Assembly: GCA_964016885.1 (NCBI GenBank)
Contig: OZ024741.1
Location: 10,106,001 to 10,170,000 of the forward strand
Length of the DNA stretch: 64,000 nt
From: Eledone cirrhosa
Lineage: Eukaryota
Direction: 5' to 3'
Notes under the pieces: generated by a model
Databases searched by the model: none
What the model saw: the letters and a program-made list of their open reading frames with translations, nothing else
What the model was told of the DNA's origin: nothing
Position numbers and translations under genes: made by a program
In this document: positions 1-64,000 of the stretch, piece by piece
Layout: each line of letters opens with the position of its first letter
Position numbering within the stretch: position 1 is the stretch's first letter

Positions 1-117
1 GCCAGCCATTGGTTTTCTGACTAGAGGATATTTTACCTGATTTTCTATCTCTGCATACATAGATGCACACATGATGGCTGCAAACTCTGCTAAGAGTATT
101 GCAATCGCTTGTCAGAT

Positions 118-891
118 TCAGATGTGTGACGCTCGGATATGGCTTTTCAAGTCTGCTAGAGACTTACACTCCCTCACACACTGACGACAACTATGGATCT
201 CCCTGGCCTGAGGTCCTGCAGCAGGTTGCCCGTGAACCCTCACAACACCGTGTAGATCATAGTTCACTGGTTCTCTTTGAACATGGCTGCGACTGTGGCT
301 CCTGAGACCAGATTTGCTCAAGCAAATTTTTCCACACTCAGGACACTTCAATTCAATAGAGACAACGATCGTTTCGAGAGATACACCAAGCCATTGCTTA
401 CGCACACCCCGTTTGATTTTCTCGTGTTCTATGCGTCTATCCTCAAAATTTTGGACCCCATCATTCACCATTCCACGCCAAGTTTCTCTCTCCCAGTCAG
501 CCATTATCAAACCAGGTTTTTTCAATGAGTCCTTTACACAAACCTTGAATCGAAGCCTTGGCCTATGAGGTGGTCTCTTACCCTCACAAAGCTCGCCATG
601 CAAGAGTTGTTTTGAGATTCGATCATCCTCCATTCTACAGAGGTGTCCGGTTCATCGCAAACGCCGTTGGTGGAAGTTACTCTCAATGCTCCGGCACTCA
701 CTTCTCTCAAAGACCTCAACATCACTCACATGCATCTGCCACTTGATACCGAGCACCTTTCTGAGACACTGCTGGTGAAACCGTTCCAGTCTGTGGATAT
801 GCCGTTTGTAGGCAACCCATGTCTCACATGCATAAAGCAAAGCTGACAGTACATATGCAGCATACACTCTCACCTTGGTCCTCAAATGCAC
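118..891 (-). pseudogene. RTE-clade LINE, 3' fragment (post-RT region plus two C-terminal C2H2 zinc fingers)
   Basis: TKVRVYAAYVLSALLYACETW...LERFHQQCLRKVLGIKW...QRRLR, MEDDRISKQLLHGEL...R.RLRFK, CPECGKICLSKSGLRSHSRSH and CRQCVRECKSLADLKSHIRASH; interrupted by a stop. Confidence 0.88.
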
Positions 892-892
892 A

Positions 893-1119
893 TGTTAGTA
901 ATGACTGCAAAGCTTGGAGTGTGATGAGCAAGCATGGAGTAGGTAAGTGCAATAACAATGGCCTACTTCTGTTGCAGATGTGCACTGGGATGGATCTTGT
1001 TGTTGGGAACACGCTCTTTCAGCAGAAAGACAAATATAAGACAACTTGGATGCATCCACGTTCCAAGAAGTAACACCTTATTGACTTTGTTTTAACGAGG
1101 AAACGTGATATCAGGGATA
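893..1119 (+). pseudogene. RTE-clade APE endonuclease fragment, inverted relative to the adjacent 3' fragment
   Basis: [56 protein letters not shown], a typical RTE APE motif. Confidence 0.85.
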
Positions 1120-1316
<197 letters not shown>

Positions 1317-1329
1317 CGTAGATAGATAT

Positions 1330-1500
1330 CTTTCTTTATTTGCCATAAGGGCGAACAAAAATGGGATATTACAGGACGTGGCGGTGGGGGTTTTACATAA
1401 AAATCATATAACTTTAACACTAATAAATAACAATAAACTATATATAATAAAATAACAATTGAAATCCCCAATAGGGGGAACGTTACTGCAGGGTTGTTTT
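1330..1500 (-). mobile_element. Decayed 3' UTR remnant of a Tx1-family LINE
   Basis: CTTTCTTTATTTGCCATAAGGG...AAATAACAATTGAAATCCCCAATAGGGGG resembles the Tx1 3' ends at 33264-33410 and 32946-33130. Confidence 0.5.
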
Positions 1501-1674
1501 ACACCCCGTGGATAGAACAACCGTCAACACCAGGAACACGTTTTGTAGGTGTTATCGTATTCCCTCGTTTATCTACATACGTAGATAGATAGTTAGTCAC
1601 ATACATACTTGCTTGCATACACACACACACGCACACATACACACACATATATATATATAATAGGCTACAGTATC

Positions 1675-1717
1675 GCGTAATATTCCCTAGCTTGCTTTCC
1701 TCTTCAATGCCCATGTA

Positions 1718-1795
<78 letters not shown>

Positions 1796-1838
1796 TACAT
1801 GGATATTGAAGAGGAAAGCAAGCTAGGGAATATTACGC
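1675..1838. repeat. Inverted repeat, ~48-bp arms around a (TA)n tract
   Basis: 1675-1722 is the reverse complement of 1791-1838 with 2 mismatches. Confidence 0.92.
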
Positions 1839-2430
1839 TATAATAGGTTGGCAGCATATGTAAAAAAGACATGAAGCCATGACAGTTATAATTGACAAGT
1901 TAGTTAAGTGCAGTCTGCTTAGGATCAGACATCGCGCCATTTTGTTTAATATTTTATGGCTAAATTGAACAGCAACTTCAAAGACATAGTTTCATGTCAT
2001 AGCGTGTAGATTATTTTGTTGCTTCAATTAACAGATTATGATAAGTTTAGAAGCTGTATTCGTTAATGGCGGACTTCTAATTAGTCTTTTTACGCAGCTC
2101 TATATTTATGATTTTCAGTGCAATGTCATTTAAATGTGGAGAATTTCACATGAAGCCGTGAGATTTTGCAAAGTACTTGCAAAACATATAAATCTTGTGG
2201 TTTGTAAAGGGTGGCTTAAGGATCAGGGAATAATTGGTCTATTACCAGGTCCAACTTAAATGAGTAAGTCAAGATTAATAGAGAGAGTGAGTAGCTGCAA
2301 TGGTTGCTATCATTCGTGCTTCTACAGCGAGCTGATACTCAAAACTGAAAATTAAGTTCTGTCTGTATAGACCTTGACTGCTTACATTTGACTGCTATAC
2401 ACAGGATATGTAGCTCTTCTCCCCCTCTCC

Positions 2431-2591
<161 letters not shown>

Positions 2592-3331
2592 AGGCAAAAC
2601 ATAGAACGAAAATAGTAAACGATAAATGAGGGCAACAGGAAAGATTGGCAGTAAAGAGAAGAGAGAAATAGAATCAAGGGCGAGGGAGATATCCTCACAA
2701 CTTCGTGTGATTATGGATAGGACTACTTGTGACAACGTGCGCCACTGTAATAAAAACTTACCCCTGCACCACTGCTTGGGAAACAAACAATACATACATG
2801 CAATGAGGACGGAACAGAAAAAAACAAAATAACATACCTGGGTGAAAAATCAAGTCATCGGATGACATGAAATATGTACAGGTAAATCTTAAACGGAGAT
2901 ATATAAATATACAAGAAATAGCCGTATATCAGTCGCTAGACTATAGACGGTCACAAATAAGTGAGTGTGTGATAATTCCAGATAAGTTAGAAAAAAAATC
3001 AGGAGGAAGGACAGCAGAAGTCACGGAGCCCCTTAGGGCGTAAATGACGGAGAAAAAGGAAGGTAAGAGGAAAACAGTATAAAAGAAAGGGAGAAAATTG
3101 GTTGAGAGAAAGAAGAAATAAGCGTTAACCGTTGAACGAAATTATAGAGCGAGAATATACTAGACTAAAGGGGAGAAAAGCAGCGAAACTGAGGCAACGA
3201 ATAAAATAAGCAGAGTAAAAGAAATGGAGAAGAAGAAACAGAGGGGCGAGGAAAATTACAGGGAAACGGCTAAAGGGACAGAAAACATGGACAAGGAAAA
3301 TTCCCAGCATTATTGGTTATCATCAGATAAT

Positions 3332-3520
3332 GGCGGTGGATTGGCAGTATCGGTAGAGGGTCGGACGCCATGCTTTCCAGCATAGTTACGTCCCTTTACG
3401 ATCTGAGTTCAAATCCCGCCGAGGTTGACTTTGCCTTTCATCCTTACGGGGTCGATAAAATAAAGTACCAGTAATGCACTGGTTAATTGCTGGCCTTGTG
3501 CCTAAAGTAGAAACAATTAT
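3332..3520 (+). mobile_element. tRNA-derived SINE with Meta-like central domain; full length with 17-bp TSD
   Basis: A/B boxes (TGGCAGTATCGG, GAGTTCAAATCC), GCCTTTCATCCTTACGGGGTCGATAAAATAAAGTACCAG; TSD ATTATTGGTTATCATCA at 3309-3325 and 3516-3532. Confidence 0.88.
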
Positions 3521-3749
3521 TGGTTATCATCATGAATATGGGTAGACTGTTAATGTACCGAAATATAAATATACCGTGAGAAAGGAGAGACCTTTATTAA
3601 CCGAAACCGTTGTGATTTTCAGAGGTTCACTGAGGAAATGAGACTGTCTGTTTGCCATTGTTTTTTCCATTTACACACACACACACACACACAAACACAC
3701 ATATATATATATATATGTGTGTGTGTCTATTGTTGATGTAGTTGATGGA

Positions 3750-4050
3750 TCTTCATCGTTTTCGACGACGAGGACTCCAGTTGATTCAATCGATGGAATG
3801 TCTCCTCCTAAATTTAACGGATAAGTGAATGAGAATTCCACAGACTTCTGCACCTTTAGCGTAATTCTCAGGGAGATTCAGCATGACAATACGTTGCAAG
3901 GATGGCCGCACAAATTACTGTTACAACTCATATTTGCCATTTGAGTGAACTGGTGCAATGTAAAAAATGCATCTTGCTCAAGGACTCAATGCACCACCCT
4001 ATTCTGGAATCGAGCTCACGACCATACAATCGCCAGCTGAACATCCTACT
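3750..4050 (-). mobile_element. Decayed tRNA-derived SINE (second family, V-domain-like)
   Basis: Reverse complement resembles 61566-61705 (TCCTTGAGCAAGA..CA, CCAGTT.ACTCA). Confidence 0.6.
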
Positions 4051-4599
4051 AACAAAATCAATTACATTGCTACCTCATCAGCAATATTCTGGTGTGCATA
4101 TTAAGGTGGGGTTGCACTTGCAATGTCAGTTTAAGAAACAGATTTGAGATCCGTTTTGTTGGAAAGATGCTAGACAAAGAATGACCAGTAACATTTACGG
4201 CTCTTTCGACAGAAACAGATATAAATTTATAGAAATATTAGGACCGCAGATTAAAGAGCACCATACGAGCACTTGTGGTTTCAATTAAGACAAAAGATTG
4301 TAGAAGGTGCAACAGGTTAACGCTAGAAACTTAGGAACATTTAGACTTTCATCAAATGAGTGTATAGACATGCTGCCTTTCCAATCTAAGCTAATCCGTT
4401 AATCAACAATCTAGAACACCATCGTCGAAACCGATGGAGATCCAATAGACACACATAAACACACACATACACAAACACACACACACATACATACACACAC
4501 ACGCGCGCGCGCAACCTGTGCAAAGGAAAATTATTAATATACTTACAAATCTGGCATGGCACACTAAAAAATGTAATAATTAATGAGTTTAGATGAATC

Positions 4600-4752
4600 A
4601 TGGCCGAATTGTTAAAGAGCTGGTAATCACTAGGTACCAGTTTCGATCCCACTGTGTAACATCTTGGGTAACAGCTATTTATCATAGAATCGGGCCGACC
4701 CAAGTTTTATAAGTGAAATTGGGTGGATAGAAGTTGTTTAGAAACCTGTCGG
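4600..4752 (+). mobile_element. Decayed tRNA-derived SINE (third family)
   Basis: TGGCCGAATTGTTAA A-box-like, GTTTCGATCCC B-box, tail TCGGGCCGACCCAAG...GAAACCTGTCG resembling octopus SINEs (from memory, not searched). Confidence 0.5.
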
Positions 4753-4834
4753 ATAGATTGCACCTGGAATTGAAAGGACCAGCCTTGTCACATGCTGTAA
4801 CATCTCTTTCTGACCCTTACTTAATTGTATATCA

Positions 4835-5289
4835 AATTATATGTGTTGGATTCTTATAGAATTCTAGTAATAATCAGGAACTGATTATAAAGAGCGGTCG
4901 CCTGTCCAGCAGGAATTGAAAATTAGAATTGGTGCTCTGAAATAGCGATATATATATGAATGTATATATAGTGTATTTTGCAATACACTGGTTATTACTG
5001 GAATTACACCTGATTATTACTGGAATTCTATAAGAACACAACACACGTAATTTTCAACAAACAGGGGAGAGTAGTGAGCTTTGATAAGTACCAACAAGTA
5101 CGAAACAAAGCTCTGTCAGCTTATCTCCCCTGTTTGCTGAAAATTTAAATAAGTGACATTGTCACTACTTTAAAACAACAGCGTATGGCCTCCAAAATTC
5201 TTTTAATTAAGCATACAGTGTATTGCAAAATACACTCTATATACATTCATATATATATCGCTATTTCAGAGCACCAATTCTAATTTTCA
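4835..5289 (+). mobile_element. Penelope-like pLTR remnant with overlapping inverted repeats
   Basis: IR 4917-4990/5216-5289, IR 4835-4878/5009-5052, inner IR 5049-5070/5124-5145 enclosing a hammerhead; ends in (TA)n. Confidence 0.7.
5076..5122 (+). ncRNA. Type I hammerhead ribozyme, U3:A8 core variant
   Basis: GAGCT-TTGATAA-GTAC caacaa GTAC-GAA-ACAAAGCTCTGT (near-palindrome)-C-AGCTT; GUC triplet. Confidence 0.75.
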
Positions 5290-5497
5290 TATATATATAT
5301 ATATATATTTAGGTTTGTTGGTTCGCCACTGGATAGAACTGGTCATTCCGTATGGTCAACATCGATGTAATATTATGGAAGCACTCAACGTAATGCAACT
5401 CACCCGTCTTCGTTTGTGTAGTTGGTGGTGCGAGTACGGAGTTAATCATTATAAAATAACAGGAGGCTGGACTGGGGTAATTCCTTAAAGGTTTATT

Positions 5498-5555
5498 ATA
5501 CTATGAACATTTCAATGCCCGGGTTCAGTATGAATCCGGTGACATCATCAGGTAT
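5498..5555 (-). ncRNA. Hammerhead-like motif in a pLTR remnant
   Basis: rc: ATAC-CTGATGA-TGTCACCGGATTCA tac TGAACCCGGGCA-TT-GAAA-TGTTCA-TA-GTAT followed by AATAAA; extra bases before GAAA. Confidence 0.6.
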
Positions 5556-5659
5556 TCAAAATATAACAAAGGAATATAGTAGACAAAATCCATTGGGGCT
5601 GAAAATCAGAGACATGAGGGCGACCGAACATTTAGAAGATTCTACCCTGGTCGGCCGCC

Positions 5660-5698
<39 letters not shown>

Positions 5699-5881
5699 GA
5701 TAGTTTATAAAGTTTATATCTAACCACACGTGTTACTCTATGATTTAACAATAACACGGGAACAAAATCTGTTTTAAAATTTATCATAGATGTACATGAT
5801 ACAACAAAAAAGTTGTCAGTGAAATAAAGCCACAATACAGTTTCCCTTCTCGCTGACAACTGAGTCCCGTTATACCCCCAC

Positions 5882-5936
<55 letters not shown>

Positions 5937-6024
5937 ATTAGAAAGTGAACAACACAAAATATACATACTAAGAGAGAACCAGTTTAAAACCACTTAAGCC
6001 TGTAATCAAATCTATACTATAACT

Positions 6025-6122
6025 AGTCGGGACCCAACCGCTCAGCTCTTGTCGTTTCAACAGCTAGTTCCAGACTGGAACTAGCTCTTGAAACGACAAG
6101 CGCTCAGCCTCGAATTTCGACT
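6025..6122. repeat. ~100-bp hairpin element, copy 1 of the GAGCTCAGCCGTCGGGGTC family
   Basis: GCTCTTGTCGTTTCAACAGCTAGTTCCAG-A-CTGGAACTAGCTCTTGAAACGACAAGCGC; homologous to 9447, 20315, 57411. Confidence 0.8.
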
Positions 6123-6333
6123 CTTTATTTTATATATATATATATTCAATTTTTTCAATTTGAATCTGTGCCAACGGTTTCCCTGCCCCTGAGAACGGTC
6201 AGGAATAGCTTACCTCCTCTTTGGTCTCAAGTCACGTGCCACTGAAAGTCGAAGTTACAACGACACTGGCCGGTGTCCATCGGAGTGGTGTAGTGGGTAG
6301 CTAGTCGGAATTATCTGTTGCAGGGAGGATAAT

Positions 6334-6459
6334 CCCCGCTGAAGATGCGATTCTAGCCACTTATATAATGTTTGCTAACATTACCTAATTTCTGCGCATT
6401 AGTTCCATTTGGACTGCTGCTAGCTGATGGATTTGCAGAAACTAATGCGTTGGTTCGAG
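6334..6459 (+). ncRNA. Decayed hammerhead-like motif with a long stem II insert
   Basis: CCCG-CTGAAGA-TGCGA...TTGCA-GAA-ACTAATGCGTTGGT (decayed palindrome)-T-CGAG. Confidence 0.4.
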
Positions 6460-6623
6460 ACCGAACAAATCAGATTTTCTATCCACAGAAAATCGTTTCT
6501 CTCGCTAATTAACGTATAAGTGAGCATTCCAATTTTCTTGGGTTGGTGTTTCAATGATACTGACTTAACTTAACCATTGAGTCAGTGAGAATCTGACCGA
6601 AGCAGTGTCGGTCCTAGTAGATA

Positions 6624-6732
<109 letters not shown>

Positions 6733-7099
6733 AACACTACAGGGAGCCTCACCCCAGAAAGAATTCTATAGACTTCTGACTGAGGAATGCTCTCAGAACT
6801 GACCAATGGGAAGTTTGACACTTTTTTTGTTATTTTGTTCCTTTAACACCTTGTCCCTTCTACCACTTTATCAATTTTTTAAGCTAACTCCAACAATAAC
6901 AATACTTAGAATGAGGAATGTTCTAATAACTGACCAATGAGAGAAGAGGACCTTTGACACTGAAATTCGTTTGTTTGAATTCATATGACTCCAGTTCCTC
7001 AGTGAAATAACAACCCAACCAGGAACTGGGCATATCAGAGTATTGACAATATTATACACCTAAACAACATATGTACTTGTCTATACCATACTAATTCAA

Positions 7100-7138
7100 A
7101 CTGCCTGAAGAGGTCACAGCCAAAATATATATAGCAGT
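7100..7138 (+). ncRNA. Minimal type I hammerhead, decayed (G12>A), at the end of pLTR remnant ~6730-7190
   Basis: ACTGC-CTGAAGA-GGT caca GCC-AAAA-TATATA-TA-GCAGT then AATAAA. Confidence 0.65.
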
Positions 7139-7183
7139 AATAAACGAAGCTAAATTTTAAACATTTGACTTTTTATTTAACTT

Positions 7184-7303
<120 letters not shown>

Positions 7304-7312
7304 ATATATATG

Positions 7313-7345
<33 letters not shown>

Positions 7346-7409
7346 CTAACGGCATGGAAAAGTCGTAAATATTACAACAGTTTTGTATTTTTCTTCTCTT
7401 AAACTATCA

Positions 7410-7578
7410 GGCTTCACGCCCGGCTAAACCGGCTTCACACCCGGCTAAACCGGCTTCACAAGTGAATGACATTGTTGTTGATGATATAGTATTTGTTATT
7501 ATCATGATTGTTGTTGTTGCTGTTATTATTATTATCATCATTATTATTATTATTATTATTACTATTATTATTATTATT

Positions 7579-7641
<63 letters not shown>

Positions 7642-7670
7642 ATAAGTAGTAGTAATAGTAGTATTAGTAT
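7410..7670. repeat. 21-bp tandem (GGCTTCACRCCCGGCTAAACC x2.4) followed by (ATT)/(GTT) trinucleotide tracts
   Basis: Direct reading. Confidence 0.9.
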
Positions 7671-8025
7671 ATTTTTTTGTCGATGAAACCAAAGTGCTTT
7701 TTCACACGTAGCATCGTATAAGTATAACAATTACGTTACGTAGCTACTAACACTAACACACACATACACACACCAATACAGACATACACACTCACACTCA
7801 CACACACAACCATCACATACACACACAACCATCATACACACACACAACCATCCTATACATACACACACACAACCATCCTATACATACACACACAAAACCA
7901 TCACACACACGCGCATAAACACATACAACCATCACATACACACGCACACTCACACACATACACACACACACCATTATAATTGTTTGCTTTAGCTTTCCTT
8001 TTGTTCTTTTATTATTCAACTCAAC

Positions 8026-8205
8026 TTCCGGTCGGCCATTTTCTCCCCTGTAAAAGATGGTTGTACGAATGTTTGGCGATACGTGAACTTAAAGGCGGTG
8101 AGGTCACGGTTCAGTCTGCACAGAATTGAAACCTTGTAGAATGATTTCCATGGTTTTAGACTGGTTATTGTAATAGATTCGTGATCTTCACCAAAGCCGG
8201 AAGTC
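8026..8205 (-). other. Candidate 180-nt host exon (FN3-like peptide)
   Basis: TTTTTAAG acceptor; open frame TSGFGEDHESITITSLKPWKSFYKVSILCRLNRDLTAFKFTYRQTFVQPSFTGEKMADR; weak donor GTTGAG. Confidence 0.25.
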
Positions 8206-8297
8206 CTTAAAAACCGTATTTAGAAATAGTTTTTTTCTTGTGTCACGTGGAGAACGACGTCTGAAAATAAATACGCCATGGCTGAGGGTAGAATTGT

Positions 8298-9300
8298 CAA
8301 ACAAGTACAACAAAGACTACAACAACAACAGCAACGACGATAATAATAACAAAAGAAATATCAACAACAGCAATAACAAAGAATATAACGACAACAGCAA
8401 CAACAACAACAACGACAACAACAACAGCAATAACAACAGCAACTGCAGCAACGACAACGACGACAACAGCAACAACATCAACAGCAACAGCAACAACAAC
8501 AACAACAACGACGACAAAAACAACAAGAAAACAAATATCAATAACAACAACGACAACAACAACAGCGATAACAACAGCAACTGCAGCAACGACAACGACG
8601 ACAACAGCAACAACGACAACAATAGCAGCAACGACAACAACAACAACAACAGCAACAACAACAACAACAACAACAGCAACGACGACGACGACAAAAACAA
8701 CAAAACAAATATCAACAACAACAACAACGACAACAGCAACAACAACAACAAAGACAACAACAAAACAAATATCAACATCAACAACAACAACAACTAGAGG
8801 CCATCTTATTTCTGTGAAATGTTTACACGGTATCAATGTCCCACCTTTTATTGTTTTCCTTTCTATCTCACAACTGTATGGTCCCACAATATCTCGTGGG
8901 ACCAACAGACTGTTACTGGTAGTGTCTTTACCACTACCAAAGCCATCACCACCATCACCATCACCATCACCACCATCACCATCACCACCAACATCATCAC
9001 CATCATCAACATCATCATCATCATCACCATCATCATAATCATCACCATCATCACCACCAACATCATCACCATCACCATCATCAACATCATCACCAACATC
9101 ATCACCATCACCATCACCATCACCAACATCACCATCACCACCATCATCACCATCATCATCATGACCATCACCACCATCATCATCATCATCATCATCATCA
9201 CCACCTTCACCATCATCACCACCATCATCATCATTACCATCACCATCATCACCACCATCATCATCATTACCATCACCATCACCATCATCAACTACAACAA
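8298..9300. repeat. Degenerate (AAC/GAC)n tract 8298-8795 and (CAT/CAC)n tract 8943-9290
   Basis: Direct reading. Confidence 0.92.
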
Positions 9301-9446
9301 CAAGCGAGATATGTCCCTATATAGGAGGTAGTAATCCAGTTGAGACACAAATGACTTAGATGCCTAACAGTTCGATATATCGATATTGTGAGATCGAATC
9401 TTGTCTTGATCTTTGTAATCTATTTTAGCTTTGTCTTTCTTCAAAG

Positions 9447-9549
9447 AGTCAAGACCCCGACGGCTGAGCTCCGGCCGTTTCGGAGCTAGATCTGAACGTT
9501 CGGATCTAACTGTCGTAATGGCCGGAGCTCAGCCGTCGGGGTCTTGACT
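9447..9549. repeat. Hairpin element, copy 2
   Basis: Perfect 30-bp arms AGTCAAGACCCCGACGGCTGAGCTCCGGCC / GGCCGGAGCTCAGCCGTCGGGGTCTTGACT. Confidence 0.9.
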
Positions 9550-9571
9550 GTTTTCATATATATATATCTGT

Positions 9572-9629
<58 letters not shown>

Positions 9630-9733
9630 ATGTATGCATATATACACATATGTATATGTGTATATAAATACATATATGTCTCTCTCTCTATATATATAGA
9701 CATAAATATATATGTCTCTATATATATACATAC

Positions 9734-9770
<37 letters not shown>

Positions 9771-9779
9771 CAAACAGAT

Positions 9780-10635
9780 ACGCAAACAGATACGTACATA
9801 CACAAGCATCCGCAAAACCTTACCATAGGTATACGAAGCCACGCACATTCGTGTATTTACATGTAGGTATGTGTGTGCGCTTGTTATATACGTATTTATT
9901 TATTTATGTACGTTTATATAATTATTTATTTATTTGTACACAAGTATACACACACACACATATTTATATGTGCGTGGTTTTGTATACCCATGGTAAGGTT
10001 TTGCGGATGCTTGTGTATGTACGTACCTGTTTGCGTGTATGTATTTATTTGTTTCTATTACTTCTGTATTGTATTTATTTACTTTGTTCTTAACTCTGTA
10101 GCAGAGATTCATTTGGTCTCCTAGTTAGTATTTTAGTCTACGACTTCTGCTATACCGTTTACGTGGTTTTGTCTTTGCGTGCTATTGTTCTCGACGCTCC
10201 ACATATGACTTATTATCTTCGTTTTTTCGTTCATTGCCAGAGAACGTCTCTATGCACCACCTAAGAGAACATTAGTCTACGACCTCTTTTATACTATAAA
10301 CGTGGTTCTGTCTTTGCGCGTAATTGTTTTTCACCGCCCTATTAAATACGTATTATTCGTTTTTTCCCGTTCTTTGCCAGCGAACGTTTCCACGAACCAA
10401 AGTATCGTCTTCCTGTCTTCCTCCGGTTGCAACGTTTTTTGAAATATCCAGTACTGCGTTTACAGATTGACTTTGTTAGTTTCAGAAGATCCCGTTAAGG
10501 GTGAAAGCAGCGATTCTTTGCTTAAACATTAATCTGTTATTTTAATAAATATTTGCTCTACGGTTTTTTATATATTTGATATATATTTTCCTTATCGAGC
10601 CCTCTTTGGATTTTAGTCTTCAATTTTATTATTAT

Positions 10636-10640
<5 letters not shown>
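9780..10640 (+). mobile_element. Penelope-like pLTR remnant(s) with inverted segment and internal ~140-bp tandem
   Basis: IR 9780-9848/9968-10036; diverged direct repeat starting at ~10133 and ~10272; 3' part near-identical to 58101-58297; ends in (TA)n. Confidence 0.65.
10479..10527 (+). ncRNA. Decayed type I hammerhead (U4>A)
   Basis: GTTT-CAGAAGA-T CCC gttaa GGG T-GAA-AGCA gcgattctt TGCT-T-AAAC. Confidence 0.5.
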
Positions 10641-10673
<33 letters not shown>

Positions 10674-10802
10674 AAAGTTATATTTAAATTGTTGGGTTAC
10701 AACTAGTAAATATTTATAACTGATATAAAAGCACTCGACAAATATTTGGAGTATATTTACAATATTAAATAAATGGAAACTATATTTATAAAACCATATT
10801 TA

Positions 10803-10864
10803 TTTCATTATATATATTTCAGGGATATCATATTAACAATATGCTATGCCTTCCTCAGACAAAA
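10803..10864 (-). ncRNA. Minimal type I hammerhead ribozyme
   Basis: rc: TTTTGT-CTGAGGA-AGG...CCT-GAAA-TATATA-TA-ATGAAA. Confidence 0.75.
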
Positions 10865-12224
10865 TACAATATAAACAGTTTTATAGATAAATAGATTCGA
10901 CATACCGTAACATCTATTTGCATTTGAGAAGGTTGATTTGGTAGTGACAAAATTGTACACAAAGAGAAAGAAAGAGAGAGAGAAAGAGAGAAAAAAAGAG
11001 AAAAAAGGAAAGAAAGACAGAAAACGAAGAAAAAGAAAAAGAAGAAATGTATGGACAAAATAGAGAGATGGACAGATAGATAAAGAGAAGAACTTCATGT
11101 AAAGAAACAGAAAGAGATATATATATATAGAGAGAGAGGAAATAGAGATAGATAGATATATATAGAAAGCTAGGTAGTGGGACGACTGTTGAATAACGTA
11201 TCAATGATACATTTATTTATTTATTTATTTATTTAGCTCTAGTATTAATGTAAGGGAGATATATGGAGGGAAAACCAGCTGTTATATAGGGAGAGAAAAA
11301 ATATAGAGAGAGAAAAAAGAGAGAGAAAAAATTCAAAAACATCCAGACACAGGCGAGGCGTAAAAAACCTCTGTTTTAATATAGAGGTATTAGTATTTAC
11401 AAAACCAGCCTCTACATTGTAAATATCAGTATTCCTGAATGAGATATGTATCCACAATGTGTGAAAATTAATGATCTTATGTTTAGTTTTTTAAAAATTC
11501 ATACGTTTATGTGATAATTACAAACATCTATGTGAATGTACATGATCAATTCTGCAAACCTTAAGTTCACGGAAAGTATTCTCAATGTGGTATAAAAATT
11601 CAAGTATACATATATGTGTATATAGAGTCAATATTACTATTTCAGTCTATCAAGCAAAGATAGAGCAGATTTCAATATACTAATAAAAATAAAAATAAAA
11701 ATATATCGGAAACAAAACTAAAAATAACAATAATAATAATAAGTAATAATAGAAAACTAAGAAATATTACGAAGGAATATTACATATTAAAAATATTACA
11801 TATTAAAAAAATTTACATATTAAGAATATTAAAAATAAAAATTAGGAAATACTACAATAATAAAAATAAAATAAACCACAAAGATCAACCCTTCAAAATT
11901 AATTGACAATATATTGCCAAGTTCATTATAAACATCAGAGTCGAAAAACATATAAAGCCAAAAATTATCTATCAAATCGCATCTAGTAAAGATCATTTCA
12001 AAAAGTATAGGATGCCCAATTTGGTCTACATGTGTTCTTATATTTAATATAGAAGTTTATCTAGTGTAACGTTTATTCGAAATATTTGGAGCATCAACTT
12101 TTAGGATAGCTTAATTTTTCATGAAGAATGTTTAAATAAATAAAATAAAAATAAAAAAGAATAAAAAGTGAATCAAAGATTTATCGGCTAGTTTCCCATA
12201 TAATTATAAATCAAACTAAATATA

Positions 12225-12810
12225 CTACATTTTAAATTTAAATTTATATTTAAACGTTGAGTTTAATCTATGTTTGCAACAACTGAATAAATTTGTCCGT
12301 AGATTAAGGGAATTTTTAGATTTTAGTATAAAGAATATCTCCTCTGCGCAGAGGTCACATGTCTCAGAGGATGAATTAAAAGGAATCCCTCTTGAGACTA
12401 TATTCCAAGCCGTCGAATATCTAACGTTATCTAGCTTAAGTTGCCATAGTACGCCTGATAGTGCCGTTGAAGATTTTTTACTTGGATCTGTGAAAGAATT
12501 CTTGTGGTTATTATAGCGAAATTTAAATTCCGTCGATGTGGAACCGACGTAGTTAAAAGAATTAGAGTCAGTATTAACATTACAATTGTATACTATATTT
12601 TTAACTAAGCAGTTGTTATTTAACGGACATTTAGATCTATCTCTACAGTTACATTTGTTAACTTGTATATTATTTATGCTGTTATCACTAGGTTTTAAGT
12701 TCCTATTATTTATTCTATTGATATTTTGTGCTAAATTTTTGGTGGATGAGTAGGTTAATTTAATTGTATGTCTATTGAAAATTGAGTGATATCTATGTGT
12801 TCTAGGGAAG
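12225..12810 (-). pseudogene. GIY-YIG endonuclease C-terminal domain of a Naiad-type PLE (RT missing)
   Basis: IFNRHTIKLTYS, CNCRDRSKCPLNNNC, IVY..YVGSTSTEFKFRYNNHKNSF, TALS, CDLCAEE, LNLRTNLFSCCKHR. Confidence 0.88.
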
Positions 12811-12926
12811 CGATATCTATGTGTTCTAGATAAACAAACTAGCAAATAAATAAATAAATATATAGACAGACTGAATAAAAAATGGCGTAGACATACAACA
12901 CAACAGGAGGAACAAAGAATATAACA

Positions 12927-12966
12927 CCACTGACGATGTTGCAGATGTGCAACGAAAGATTTATGT
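12927..12966 (+). ncRNA. Hammerhead core remnant
   Basis: CTGACGA-T-GTTGCA gatg TGCAAC-GAAAGATTTA; stem I only ~2 bp. Confidence 0.45.
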
Positions 12967-13171
12967 AAATTATGTAAACTATATATATGTGTTTGTGTCT
13001 ATATTGTATCTGTATTATTTTTGACCGTCGGTCAGTCAATGGCAACATTGAGGACCGAGTAACTTAGATCGCAGATATAAAAGACAGCGAGAAGCGAAAA
13101 CCAACCAAACAGTGAGTGTGTTCTGTTATTAATTCTGGCAATATTACGCAAATATGACCCTCCCCAAGTAT

Positions 13172-13202
<31 letters not shown>

Positions 13203-13217
13203 ATAATATATATATAT

Positions 13218-13333
<116 letters not shown>

Positions 13334-13339
13334 GTGTGT

Positions 13340-13960
13340 GTGTGTGTCCGCATGTATCTGTGTGTTTCTAAATATATTAATAACTCCCTCTGGTCGAGCA
13401 ATCTTTGAAGTGTGGGGACAACTGGAAAGCTTCCATTACTCATACTTCTCGCCTTCTTCACTACCTCTTCTACGGCCTCGATGTGAATACCCCCTCCGCC
13501 TCCGTGGTATTTTCTTCGTGGTTATAAGAGGCTTAGCTCTGTTTCTCGACCGTTATATCGCGTGACTATCTCCCCCTCCGCCTTTTGGGATTCTTTCTCA
13601 CGTCGTGTAGACGCGTTCTTGAGACTAGTAAAATGAGGTATCCTCTTGATAAGTCGGCAGACCTCGCAAGGACTCTATATCTTTGATATATTGTTTTTGT
13701 TTATGCCACGAAACTACGTAGTCGAGGAATTTAGGAACAGTTTTAGGTATGATACATTTTATTACTAATTATATCTAAATGTTTCTTCTCTCTTCATAAT
13801 GTATTTTTAACTCTGATACTGGTTCAGTCTGGTTCAAACTGAATTGGTCTGTCCCGGTCATTCATTGAGCAACATCGGTGAAGTTGGCACCCTTAACTCA
13901 CAGTTGGGTGCGGATGCATTCATGTATATATGTGTGTGTCCGCATGTATCTGTGTGTTTC

Positions 13961-13965
<5 letters not shown>
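13340..13965 (+). mobile_element. Solo pLTR / retrozyme-like unit bounded by a ~30-bp direct repeat, within (TA)n
   Basis: GTGTCCGCATGTATCTGTGTGTTTCTAAAT at both ends; internal hammerhead. Confidence 0.72.
13641..13728 (+). ncRNA. Type I hammerhead ribozyme, U3:A8 core variant
   Basis: TCCTC-TTGATAA-GTCGGCAGAC...GTTTATGCCAC-GAA-ACTACGTAGT (perfect palindrome)-C-GAGGA. Confidence 0.82.
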
Positions 13966-14032
<67 letters not shown>

Positions 14033-14047
14033 TTAAGAGAGAGATTT

Positions 14048-14686
14048 CTGGAGATAATTCCCTTCTCATTGGAGATCCGCTTGGATTATCCCGTTTACTT
14101 TGGAACTTGAAACCGCGGTAAAGGCACATATAGTAAATACAGCGAATTTTTAAAAATTTATTTTTAAAGCTTTTTCTCTATTTGCTAAGACCTGGATTTT
14201 ATATGTTCAGGCTTGTTAATTTATTCACCCGCCATAGAACCACATTGCCATACGGTTGGATAATACTTGTATCTCTATATGTATTTTTTACACGTAGGAA
14301 CACATAATTTATTATTATTAATCTCCCCTAAGGTTGATATAACACTTGGTCGTTTGTACTGCTGCTACTTCTAGTGGCAGGACATTGACCTGTCCTCCCT
14401 GCCTTTTGTCTTTGCACACGGCACCAGACAGAATTATTTCTTTGATCATTCACTCTCATCTGGGAATGGTTTTGTATGGCGTCAGTTTGTGATTTAAACT
14501 CGAGAATTTTATATTCTCCGAGCGAGAAGAGCCCTCTGAAGATAGTTCCCTTCTCAATGAAGATCCGCTTGGATTATCCGTTTATTTTGGAACTTGAAAC
14601 CGCGGTAAAGGCACATATAGTAAGTAGAGTGAATTTTTTTTTAATTTATTTTAAAGCTTTTTCTCTATTTGCTAGACCTGGATTTT
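14048..14686 (+). mobile_element. Partial tandem (~1.3 units, ~488-bp period) of a hammerhead-containing pLTR
   Basis: 14048-14203 repeats at 14536-14688. Confidence 0.78.
14531..14612 (+). ncRNA. Type I hammerhead ribozyme (second, mutated copy at 14048-14125)
   Basis: GCCCT-CTGAAGA-T AGTTCC...GGAACT T-GAAA-CCGCGG-TA-AAGGC. Confidence 0.75.
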
Positions 14687-14729
14687 ATATATATATATAT
14701 ATATATGGCACAATGCCAGAAATTACACC

Positions 14730-14815
14730 TGTGTATTACTGGTACTTTATTTTATCGACCCCGTAAGGATGAAAGGTAAAGTTAACCTCGGCGGGATTTG
14801 AACTCAGACTGTAAA
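14730..14815 (-). mobile_element. Truncated copy of the Meta-like SINE
   Basis: Reverse complement of ~3397-3480. Confidence 0.85.
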
Positions 14816-14884
14816 GAGAGGTATGTGTTTGTAAGTGCGCGCGTGTGTGTGTACTCGTCTGTGCGTGTATGTACGTGTGTGCAC

Positions 14885-15084
14885 NNNNNNNNNNNNNNNN
14901 NNNNNNNNNNNNNNNNNNNNNNNNNNNNNNNNNNNNNNNNNNNNNNNNNNNNNNNNNNNNNNNNNNNNNNNNNNNNNNNNNNNNNNNNNNNNNNNNNNNN
15001 NNNNNNNNNNNNNNNNNNNNNNNNNNNNNNNNNNNNNNNNNNNNNNNNNNNNNNNNNNNNNNNNNNNNNNNNNNNNNNNNNNNN
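14885..15084. other. Assembly gap (200 N)
   Basis: Run of N. Confidence 0.99.
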
Positions 15085-15274
15085 TTGTTTGTTGTTGATG
15101 TTGTGGTTGTTGTTGTGGTGGTGGTTGTTGTTGTTATTGTTGTTGTTGTAGTGGTGGTGGTGGTGGTGGTGGTGGTTGTGGTTGTTGTGTTTGTGGTTGT
15201 TGTTGCTGCTGTTCTTGTTGTAGTTGAACTTGTTGTGGTTGTTTTTGTTATTGTTGTTGCGGTTGTTGTTGTGG

Positions 15275-15315
<41 letters not shown>

Positions 15316-15595
15316 GCTGTGGTTGTTGTTGTTTTCACATTTTCGTTGTTTGTTTTCTCAAAGCACAGAATCTGTAATAGCTTAATACAAATTGCAACTT
15401 CAGTGACATTAACATGAAGACTAACACATTATCGCTTAGTTTGTTGTTGTTGTTGTTGTTGTTGTTATTGTTGTTGTTGTGGTTAATGTAAAATTATACG
15501 ACTTAATGTCTTCATCAAACATTGTGCCGTTCACGGCGAATACGGCGACGGCGACAGGGATAATGATGACGATGATGATGATGATGACGACGATT

Positions 15596-15650
<55 letters not shown>

Positions 15651-15661
15651 CGACGACGATT

Positions 15662-15695
<34 letters not shown>

Positions 15696-15751
15696 CGACG
15701 ATTATGATTATGATGATGATGATGATGATGATTATGATAATGATGACGATT

Positions 15752-15782
<31 letters not shown>

Positions 15783-15865
15783 CGATGATGACGATGATGA
15801 CGATGTTTATGGTGAGGATGACTGTGGTGATGTGGTTGGTTGTGGTGATGGAGATGGATGAGATG

Positions 15866-15910
<45 letters not shown>

Positions 15911-15946
15911 GAGGAGGAGGAGGAGGAGGAGGAAGAAGAGGAGGAG
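15085..15946. repeat. Serial trinucleotide tracts (GTT/GTG, GAT, GTA, GAG)
   Basis: Direct reading. Confidence 0.92.
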
Positions 15947-16370
15947 GTTAATGAGAGAGATATCGAGGGAAATAATCCTATTGATTTGGCGGCCATGTTG
16001 TATAGCAAGGGGTAGGAGTTAAACATTGTATATCTGTCACTAAACCTACAACACACTACGTACATATCTTACACAAACCATAACATTTAGAGGCTGCAAA
16101 TATTTTTATTGTTATATCTTATAGTCTCTTACTAATTTCTATCCCATACACACCATATATACTTAATACATACATTGGCACATATATACGTAGATACTTA
16201 CGTCTGTATATGCATACCTACATATATACATACATATGTGGTTTATATATACATTCATAAATCTGTACATTATATATACACACGTCCCTATATACTTACC
16301 TACATATATAACAGTTCGATACACAATAAAAATCTAAATACATGTATACGAAATTTCATCGTTTTCATTA

Positions 16371-16404
<34 letters not shown>

Positions 16405-16536
16405 TAATGAAAACGATATATATATGAGAGTGTTAAAGTTTGTGGAATAATATAAATTGTCGTTTTGGAAGCCTCAATAATGCAGATGGGTAAATCTCCG
16501 GGTAACAAAATCAGGTGGTAATGAGAGAGGGAGAGG

Positions 16537-16585
<49 letters not shown>

Positions 16586-16586
16586 C

Positions 16587-18508
16587 TTTCTTTTTATTTG
16601 CCACCAAGGCATCAAAAGTGGGACAAGTACAATGGGGGAGTTTACATAACAAGGCGTCCTCAATATGGAGGAGGCAATAACAAGATATAAAAATAAAATA
16701 CAATATAACAAAATAAATTTTATAACAAAATCCTCAATAGAGAGCAGGCGCCTTGGGGGGTCGCACACACACCCGAAAAAAGTGTGCAACCCTTCTCCTC
16801 AGGAGCACAGAGAGGGGGTGCTGCCTTGATCTTTTATCTTCCTCACCTATAGTCTGATGTAGAGTGAAGGCCCATTCACACGGGCCATTCTCGCCACTTT
16901 CACCCATCTTTAATAAAAACGGCTGGGTGCAGCACCTCTCTCTCCATCCTGATCCTTCTTCCGAAATGATATCGGAAGAAACGGACCAGTTGTTGGCCAG
17001 AGAGAAGGGTGTCTGACCTCAGTCCTTTCAGACGCGTCCACCATACAACCTCTTTCGCCATGGCTATTACGCACAGAAACACTGCCTCTCCTTCGTTTTT
17101 GAAGAGGGGGGCGGCTTGATCGTTACAATAGACTCGGTGGTCAACCGGAACGGTCCCACCCTTGACAGCAGTTGTTCGACATAGCCCCACAGATCGGCAA
17201 TGCCCGAGCAGTGTACCAATGCGTGTGCAACGGTTTCCTCGTCGCACACGCATCTGGGACAGATCTTTTTCGAGGGGTCCCTACCCGGGCGCCCGTGTCT
17301 GTAGAGCCTTTCTCGAACGGGCAGAGCTCTTCGGTAGCACTGCCAGGCCAGGGACCTCTGGAAGTTATCCATGGGTCCCGGGCTGAATGTCCTACCGAAC
17401 AGGTTGGCCAGTTCGTCTTCTTCCATGTCTAGGGCTTCTCCGAGGGCGTCGTCGCACCTGCTAACCACCAGCCCTCTATAGAATGACGAGGTGGATTCTC
17501 CACTGACAGCCGGGTCCGCCTGCCAGAGAGCCGTGAGCGCCTGGGCACACTCGGTGTGCCAGGCGCCCAGTTTTCTCGGTCTTTGCTTGACCCAGGCTTG
17601 CAGCTCGGTGAGTGAGACGAGTCTGGGAAAGGCTCGCCTCACAAACGGGGCCCACACCGGCTGACCGGTGGGGAATACCTGGAGGTCCCGTAGCCTTAAT
17701 GCGTGTTTACGTATCATTAGCCACTGCATCCCCACCTTTCGAAGGGTGTTGACAGCAGATGGATGTCCTCCTCACCATAGGAGCCCGCTTCTTCCAAAGG
17801 AATTGGAAGAGTGCGCGCTCCATTTTGGCGAGCGTTTCCCTTGGGCAAGGCACAACGATCAGGCGGTAGTAGATGACGGACGCTATATAAGTGTTCGCCA
17901 CCTCCGCCCGACCTTTCAGGGACAGTTTGCATTCGGCCCACTTCTGGGTCAGTGCAAACACCCTGTTCGTTACTTCACCCCAGTTCTTCTCCACCTTGAG
18001 TTCTGGTCCGAACCAGTCCCCGAGCAACTTCACCGGGCCCTCCGCCCAGCGCCCGACGACGCCATCGGAGGGCATCGATCTGCCCCTCCACGTGCCGAGT
18101 TGCAGACCGATCGACTTGTCCCGGTTCAGCTTAACCCCTGTAAACCTTTCGTACTCCTCCAGTAAGATGCCGATCGCCCCGATTTCCGAGGCCGTCGACA
18201 CCATTACTGTTACGTCGTCGGCGTAGGCCGACACCGCTTTCCGCAATCCCGGTTCCAAAGGGATGCCCTGCAACAACTCCAACTTCCGCAGTAGTGGCTC
18301 TAGAGTCATTACATACAGAAGGGAGGAGAGAGGGCTCCCTTGTCGGATGGACCGCGCGTTTTGAACGGCTCCGAGAGGTAGCCGTTCACCTTGACCCTAG
18401 AGCAGATGCGGCTGCTGTGCATGGCATTGATCTAGCCCCTGAAAACGGGTCCGAAGCTTGCCGCCGCTAGCACCGCATCCAGGTAACCATGGTCGACCCT
18501 ATCGAACG

Positions 18509-18512
<4 letters not shown>
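16587..18512 (-). mobile_element. 5'-truncated Tx1-clade LINE (copy A, divergent subfamily), ORF2 RT to CCHC, frameshifted
   Basis: KAFDRVDH, RQGSPLS, SAYADD, KLLG, CPRCVCDEETVAHALVHC; flanked by (TA)n. Confidence 0.92.
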
Positions 18513-18544
<32 letters not shown>

Positions 18545-18547
<3 letters not shown>

Positions 18548-19015
18548 ACAATTTTATTTAAAATTGTTGGGTTACAACGAGTAAATATTTTATAACTGAT
18601 ATAAAAGCACTCAACAGATTTTGGAGTATTTTACGATATTAAACAAATGGAAACTATATTTATAAAACCATATTTATTTCATTATATATATTTCAGGGAT
18701 ATCATATTAAAAATATGGTATGCCCTCTTCAGACAAAATACAATATATAAACAGTTTTATAAATAAATTTGACATACCTTGAAAAGTTTTTTACAACTTC
18801 CATTTAAAAAGTTGTTATTTTTTAAATGGAAGTTGTTATTTTTTAAATGGAAGTTGTAAAAAACTTTTCAAGGTATGTCAAATTTATTTATAAAACTGTT
18901 TATATATTGTATTTTGTCTGAAGAGGGCATACCACATTTTTAATATGATATCCCTGAAATATATATAATGAAACAAATATGGTTTTATAAATATAGTTTC
19001 CATTTGTTTAATATC

Positions 19016-19018
<3 letters not shown>
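18545..19018. mobile_element. Fold-back pair of Naiad pLTR ends; hammerheads at 18677-18738 (-) and 18912-18973 (+)
   Basis: ~180-bp inverted arms 18632-18810/18840-19018; TTTTGT-CTGAAGA-GGG...CCT-GAAA-TATATA-TA-ATGAAA; (TA)n on both sides. Confidence 0.85.
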
Positions 19019-19094
<76 letters not shown>

Positions 19095-19179
19095 TGTAAG
19101 AGGAAGCGTAGAAAGAGACGTAGAGAGCGGAAAAGAACTTAGGAAAAGTGTAAGAGATAATAACACGAGATAAAGTTAC

Positions 19180-19361
19180 CCTGGAAGCGATTTAATAATC
19201 CTTATATTTCGGATTTCACATCCACCAACAGGGGGGTTTTCCGAGGGGAAAGAGTTGTGTCGGAGGCCACGACAACATGTAGCCTTCTTTGTGGACCAGC
19301 TGAAAGTATATGCCAAACACGAGGGCCGGCTGAAAGGTTCATAGGCTGAATATGACTTGAG
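19180..19361 (-). other. Candidate 182-nt host exon
   Basis: TTTAACAG acceptor, GG|GTAACT donor, one open frame LKSYSAYEPFSRPSCLAYTFSWSTKKATCCRGLRHNSFPSENPPVGGCEIRNIRIIKSLPG. Confidence 0.28.
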
Positions 19362-19998
19362 CTGTTAAATCTTGATGTCATTAATTTCAACTCTTCTTAT
19401 TAATAAGTGCATTGTATATTTCCAAGGATTATGTTGAAAAATAAACCCTATTTGGTCATTCCATGAGAGTATATTAGTCAGCCTATGAAGGAGTGATGCG
19501 AAAGCTTTGAAATCTTACATGCATTAATTTCAAATCTTGCATTAATTTCAAATGTAACTGTAGAGTATCGTGGTCAGCCTGTGAACTATTCAATTGACCC
19601 TCGTATATGAATGGTATAAAGTATCTATTTACCCTGGTTATGACATATGTATTACTGGGAAGGATTTTGACTTCAATGTTCCTACATGATAGTAAAACGG
19701 GAGATATTACAAACCAGCCTAATATCATCTGTATTAATGGCCTGGATGTTTCTGATGAGGAATGTTACAGGAACTTGGGGACTGGTGACAAGGTAAGATA
19801 TGATGGAACCTGTTATGAGGAATGTTACAGGAACTTGGGGAGACAGATGACATAATGTTTGAACTTGTAATGAGAGATATAATGTCTGGAGATACAAATG
19901 TGATTCACAGTCTTCTCCCTGGAATAAAGCAGCGGCTTACAATATCTTTACTGTATCACTTATACACATATTTCCGACACTCTAAACCAGAAACTTTC

Positions 19999-20074
<76 letters not shown>

Positions 20075-20127
20075 GCACACACACACACATATATATCCGT
20101 CTGTCGTTCTTTCTATATATTATTCAA

Positions 20128-20216
<89 letters not shown>

Positions 20217-20314
20217 GTGTGTGTGTGTATAGATCAGGATATATTCACTTTGAAACTAGTTAGACAATTACTCAAAAGAGTACTCAATACTTTGGTAAGT
20301 AGAGTATAGTTATA

Positions 20315-20439
20315 TTATAAAGAGTCGGGACCCCGACAGTTGAGCTCTTGCCGTTTCAAGAGCTAGTTCACGATTCTGAGACTGCAACAATCTGTTGAAA
20401 CGGCAAGAGCTCAGCCGTCGGGGTCCCGACTCGTTATAA
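20315..20439. repeat. Hairpin element, copy 3
   Basis: GAGTCGGGACCCCGACAGTTGAGCTCTTGCCGTTTCAA / TTGAAACGGCAAGAGCTCAGCCGTCGGGGTCCCGACTC. Confidence 0.88.
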
Positions 20440-20496
20440 CATATATGTATACGCACACACACACACACATACATTCATATACATACATATATATAA

Positions 20497-20567
<71 letters not shown>

Positions 20568-20732
20568 CATCTGTCTATCCGTCTGTCGGTTTATATATAT
20601 ATTAATCTATCTATCCATTTATCTATCTGTCTATATTCCCATCTTTCTGTGTGTCGATATAATTATCAGTCTACTGATAGATCGATCAATCGATCTATCT
20701 CTCAGTTTCTCTATTCGTTCTTCCCCCTGATT

Positions 20733-23700
20733 CACCTTGTAACACACAACACAGAAGACATTAACACATCTTTTAACACGCAACACAGAAGACATTAACA
20801 CACATTCTAAAACAACACAGAGAACATTAACACACCTTGTAACACAAGACAGAGGACATTAACACACCTTGTAACACAACACAGAGGACCTTAACAGACC
20901 TTGTAACACAAGACAGAGGACATTAACAAACCTTGTAACACAACAAAGAGGCCATTAACACACCTTCTAACACAACACAGGGGAGATTGACACAACTTGT
21001 AACACAACACAGAAGACATTAACACAACTTATAACACAACACAAAGGACATTAACACACCCTGTAACACACAACACAGAAGACATTAACACACCTTGTAA
21101 CACAACACAGAAAACATTAACACACCTTGTAACACAACACAGAGGACATTAACACACCCTGTAACACAAAACACAGAAGCCATTAACACACCTTGTAACA
21201 CAAAACACAGAATACATTAACACACATTGTAGCACACAACACAGAGGACATTAACATATCTTGTAACACAACACAGAAGACATTAACACACCTTGTGACA
21301 CAACACAGAAGACATTAACACACATTGTAACACAACACAGAAGACATTAACATACCTTGTAACACACAACACAGAGGACATTAACATACCTTGTAACACA
21401 ACACAGAAGACATTAACACACATTGTAACACAACACAGAAGACATTAACACACCTTGTAACACACAACACAGAGGACATTAACACACCTTGTAACACAAC
21501 ACAGAAGACATTAACACACCTTGTAACACACAACACAGAGGACATTAACACACCCTGTAACACAAAACACAGAAGCCATTAACACACCTTGTAACACAAA
21601 ACACAGAATACATTAACACACCTTGTAACACACAACACAGAGGACATTAACACACCTTCTAACACAACACAGGGGAGATTGACACAACTTGTAACACAAC
21701 ACAGAAGACATTAACACACCTTATAACACAACACAGAGGACATTTACCCTACTTGTAACACACAACACAGAAGACATTAACACACCCTGTAACACAACAC
21801 AGAAGACATTAACACACCTTGTAACACAACACAGAGGACATTAACACACCCTGTAACACAAAACACAGAAGCCATTAACACACCTTGTAACACAAAAAAC
21901 AGAATACATTAACACACATTGTAACACACAACACAGAGGACATTAACACAACTTGTAACACAACACAGAATACATTAACACACCTTGTAACACCCAACAC
22001 AGAAGACATTAACACACCTTGTAACGCAACACAGAAGACATTAACACACCTTGTAACGCAACACAGAAGACATTAACACACCTTGTAACACACAACACAG
22101 AGGACATTAACACACCTTGTAACACAACCAATAGGACATTAACACACCTTGTAACACAACACAGAGGACATTAACACACCTTGTAACACACAACAGAGAA
22201 GACATTAACACACCTTGTAACACAACACAGAGGACATTAACACACCCTGTAACGCAACACAGAAGACATTAACACACCTTGTAACACAACACAGAGGACA
22301 TTAACACACCCTGTAACGCAACACAGAAGACATTAACACACCTTGTAACACAACACAGAGGACATTAACACACCCTGTAACGCAACACAGAAGACATTTA
22401 CACACCTTGTAACGCAACACAGAGGACATTAACACACCTTGTAACGCAACACAGAAGACATTAACACACCTTGTAACGCAACACAGAGGACATTAACACA
22501 CCTTGTAACGCAACACAGAGGGCATTAACACACCTTGTAACGCAACACAGAAGACATTAACACACCTTGTAACGCAACACAGAGGGCATTAACACACCTT
22601 GTAACGCAACACAGAAGACATTAACACACCTTGTAACGCAACACAGAGGACATTAACACACATTGTAACACAACACACAGGACATTAACACACCTTGTAA
22701 CACAACACAGAGGACATTAACACACCTTGTAACGCAACACAGAGGACATTAACACACCTTGTAACGCAACACAGAAGACATTAACACACCTTGTAACGCA
22801 ACACAGAGGACATTAACACACATTGTAACACAACACACAGGACATTAACACACCTTGTAACACAACACAGAGGACATTAACACACCTTGTAACACAACAC
22901 AGAGGACATTAACACACCTTGTAACGCAACACAGAAGACATTAACACATCTTGTAACACACAACACAGAAGACATTAACACACCTTGTAACACACAACAC
23001 AGAGGACATTAACACACCTTCTAACGCAACACAGAAGACATTAACACACGTTGTAACGCAACACAGAGGACATTAACACACGTTGTAACAGAACACAAAA
23101 GACATTAACACACCTTGTAACACAACACAGAAGACATTAACACACCTTGTAACGCAACACAGAGGACATTAACACACCTTGTAACGCAACACAGAGGACA
23201 TTTACCCTACTTGTAACGCAACACAAGTCATTAACACACATTGTAACACAACACAGAAGACATTAAGAGACCTTGCAACACAACACAGAAGACATTAAAA
23301 CACCTTGTAACACAACACAGAAGATATTAACACACCTTGTAACACACAACACAGAAGACATTAACACACCTTGTAACACGCAACACAGAAGACATTAACA
23401 CACATTCTAAAACAACACAGAGAACATTAACACACCTTGTAACACAACACAGAGGACATTAACACACCTTGTAACACAACACAGAGGACCTTAACCGACC
23501 TTGTAACACAAGACAGAGGACATTAACAAACGTTGTAACACAACAAAGAGGCCATTAACACACCTTGTAACACAACACAGAAGACATTAACACACCTTGT
23601 AACACACAACACAGAGGACATTAACACACCTTGTAACACAACAAATAGGACATTAACACACCTTGTAACGCAACACAGATGACATTAACACACCTTGTAA

Positions 23701-26700
23701 CACACAACACAGACGATATTAACACACCTTGTAACGCAACACAGAAGACATTAACACACCTTTTAACGCAACACAGAAGACATTAACACACCTTGTAACA
23801 CACAACACAGAGGACATTAACACACCTTGTAACACAACAAATAGGACATTAACACACCTTGTAACGCAACACAGATGACATTAACACACCTTGTAACACA
23901 CAACACAGAGGATATTAACACACCTTGTAACGCAACACAGAAGACATTAACACACCTTGTAACGCAACACAGAAGACATTAACACACCTTGTAACGCAAC
24001 ACAGAGGACATTAACACACATTGTAACACAACACACAGGACATTAACACACCTTGTAACACAACACAGAGGACATTAACACACCTTGTAACGCAACACAG
24101 AAGACATTAACACACCTTGTAAAGCAACACAGAAGACATTAACACACATTGTAACACAACACAGAAGACATTAACATACCTTGTAACACACAACACAGAG
24201 GACATTAACATACCTTTTAACACAACACAGAGGACATTAACACACGTTGTAACAGAACACAAAAGACATTAACACACCTTGTAACACAACACAGAAGACA
24301 TTAACACACCTTGTAACGCAACACGGATGACATTAACACACCTTGTAACGCAACACAAGTGATTAACACACCTTGTAACACAACACAGAAGACATTAAGA
24401 GACCTTGTAACACAACACAGAAGACATTAACATACCTTGTAACACAACACAAAATACATTAAAACACCTTGTAACACAACACAGAAGATATTAAAACACC
24501 TTGTAACACACAACACAGAAGTCATTAACACATCTTGTAACACGCAACACAGAAGACATTAACACACATTCTAAAACAACACAGAGAACATTAACACACC
24601 TTGTAACACAACACAGAGGACATAAACACACCTTGTAACACAACACAGAGGACCTTAACAGACCTTGTAACACAAGACAGAGGACATTAACAAACCTTGT
24701 AACACAACAAAGAGGCCATTAACACACCTTCTAACACAACACAGAGGACATTTACCCAACTTGTAACACACAACACAGAAGACATTAACACACCTTGTAA
24801 CACAACACAGAGGACATTAACACACCCTGTAACACAAAACACAGAAGCCATTAACACACCTTGTAACACAAAACACAGAATACATTAACACACATTGTAA
24901 CACACAACACAGAGGACATTAACATATCTTGTAACACAACACAGAAGACATTAACACACCTTGTAACACAACACAGAAGACATTAACACACATTGTAACA
25001 CAACACAGAAGACATTAACATACCTTGTAACACACAACACAGAGGACATTAACATACCTTGTAACACAACACAGAAGACATTAACACACCTTGTAACACA
25101 ACACAGAAGACATTAACACACCTTGTAACACAGAACACAGAGGATATTAACACACCTTGTAACGCAACACAGAAGACATTAACACACCTTGTAACGCAAC
25201 ACAGAAGACATTAACACACCTTGTAACGCAACACAGAAGACATTAACACACCTTGTAACGCAACACAGAAGACATTAACACACCTTGTAACGCAACACAG
25301 AAGACATTAACACACCTTGTAACACACAACACAGAGGACATTAACACACCTTGTAACACACAACACAGAGGATATTAACACACCTTGTAAAGCAACACAG
25401 AAGACATTAACACACCTTGTAATGCAACACAGAAGACATTAACACACCTTGTAACGCAACACAGAAGACATTAACACACCTTGTAACGCAACACAGAAGA
25501 CATTAACACACCTTGTAACACACAACACAGAGGACATTAACACACCTTGTAACACAACCAATAGGACATTAACACACCTTGTAACACAACACAGAGGACA
25601 TTAACACACCTTGTAACACACAACAGAGAAGACATTAACACACCTTGTAACACAACACAGAGGACATTAACACACCCTGTAACGCAACACAGAAGACATT
25701 AACACACCTTGTAACACAACACAGAGGACATTAACACACCCTGTAACGCAACACAGAAGACATTAACACACCTTGTAACACAACACAGAGGACATTAACA
25801 CACCCTGTAACGCAACACAGAAGACATTTACACACCTTGTAACGCAACACAGAGGACATTAACACACCTTGTAACGCAACACAGAAGACATTAACACACC
25901 TTGTAACGCAACACAGAGGACATTAACACACCTTGTAACGCAACACAGAGGGCATTAACACACCTTGTAACGCAACACAGAAGACATTAACACACCTTGT
26001 AACGCAACACAGAGGGCATTAACACACCTTGTAACGCAACACAGAAGACATTAACACACCTTGTAACGCAACACAGAGGACATTAACACACATTGTAACA
26101 CAACACACAGGACATTAACACACCTTGTAACACAACACAGAGGACATTAACACACCTTGTAACGCAACACAGAGGACATTAACACACCTTGTAACGCAAC
26201 ACAGAAGCCATTAACACACCTTGTAACGCAACACAGAGGACATTAACACACATTGTAACACAACACACAGGACATTAACACACCTTGTAACACAACACAG
26301 AGGACATTAACACACCTTGTAACACAACACAGAGGACATTAACACACCTTGTAACGCAACACAGAAGACATTAACACATCTTGTAACACACAACACAGAA
26401 GACATTAACACACCTTGTAACACACAACACAGAGGACATTAACACACCTTCTAACGCAACACAGAAGACATTAACACACGTTGTAACGCAACACAGAGGA
26501 CATTAACACACGTTGTAACAGAACACAAAAGACATTAACACACCTTGTAACACAACACAGAAGACATTAACACACCTTGTAACGCAACACAGAGGACATT
26601 AACACACCTTGTAACGCAACACAGAGGACATTTACCCTACTTGTAACGCAACACAAGTCATTAACACACATTGTAACACAACACAGAAGACATTAAGAGA

Positions 26701-27925
26701 CCTTGTAACACAACACAGAAGACATTAAAACACCTTGTAACACAACACAGAAGATATTAACACACCTTGTAACACACAACACAGAAGACATTAACACACC
26801 TTGTAACACGCAACACAGAAGACATTAACACACATTCTAAAACAACACAGAGAACATTAACACACCTTGTAACACAACACAGAGGACATTAACACACCTT
26901 GTAACACAACACAGAGGACCTTAACCGACCTTGTAACACAAGACAGAGGACATTAACAAACCTTGTAACACAACAAAGAGGCCATTAACACACCTTCTAA
27001 CACAACACAGGGGAGATTGACACAACTTGTAACACACAACACAGAAGACATTAACACACCTTGTAACACAACACAGAGGACATTAACACACCCTGTAACA
27101 CAAAACACAGAAGACATTAACACACCTTGTAACACAAAACACAGAATACATTAACACACATTGTAACACACAACAGAGGGGACATTAACATATCTTGTAA
27201 CACAACACAGAAGACATTAACACACCTTGTAACACAACACAGAAGACATTAACACACATTGTAACACAACACAGAAGACATTAACACACCTTGTAACACA
27301 ACACAGAGGGCATTAACACACCTTGTAACACAACACAGAAGACATTAACACACCTTGTAACACGACACAGAAGACATTAACACACCTTGTAACACACAAC
27401 ACAGAAGACATTAACACACCTTGTAACACAACACAGAGGACATTAACACACCTTGTAACACAACACAGAGGGCATTAACACACCTTGTAACACAACACAG
27501 GAGACATTAACACACCTTGTAACACAGAACTCAGAAGACATCAACAAACCTTGTAACACAACACAGAAGCCATTAACACACCTTGTAACACAGAGGACAT
27601 TTACACACCTTGTAACCCACAACACAGAGGACATTAACACACCTTGTAACACAGAACTCAGAAGACATTAACACACCTTTTAACACACAACACAGAAGAC
27701 ATTAACAAACCTTGTAACACAACACAGAAGCCATTAACACACCTTGTTACACAGAACACAGAGGACATTAACACACCTTGTACCACAACACAGAGGACAT
27801 TAACACACCTTGTAACACAAAATACAGAAGCCATTAACACACCTTGTAACACACAACACAGAAGGCATTAACACACCTTGTAACACAACACAGAAGCCAT
27901 TAACACACCTTGTAACACACAACAC
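20733..27925. repeat. 32-bp (32/34) minisatellite array, roughly 220 units
   Basis: Consensus CCTTGTAAC(A/G)CAACACAGA(A/G)GACATTAACACA. Confidence 0.97.
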
Positions 27926-30900
27926 ATGCACTATACACCTACAACACAACACATGTACATACACAACAAACATACACATACATACACAGACACTTACATA
28001 CACATACACATACATACACATACACATACATACAGATACACATACGTACATATATATGTACATTCGTACATACACATACACATACACATAGATACGCATA
28101 CACACACGCACATATATGTACACGTACACATAGATACACATACACACACGTACAACATATACATACACGTACACATAGATACACATACACACGCGTACAA
28201 CATATACATATATATACACATACATACACATACCCACACGCACAACATATACATACACTACACATAGAGACACATACACACACGTACATATACATACACG
28301 TACACATATATACACATACACACACGTACAACATATACATACACATAGATACACATACACACACGTACAACATATACATACACATACACATAGATACACA
28401 TACACACACGTACATATACATACACGTACACATAGATACACATACACACACGTACAACATATACATACACTACACATAGATACACATACACACACGTACA
28501 ACATCTACATACACATACACACACGTACAACATATACATACACGTACACATAGATACACATACACACACGTACAACATATAGATATACGTACACATAGAT
28601 ACACATACACACACGTACAACATATACATACACATACATACACATACACACACGTACAACATCTACATACACATACACACACGTACAACATATACATATA
28701 CGTACAGATAGATACACTTAGACACACGTACACCATATACATACACGTACACATAGATACACATACACACACGTACAACATATACATACACTACACATAC
28801 ATACACATACACACACGTACAACATATACATACACTACACATAGATACACATACACACACGTACATATACATACACACACGTTCAACATATACATACACT
28901 ACACATAGATACACATACACACACGTACATATACATACACACACGTGCAACATATACATACACTACACATAGATACACATACACACACGTACATATACAT
29001 ACACACACGTACAACATATACATACACTACACATAGATACACATACACACACGTACAACATATACATACACACACGTACAACATATACATATACGTAGAC
29101 ATAGATACACATACACACACGTACAACATATACATACACATACATACACATACACACACGTACAACATATACATACACATACATACACATACACACACGT
29201 ACAACATATACATATACGTACACATAGATACACATACACACACGTACAACATATACATACACAACACATAGATACACATACACACACGTACAACATATAC
29301 ATACACTACACATAGATACACATACACACACGTACAACATATACATACACTACACATAGATACACATACACACACACACGTACAACATATACATACACGT
29401 ATACATAGATACACATACACACACGTACAACATATAGATATACGTACACATAGATACACATACACACACGTACAACATATACATACACATACATACACAT
29501 ACACACACGTACAACATCTACATACACATACACACACGTACAACATATACATATACGTACAGATAGATACACTTAGACACACGTACAACATATACATACA
29601 CGTACACATAGATACACATACACACACGTACAACATATACATACACTACACATACATACACATACACACACGTACAACATATACATACACTACACATAGA
29701 TACACATACACACACGTACATATACATACACACACGTTCAACATATACATACACTACACATAGATACACATACACACACGTACATATACATACACACACG
29801 TGCAACATATACATACACTACACATAGATACACATACACACACGTACATATACATACACACACGTACAACATATACATACACTACACATAGATACACATA
29901 CACACACGTACAACATATACATATACGTACACATAGATACACATACACACACGTACAACATATACATACACTACACATAGATACACATCCACACACGTAC
30001 AACATATACATACACTACACATAGATACACATACACACACACACGTACAACATATACATACACGTATACATAGATACACATACACACACGTACAACATAT
30101 ACATACACATACATACACATACACACACGTACAACATATACATACACGTACACATAGATACACATCCACACACGTACAACATATACATACACTACACATA
30201 GATACACACACATACACACACGTACAACATATACATACACGTATACATAGATACACATACACACACGTACAACATATACATACACATACATACACACACG
30301 TACAACATATACATACACATACATACACACACGTACAACATATACATACACATACACATACATACACATACCCACACGCACAACATATACATATACGTAC
30401 AGATAGATACACATACACACACGTACAACATATACATACACTACACATAGATACACATACACACACATACAACATATACATACATATACATACACACACG
30501 TACAACATATACATATACGTACACATACATACACATACACACACGTACAACATATACATACACATACATACACATACACACACGTACAACATATACATAC
30601 ACGTACACATAGATACACTTACACACACGTACAACATATACATACACATACACATAGATACACATACACACACATACATATACATACACGTACACATACA
30701 TACACATACACACACGTACAACATATACATACACGTACATACACATACGTACAACATATACATACACATACATACACATACACACACGTACAACATATAT
30801 ATACACGTACACATAGATACACATACACACACGTACAACATATACATACACATACATACACATACACACACGTACAACATATACATACACAACACATAGA

Positions 30901-32120
30901 TACACATACACACACGTACAACATATACATACACATACATACACACACGTACAACATATACATACACGTATACATAGATACACATACACACACGTACAAC
31001 ATATACATACACATACATACACACACGTACAACATATACATACACTACACATAGATACACATACACACACGTACAACATATACATACACGTATACATAGA
31101 TACACATACACACACGTACAACATATACATACACATACATACACACACGTACAACATATACATACACGTATACATAGATACACATACACACACGTACAAC
31201 ATATACATACACATACATACACACACGTACAACATATACATACACTACACATAGATACACATACACACACGTACATATACATACACACACGTACAACATA
31301 TACATACACTACACATAGATACACATACACACACGTACATATACATACACACACGTACAACATATACATACACTACACATAGATACACATACACACACGA
31401 TATACACATACACACACGTACAACATATACATACACTACACATAGATACATATACACACACGTACGACATACACATACACTACACATAGATACATATACA
31501 CACACGTACGACATATACATATACACACGTACAACATATACACACACTACACATAGATACATATACACACACGTACGACATACACATACACTACACATAG
31601 ATACATATACACACACGTACGACATATACATATACACACGTACAACATATACACACACTACACATAGATACATATACACACACGTACGACATACACATAC
31701 ACTACACATAGATACACATACACACACGATATACACATACACACACGTACAACATATACATACACTACACATAGATACATATACACACACGTACGACATA
31801 CACATACACTACACATAGATACATATACACACACGTACGACATATACATATACACACGTACAACATATACACACACTACACATAGATACATATACACACA
31901 CGTACGACATACACATACACTACACATAGATACATATACACACACGTACGACATACACATACACTACACATAGATACATATACACACACGTACGACATAT
32001 ACATATACACACGTACAACATATACACACACTACACATAGATACATATACACACACGTACGACATACACATACACTACACATAGATACATATACACACGT
32101 ACAACATATACACACACACA
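27926..32120. repeat. CA/TA-derived complex minisatellite (~26-44-bp variant units)
   Basis: Commonest unit CACACACGTACAACATATACATACACTACACATAGATACACATA. Confidence 0.95.
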
Positions 32121-32230
32121 TGAGCAGAAGGTCTCCGATTGTTTAATGAAATGTGAGAATGATTCGGACGAATGCGAGAGCAAGTAATGGAAGAGACTGA
32201 GAGATGAGATGTCGTTTGTTGTGAGGTGGA

Positions 32231-32622
32231 ACACAACACACACACACACACACACACACAATACACATACACATACACAATACACACACACACACACACA
32301 CAATACACATACACATACACACACACAATACACACACACACACACGCACAATACACATACACACACACACAATACACACACACACACACACACAATACAC
32401 ATACACACACACACACACACACATACACACACACAATACACACACACACATTCAGACACACACATACATACACACACACACACACACACAATACACATAC
32501 ACACACAAACAATACACACACACATACACTCACACACAAACACACACACACATACACACATACACACACACATTCACACATACACACACACATACATATA
32601 TTATATGTATATATATATATAT
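32231..32622. repeat. Degenerate (CA)n with AATAC interruptions
   Basis: Direct reading. Confidence 0.92.
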
Positions 32623-32718
32623 CTAGACATAACAAATCTTCCTTTTCATGTTATTATTAGGTAGCTAGACAGGTCAGTATATATGGATTACTCTCTCTCT
32701 CTATATATATATGTATAT

Positions 32719-32907
32719 AATTGTTTCTACTTTTGGCACAAGGCCAGCAATTACCCCAGTGTATTACTGGTACTTTATTTTATCTACCCCGTAAGGATGA
32801 AAGGCAAAGTTAACCTCGGCAGGAATTGAACTCAGACTGTAAAGGGCCGTAACTATGCTGGAAAGCATGGCGTCCAACCTTCTACCGATACTGCCAATCC
32901 ACCGCCC
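32719..32907 (-). mobile_element. Full-length Meta-like SINE
   Basis: Reverse complement of 3332-3520. Confidence 0.88.
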
Positions 32908-32945
32908 TAAGTATAATAATAATATAATAATATAATAATAATAAT

Positions 32946-33250
32946 GATTTCTTTATTGGCCACAATGGCTGACATCAAGAAAAACATCACAGACAGAACA
33001 GGACGGTACGATGTGGGTTTTGTGCGTGTAAATATTTTTATTATTTATATAAGAAAAGAAAAAAAGACATAAAACATATATATATAAACAATAAAATGAA
33101 AATTGAAACAGTGAAAAATTCCCCAATAGGGCGGAAACCTCCGAGGGTTACTCGTGGCGAAAACCACACAAAAGACCACGGCCACCCTGACAACCAGGGC
33201 AAGCGCCCTCTCTCAATTTTTCCATCTCTCAAACTACAGACGTATATTCA
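32946..33250 (-). mobile_element. Short 3' fragment of another Tx1 subfamily (copy B) with (ATT)-like tail
   Basis: rc ends CCATTGTGGCCAATAAAGAAATC-ATTATT; homologous to the 3' UTR of copies C-E. Confidence 0.8.
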
Positions 33251-33509
33251 GAATAATAATAATGCTTTCTTTATTAACCACAAGGGTTTACATAAAGTAG
33301 ACATTAAGGACAGTACATTACAATAGAAGACGGTACAAATGGGCATTTCTGCGTGTAAAAAAACCAGAGGATGTAATAAAAATAACAATGAAAAATTCCC
33401 CAATAGGGGGGGAGACTTCCGAAGGACATTTGTGGAGAAAGCCCATTAAAAGGCCACAGTGACTCCGACCACCAGGGCAAGTGCCCTCTCCCAGTTTTCC
33501 ACCTTTAAT

Positions 33510-36500
33510 TTAAAGACACATGCTAAGAGTAGGCCCATTCACTCGGGCCATACTTGCTTCTCTCACCCATCTTTCAACAAAATGCTAGGAAGAGAGCACT
33601 TCCCTCTCTACCCTGATTATTCCTTTTCAAATGAAATTTGAAAAGGTTAATCAAGGCATCACCGAAGAGGTAAGTGCTCGTCTTCAGCCCTTTCAAACGT
33701 GTCCACCATACTATCTATTTCACCATGGCCACCAGACAGATAAAAACTGCCTGCCCTTCCCGGCTAAACAAGAGGGCGGGGCAATCCTCACGATGGACTC
33801 AGCTGATAGCTGGATCCGTCCTACACGTGACAACAGGTGTTCGACATAAACCCACAAGTCAGCAATGCTTGGACACTGGACGAGTGCGTGCAGGACGGTT
33901 TCGTCACCCTGCGCGCATCTCGGACATGCCCGGCTGACGGCACCTCAATGCCTGTAGAGTTTATCCCGAACTGGAGAAGCTCCTCGGTAGCACTGCCAGG
34001 CCTGGGATTTCTGGAAGTTGGCCATAGGCCCCGGCTCGAAAGTCGTTCCGAAGAGATTGGCTAGTTGATTTTCGTCGATACCTAGAGTTTCTCCAAGTAC
34101 GTTGTCGCTCTTCCCCTCCACTAATCCTCTATAGAACACCAAGGTGGAGTTTCCACCGATCACATTGCCTGATTGGTCGAGGGCTGTGAGCGCCTGAAGA
34201 CATTCCAGTCTCCAAGCGCTCCCTCTCGGTCTTCGCTTGACCCAGGACTGCAGCTCCGTCAAGGAGACGAGCAGGGAAAGACGTGTCTAGCAAACGCCGA
34301 CCACACCTGATCACAGTCGAGGAAGAGGTGGAGATGTCGTAGCCTGAGCGCGTGTCTGCGCATCATCAGCCACGGCATGCCCAGCCCTCCACGTAGCGGG
34401 TGTTGACAGCAGATGGACCGCCTGACCATCGGAGCACATCCCTTCCACAAAAAGCGAAAGAGCAAACGCTCCAGCGCAGTCAGGCGGGGCTTAGAACAAG
34501 GTACGACGGTCAGGCGGTAGTAGATGACAGACGCGATGTACGCGTTGGCCACCTCCGCTCGACCTTTCAGGGATAGCTTCCTCTCCGCCTATTTCTGGGT
34601 GAGAGAAGCCACCCTGCTCGTCACCTTGTCCCAGTTTTTGTCCGTCTGGAGGTCCGGACCGAACCAGACCCCTAGCAATTTAACCGGTCCATCCGTCCAG
34701 CGCCCGACGATGCTGTTGGACGGCATGGACCTGCCTCTCCAGGTGCCGAGCTGCAGGCCCACTGACTTTTCCTCGTTGATCATTGCTCCTGTCACCGCTT
34801 CGTATTCTCTTAGTGTAGTGCGATCGCCTCGATGTGTTTGGCGTTCGACACCACTACGGTGACATCGTCCGCATATTTTGACACGGATCTTCCGCATCCT
34901 AGTTCGCGCGGTACCCCCTCAACGTCTCCAGTTTGTGCAGTAATGGCTCGAGAGTCAATACGTACAAGAGGGACGAGAGGGGACATCCTTGGCGGACCGA
35001 GAGCATGATGTTGAACGGTTCCGAAACGTCACCGTTCACTCTCACCATAGAGCAGATGTCGCTGTGCATGGCAGCGATCCAGCCTCTGAAGACGGGCCCA
35101 AATCCAGCCGCCCTCAGGACTGCCGCTAGGTAACGATGGTCGACACTATCGAAAGCTTTCGACTGATCTAAATTGATCAAGGACCCACCCGTGCCAGGTT
35201 CCCTAGCTACACTCTCTACAATGTATCGCATGAGGTGGAGGTTGTCGTGGATGGATCTGTCGGGAATGGCGCACGTCTGCGCCTCTCCCACCAGACCACC
35301 AACGACAAGCGCCAACCTCTTTGCTAGCACCTTGGCCAAAATCTTGAACGCTGTGTTTAGCAGAGTTATGGGCCGGAAATTATCTATGTTATCCCCCTGG
35401 TTCGGATCCTTTCTCAGCAGCGCCACAGCTCCTCGGCTCACAGAGCTGGGAATTCTCCCGTTCTGTTGCCAGTTGCAGTAGACGTCCGCCAAGAGGCCTC
35501 CGAACAAGTCTGGCATCTGTACGTAAAGTTCATAGGGCAGACCATCCAAACCAGGCGATTTACCCCTTGTGCAGCCAGTCATTCCCTCCAGTACTTCAGC
35601 GGCTGTTATCGGCTTTTCGAAACACTCCGCCTCAGTGGCCGAGAGCCGCGGCAGTTCGTCGAGGTAGACATTAAAGTCCATCCCTCGACCCGGCCCACCG
35701 CTTCCCCCGAACAGCTGTGCGAAGGGTCGCTAAAAAGCTTCACACATTTTCCCGAGATCGAGTAGCATGCGCCAGTCGTGGTCCACCAAAGACCGGATCG
35801 TGGCTTTGTTTCCACGACGCGCCTCCGCCACTCAGGCCCATTGAACGGCTTTCGTCCCCTCGTGTCTGAGAGCACGCACGCTAGCTCTGACAACGCAGCC
35901 TTCGTGCTTTGCATTGAAGAATTGGTCAAGGGCCAATTTCGCCGCAAGCACGTCGATCGCAATGCCTTTGCTAAGCGCCTGGTCTAATTTTCTAACTAGT
36001 TCTCCCTCTGCTCTATTTTTCTCTATTGCTAAAGCCTTACTAAACCTAATGGACTCTATTCTAATTGCTCTTTTCAGAGCAAACCACCACTTGTTGTTGA
36101 CGATGGCCCCCGTCAACGCCCGCTTAACTAGTTTGCTAATCCGGTCTCTGTAGGCCTTGCGCGCTGGTAAGGACGCGTTTAGCTTCCAGTAGCCGGGACC
36201 TCGTCTATGAAGCCTATCTAAGTCAAGCACACAGATCACGAATTTGTGGTCCGTGTAGCTGACTATCTTGAATTGTGGACAGCCTATGCTAGACCTATCT
36301 ATTTCCCTACAAAATACTCTATCTAGATATGATCTGGATGACCCTATACGATTTGTCCAAGTCCACATTGGCACATTCGGGAAATCCAATCGGTACCTGT
36401 CAGACAGTTCAAAACGCCTGAGCAGGTTGGTGATGCTCTTGCAGCATCCTCCCCTATCCGCTAATCCCACATAGTCCCAGCGTGGATCTAAAATCCCGTT

Positions 36501-36926
36501 CCAGTCGCCCACTAACACTAAAGAGCGGGACGTTCCAAGAAAGGTCTCCAGACGCCGGAAGAAATCAGGCCGCCCTGCTCCTGTCGGGGCATAGACGGCC
36601 ACTAGCCTGAAAGCTTGCCCGTCTCCGCTGGTCATGTCCAGCACCACCAACTTACCTTCTGGGTCCAGGAAGATGGCCCGTATGGCGAGATCCAAACCTC
36701 TCCGAAAAAGCACAGCAACTCCTCCCCCCGATTCCGGACGGCTGGGAGATGCGTACACATCGTAGCCGCCGAAGATCGGTGCGAAGGCCCGTGCTTCGGA
36801 GATTCTGGTCTCGCTGATGGCCACTACATCTATGTTTAGTGACCTGAGGTCGTTGAGCAGGTGGCCCTGCTTCCATGACGACCCCAAGCCACGCGCATTT
36901 ATGCTGCCTATTCTGAGTGAGGTCGT
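33510..36926 (-). pseudogene. Tx1 ORF2 (APE-RT-CCHC), disrupted; start ATG>ACG
   Basis: Fragments nearly identical to 50515-53934; several stops and frameshifts. Confidence 0.93.
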
Positions 36927-36960
36927 GTTGAAATGGAGTGGATAAGATGGGAAAGACCAC

Positions 36961-38883
36961 TTACTTTACTTCTCGTAGAGGAAGGACGGTTTCTCCATCC
37001 TTTTCACTGCTTGTGGCCTCCTCAGGAAGGATGTCTTTATAAATCCTCATGGAGAGTGCTTGTCGGAAGTCTCCGATGTCTTTAGGGAATTTTTGTTTTA
37101 GTGTCATGTACGTTTTCTGTGTGATGCGAGTGATTTGTATGTGTGGATGTGGTGTGAACTTTTGGGTTGTTGTGTAGTCTTTTTCTGTGATGCTGGTGTT
37201 GTGTTGGATGTAGTCTAATAATTGGTTGTTGTTCAAATTTAATGCTGTGTAGTGTGTATCGTTTTGGTTGTTTTGTTTTGTTTGTGTTTGTTGTTGGTTT
37301 ATTTCTGCTTCGCTTTTTGGTGACTTTTGTGGTGTAGGTGATGGTGGTGTCGGGGTTAATGATGGTGATGGTGTTGGTGTTTGGGGTGATGGGGTTGGTG
37401 ATGCTGGTGTGGATGGTGGCATATATGTCCTAACTTTTTTGTTTAATAGTTTATTTGTTTCCTTCTGTATTTTGTTTTTGGAGGGGGAAGGAAGAGAATT
37501 TTTTCTTTTTTGGTTTCTTTTTTTCTTTTTTCCTGATACCGTTTCCCACTCCTCGTCGTCACAATCTGTCTCCAGTTGTGATAGGCCGTTGAGTGGAAAA
37601 TCCTCCACAGGCGTTAGTTTTGGTTGTGGCGTGGTGGATGGTGTAGGCGCTGGTGCTAGTTCTGGCGCGTTGGGTGGTGGTGGTGTTGGTTTTGCTACTG
37701 TTGCTGGGGTTGTTGCTGCTACAGTTGTTGCTGCCATTTCTGCTGCTAGTGGTGTTGATGGTTGAGTCACTGGGGTGGGTAGGAGAGGTGGCCTCAACCT
37801 TTTAGCCTGAGGGCAAAAAGCCCTTAGGTGGGTTCCTTCACCACAAACGACGCACCTAGACCTTCTGCCCTCGACGATTACGGTGAGGTGGCTGCCGTCA
37901 GTGAGGTCTATTGCCTCTGGGATCTCCTCAATGCTTTTTTAGTCCGCTTGGATCAGGAGCTCCATCCCAGATCCGGACCAGTTCTCCTGCTTTTCTTTCG
38001 CTATTTCGATTATCTTGGTGTTGGCTTCGATGCCGGCGAGGACGGCAGCTATTAGCCAGGGAATTTCGATGGCCGGTGGAACGTGGGTGACCATGATCTT
38101 TACGAGTCTCTGGCCACAATAGCTTGGGACGAGTGTGAAGTCGTCACTTCTTAATGGGGCCATGGAGTGTTCTCTAGCCTCCTCTGGTGTTTCAAAGAAC
38201 ACCTCCACGGTTCCATACTTCTGCACACGTCTGATGTGGGTTTTTTTTGCCCACACATGTCCCAAAGCTTTTGGGATTTGGGACTCGGATGCCCGTTCCA
38301 CTCGGCGCGATTTTATATTAATTGTTCGATAAGACACGGTGCATAGGCGCCGATGCTCCATTTTATTTGAGGGGGGGGGGTGAGGCTGACCCTGTACCCA
38401 TCTTTCTTTACCATTTTTTTAGCTTCTTCTAATTCCTCCTGAGTTACCTGAAATGCACTGTTTTGCTACTCTGGCAAAACTCAGGGTGGTTTTCTTAATG
38501 TCATTGTTGCTGTTGTTGTTGTTATCGTTATTTTTGTTATTATTAATTTTAGTTTCAGTTGTGGTGGTGGTGGCGTCAGTGGTGTTCGGTGTGGAAGAGT
38601 TCATTTTGGTTGAATTCATTTCGATATCACGAGTTAATTTATTTTTTTCTTTTGTTTCTGTTGTCACGGTGGTGTTGGGGATGGTGGTTGTCGCAGTGGT
38701 GGTGGTGGCGGCTTTAACACCTGCAGTCATTGGTAATGGCGGGAAATGTATGTCTGCCTGAGACAAATTAAAAATATTGCGACTGCTTATATTTTTAGTG
38801 TTGGCAAACGTAGTAATATTTACAATGGTGGTGTCGGTGTGAGGTGTTAGTTTGTGAGAAAGGAGTGACTCTGAGTCAGCCAT
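36961..38883 (-). pseudogene. Tx1 ORF1 (zinc-knuckle gag-like), frameshifted, divergent type
   Basis: CTVSYRT..KSRRVERA, LVPSYCGQ, knuckle near 37810-37855, Pro/Thr-rich tail. Confidence 0.85.
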
Positions 38884-39095
38884 GATGTTTCAAAAAAAAC
38901 TTTTGTTTGATAATTATAAAAGTTTAAATTTTGGGCTCAAGGCCCCAATCTTTTTGGGTGTCCTTTTCAGATAACAATGTATGTGCACTGATATACAGTT
39001 AACAATAAAATTTTCCATGAATGGCAATTTTGAACAATTGAAAATAACAAACCTTTGCGGAGCTCACGATGATACGATTTACTACGTAGGTCGCC

Positions 39096-39144
<49 letters not shown>

Positions 39145-39146
<2 letters not shown>

Positions 39147-39670
39147 GTGCAAAGTAAACAATCTACCACATTCTGAGAAATGGTATGAGCATAGGCCAGA
39201 GGCGGTGATGGAGAACAGTCAGGTGAAGGTGCTGTGGGATTTTAGGATACAGACGGACAAAAAACTGGAACACAATAGACCTGACCTGGTGGTTGTGGAC
39301 AAAGAAAAAAGATCGTGCCTGATTGTGGATGTGGCCTGCCCGTTCGACACGAGAGTGCAAGAGAAGGAGAGGGAGAAAATTAACCGATACCAGGACCTAA
39401 AGTGGGAGGTGAAAAGGATTTGGAACTGCCATGAAGTCAAAGTGATCCCGATTGTCATAGGCGCACTGGGGACTATCTCCAAAGGTTTCCAGGGATGGTT
39501 AAAGAAAATCGGCCCCTTCACGCTTTTTGGAACGCTTCAAAAGGCATGCTTGCTTGGAACAGCAAGAACCCTCCGATACGTCCTGAATATCTGAGGCTGC
39601 AGGTAGTGGCTTGATATTCAATCCAACGGACTTTCCAGTTAACCAACATCAATGACTGAGATTCAAGGAA
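39145..39670 (+). mobile_element. R4/Dong-clade non-LTR element, 3' fragment (restriction-like endonuclease), (AAT)n tail
   Basis: WYEHRPE..VLWDFRIQTD..NRPDLVVVD..IVDVACP..K..RYQDL..IPIVIGALG..LQKACLLGTARTLR. Confidence 0.92.
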
Positions 39671-39680
39671 TAACAATAAC

Positions 39681-39741
<61 letters not shown>

Positions 39742-39744
<3 letters not shown>

Positions 39745-39962
39745 GGCGCACTGAGGACTATCTCCAAAAGTTTCCAGGGATGGTTAAAGAAAATCGGCCC
39801 CTTCACGCTTTTTGGAACGCTTCAAAAGGCATGCTTGCTTGGAACAGCAAGAACCCTCCGATACGTCCTGAATATCTGAGGCTGCAGGTAGTGGCTTGAT
39901 ATTCATTCCAACGGACTTTCCAGTTAACCAACATCAATGACTGAGATTCAAGGAATAACAAC

Positions 39963-40053
<91 letters not shown>

Positions 40054-40295
40054 GGCGCACTGAGGACTATCTCCAAAAGTTTCCAGGGATGGTTAAAGAA
40101 AATCGGCCCCTTCACGCTTTTTGGAACGCTTCAAAAGGCATGCTTGCTTGGAACAGCAAGAACCCTCCGATACGTCCTGAATATCTGAGGCTGCAGGTAG
40201 TGGCTTGATATTCATTCCAACGGACTTTCCAGTTAACCAACATCAATGACTGAGATTCAAGGAATAACAACAATAATAATAATAATAATAATAAT
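39742..40295 (+). repeat. Two extra tandem copies of the last ~210 bp of the Dong element, each with an (AAT)n tail
   Basis: 39742-39952 and 40051-40262 match 39458-39668. Confidence 0.93.
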
Positions 40296-40362
40296 ATTAA
40301 TAATGCTTTCTTTATTAACCTACATGTCGGACCTTGTGGCTAATAAATGAAATCATTATTAT

Positions 40363-40530
40363 TATGCTTTCCAGCATAGTTACGTCCCTTTACGATCCGA
40401 GTTCAAATCCCGCCGAGGTTGACTTTGCCTTTCATCCTTACGGGGTCGATAAAATAAAGTACCAGTAATGCACTGGATAATTGCTGGCCTTGTGCCTAAC
40501 GTAGAAACAATTATTATTATTATTATTATT
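40363..40530 (+). mobile_element. 5'-truncated Meta-like SINE with (ATT)n tail
   Basis: Matches 3370-3520. Confidence 0.88.
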
Positions 40531-42188
40531 ACAGTTGCATTTATCTTGCTTTATGTTCATACGAGTTATCACCAAGTCACCACCAGTGACCTCAAGAGAC
40601 AACAAGGTCCGCCATGTTCAAGAAAGAACATACATACTCACACATGCATCTTTAGTGTTTAGACTTGTGATGTACTTATATTGACAGCATCTTCCTTAGG
40701 ATATGGGCAGTTCCCATTAGTACTATCTTTTGTATTTCTCCTATACGCGGGTTTCCTGGGATTTGCGATAAGTAATCATTAGACCCCTTAGGTATCATTC
40801 CCAGAGGGCCTACAACCACTGGTATTGTTTTAGTTTTCAATTTCCACATTTTTCCAATTTCTATCTCCAGGTCCTTATACTTGCTCAATTTTTCAAATGT
40901 TTTTATAGATACATTCTTGTCTATTAGAATAGACATATCAATTAGCAGGCATACCCTCTTTTTAAAGTCCTTCAATATTATATCAGGTCTATTTGCATCT
41001 ATTTTTCGGTCTGTTTGGATGCTAAAGTTCCACAAGATTGAGATGTGATCTTTTTCAAGTATGGGAGGTGGTTGATGCTCCCACCAATTCTTTTGATGGG
41101 GCAGGTCAAAATGCTTACACATTATCTAATGTATGTATTGTGCAGCTCTGTCATGCCTGTTTAGGTATTCGGTTGGAGCTATAGGACTGCACATTGAAAT
41201 TATATGGTCAATGGTCTCTGGTTGTTTTTTGCATACACGGCATAATGGGCTGCATCCATTTTTTATTATGTTGGCTTGGTAATTTTTTGTTGGCAGACAC
41301 TGATCTTGTGCTGATATAATCAGTCCTTCAGTCTCCGATTTCAGTCCAGAGGATGCCAACCACTGATGGGTTAAAGTTTTCTCAACATCAGGATTGTTAG
41401 CTCGCTCTGGGTATTTTCCATACAGAGGCTTTTCTTGCCATTTCTTAGCCAGTTTCTGTAGCAGTTCTTTCTTTGCAGTTACTTTTACTTGCTTTGCTTT
41501 TTCTGTGTTTTCCATTTCAGCAGTAAATGAAACTTCTGAAATTTGTAGTCCATTACTGTATCTTTGTGCATCTTTTGTAATGGAATATGATCTTTTGATG
41601 CTTTCGTGTTTCAAAACGAGTTTGATCATCCAATCATGTGATTCCCTTAGATATGTAGATAATCGAATTGTTGCAGTTTTCAACGCAATGTCTAACTGGA
41701 TTAACCCACGTCCTCCTTCTTTCCTAGGGAGATATATTCTATCTGTATCTGCCTTAGGGTGATGCATTCTGTGCATGGTTAAGAATTTTCTAATTTTTGT
41801 ATCGAGCCTACGGATCTCTGTGCTTGACCAGTTGATAACATTGTAACTGTAGGTTACTACTGGTATGGCAAGCGTGTTTATGGCATCGATCCTATTCCTT
41901 GCATTCAATTCCGTTCTTAAGATTGCTCTTACTCTGCGGTAACATTCCTTCCTTATCCATTCCCTCATTGTCGAGTGCTTGATTCCGTCTCCTTCACAAA
42001 CACCTAGATATTTGTAAATTTTTTCTTGATCAAATTCTCTTATCATGTTCCCCCGATCAAGATTAATGTCTGAACTCTTCAGCAGCTTTCCTCTGGTGAA
42101 CGTTGCTTTGGCGCATTTATCTAGTCCAAACTCCATTTTACTGTCATCACTGAACTGCTCCACAGTGGATAATGGCCCTTGCAATTGT

Positions 42189-42190
<2 letters not shown>
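40531..42190 (-). mobile_element. Second R4/Dong-family element, 5'-truncated (end of RT, CCHC, RLE), one premature stop
   Basis: MEFGLDKCA, YKYLGV, RIYLPRKEGGRGL, CRVCKKQPETIDHIISMC, RHD, RPDIILKD..IDMSI..KYKDL; TAG at 41126-41128. Confidence 0.93.
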
Positions 42191-42229
<39 letters not shown>

Positions 42230-42445
42230 GAATGCTATGGTTGACGGAGGCTCGGCTCTGTAAGGTATTGTAAATTTTGACCGCTATAACAATTGTAAAT
42301 TGTTTAAAACTTTAACCAACTTGTAGACAAAAACACCCTCCTCCTCGTGAAAGGGGTCTTTCTGCCCGTTATTTGGCCCTTCGGGATTAAATAACTACTT
42401 ATTGGGGTTTTGTGCCCAATATTTATTTTAAACAAAAAAAACAAC

Positions 42446-44573
42446 ATGGCTACGAAAAAGAATTTTCATAGGTCACTCCCACTCATTCCGTCTTCTTCTT
42501 TCTCAATCGTCACTACAGCAGAGAGAAGATTGTCTCTGTCCCTCCCTTCTTTAAATGTGTCTCTCTCCCTCCCTTCTTTAAATGTGTCTCTCTCCCTCCC
42601 TTCTCTTTCGCAAGCGACGACAGAAAAGAAAAGTCTCGTGCAAAGCGAGCAAGATTTCTCCACAACGACGACAACGACGAAACAGGTGTGCGGGAAATAC
42701 GAAAACCCATTTCATTCGTCTGACGTCAGGAATAATAGCAGTAGCAGCCGTAATAACAACAGCAACAGTGACAATGAAAACAACAGTAGCAGCCGCAACA
42801 GCATCAGCAGCAGCATAAACAACGACAGCATTAGCAGCAGCAACAACAACAACAACAACCACAGCAACAGCGGCGGCGGCAGTAGTCGTAGTACCTGCAG
42901 CAACAACAAAAGTAACAGCAGCTCTGACGACAACAACAACAACAACAGCAGCAAAGAAAAACCAATCTCTTTGCAGGTATCGCGAAGAACCTGGAAACAA
43001 TCCTCATAACAAATAAGGAATTAGAGGAAGCGAAGAAGATGGTGACAAAAATTGGACACCGAGCAATCTGCAAGGCAGCGGAAAAAATTTTCGAAACCCA
43101 ACAGCACTGTACGGTCACGTACCGTACAGTAAGTACAAAATCCCGTAGGGTTGAAAGAGCCACAGAGGCTAAAATACAAAAAGCCTTGGGGTCTGTGTGG
43201 CAGTGGAAAACGCACATCACCCGAGGCAAGAAATATGCCACCGTAGACGTACTTTTTGCCACACCCCAGGAGGTAAAGGCTCAATCCGTAGTGACCCTAA
43301 GCGAGTAAATGGTGTTGGTGCCCTCCTACTGCGGGCAAAAAATTGTGAGGGTCAAACTGACCCATGTCCCCCCCGGGATGGCCCATTCTTGGCTGGCCGC
43401 GTCTGTCCTCGTCGGAATCGAGGACAAAACAACTGTACTGCAAGTACAGAAAAAAGTAAGAGAAGATTGGGTCGGCACTTCCATTAAGATGTTAATCCAA
43501 AACCAACCAGGAGTGCATCGAAGCTATCCCGGATGTGATAGACTTCGATAACGGCACTCAGCTGCCCATAAGTGTTGAGGGCAAACGCCCGAAATGCTTT
43601 CGCTGTGGATCGAAGACTCACCTCAGGGCCTTCTGCAACGAGAAGACCCTGAGAAAGGAGAAAACCCCCCTCCTTCCAAAACCGGCTCCACGGCTACCAG
43701 CAACAGGACAAGCGGCAACCAGGAACAATAGGTCCGTGGCACCCATACCCAGGCCACGGAAATCAAAAACATCAGCAGCAGTGGAAGTATTATCAACAAC
43801 AACAGCAACACCAAATGAAGCTGCAACAGAGACTCCAGTGCAAACATCACCAACAACAACAAGTGAAAGAGTGGAGCTGGTACCCCTCCCCGACCTCACA
43901 GAATCAGACATGGAGTGTGAGGTGGGAGAGGGATGGCAAAAGGTCGTAAGAAGGCACAAACGCAGAAGCAGCGCATCGTCGCCTTTGAAAAGGGAGGAAA
44001 GAAATGAAAAAAGGGTAAAGTCTACTGCAAAGAAACTCACAGTAGCAACACCACCAACACCATCACCACCCACACTAGCACCACCATCACCACCGGCGAC
44101 AACCCCACCGCCAACAACACCTTCAACACCACCACCACAAGCACCAACATTGCAAACACAACAACAAAACACACACCCAGTAACAACGACAAGAAAATAG
44201 CAGAACCACACCCCACCCCCAGAAAAACAAATGCACGGCAATAAATACACACAACAAGAAACTAATGACTTACATAATTGAACACACAGACATTTCACAA
44301 CACGACTACATAATACCAGCACCAATCAAAACGCCAACTAACATAAGACTGCTAAAAATAGCACAGAAACAATACACAAACATTAAAACGAAATTCCCCA
44401 ACGCAGTTGGTGATTTCAGAGACCTAGGAGGAACTCTCAACCGAAGAGTATATTCGGACATACTCATAGAAGGGCCGACGACCAGCCGAAGGGACGATTC
44501 AACGGTCCCTTCACCAGACGATCAAGTGAAAAGGGATGGAAAAACCATCCCTCCCCTACGAAAAGTACGGTAA
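42446..44573 (+). pseudogene. Tx1 ORF1, frameshifted
   Basis: MATKKNF..., CFRCGSKTHLRAFC; split into five ORF pieces. Confidence 0.9.
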
Positions 44574-44608
44574 GTGGTCTTTCCCATCTTTTCGACTCTA
44601 TATTAAAC

Positions 44609-47600
44609 ATGACCTCACTCAGAATAGGCATCATAAATGCGCGTGGTTTGGGGTCGTCATGGAAGCAGGGTCACCTGCACAACGACCTCAGGTCACTAAA
44701 CATAGATGTAGTGGCCATCAGCGAGACCAGAATCTCCGAAGCACGGGCCTTCGCACCGATCTTCAGCGGCTACGATGTGTACGCATCTCCCAGCCGTCCT
44801 GGATCGGGGGGAGGAGTTGCTGTGCTTTTTCAGAGAGGTTTGGATCTCGCCATACGGGCCATCTTCCTGGACCCAGAGTGTAAGTTGGTGGTGCTGGACG
44901 TGACCAGCGGAGACGGGCAAGCTTTCAGGCTAGTGGCCGTCTATGCCCCGACAGGAGCAGGGCGGCCTGATTTCTTCCGGCGTCTGGAGACCTTTCTTGG
45001 AACGTCCCGCTCTTTAGTGTTAGTGGGCGACTGGAACGGGATCTTAGATGCACGCTGGGACTGTGTGGGATTAGCGGATAAGGGTGGAGGGTGCAAGAGC
45101 CTCACCAAACTGCTCAGGCGTTTTGAACTGTCTGACAAGTACCGATTGGATTTCCCGAATGTGCCAATTTGGACGTGGACAAATCGCATAGGGTCATCCA
45201 GATCATATCTAGATAGAGTATTTTGTAGGGAAATAGATAGGTCTAGCATAGGCTGTCCACAATTCAAGATAGTCAGCTACACGGACCACAAATTCGTGAT
45301 CTGTGTGCTTGACTTAGATAGGCTTCATAGACGAGGACCCGGCTACTGGAAGCTAAACGAGTCCTTACCAGCGCGCAAGGCCTACAGAGACCGGATTAGC
45401 GAACTAGTTAAGCGGGCGTTGACGGAGGCCATCGTCAACAACAAGTGGTGGTTTGCTCTGAAAAGAGCGATTAGAATAGAATCGATTAGGTTTAGTAAGG
45501 CTTTAGCAATAGAGAAAAATAGAGCAGAAGGAGAACTAGTTAGAAAATTAGACGAGGCGCTTAGCAAAGGCATTGCGACCGACGTGCTTGCGGCGAAATT
45601 GGCCCTTGACCAATTCTTCAATGCAAAGCACGAAGGCTGCGTTGTCAGAGCAAGGGTGCTCTCAGACACGAGGGGACGAAAGCCGTTCAATGGGCCCGAG
45701 TGGCGGAGGCGCGTCGTGGCAACAAAGCCAGGATCCGGTCTTTGGTGGACCACGACGGTCGCATGCTACTCGTTCCCGGGCAAATGTGTGAAGCTTTTCA
45801 GCGACACTTCGCACAGCTGTTCGGGGGCAGCGGTGGGCCGAGTCGAGGGATGGACTTTAGTGTCTACCTCGACAGACTGCCGCGGCTCTCGGCCACTGAG
45901 GCGAAGTGTTGCGAAAAGCCGATAACAGCCGCTGAAGTAAGGGAGGCAATGCCTGGCTGCACAAGGGGTAAATCGCCTGGTTTGGATGGTCTGCCCTATG
46001 AACTTTACTTACAGATGCCAGACTTGTTCGGAGGCCTCTTGGCGGACGTCTACTGCAACTGGCAACAGAACGGGAGAATTCCCAGTTCTGTGAGCCGAGG
46101 AGCGGTGGCACTGCTGAGAAAGGATCCGAACAAGGGGGATAATAGATAATTTCCGGCCCATAACTCTGCTGAACACAGAGTTCAAGATTTTGGCCAAGGT
46201 GCTAGCAAACAGGTTGGCGCTTGTCGTTGGTTGTCTGGTGGGAGAGGCGCAGACATGCGCCATTCCCGACAGATCCATCCACGACAACCTCCACCTCATG
46301 CGATACATCGTAGAGAGGGTAGCTAGGGAACCTGGCACGGGTGGGTCGTTGATCAATTTAGATCAGTCGAAAGCTTTCGATAGGGTCGACCATCGTTACC
46401 TAGCGGCAGTCCTGAGGGCGGCTGGCTTTGGGCCCGTCTTCAGAGGCTGGATCGCTGCCATGCACAGCGACATCTGCTCTGTGGTGAGAGTGAACGGTCA
46501 CCTTTCGGAACCGTTCAACATCATGCGCTCGGTCCGCCAAGGATGTCCCCTCTCGTCCCTCTTGTACGTATTGACTATCGAGCCATTACTGCACAAACTG
46601 GAGACGTTGAGGGGCGTCCCGCGCGAACTAGGATGCGGAAGATCCGTGTCAGCATATGCGGACGGTGTCAGCATATGCGGACGATGTCACCGTAGTGGTG
46701 TCGAACGCCAAACACATCGAGGCGATCGGCACTACTCTAAGAGAATACGAAGCGGTGACAGGAGCAATGATCAACGAGGAAAAGTCAGTGGGCCTGAAGC
46801 TCGGCACCTGGAGAGGCAGGTCCATGCCGTCCAACAGCGTCGTCGGACGCTGGACAGACGGACCGGTTAAATTGCTAGGGGTCTGGTTCGGTCCGGACCT
46901 CCAGACGGACAAAAACTGGGACAAGGTGACGAGCAGGGTGGCTTCTCTCACCCAGAAATAGGCGGAGAGGAAGCTATCCCTGAAAGGTCGAGCGGAGGTG
47001 GCTAACGCGTACATCGCATCTGTCATCTGCTACCGCCTGACCGTCGTACCTTGTCCTAAGCCTCGCCTGACTGCGCTGGAGCGTTTGCTCTTTCGCTTTT
47101 TGTGGAAGGGACGCGCTCCGATGGTCATCGGTCCATCTGTTGTCAACACACGCTACGTGGAGGGCTGGGCATGCCGTGGCTGATGATGCGCAGGCACGCA
47201 CTCAGGCTACGACATCTCCTCCTCTTCCTCGACGGTGATCAGGTGTGGTCGCCGTTTGCTAGACACGTATTTCCCCAGCTCGTTTCCTTGACGGAGCTGC
47301 AGACCTGGGTCAAGCGAAGACCGAGAGGGAGCGCCTGCAGACTGGAATGTCTTCAGGCGCTCACAGCCCTCGACCAATCGGGCAATGTGATCGGTGGAAA
47401 CTCCACCTCGGCGTCCTATAGAGGATTAGTGGAGGGGAAGAGCGACGACGTACTTGGGGAAACTCTAGGCGTCGACGAAAATCAACTAGCCAATCTCTTC
47501 GGAAGAACTTTCGGGCCGGGGCCTATGGACAACTTCCAGAAATCTCTGGCCTGGCAGTGCTACCGAGGAGCCGTGCCAGTTCGGGATAAACTCTACAGGC

Positions 47601-47880
47601 ATGGAGGTGCCGTCAGCCGGGCATGTCCGAGATGCGCGCAGGGCGACGAAACCGTCTGGTGGCCATGGCGAAAGAGATAGTATGGTGGACACGTTTGAAA
47701 GGGCTGAAGACGAGCACTTACCTCTTCGGTGATGCTCTGATTGACTTTTTCAAATTTCATTTGAAAAGGAAAATCAGAGTAGAGAGGGAAGTGCTCTCTT
47801 CCCAGCATTTTGTTGAAAGATGGGTGAGAGAAGCAAGAATGGCCCGAGTGAATGGGCCTACTCTGACTATGTGTCTGTAA
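44609..47880 (+). pseudogene. Tx1 ORF2, disrupted (frameshifts, 19-bp duplication at YADD, ~160-bp deletion near 47656)
   Basis: Comparison with the intact copy E. Confidence 0.93.
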
Positions 47881-48325
47881 ATTAAAGGTGGAAAACTGGG
47901 AGAGGGCACTTGCCTTGGTGATCAGGGTCACTGTGGCCTTTTACTGGGCTTTCTCCACAAATGTCCCTCCGAAGTCTCCCCCTATTGGGGAATTTTTCAT
48001 TGTTATTTTTTGTTACATCCTCTGTTTTTGTTTTTTACACGCAGAAATGCCCATTTGTACCGTCCTGTATTGTCCTGCACTGTCCTTAATGTCTACTTTA
48101 TGTAAACCCTTGTGGTTAATAAAGAAATCATTATTATTATTATTATTATTATTGAATGCCATGGTTGACGGAGGCTCGGCTCTGTAAGGTATAGTAATTT
48201 TTAACCGTTAAAACAATTGTAAATTGTTTAAAACTTGAACCAAATTGTTGATAAAGACACCCTCCTCCTCGTGAGAGGGGTCTTTCTGTCCGTTATTTGG
48301 CCCTTCGGGGTTAAATAACCAGTTA

Positions 48326-50479
48326 TTGGGGTTTTGTAACCAAAATTTCATTTTAAGCAAAAAACAACATGGCTACGCTACAAAAAAGAAATTTCATACG
48401 TCACTCCCACTCATTCCGTCTTCTTCTTCCTCAATCATCACTACAGCAGAGAGAAGATTGTCTCTCTCCCTCCCTTCTTTAAATGTGTCTCTCTCCCTCC
48501 CTTCTCTTTCGCAAGTGACGAAAGAAAAGAAAAGTCTCGTGCAAAGCGTGCAAGGTTTCTCCACGACGACGACGACAGCGACGAAACAGGTGTGCGGGAA
48601 ATACGAAAACCCAGTTCATTCGTCTGACGTCAGGAATAATAGCAGTAGCAGCCGTAATAACAACAGCAACAGTGACAATGAAAACAACAGTAGCAGCCGC
48701 AACAGCATCACCAGCAGCATAAACAACAACAGCATTAGCAGCAGCAACACCAACAACAACCACAGCAACAGCGGCGGAGGCAGTAGTCGTAGTACCTGCA
48801 GCAACAACAAAAGTACCAGCAGCTCTGACGACAACAACAACAGCAGAGAAAAACCAATCTCATTTGCAGGTATTGCGAAAAACTTGGAAACAATCCTCAT
48901 AACAAATGAGGAATTAGAGGAAGCGAAGAAGATGGTGACAAAGAACGGACACCGAGCAATCTGCAAGGCAGCGAAAAATTTTTTCGAAACCCAAGAGCAC
49001 TGTACGGTCACGTACCGTACAGTAAGTACAAAATCCCGTAGGGTGGAAAGAGCTACAGAGGCCCAAATACAAAAAGCCTTGGGGTCTGTGTGGCAGAGGA
49101 AAACGCACATCACCCGAGGCAAAAAATACGCCACCGTAGACGTACTTTTTGCCACACCCCAGGAGGCAAAGGCCCAATCAGTAGTGACCCTAAGGAGCGA
49201 GGAAATGGTGTTAGTGCCCTCCTACTGCGGGCAAAAAATTGTGAGGGTCAAACTGACCCACGCCCCCCCCCCCCCCCCCGGAATGACCCCTTCTTGGCTG
49301 GCCGCGTCTGTCCTCGTCGGAATCGAGGACAAAACAACTGTACTGCAAGTACAGAAAAAAGTAAGAGAAGATTGGGTCGGCTCCTCCATTGAGATGCTAA
49401 TCCAAACCAACCAGGAGTGCATCGAAGCTATCCCGGATGTGATAGACTTCGATAACGGCACTCAACTGCCCATAAGTGTTGAGGGCAAACGCCCGAAATG
49501 CTTTCGCTGTGGATCGAAGACTCACCTCAGGGCCTTCTGCAACGAGAAGACCCTGAGAAAGGAGAAAACCCCCCTCCTTCCAAAACCGGCTCCACGGCTA
49601 CCAGCAACAGGACAAGCGGCAACCAGGAACGATAGGTCCGTGGCACCCATACCCACTCCACGGAAATCAAAGACAGCAGCAGCAGTGGAAATATTAACAA
49701 CAACAACAGCAATACCAAATGCAGCTGCAACAGAGACTCCAGTGCAAACATCACCAACAACAACAAGTGAAAGAGTGGAGCTGGTACCCCTCCCCGACCT
49801 TACAGAATCAGACATGGAGTGTGAGGTGGGAGAGGGATGGCAAAAGGTCGCAAGAAGGCACAAACGGAGAAGCAGCGCATCGTCGCCTTTGAAAAGGGAG
49901 GAAAGAAATGAGAAAAGGGTAAAGTCTACTGCAAAGAGACCCACAGCAGCAACACCACCAACACCATCACCACCCACACCAGCACCACCATCACCACCGG
50001 CGACAACCCCACCGCCAACAACACCTTCAACACCACCACCACAAGCACCAACATCGCAAACACAACAACAAAACACACACACCCAGCAACAACGACAAGA
50101 AAATAGCAGAACCACACCCCACCCCCAGAAAAACAAATGCACGGCAATAAACACACACAACAAGAAACTAATGACTTACATAATTGAACACACAGACATT
50201 TCACAACAGGACTACATAATACCAGCACCAATCAAAACGCCAACTAACATAAGACTGCTAAAAATAGCACAGAAACAATACACAAACATTAAAACGAAAT
50301 TCCCCAACGCAGTTGGTGATTTCAGGGACCTAGGAGGAACCATCAATCGAAGAGTATATTCAGACATTCTCTCAGAAGAGCCGACGACCAGCCGAAGGGA
50401 CGATTCAACGGTCCCTTCACCAGACGATCAAGTGAAAAGGGATGTAAAAACCATCCCTCCTCTACCAAAAGTACGGTAA
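48326..50479 (+). CDS. Tx1 ORF1 nucleic-acid-binding protein (CX2CX4HX4C knuckle). The frame is open, but the native ATG (48369) is shifted out; first in-frame ATG is 48932
   Basis: 717-codon open frame; CFRCGSKTHLRAFC; S/N-rich and P/T-rich tracts. Confidence 0.85.
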   Translation: MGFCNQNFILSKKQHGYATKKKFHTSLPLIPSSSSSIITTAERRLSLSLPSLNVSLSLPSLSQVTKEKKSLVQSVQGFSTTTTTATKQVCGKYENPVHSSDVRNNSSSSRNNNSNSDNENNSSSRNSITSSINNNSISSSNTNNNHSNSGGGSSRSTCSNNKSTSSSDDNNNSREKPISFAGIAKNLETILITNEELEEAKKMVTKNGHRAICKAAKNFFETQEHCTVTYRTVSTKSRRVERATEAQIQKALGSVWQRKTHITRGKKYATVDVLFATPQEAKAQSVVTLRSEEMVLVPSYCGQKIVRVKLTHAPPPPPGMTPSWLAASVLVGIEDKTTVLQVQKKVREDWVGSSIEMLIQTNQECIEAIPDVIDFDNGTQLPISVEGKRPKCFRCGSKTHLRAFCNEKTLRKEKTPLLPKPAPRLPATGQAATRNDRSVAPIPTPRKSKTAAAVEILTTTTAIPNAAATETPVQTSPTTTSERVELVPLPDLTESDMECEVGEGWQKVARRHKRRSSASSPLKREERNEKRVKSTAKRPTAATPPTPSPPTPAPPSPPATTPPPTTPSTPPPQAPTSQTQQQNTHTQQQRQENSRTTPHPQKNKCTAINTHNKKLMTYIIEHTDISQQDYIIPAPIKTPTNIRLLKIAQKQYTNIKTKFPNAVGDFRDLGGTINRRVYSDILSEEPTTSRRDDSTVPSPDDQVKRDVKTIPPLPKVR

Positions 50480-50514
50480 GTGGTCTTTCCCATCTTTTCC
50501 ACTCTATTTTAAAC

Positions 50515-53500
50515 ATGACCTCACTCAGAATAGGCAGCATAAATGCGCGTGGCTTGGGTTCGTCATGGAAGCAGGGTCACCTGCTCAACGACCTCAGGTC
50601 ACTAAACATAGATGTAGTGGCCATCAGCGAGACCAGAATCTCCGAAGCACGGGCCTTCGCACCGATCTTCGGCGGCTACGATGTGTACGCATCTCCCAGC
50701 CGTCCTGGATCGGGTGGAGGAGTTGCTGTGCTTTTTCGGAGAGGTTTGGATCTCGCCATACGGGCCATCTTCCTGGACCCAGAGGGTAAGCTGGTGGTGC
50801 TGGACGTGACCAGCGGAGACGGGCAAGCTTTCAGGCTAGTGGCCGTCTATGCCCCCACAGGAGCAGGGCGGCCTGATTTCTTCCGGCGTCTGGAGACCTT
50901 TCTTGGAACGTCCCGCTCTTTAGTGTTAGAGGGCGACTGGAACGGGATCTTAGATGCACGCTGGGACTGTGTGGGATTAGCGGATAGGGGTGGAGGGTGC
51001 AAGAGCCTCACCAACCTGCTCAGGCGTTTTGAACTGTCTGACAGGTACCGATTGGATTTCCCGAATGTGCCAATGTGGACTTGGACAAACCGCATAGGGT
51101 CATCCAGATCATATCTAGATAGAGTATTTTGTAGGGAAATAGATAGGTCTAGCATAGGCTGTCCACAATTCAAGATAGTCAGCTACACGGACCACAAATT
51201 CGTGACCTGTGTGCTTGACTTAGATAGGCTTCATAGACGAGGACCCGGCTACTGGAAGCTAAACGCGTCCTTACCAGCGCGCAAGGCCTACAGAGACCGG
51301 ATTAGCGAACTAGTTAAGCGGGCGTTGACGGGGGCCATCGTCAACAACAAGTGGTGGTTTGCTCTGAAAAGAGCGATTAGAATAGAATCGATTAGGTTTA
51401 GTAAGGCTTTAGCAATAGAGAAAAATAGAGCAGAGGGAGAACTAGTTAGAAAATTAGACGAGGCGCTTAGCAAAGGCATTGCGACCGACGTGCTTGCGGC
51501 GAAATTGGCCCTTGACCAATTCTTCAATGCAAAGCACGAAGGCTGCGTTGTCAGAGCTAGGGTGCGTGCTCTCAGACACGAGGGGACGAAAGCCGTTCAA
51601 TGGGCCCGAGTGGCGGAGGCGCGTCGTGGCAACAAAGCCAGGATCCGGTCTTTGGTGGACCACGACGGGCGCATGCTACTCGATCCCGGGCAAATGTGTG
51701 AAGCTTTTCAGCGACACTTCGCTCAGCTGTTCGGGGGCAGCGGGGGGCCGGGTAGAGGGATGGACTTTAGTGTCTACCTCGACGGACTGCCGCGGCTCTC
51801 GGCCACTGAGGCGAAGTGTTGCGAAAAGCCGATAACAGCCGCTGAAGTACGGGAGGCAATGACTGGCTGCACAAGGGGTAAATCGCCTGGTTTGGATGGT
51901 CTGCCCTATGAACTTTACGTACAGATGCCAGACTTGTTCGGAGGCCTCTTGGCGGACGTCTACTGCAACTGGCAACAGAACGGGAGAATTCCCAGTTCTG
52001 TGAGCCGAGGATCGGTGGCACTGCTGAGAAAGGATCCGAACAAGGGGGATAACATAGACAATTTCCGGCCCATAACTCTGCTAAACACAGAGTTTAAGAT
52101 TTTGGCCAAGGTGCTAGCAAAGAGGTTGGCGCTTGTCGTTGGTGGTCTGGTGGGAGAGGCGCAGACATGCGCCATTCCCGACAGATCCATCCACGACAAC
52201 CTCCACCTCATGCGATACATCGTAGAGAGGGTAGCTAGGGAACCTGGCACGGGTGGGTCCTTGATCAATTTAGATCAGTCGAAAGCTTTCGATAGGGTCG
52301 ACCATCGTTACCTAGCGGCAGTCCTGAGGGCGGCTGGCTTTGGGCCCGTCTTCAGAGGCTGGATCGCTGCCATGCACAGCGACATCTGCTCTGTGGTGAG
52401 AGTGAACGGTCACCTGTCGGAACCGTTCAACATCATGCGCTCGGTCCGCCAAGGATGTCCCCTCTCGTCCCTCTTGTACGTATTGACTCTCGAGCCATTA
52501 CTGCACAAACTGGAGACGTTGAGGGGAGTCCCGCGCGAACTAGGATGCGGAAGATCCGTGTCAGCATATGCGGACGATGTCACCGTAGTGGTGTCGAACG
52601 CCAAACACATCGAGGCGATCGGCACTACACTAAGAGAATACGAAGCTGTGACAGGAGCAATGATCAACCAGGAAAAGTCAGTGGGCCTGCAGCTCGGCAC
52701 CTGGAGAGGCAGGTCCATGCCGTCCAACAGCGTCGTCGGGCGCTGGACGGACGGACCGGTTAAATTGCTAGGGGTCTGGTTCGGTCCGGACCTCCAGACG
52801 GACAAAAACTGGGACGAGGTGACGAGCAGGGTGGCTTCTCTCATCCAGAAATGGGCGGAGAGGAAGCTATCCCTGAAAGGTCGAGCGGAGGTGGCTAACG
52901 CGTACATCGCGTCTGTCATCTGCTACCGCCTAACCGTCGTACCTTGTCCTAAGCCTCGCCTGACTGCGCTGGAGCGTTTGCTCTTTCGCTTTTTGTGGAT
53001 GGGACGTGCTCCGATGGTCAGGCGGTCCATCTGTTGTCAACACCCGCTACGTGGAGGGCTGGGCATGCCGTGGCTGATGATGCGCAGGCACGCGCTCAGG
53101 CTACGACATCTCCACCTCTTCCTCGACGGTGATCAGGTGTGGTCGCCGTTTGCTAGACGCGTTTTTCCCCAGCTCGTTTCCTTGACGGAGCTGCAGTCCT
53201 GGGTCAAGCGAAGACCGAGAGGGAGCGCCTGGAGACTGGAATGTCTTCAGGCGCTCACAGCCCTCGACCAATCGGGCAATGTGATCGGTGGAAACTCCAC
53301 CTCGGCGTTCTATAGAGGATTAGTGGAGGGGAAGAGCGACGACGTACTTGGGGAAACTCTAGGCGTCGACGAAAATCAACTAGCCAATCTCTTCGGAAGA
53401 ACTTTCGGGCCAGGGCCTATGGACAACTTCCAGAAATCTCTGGCCTGGCAGTGCTACCGAGGAGCCTTGCCAGTTCGGGATAAACTCTACAGGCATGGAG

Positions 53501-53934
53501 GTGCCGTCAGCCGGGCATGTCCGAGATGCGCGCAGGGCGACGAAACCGTCCTGCACGCACTCGTCCAGTGTCCGAAAATTGCTGACTTGTGGGTTTATGT
53601 CGAACACCTGCTGTCGCGTTTAGGACGGATCCAGCTATCATCTGAGTCTATCGTGAGGATTGCCCCGCCCTCCTCCTTTAGCCGGGAAGGGCAGGCAGTT
53701 TTTATCTGTCTGGTGGCCATGGCGAAAGAGATAGTATGGTGGACACGTTTGAAAGGGCTGAAGACGAGCACTTACCTCTTCGGTGATGCTCTGATTGACT
53801 TTTTCAAATTTCATTTGAAAAGGAAAATCAGAGTAGAGAAGGAAGTGCTCTCTTCCCAGCATTTTGTTGAAAGATGGGTGAGAGAAGCAAGAATGGCCCG
53901 AGTGAATGGGCCGACTCTGAGTATATATCTGTAA
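50515..53934 (+). CDS. Tx1 ORF2: APE endonuclease, reverse transcriptase, CCHC zinc finger (1139 aa)
   Basis: INARG, SET, GDWN, YLD, TDH; KSPGLDG, RPITLLN, DQSKAFD, RQGCPLS, YADD; CPRC..ETVLHALVQC. Confidence 0.97.
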   Translation: MTSLRIGSINARGLGSSWKQGHLLNDLRSLNIDVVAISETRISEARAFAPIFGGYDVYASPSRPGSGGGVAVLFRRGLDLAIRAIFLDPEGKLVVLDVTSGDGQAFRLVAVYAPTGAGRPDFFRRLETFLGTSRSLVLEGDWNGILDARWDCVGLADRGGGCKSLTNLLRRFELSDRYRLDFPNVPMWTWTNRIGSSRSYLDRVFCREIDRSSIGCPQFKIVSYTDHKFVTCVLDLDRLHRRGPGYWKLNASLPARKAYRDRISELVKRALTGAIVNNKWWFALKRAIRIESIRFSKALAIEKNRAEGELVRKLDEALSKGIATDVLAAKLALDQFFNAKHEGCVVRARVRALRHEGTKAVQWARVAEARRGNKARIRSLVDHDGRMLLDPGQMCEAFQRHFAQLFGGSGGPGRGMDFSVYLDGLPRLSATEAKCCEKPITAAEVREAMTGCTRGKSPGLDGLPYELYVQMPDLFGGLLADVYCNWQQNGRIPSSVSRGSVALLRKDPNKGDNIDNFRPITLLNTEFKILAKVLAKRLALVVGGLVGEAQTCAIPDRSIHDNLHLMRYIVERVAREPGTGGSLINLDQSKAFDRVDHRYLAAVLRAAGFGPVFRGWIAAMHSDICSVVRVNGHLSEPFNIMRSVRQGCPLSSLLYVLTLEPLLHKLETLRGVPRELGCGRSVSAYADDVTVVVSNAKHIEAIGTTLREYEAVTGAMINQEKSVGLQLGTWRGRSMPSNSVVGRWTDGPVKLLGVWFGPDLQTDKNWDEVTSRVASLIQKWAERKLSLKGRAEVANAYIASVICYRLTVVPCPKPRLTALERLLFRFLWMGRAPMVRRSICCQHPLRGGLGMPWLMMRRHALRLRHLHLFLDGDQVWSPFARRVFPQLVSLTELQSWVKRRPRGSAWRLECLQALTALDQSGNVIGGNSTSAFYRGLVEGKSDDVLGETLGVDENQLANLFGRTFGPGPMDNFQKSLAWQCYRGALPVRDKLYRHGGAVSRACPRCAQGDETVLHALVQCPKIADLWVYVEHLLSRLGRIQLSSESIVRIAPPSSFSREGQAVFICLVAMAKEIVWWTRLKGLKTSTYLFGDALIDFFKFHLKRKIRVEKEVLSSQHFVERWVREARMARVNGPTLSIYL

Positions 53935-54182
53935 ACTAAAGGTGGAAAACTGGGAGAGGGCACTTGCCTTGGTGGTCAGGGTCATTGTGGCTTTTTACTG
54001 GGCTTTCTCCACAAATGTCCCTCCGAAGTCTCCCCCCTATTGGGGAATTTTTCATTGTTATTTTTTGTTACATCCTCTGTTTTTGTTTTTTACACGCAGA
54101 AATGCCCATTTGTATCGTCCTGCATTGTCCTGCACTGTCCTTAATGTCTACTTTATGTAAACCCTTGTGGTTAATAAAGAAA

Positions 54183-54241
<59 letters not shown>

Positions 54242-54728
54242 TACAAAGAGAGAGAGAAAGGAATACACATATACGTACCTATCTCCCTACCTACATACAT
54301 ATATATATACATACATACATACACACATACATACATACCCACCTATATATATACATGCATAAAAAAGTAAGAGTGCGTGTTTTTGTATATATATATATAC
54401 TCGTATATACTGTATTTATCTACTTTCCTTCAGTGCTTGTACATGTATATATATATGTATATATATATATGTATATATATATGTATATATATATGTATAT
54501 ACACATGTGTTAGTCAACTTCTACCTAATGGCATGATTAAATAGATGTAAGACGCTGTTAGACTATCAAATCCAAGAATGACAAGCTACTTGGATGCTTT
54601 TAAGTTAATCTTCATGGCCAGCAGACAAGACTCATGTCCGTGACTATCGTCATTAAAGTCACGTGAGCGAGAGTAACACCACTTCACTGATATTTACTGA
54701 CCACATGGAAACCTATATATAATCCCTT

Positions 54729-55251
<523 letters not shown>

Positions 55252-55397
55252 ATTGGTGGTGGATGCTTAAAGCGTCTGTATGCGGTAGGCTGTATGAGCA
55301 CTTGATGCTCTCATAAAGCAGAGTATGATATCACAATGATATCACAGTGATATATATATATACTTTCGGACGTTCAACTATCTGGCAGGAAGGTATA

Positions 55398-55438
55398 CAT
55401 TGCTGACGATAGCTAACAAGCTTGAAACTAGTACAGCG
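55398..55438 (+). ncRNA. Minimal type I hammerhead ribozyme
   Basis: CATTG-CTGACGA-T AGCT aaca AGCT T-GAAA-CTAG-TA-CAGCG. Confidence 0.75.
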
Positions 55439-56885
55439 TTCCTTTGTCAGTGTTGAACAAACGAGCAACGGTGGTTGCTAGACACTACGGCTTAATACGG
55501 GATGTTTGTTTACAAACACACCGAGCATTATAATAAGTGTTAGGTGAATCCATACGTACATATATATATGTATGCATGTATGTATATATATATACATACT
55601 ACTGTGCGTCTGTATACATATATGTATGTACGTATACATACGTATATTTATATATATATATATATATGTGTGTGTGTAGAGGTTATATTTAATTTGTTGG
55701 GATACAACAAGCAAAATATTTTTATAACTGATATAAAGCACTCAACAAATTATTGGAGTAAATATACAATATATTAACAAATGGAAACTATATTTATAAA
55801 ACCATATTTATTTCATTATACATATTTCAAGGGCCACCAAGGCAAACTATGGTGCGTTTTCATCAGATAAAATATAATATAGGTTAGTTTTATAAATAAA
55901 TATTGACATACCCTGAAAAAATGCAACCATTCTGGTTGGAATCTCCTGGATAGTGGAGTTATTAGATTTATTGTTGGTTTATTATGCAAATTAGTGTTGG
56001 AAAGGTTTTAATAACAGTATATTTAAATTAAGCCGTTGGAATAGGGAAAAAAGAAAGAAAGAGAAAAAAGAGAAAAAACGAAAGAAAGAAAGAGAAAAAA
56101 CCTTAGTATATTTAAGTGAGAGAGAATAGCGTAATTTTGAGAGAAGAGGCGAAGAAATAAATATAGTGCGGATGAATATCGTAGAATGGATAAACAATAA
56201 TAAATTAAGTTGAAGAATTTTATCTGTTTAATTAATAAATATGATTAAATGCTTAATTAATAATTTATCAATTCAATCCGTAGTTTAAATGTTTAAATGT
56301 GTATGTTAGATTATTAAAGTTGAGACCTATATATTATTAAAGAATATATATTATTAAAATATATATTATTAGAAAATATGTTATTATTACAAAACCATAT
56401 ATAATTTTATTAATTATTAATTAATTATTTTTAAAAATTTGTATGTTTAAAATATCCAAATAAGCTCATGGAAATTCCGAGAGTTTACAGAAGAATAATC
56501 CCTTATTTGTAATAGCAGTAGAGCGTAAAGGAAATTGCTAGCGATTTATTAATAATTTAGATAGGTCTAAGGATTAAATGCTATAATGTTAAGATGTTAA
56601 AAAAATTAAATTTTCCATCTTAATAATGTAATTAGACTATGAATCTTATGTTATTTTATAGCAAGTTATAATTTTATAACTCTACCTGTTATACAGTTAT
56701 GACTGTTAAAACATAAATTTGTTTGCTATAACGTGTTAACATTTAAAAATTCTTTCATAGGAATATATCTAAAGTATAAACCATAAAAAAAGACTTCCAT
56801 AAGAGTATATCTATAGAATATATTTAAAGTATAAATTTTATATATATATATAAACATTTTGATATATATATACACACACACATAT

Positions 56886-56940
<55 letters not shown>

Positions 56941-56947
<7 letters not shown>

Positions 56948-57306
56948 AAAAAGGGATGAAATCGAAAATGCAACTGAAGTCTTATTTTTTTAAAAATATA
57001 TATATTTATTTGGTTCCTTTACCGGTTTCGCAGTTCTTCTGCTTTTCAAAAGGTGAGTTGAGATGGAGGGTCTGTGGTTTTTCTCACATGAGAAAAACCA
57101 CACGTGAGAAAAACCACAGACCCTCCATCTCAACTCACCTTTTGAAAAGCAGAAGAACTGCGAAACCGGTAAAGGAACCAAATAAATATATATATTTTTA
57201 AAAAAATAAGACTTCAGTTGCATTTTCGATTTCATCCCTTTTTCTTTATACTTCCACTCGTGTAGGACACCTCGGTTATTTTTCATTTTGTAAAAAAAAA
57301 CCTCAC

Positions 57307-57313
<7 letters not shown>
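56941..57313. mobile_element. Perfect ~147-bp-arm fold-back of another pLTR end
   Basis: 56941-57087 is the reverse complement of 57103-57250; right arm extends ~60 bp to (TA)n. Confidence 0.9.
57138..57175 (+). ncRNA. Minimal type I hammerhead, U3:A8 core variant (mirror copy 57016-57053 on -)
   Basis: CCTT-TTGAAAA-GCAG aagaa CTGC-GAAA-CCGG-TA-AAGG, then AATAAA. Confidence 0.82.
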
Positions 57314-57354
<41 letters not shown>

Positions 57355-57410
57355 CGAAGGAAATGTGGTAAGGAACCAGGTGGACCATAACGCACCATAT
57401 ATATATATAT

Positions 57411-57571
57411 AGGAACCAGTAAGACCCCGACAGCTGAGCTCAAGCCGTTTCGACGGCTAATTCTGGACTAAAAAAAAAAAAAAAAAGACTTTTTTTTTTT
57501 TTTTTTTTTTTTAGTCCAGAATTAGCCGTCGAAACGGCTTGAGCTCAGCTGTCGGGGTCTTACTGGTTCCT
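57411..57571. repeat. Hairpin element, copy 4; perfect palindrome with poly(A)/poly(T) apex
   Basis: ~59-bp perfect arms plus A-run/GAC/T-run, embedded in (TA)n. Confidence 0.92.
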
Positions 57572-58011
57572 ATATATATATATATATATATATATCAAGC
57601 ATTTGAAAAATACATAAATACAAAATATACAATATAAAATATGAATTATAATTTTAAAAAATATAAGAATATAGATAAGAAAATACACAGTATTTCTTTC
57701 TTTCGTTTTTTCTCTTTTTTCTCTTTCTTTCTTTTTTTCCCTATTCCAACGGCTTAATTTAAATATACTGTTATTTAAACCTTTCCGACACTAATTTGCA
57801 TAATAAACCAACAATAAATCTAACTCCACTATCCAGGAGATTCCAACCAGAATGGTTGCATTTTTTCAGGGTATGTCAATATTTATTTATAAAACTAACA
57901 TATATTATATTTTATCTGATGAAAGCGCACCATAGTTTGCCTTGGTGGCCCTTGAAATATGTATAATGAAATAAATATGGTTTTATAAATATAGTTTCCA
58001 TTTCTTAATAT

Positions 58012-58040
<29 letters not shown>

Positions 58041-58047
<7 letters not shown>

Positions 58048-58297
58048 TAACAGATTAAAGTTTAAGCAAAGAATCGCTGCTTTCACCATTAACGGGATCT
58101 TCGGTTGCAACGTTTTTTGAAATATTTACTCCTGCGTTCACAGAGATCCCGTTAAGGGTGAAAGCAGCGATTCTTTGCTTAAACTTTAATCTGTTATTTT
58201 AATAAATATTTGCTCTACGGTTCTTATATATTTGATATATATTTATCCTTATCGAGCCCTCTTTGGATTTTAGTCTTCAAATTTATTATTATTACTA
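58041..58297 (+). mobile_element. Fold-back pLTR end, same family as 10420-10640
   Basis: IR 58041-58100/58144-58203. Confidence 0.82.
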
Positions 58298-59055
<758 letters not shown>

Positions 59056-59443
59056 AGTGTATATATTACTGAAGTCAATGCCAAGCTAGATACCTATTTT
59101 AATGTTGACTCTACCAATTCAACGATACTTAAATATATTTGATGTGTTGCTGTAAGTAATTGCTTGTTTGTAAATATCATTGTTAACTTCCTACACACTC
59201 GGTGTAGTTTTTATTATCTAACTTCCTCCTCTCCTACTTCTTCTCCTCCCCCTCCTCCTCCTCCTCCTAGCTGTTGTTTTTTTTGTCTTGAGAGATTTCC
59301 TTTCTCTTTCCATTGTTTCCTATCCTTCATGTATCATTGTTTTTCTTCTCTTTATATATTTTTCTCTCGTCCTTCTCCCCCTCTCCCCCCCCCCCTGTCT
59401 TTATGCCAAGAGATCGGCGTCAAGACATCCATTAATTTCACGA

Positions 59444-59487
<44 letters not shown>

Positions 59488-60387
59488 GGAAAAAATTACA
59501 TACATAAAAAATAAAATATATGAGAAGAGAGAGCGAACATCTCTGAAAGCTACTCTTTGACATTATGCGATTATTTTTATTATTGTTTTTTTATTATTAT
59601 TCTGGGTGTTGTTATCAATGTTGTTAATATTGTTGTTGTTGTTTTCTTGAACAGTCCCCTGTTTTGTCCTTAATGTAATGTTAGTTGAGAATGTAAGAAT
59701 GAAGTGTCACTATGTAAACAGAATGGTTTCGGAAGAGCACTTTTGCCTCTCATTACTCCGCCATTGAACACAAATGTTTATGTAAGTTGCGAAGATAGAT
59801 TTCAATACCAGCTGTCAACATCTGATAGGACTCTGAGAGGAAGCTAATTGCAAGGAATTGTACGTGTGCCAAACATTGTCTTCTCTGCTGTCTGTCTTCC
59901 TTCTTTCACAGGCGAAATGTCTTGGCGAACCTTGTACAAGAATCTACGAGGAAATGTTTGCATGTCTTGGTATTGGTTTACAAAAGAGGGTGAAAGAGAG
60001 AGAGAGAGAGAAAGAGGGAGAGGAGGAAAAAATGAAGAAATGAAAGACTAGCTATAAAAGAAGATTAAAAAAACATCAAAAGAAAGAATGGAAAACAAAC
60101 AAGGTAAAAATCTATTTGCAAATCTATTTACTTATTTACGAATGTCAGATGTTATTTAAATAAATGTACTTCCGGTTAACAAAACCGACAAGAGGTTCGA
60201 ATGAATGGTAACGAAAGAGAAGAAATTAAAGTGAATTCGAGAATAAATCACCCGTAAATTGAACATCTCATTCCTAAAAGACATCACAATATTGATACAC
60301 CATTTTAGTGGGGACTTTCTTTTCTTTGTTGTTTTCATTTTGTTTCTTTCTTTTCTCTCAGCTTTATATTTATTGCAGAAAAATAAG

Positions 60388-60785
60388 GAGATAGAGAGAG
60401 AGAGAGAGAGAGAGATGGAGAAAGAGGTAGAGGGAGGGAGAGAGGGAGAGAGAGATAGCAAGATAGGGTAGAGGGAGAGAGATATAGAGAAATAGAGAGA
60501 GCGGTAGAGAGAGAGACAGATAGCAAGATATGGTAGAGGGAGAGAGATAGAGAGAGAGGTAGAGATAGAAAGAGATAGAGAGGGATAGCGAAAGAAAGAG
60601 ATTGAGAATGAGAGATAGCCTGAGAGGTGAAGAGAGAATGGGAGATAGAAAGAGAAGTAAGATAGATAGAGATTGACTGATAGGGAAATAGATAGAGAGA
60701 TAGGGAGATGGGGAGATAGATAGATGGAGAGATAGATAGATAGATAGATAGAGAGATAAAGAGAGGGAGAGAGAGAGGGACGAGA
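60388..60785. repeat. GA/GATA polypurine tract
   Basis: Direct reading. Confidence 0.9.
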
Positions 60786-60829
60786 AGGTGTAAAAAGATG
60801 TAACTGTGTGACATTCATACCTTTCTTAA

Positions 60830-61005
60830 TAGTAATTTCCAATTTAGTCTAGAAATATGTGGAGAGGAGAATGTCGATTATACAGACACCAGTATTTTAC
60901 TGGTACTCTATCAACCTCAACTGAATGAAAGTTGACTTTGATAGGATTTAAACTCAGAACCATTAAGGGTACACGTGCCTGTGGAATAACGATTCTACCA
61001 ACCTG
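60830..61005 (-). mobile_element. Highly decayed Meta-like SINE
   Basis: CCAGTATTTTACTGGTACT...ATGAAAGTTGAC...GGATTTAAACTCAGAAC...ACGATTCTACCAA. Confidence 0.6.
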
Positions 61006-61011
61006 TCTCCT

Positions 61012-61470
61012 TTCATTCATTCATCATTCATCCCCATTGCTCTCTTGGAGCATAGGCCATTGATGACCGGCCACCATTGTACACGACCCTGGACTACTCT
61101 CGCTACTCCAGCCCCATTGCTCTCTGTGGAACATATTTCAAAGACGACCCTCCGCCATCGTACACAACCTTGGACTATCTCACCACTCCACTCTAGATGG
61201 TTTCCAGTTTTGTCCTCGGTGTCACGCGTCCAGCCACCATAGGGCCGGCCACTGTTCCTCTTCCACTGCGTGTTCCAGGTGTGTGGTGTTAGATGCTGGT
61301 TTCCTGAGGGTTTTTTCCAATCCAACTCCACTTCCTCCACAGAATCTGCTTTGCCACTGGTTTCTGTCCTGTCTCACTCCCACAGATCTTCGTTTCTGAT
61401 CTTCTCCGGCCATTTCATGTAGATGTGCCTCACACTGGTGTTGATAACAGTTAATCAAATAAAGACTAAA
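61012..61470 (-). mobile_element. RTE-clade LINE 3' fragment, decayed, with ~80-bp terminal duplication and (TGAA)-like tail
   Basis: KWPEKIRNEDLW, RKWSWIG, LRKPASN, WN.QWKR.SGRP, RWRRVV..ICS across frames; CCCCATTGCTCTC at 61032 and 61112. Confidence 0.75.
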
Positions 61471-61565
61471 ATGGTGCCATTCGGTGGAATCGAAAACCTG
61501 TCTTTCACTCCAACCAGCGAGAACTTTGAAAATTTTTCCGCACCTCATCACTCCCACCAAGTGAA

Positions 61566-61705
61566 GGCGCATAGCTTAGTGGTTAGAGCATTGGGGTTGC
61601 AATCGAAAGGTTGTGAGTTCAATTCTCGAACCGGGTGATGTGTTGTTTCCTTGAGCAAGACACTTCATTTCACGTTGCTCCAGTTTACTCAGCTGTAGAA
61701 ATGAG
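61566..61705 (+). mobile_element. tRNA-derived SINE (V-domain-like), 3'-truncated
   Basis: TAGCTTAGTGG A-box, GAGTTCAATTC B-box, TCCTTGAGCAAGACACTT. Confidence 0.75.
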
Positions 61706-62020
61706 ATGATAGGACTGTGATCCCTATCATTAAATTACCCAAGATACCTCAAACGAGATATACCTTGGAGGAGGCCAACTAAACCTGCATAGGTGTGAGC
61801 TGTAACAACAATAACAACTTCAACTAATCTTGTCTTTTGGTCTCAATGGCATCAGTGGTCATAACATTATTTTCACAGAACCAGTCCTGATGTTTCCTCG
61901 TTTTAAACCCCAGAGTTTCAGTAGCAGCCTTTCATGGTTTTGATGTTGCTCCATTCATTATCAACTAAGGTGGTCACAACTGGAGTGTCTCTCATGTTCG
62001 TTAAGAGGGCTTCGTGGTAT

Positions 62021-62792
62021 GTAGTAGCAACAGTAGCAGTAGCAGCAGTAGCAGCAGTAGCAGCAGTAGCAGTAGTAGCAGCAGTAGCAGTAGTAGCAGC
62101 AGTAGCAGCAGTAGCAGAAGAAGCAGCAGTAGCAGTAGTAGCAGCAGTAGCAGCAGTAGCAGCAGTATCAGTAGTAGCAACAGTAGCAGCAGCAGTAGCA
62201 GTAGTAGCAGCAGTAGCAGCAGTAGCAGTAGTAGCAGCAGTAGCAGCAGAAGCAGCAGTAGCAGTAGTAGCAGCAGCAGCAGTAGCAGTAGTAGCAGCAG
62301 TAGCAGTAGCAGCAGTAGCAGCAGTAGCAGCAGTAGCAGCAGAAGCAGCAGTATCAGTAGTAGCAACAGTAGCAGCAGCAGCAGAAGCAGCAGTAGCAGT
62401 AGAAGCAGCAGTAGCAGCAGTATCAGTAGTAGCAGTAGTAGCAGTAGTAGCAGCAGTAGCAGCAGAAGCAGCAGTAGCAGTAGAAGCAGCAGTAGCAGTA
62501 GTAGTAGCAGAAGCAGCAGCAGCAGTAGCAGTAGCAGTAGTAGCAGCAGTAGCAGCAGTAGCAGTAGTAGCAGTAGCAGCAGTAGCAGTAGCAGTAGCAG
62601 TAGCAGTAGTAGCAGCAGTAGCAGCAGAAGCAGCAGTAGCAGCAGAAGCAGCAGCAGCAGTAGCAGTAGCAGTAGTAGCAGCAGTAGCAGCAGTAGCAGT
62701 AGTAGCAGTAGCAGCAGTAGCAGCAGAAGCAGCAGTAGCAGCAGCATCAGCAGTAGCAGCAGCAGCAGCAGCAGTAGCAGCAGCAGCAGCAG
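62021..62792. repeat. (AGC/AGT)n degenerate trinucleotide array
   Basis: Direct reading. Confidence 0.96.
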
Positions 62793-64000
62793 TGTTCAGC
62801 TACAATTTCTCTGTTGAAATTCTTTGATGGTTTCTTTATTAGGTGAAATGGTCTTGATCTTAATTTGCGGCACATCTTCGTCACTAGTATGCGGGGATCA
62901 GTCCAACAGTCATCTGCACCTACCATGGCTCACCTGACTAAAACCTCAGCTCTGTGTTGCTACCCTGTGATGATATAATCAAGTATATGCCAGTACCCTG
63001 ATCTTCGATACATCCAGGTTGTCTTGAAGTGCTGTTTGAGATGAAAGATTGTGTTAGTTATTGAGAAGCGATGTAAGTCCCGAGAAGGATTGTAGCTGCC
63101 CACACCTTCCTTACCGAGAACTCCGGGTCATGGTTGTTAATAACTCAAGCATTGAAGTCTACTAGGACGGGGAGCCAGAGAGATAGGAGAAGACAGTTGG
63201 AGATAGAATTATTCCTTTACATTCCCTTCTAAGATGAGTGTTGGAACATAGACAGTGATTATTGTCAAGAATAGGCCACTTTACTGAGTAACTCTGAGTT
63301 TCATGAGCCATTTATTTGTGTTAGTTAGGCAGAGATTATGCCTGACAAATATTTCATTCCAGATGGCAAAGTCAACTCCATGGATGCAGGGATCATCCTT
63401 ACAGTTCCCCTTCCAAACATATGTGTATCCAACCTGTTTCTCTATAATTCTGCCTTACTCAAAAAGTCTAGTCTCGCCGAGGGCTGCAATGCCTACATTA
63501 AACCCGTTCTTCTGTGGGACTTGTCGTGGTCAATATCGTGGAGCTGACCCTGAAGTGTTCGGACATTCCGGGCATCAATAAGTTTTTTGTATCATATGTA
63601 TTTCTATTTTTGTTTCTCCCACAATCGGGAGGTAACCGCTGGTTGCGGTAGACCAGCCAGCTTAAAAGAGAGGACTCCAAATCTAACCCACCTTTTCTAG
63701 GTCTATCCCATTAAGGCGGACAGTGGTACACCCGAATAAGTCTACTCGGACGTGACAGCAGAACTGAAAGTCAGTTTGTTGTTGATTCACTGGTTCTAGC
63801 GACCATCTTACTGTCATCGCCACTGTACAACCTTTGACACTAGAAACTCCCAGCTTTCCAAACCTGTTCCATTCGCACATTGCCATCACCAGTGGTCTTT
63901 ATATGATTTTGTGTAGAGGATTTGCTGATTCCTTGTCACTGGCCTATAGTGTTTAAGGTGGTCCACAGTTCGTCTCCTGTGTCACACACACTTGACACAA

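Follow-up and report, generated by a model that had tools for sequence, protein, structure and literature searches.

A retrotransposon cluster in ATT/AAT repeats of Eledone cirrhosa as a possible nested insertion hotspot of Tx1-type, SINE and Dong-type elements

Organization of the Retrotransposon Cluster

The analysed window, i.e., the whole stretch of 64,000 nucleotides of the Eledone cirrhosa contig OZ024741.1, contains a retrotransposon cluster at 32717-54232 (21.5 kb), composed of 12 element pieces of three kinds, which represent ~10 insertion events, as the original prediction of about ten insertions over 21 kb had stated. The 11 ATT/AAT tracts found between the pieces comprise 423 of the 21,516 bases, and the pure tracts of at least four units number 11 (393 bp) in the cluster vs. 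7 (99 bp) in the remaining 42 kb. The outer flanks on both sides are (TA)n with CT/AG repeats, and two N gaps, of 100 bp each, are present in the window.

The left end of the cluster is a SINE copy (32717-32911, minus strand; 172/184 to the copy at 3332), which ends in ATTAT followed by an (AT)n/(GA)n flank. An imperfect AAT tract of 34 bp (32912-32945; ATT on the minus strand) separates it from the Tx1-type copy E (32946-33251, minus strand), which is a 3' fragment (306 bp) from a family diverged from B/C/D (66-76%), and (AAT)4 (33252-33263) leads from the 3' end of copy B to the 5' junction of E, located 18 nt 3' of the AATAAA of B. Copy B (33264-39095, minus strand) is apparently full length, with stops and frameshifts. 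Between its 5' end and that of the first Dong-type piece lies (AAT)16 (39096-39143), just as (ATT)13 (42191-42229) lies between the 5' ends of the second Dong-type family and copy C. These two tracts are the best evidence for targeting, because each adjoins two 5' ends and is the tail of neither element. Copy C (42230-48129, plus strand), full length with frameshifts and a 160-bp deletion, is joined by (ATT)8 (48130-48153) from its 3' end to the 5' end of copy D, which is followed by (ATT)16 (54185-54232) and then by the right flank of (AT)n/(AG)n.

The polarity of the tracts switches where the 3' stubs of two Tx1 copies touch, at 40321-40323. These back-to-back stubs form a tract-free pivot (40305-40354), the meeting point of two mirror-image arms: a 16-nt stub (40305-40320, minus strand), identical to the last 16 nt of B, heads the left arm, and a 31-nt Tx1-type 3' stub (40324-40354, plus strand; 26/31 to E) heads the right arm. 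The pivot probably sits within a (TA)n site. The claim that the insertions are separated only by (AAT/ATT)n thus fails at 40321-40323, and one shared tract, in which both clades had been placed, was ruled out for the whole cluster by the two arms. Taken as a whole, the original observation stood as to the cluster, the tracts and the 5' polarity, but not as to the single tract, the three Dong targets and the left SINE tail.

Tx1-Type Copies and the SINE

Copy D (48154-54184, plus strand) is near intact. The reading frame of its ORF1 (48275-50479) contains a CCHC knuckle but is not the frame of the first ATG, while its ORF2 (50515-53934, plus strand; 1,139 aa) is open and encodes an APE endonuclease, a reverse transcriptase and zf-RVT (Pfam PF03372, PF00078 and PF13966), with LINE-1 ORF2p as the best solved-structure match (E 1e-51, catalytic motifs aligned). 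Pfam gave zero matches for the ORF1 of the Tx1-type element, in which the motif C-x2-C-x4-H-x4-C is found and whose Atlas matches are CCHC and ZCCHC3-like clusters at 0.90-0.93. An ORF1 with a CCHC zinc knuckle characterizes the Tx1 clade, as against the coiled-coil ORF1 of L1. The two ORFs, the order APE-RT-C-terminal zinc motif in ORF2 and the CCHC ORF1 agree with this clade; "Tx1" is nevertheless a working label, set by domains, with no named Tx1 reference among the matches or tree rows. The hairpin loop of the D endonuclease has 9 residues between the anchors, vs. 11 in the array-forming relatives described below, the lengths known being 9 for promiscuous L1 and 11 for Tx1L and TRAS1 (PMC1950540). 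The 11-residue loop in the style of Tx1L, a feature of one member and not of the clade, was not found in D, and the loop sequence varies among close relatives (~60-74% identity). The single-sequence structure prediction of the endonuclease (mean pLDDT 39) was set aside, and blastn of the 3' 685 nt of D against plasmids gave no matches.

Copies B, C and D constitute one ORF2 family; B is 95% identical to D in the ORF2 region, while the 5' UTR and ORF1 are different (ORF1 core 52% aa). Judged by its substitutions, D is taken to be a separate, younger retrotransposition behind C, because its private changes (15 synonymous/12 non-synonymous) depart from neutrality (p 0.0005-0.004), those of C (14 synonymous/28 non-synonymous) being neutral and the D-vs-C contrast by itself non-significant (Fisher p 0.08). 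An origin of the C-D pair, which differs at ~5%, by DNA tandem duplication was ruled out by the synonymous excess in D.

The second SINE copy of the cluster (40366-40509, plus strand), 5'-truncated and followed by (ATT)7, has its 5' junction 16-18 nt 3' of the AATAAA of the stub. The SINE label is presumed from the size, the copy number and a likeness to octopus SINEs. For the SINE, no match pointing to a tRNA-derived head with Pol III boxes was found in Rfam, which gave none at gathering level and only sub-threshold ones within the cluster; evidence for a ribozyme or structured RNA is therefore absent from these matches. The SINE and the Tx1-type LINE share the 3'-terminal sequence: the end-anchored, ungapped identity to the B/C/D end is 15/22, a value reached by five non-SINE positions in a scan of ~128,000, four of which are Tx1-type ends, and the end of the relatives contains a 12-nt exact match to the SINE, the maximum in 888 control windows being 9. 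The two elements also match in ATT polarity and in duplication length (17 bp for the SINE and 18 bp for the Tx1-type fragment F, one case each). In the open-access literature, no octopus SINE with a Tx1 element as its partner was found. As to the (ATT)n tails formerly assigned to the SINE, the left copy ends in ATTAT and then (AT)n, while both 5' flanks are ATT.

Dong-Type Pieces

The first Dong-type family is represented by piece a (39144-39680, plus strand), which comprises the restriction-like endonuclease end and the 3' UTR and is followed by (AAT)21; by piece b (39744-39962, plus strand; 219 bp), followed by (AAT)30; and by piece c (40053-40271, plus strand), identical to b (219/219, with the same ATA microhomology start) and either a tandem duplicate or an assembly artefact. 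Since b and c differ from a by three substitutions and a 3-nt gap, and from each other by nothing, the three pieces were rejected as separate target choices and represent at most two events. The second family (40531-42190, minus strand) is a 5'-truncated copy of 1.66 kb in which the RHD motif is followed by a single in-frame stop. Both families are 5'-truncated, share ~41% aa with each other and carry the C-terminal CCHC, RHD and PD..D..K motifs of the Dong/R4 type. R2 proteins are among the matches of a full-length relative, P0045 (E 3e-30), and the named matches are to uncharacterised proteins of coral, shrimp and Anolis, so that the "Dong-type" label stands without a named clade reference. 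The original clade calls agree with the domains of both kinds, i.e., APE-RT-zinc finger in the Tx1-type ORF2 and CCHC, RHD and PD..D..K in the Dong-type elements; the reading of AAT in the Dong copies holds for two of two unrelated elements, the three pieces counting as at most two events.

Standalone Copies and Target-Site Duplications

Three copies lie outside the cluster and have no earlier element end upstream. The Tx1-type 3' fragment F (1311-1591, minus strand; element 1329-1573) is enclosed by an exact 18-bp target-site duplication (1574-1591 and 1311-1328) and has no tail. The standalone SINE (3309-3532, plus strand) is enclosed by an exact 17-bp duplication (3309-3325 and 3516-3532) starting with ATTATT, with neither microsatellite nor tail at its site, C|ATTATT; ATTATT occurs at 69 of 84,988 positions. 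The Tx1-type copy A (16585-18511, minus strand; ~70% nt) has, as originally noted, (TA)n on both sides, so that the copies of related families are found in (TA)n (A) and in a TATC-like site (F). The assumption that each insertion adds a tail is made doubtful by F and the standalone SINE, which run tail-free into their duplications; target renewal by target-site duplication, not by an added tail, is demonstrated in these standalone copies. The self-feeding proposed originally is thus retained in the general sense, with D younger behind C, but not by means of added tails.

Polarity and Target Preference

At the 5' flank, the sense strand reads ATT in all six cases of B, C, D, E and both SINEs (the flank of the left SINE being imperfect), and AAT in both unrelated Dong-type elements. 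The antiparallel arrangement of Tx1/SINE and Dong claimed at the outset is therefore borne out at 8/8 informative 5' junctions, switching with the tract in both arms. The nominal orientation probability, 0.5^8 = 0.004, or ~0.008 with the Tx1 direction left free, overstates the case, because the locus was chosen as odd-looking and neighbours share tracts. Outside the cluster, the positions after three ATT units constitute 57 of 84,518 strand-positions (0.07%), and those of (TA)5 are ~40 times commoner (2,394 of 84,512; 2.8%). The criterion of target preference is that more than 20% of the flanks of a family fall in one sequence type (PMC4494074); here, B, C and D are in ATT in 3/3 cases, plus E, all at one locus.

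Dong elements (Rex6, R4 clade) target TAA repeats (PMC3812793, PMC1635306, PMC3774820), including a snail element (PMC3812793), and the 5' junction of Bombyx Dong has TAA on the sense strand (PMC3774820). The (TAA)n target named in the original prediction is thus a published one, and both families here are inserted in the TAA polarity. Given Dong in this polarity and the proposed Tx1-type nick on the AAT strand, the antiparallel layout is expected and not surprising. Within the open-access literature, the scope of the search, no ATT/AAT target for Tx1 was found, and such a target looks new for a Tx1-type element.

Possible Mechanism and Alternative Explanations

The reading that we favour, with roughly even confidence, is that of a nested insertion hotspot produced by two independent site-preferring systems. 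The APE endonuclease of the Tx1-type element would nick the AAT strand of a short target whose top strand reads C|ATTAT(T), and the free AAT 3' end would prime on RNA read through into the AUU repeat flanking the donor. A second cut ~17-18 bp downstream, as displayed by the standalone copies and presumed for those within tracts, would duplicate several ATT units. Ending in C, the element would rebuild the target site at its own 3' end; because C|ATTAT would be regenerated there, new Tx1 copies and the SINE with the common 3' end could chain head to tail, with slippage lengthening the tracts. The Dong-type elements, whose target is established, would prime from the other strand, with TAA on the sense strand, as antiparallel secondary colonisers. 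The cluster may have been founded by two opposed Tx1 3' ends in strand-symmetric (TA)n, from which the mirror-image arms would have grown. In favour of this reading are the 8/8 polarity, which switches with the tract in both arms; the use of ATT in spite of the ~40 times commoner (TA)n outside the cluster; the standalone SINE at C|ATTATT; the exact 18- and 17-bp duplications; the separate retrotransposition of D; the (TA)n of the two outer flanks; and the published TAA target and polarity of Dong. The earlier interpretation agrees with this in the clade calls, the polarity and the general self-feeding, but not in the added tails, and it contained neither the pivot, nor the shared SINE-Tx1 end, nor self-end recognition.

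Several observations weigh against the ATT-site explanation. It concerns one locus, chosen for its oddness, in which B, C and D belong to a single ORF2 family; of the related copies, A is located in (TA)n and F in a TATC-like site. Two tracts, of 11 and 12 bp, have no room for a duplication of 17-18 bp unless the tract contracted or the duplication was shorter. In the nearest array-forming relatives, all 47 junctions lack an ATT tract. The D-vs-C contrast alone has a Fisher p of 0.08, and the 9-residue endonuclease loop resembles that of promiscuous L1.

The relatives in question, with 41% ORF2 identity, form microsatellite-free head-to-tail arrays in one eukaryotic record and are sister to the group of D with a support of 1.0 (FastTree; 417 RT columns, 28 rows, all unnamed). 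An ATT tract was found at 0 of their 47 array junctions and two units at 1; of six junctions closely examined, two, with 5'-truncated copies (L012; L013/L008), join 17-18 nt after the prior AATAAA. Their spacer had no match in Rfam, and a covarying second hairpin at their 3' end, seen by eye, was rejected, with RNAalifold giving a 5-pair stem and a covariation term of ~0. These arrays make a serious rival of self-end targeting, in which the Tx1 lineage would insert behind the 3' end of an earlier copy (CCTYGTG...AATAAA), always at the same distance, with ATT as a spacer carried by duplication or read-through and exploited later by Dong; we regard this as possible, though rather doubtful. A spacing of 16-18 nt recurs at two of the four uninterrupted cluster junctions, that of C-D exceeding it by exactly four ATT units and that of E-SINE being ~40 nt, and, Dong set aside, 6/6 Tx1/SINE 5' ends (pivot stubs excepted) stand behind a same-direction Tx1-type/SINE 3' end. 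However, the standalone SINE, F and A inserted with no element end upstream, the duplication of F starts 6 nt after AATAAA, so that a spacing of 23-24 nt and not of 18 nt would be predicted, and the arrays, known from one record, may be partly due to unequal crossover. In a broader version, proposed just as tentatively, the Tx1-type lineage would target the 3' ends of those copies of its own that had inserted before, building pure head-to-tail arrays elsewhere, and in octopods an (ATT)n spacer would seed and propagate ATT microsatellites, then colonised by Dong on the other strand and, in the same direction, by the SINE with a captured 3' recognition motif, with ORF1/5' UTR modules swapped freely on a conserved ORF2.

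Relaxed nicking combined with RNA-primer pairing, whereby any TAT/ATA-rich DNA would be cut and only the sites pairing with the read-through tail of the donor would be used, the target being inherited from the donor flank, seems unlikely, although all Tx1-type/SINE 3' junctions register on TAT (A TATA; F TATC; B-E and SINE TATT), the loop of D has the L1 length, the AATAAA 6 nt before the end means that the transcript would enter the flank, and RNA-target annealing at initiation has been proposed for SART1 (PMC7265360). The loops differ among the ~60-74%-identical relatives as if the enzyme preferences differed, and the duplication of the standalone SINE contains no extra units, which would demand pairing in exact register. 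Passive accumulation or artefact, i.e., broad insertion with repeat tails in a tolerated region, tandem duplication or assembly error, is very improbable: the identical tandem units b and c of Dong, the two N gaps and the commonness of TE hotspots in Octopus vulgaris (PMC13282606) would fit it, but not the insertions within tracts of 11-90 bp, two of which are nobody's tail, the selected signature in C and D at ~5% divergence, or the consistent polarity.

Comparison with Known Systems

The favoured hotspot of two site-preferring systems resembles R1 and R2 in 28S rDNA, where APE and restriction-like elements also use one repeated target, although at distinct fixed sites in a gene, in the same orientation and with insertions that do not renew the target. 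In the telomeric (TTAGG)n of Bombyx mori, SART and TRAS are inserted in opposite orientations (PMC10088271, PMC7265360), likewise two array-building families in one repeat; both, however, belong to the R1 clade of APE elements and have poly(A), whereas here an APE and a restriction-like system meet in an interstitial microsatellite without poly(A). The Tx1 families Kibi, Koshi and those of crocodilians, similarly L1-group APE-RT elements preferring a microsatellite, target TC, TTC and TTCC/TTTC (PMC4494074), while the target here is ATT, related families occupying (TA)n or TATC-like sites. The Dong-type element itself, with its restriction-like endonuclease and a sense strand that reads AAT/TAA at either end, as in the known Dong including the mollusc DongBg, is nothing new; here, two such families lie in tracts flanked by Tx1-type elements and the SINE.

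Common 3' ends are known for SINE/LINE pairs, the 2013 review counting only three SINEs with L1-clade tails (PMC3747384), and the case for the mobilisation of SINEU by Tx1-Mar was built on targets, ages and 5' heads common to the two (PMC4494074); the SINE described here similarly has the target and the terminal sequence of the LINE. New here are the ATT target, the SINE sharing the Tx1 3' end and the microsatellite-free arrays of 41%-identical relatives. How APE elements target microsatellites is described as poorly understood (PMC3812793), and the locus offers a near-intact element with open ORF2, controls with 17-18-bp duplications and sister families with other flanks, by means of which enzyme choice, RNA pairing and self-end recognition can be tested directly. 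Given genome-wide confirmation, ATT would join the list of Tx1 targets, a cephalopod SINE would gain its likely LINE partner, and retrotransposition would be tied to microsatellite growth in a group with recent Tx1 and Dong activity, as recorded for O. vulgaris with 421 Tx1 and 1,129 Dong insertions (PMC13282606).

Organization of the cluster

Self-comparison and the reading of junctions resolved the cluster (32717-54232) into 12 element pieces arranged as two arms. From the centre outwards, the left arm carries on the minus strand a 16-nt Tx1-type 3' stub identical to the end of copy B, three Dong-type pieces in antisense (family 1, 39144-40271), the Tx1-type copies B (33264-39095) and E, a SINE and (AT)n, and the right arm, on the plus strand, carries a 31-nt stub, a 5'-truncated SINE, an antisense Dong-type element of family 2 (40531-42190), the Tx1-type copies C (42230-48129) and D (48154-54184), (ATT)16 and (AT)n. 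ATT is read at all six Tx1-type and SINE 5' flanks and AAT at both Dong-family 5' flanks; the antiparallel arrangement of the original prediction holds, and the polarity is explained by the strand choice of each family. Since the rule reverses from one arm to the other, it speaks against a strand bias fixed at this locus. Two of the tracts are each bounded by two 5' ends and, therefore, cannot be tails.

The hotspot is real; however, its insertions had been described as parted solely by (AAT/ATT)n, and the two stubs of the pivot (40305-40354) meet at 40321-40323 without a tract, at the very point where the polarity of the tracts reverses. The stubs could represent two very short insertions, or could mark the tips of an inverted pair that has collapsed; they may end at homologous positions, as expected of such a pair. 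The opposite tracts on either side suggest the arrival of at least one of these tracts through RNA or an inversion. A 6-bp palindrome lies at the meeting point (40321-40328). Both outer flanks of the cluster consist of (TA)n together with CT/AG repeats, and the site ancestral to it was therefore probably a (TA)n array symmetric between the strands. As had been noted, the divergent copy A (16585-18511) also lies in (TA)n, which was found on both its sides. The window as a whole is animal-like in character and abounds in simple repeats; a 32-bp tandem repeat of about 221 copies (20733-27919) is followed by AC-rich repeats to about 32600, adjoining the left edge of the cluster.

Identity and age of the elements

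The ORF2 of D (50515-53934) is open over 1,139 aa, with the APE, RT and zf-RVT domains; its top solved-structure match is LINE-1 ORF2p, and its closest named match, one of 21, comes from Argonauta hians (58%). A CCHC knuckle is present in its ORF1, which is similar to CCHC and ZCCHC3-like clusters; together these features fit Tx1, the label being provisional. The Dong-type elements contain CCHC, RHD and PD..D..K motifs, a full-length relative matches R2 proteins, and families 1 and 2 share only about 41% identity. The cluster SINE is presumably similar to octopus SINEs. In Octopus vulgaris, recent activity is reported for L1-Tx1 as well as for Dong-R4 (PMC13282606), and the host here is probably an octopod.

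From 50431 onward B is 95% identical to D, but its 5' UTR is different and the core of its ORF1 is 52% identical; the switch between B and C/D is situated about 85 bp ahead of the start of ORF2 (39095-37009 versus 48154-50430). Over 3,576 aligned columns the private changes number 34 in D, 46 in C and 121 in B. Because the synonymous share in the ORF2 of D (15 synonymous, 12 non-synonymous) exceeds the neutral 24-29% (p 0.0005-0.004), the substitutions indicate that D derives from an active lineage with an origin independent of C, for which the counts are 14 and 28 (direct contrast of D with C, p 0.08). D is probably younger than C and inserted into the tract behind it; at a rate quoted in PMC13282606, with the host assumed, both would be roughly a few million years old at most.

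Over its last 22 nt the SINE agrees with B, C and D at 15 positions, ungapped and end-anchored, in a comparison made after the likeness had been noticed; among about 128,000 positions, five outside the SINEs reach 15, four of them Tx1-type ends, and the Dong ends score 4-5. The SINE end also shares a 12-nt exact match with the ends of distant relatives, against a control maximum of 9 (888 windows). SINEs with L1-clade tails numbered only three in a 2013 review (PMC3747384). A fourth SINE copy (14707-14823, minus strand), truncated at both ends, runs into (TA)10 and lacks the terminal AGAAAC motif. A second, presumably SINE-like or tRNA-like head, belonging to another family, lies at 61570-61720.

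Array-forming relatives

One scan of genome contigs yielded at least 43 loci, from the best 80 of 95 stretches, 41 of which lie on 16 eukaryote-like contigs within a single bacterial MAG record (CAXXMW01), probably eukaryotic contamination. These loci (L001-L038, L041-L043) form long head-to-tail arrays with a period of 6.4-6.8 kb, mostly of open full-length Tx1-type elements, whose ORF2 is 41% identical to that of D and, in a tree of 28 rows, sister to D plus P0001 (support 1.0). The end motif recognized 47 distinct junctions on 15 of these 16 contigs, with the loci of contig 4 unmatched and uncounted; an ATT tract was present at none of the 47 and two units at one. Several ORF1 types of about 37-70% identity are carried on ORF2s of 91-100% identity, as in L007 and L013 (ORF1 62%, ORF2 99.9%), which is the same swap as in B. 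In a distant relative (L039, 28%), the 5' end bears a complete U1 snRNA gene, and downstream an A-run adjoins part of a second U1 gene (3036-3199 and 9961-10137), so that the element seems either to target U1 or to carry a U1 head.

Target choice and its alternatives

The Tx1-type 3' fragment F (1329-1573, minus strand; 1311-1591 with its duplication), which the original prediction does not list, lies at a TATC/TA-rich site and is followed, from 6 nt behind AATAAA, by one copy of an exact 18-bp duplication; the standalone SINE (3309-3532, plus strand), in unique sequence, has an exact 17-bp duplication beginning with ATTATT. Neither has a tail; thus, about six ATT units duplicated per insertion would be enough to renew the target, and of the proposed self-feeding by added tails the renewal is supported in general terms and the tails are doubtful. 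Two tracts of 11 and 12 bp count against a fixed duplication of 17-18 bp. We would give about an even chance to a mechanism in which the AAT strand would be nicked at a C|ATTAT site, priming would take place on read-through AUU, the target would be restored through duplication, and the cluster would have been seeded in (TA)n.

The main rival is insertion behind the 3' end of an earlier copy, owing to the microsatellite-free arrays of the relatives and to a shared junction spacing: 17-18 nt behind AATAAA at truncated-copy junctions (two of the six array junctions examined) and 16-18 nt at two of the four uninterrupted junctions of the window. However, the three standalone copies in the window lack an upstream element end, and unequal crossover may have contributed to the arrays; we consider this explanation rather unlikely. 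Relaxed nicking with pairing of the RNA seems more doubtful still. The endonuclease is established as the main determinant of site choice (PMC4494074, PMC7265360). The hairpin loop of the D endonuclease has nine residues, the length in L1 (reference lengths from PMC1950540), which tells slightly against a strictly specific enzyme. Passive accumulation or an artefact is highly improbable. Outside the cluster three ATT units lie upstream of 57 of 84,518 positions and (TA)5 upstream of 2,394 of 84,512. The case against chance, from these counts and from the polarity of the flanks, is limited by the selected site, the shared tracts, the identity of Dong pieces b and c and the single ORF2 family of B, C and D.

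For Dong, the TAA target and the polarity are established (PMC3812793, PMC3774820, PMC1635306). Known microsatellite targets of Tx1 families include TC, TTC, TTCC and TTTC (PMC4494074), in contrast to ATT here, and opposite insertion in one repeat, as here, is already described for SART and TRAS (PMC10088271). A search of an open-access library found no ATT-targeting Tx1, no self-arraying Tx1 and no account of LINE targets in cephalopods.

Other features of the window

Several near-perfect palindromes and inverted repeats, which are MITE-like or fold-back elements, are located at 1671-1842, 4917-5289, 18632-19018, 56941-57250, 57397-57585 and 58035-58209; many have (TA)n at their borders. A single run of 200 N (14885-15084) marks an assembly gap. 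A repeated element unrelated to those of the cluster (10421-10661 and 58099-58318, 86% identical) ends with (TTA)4 followed by (TA)n.
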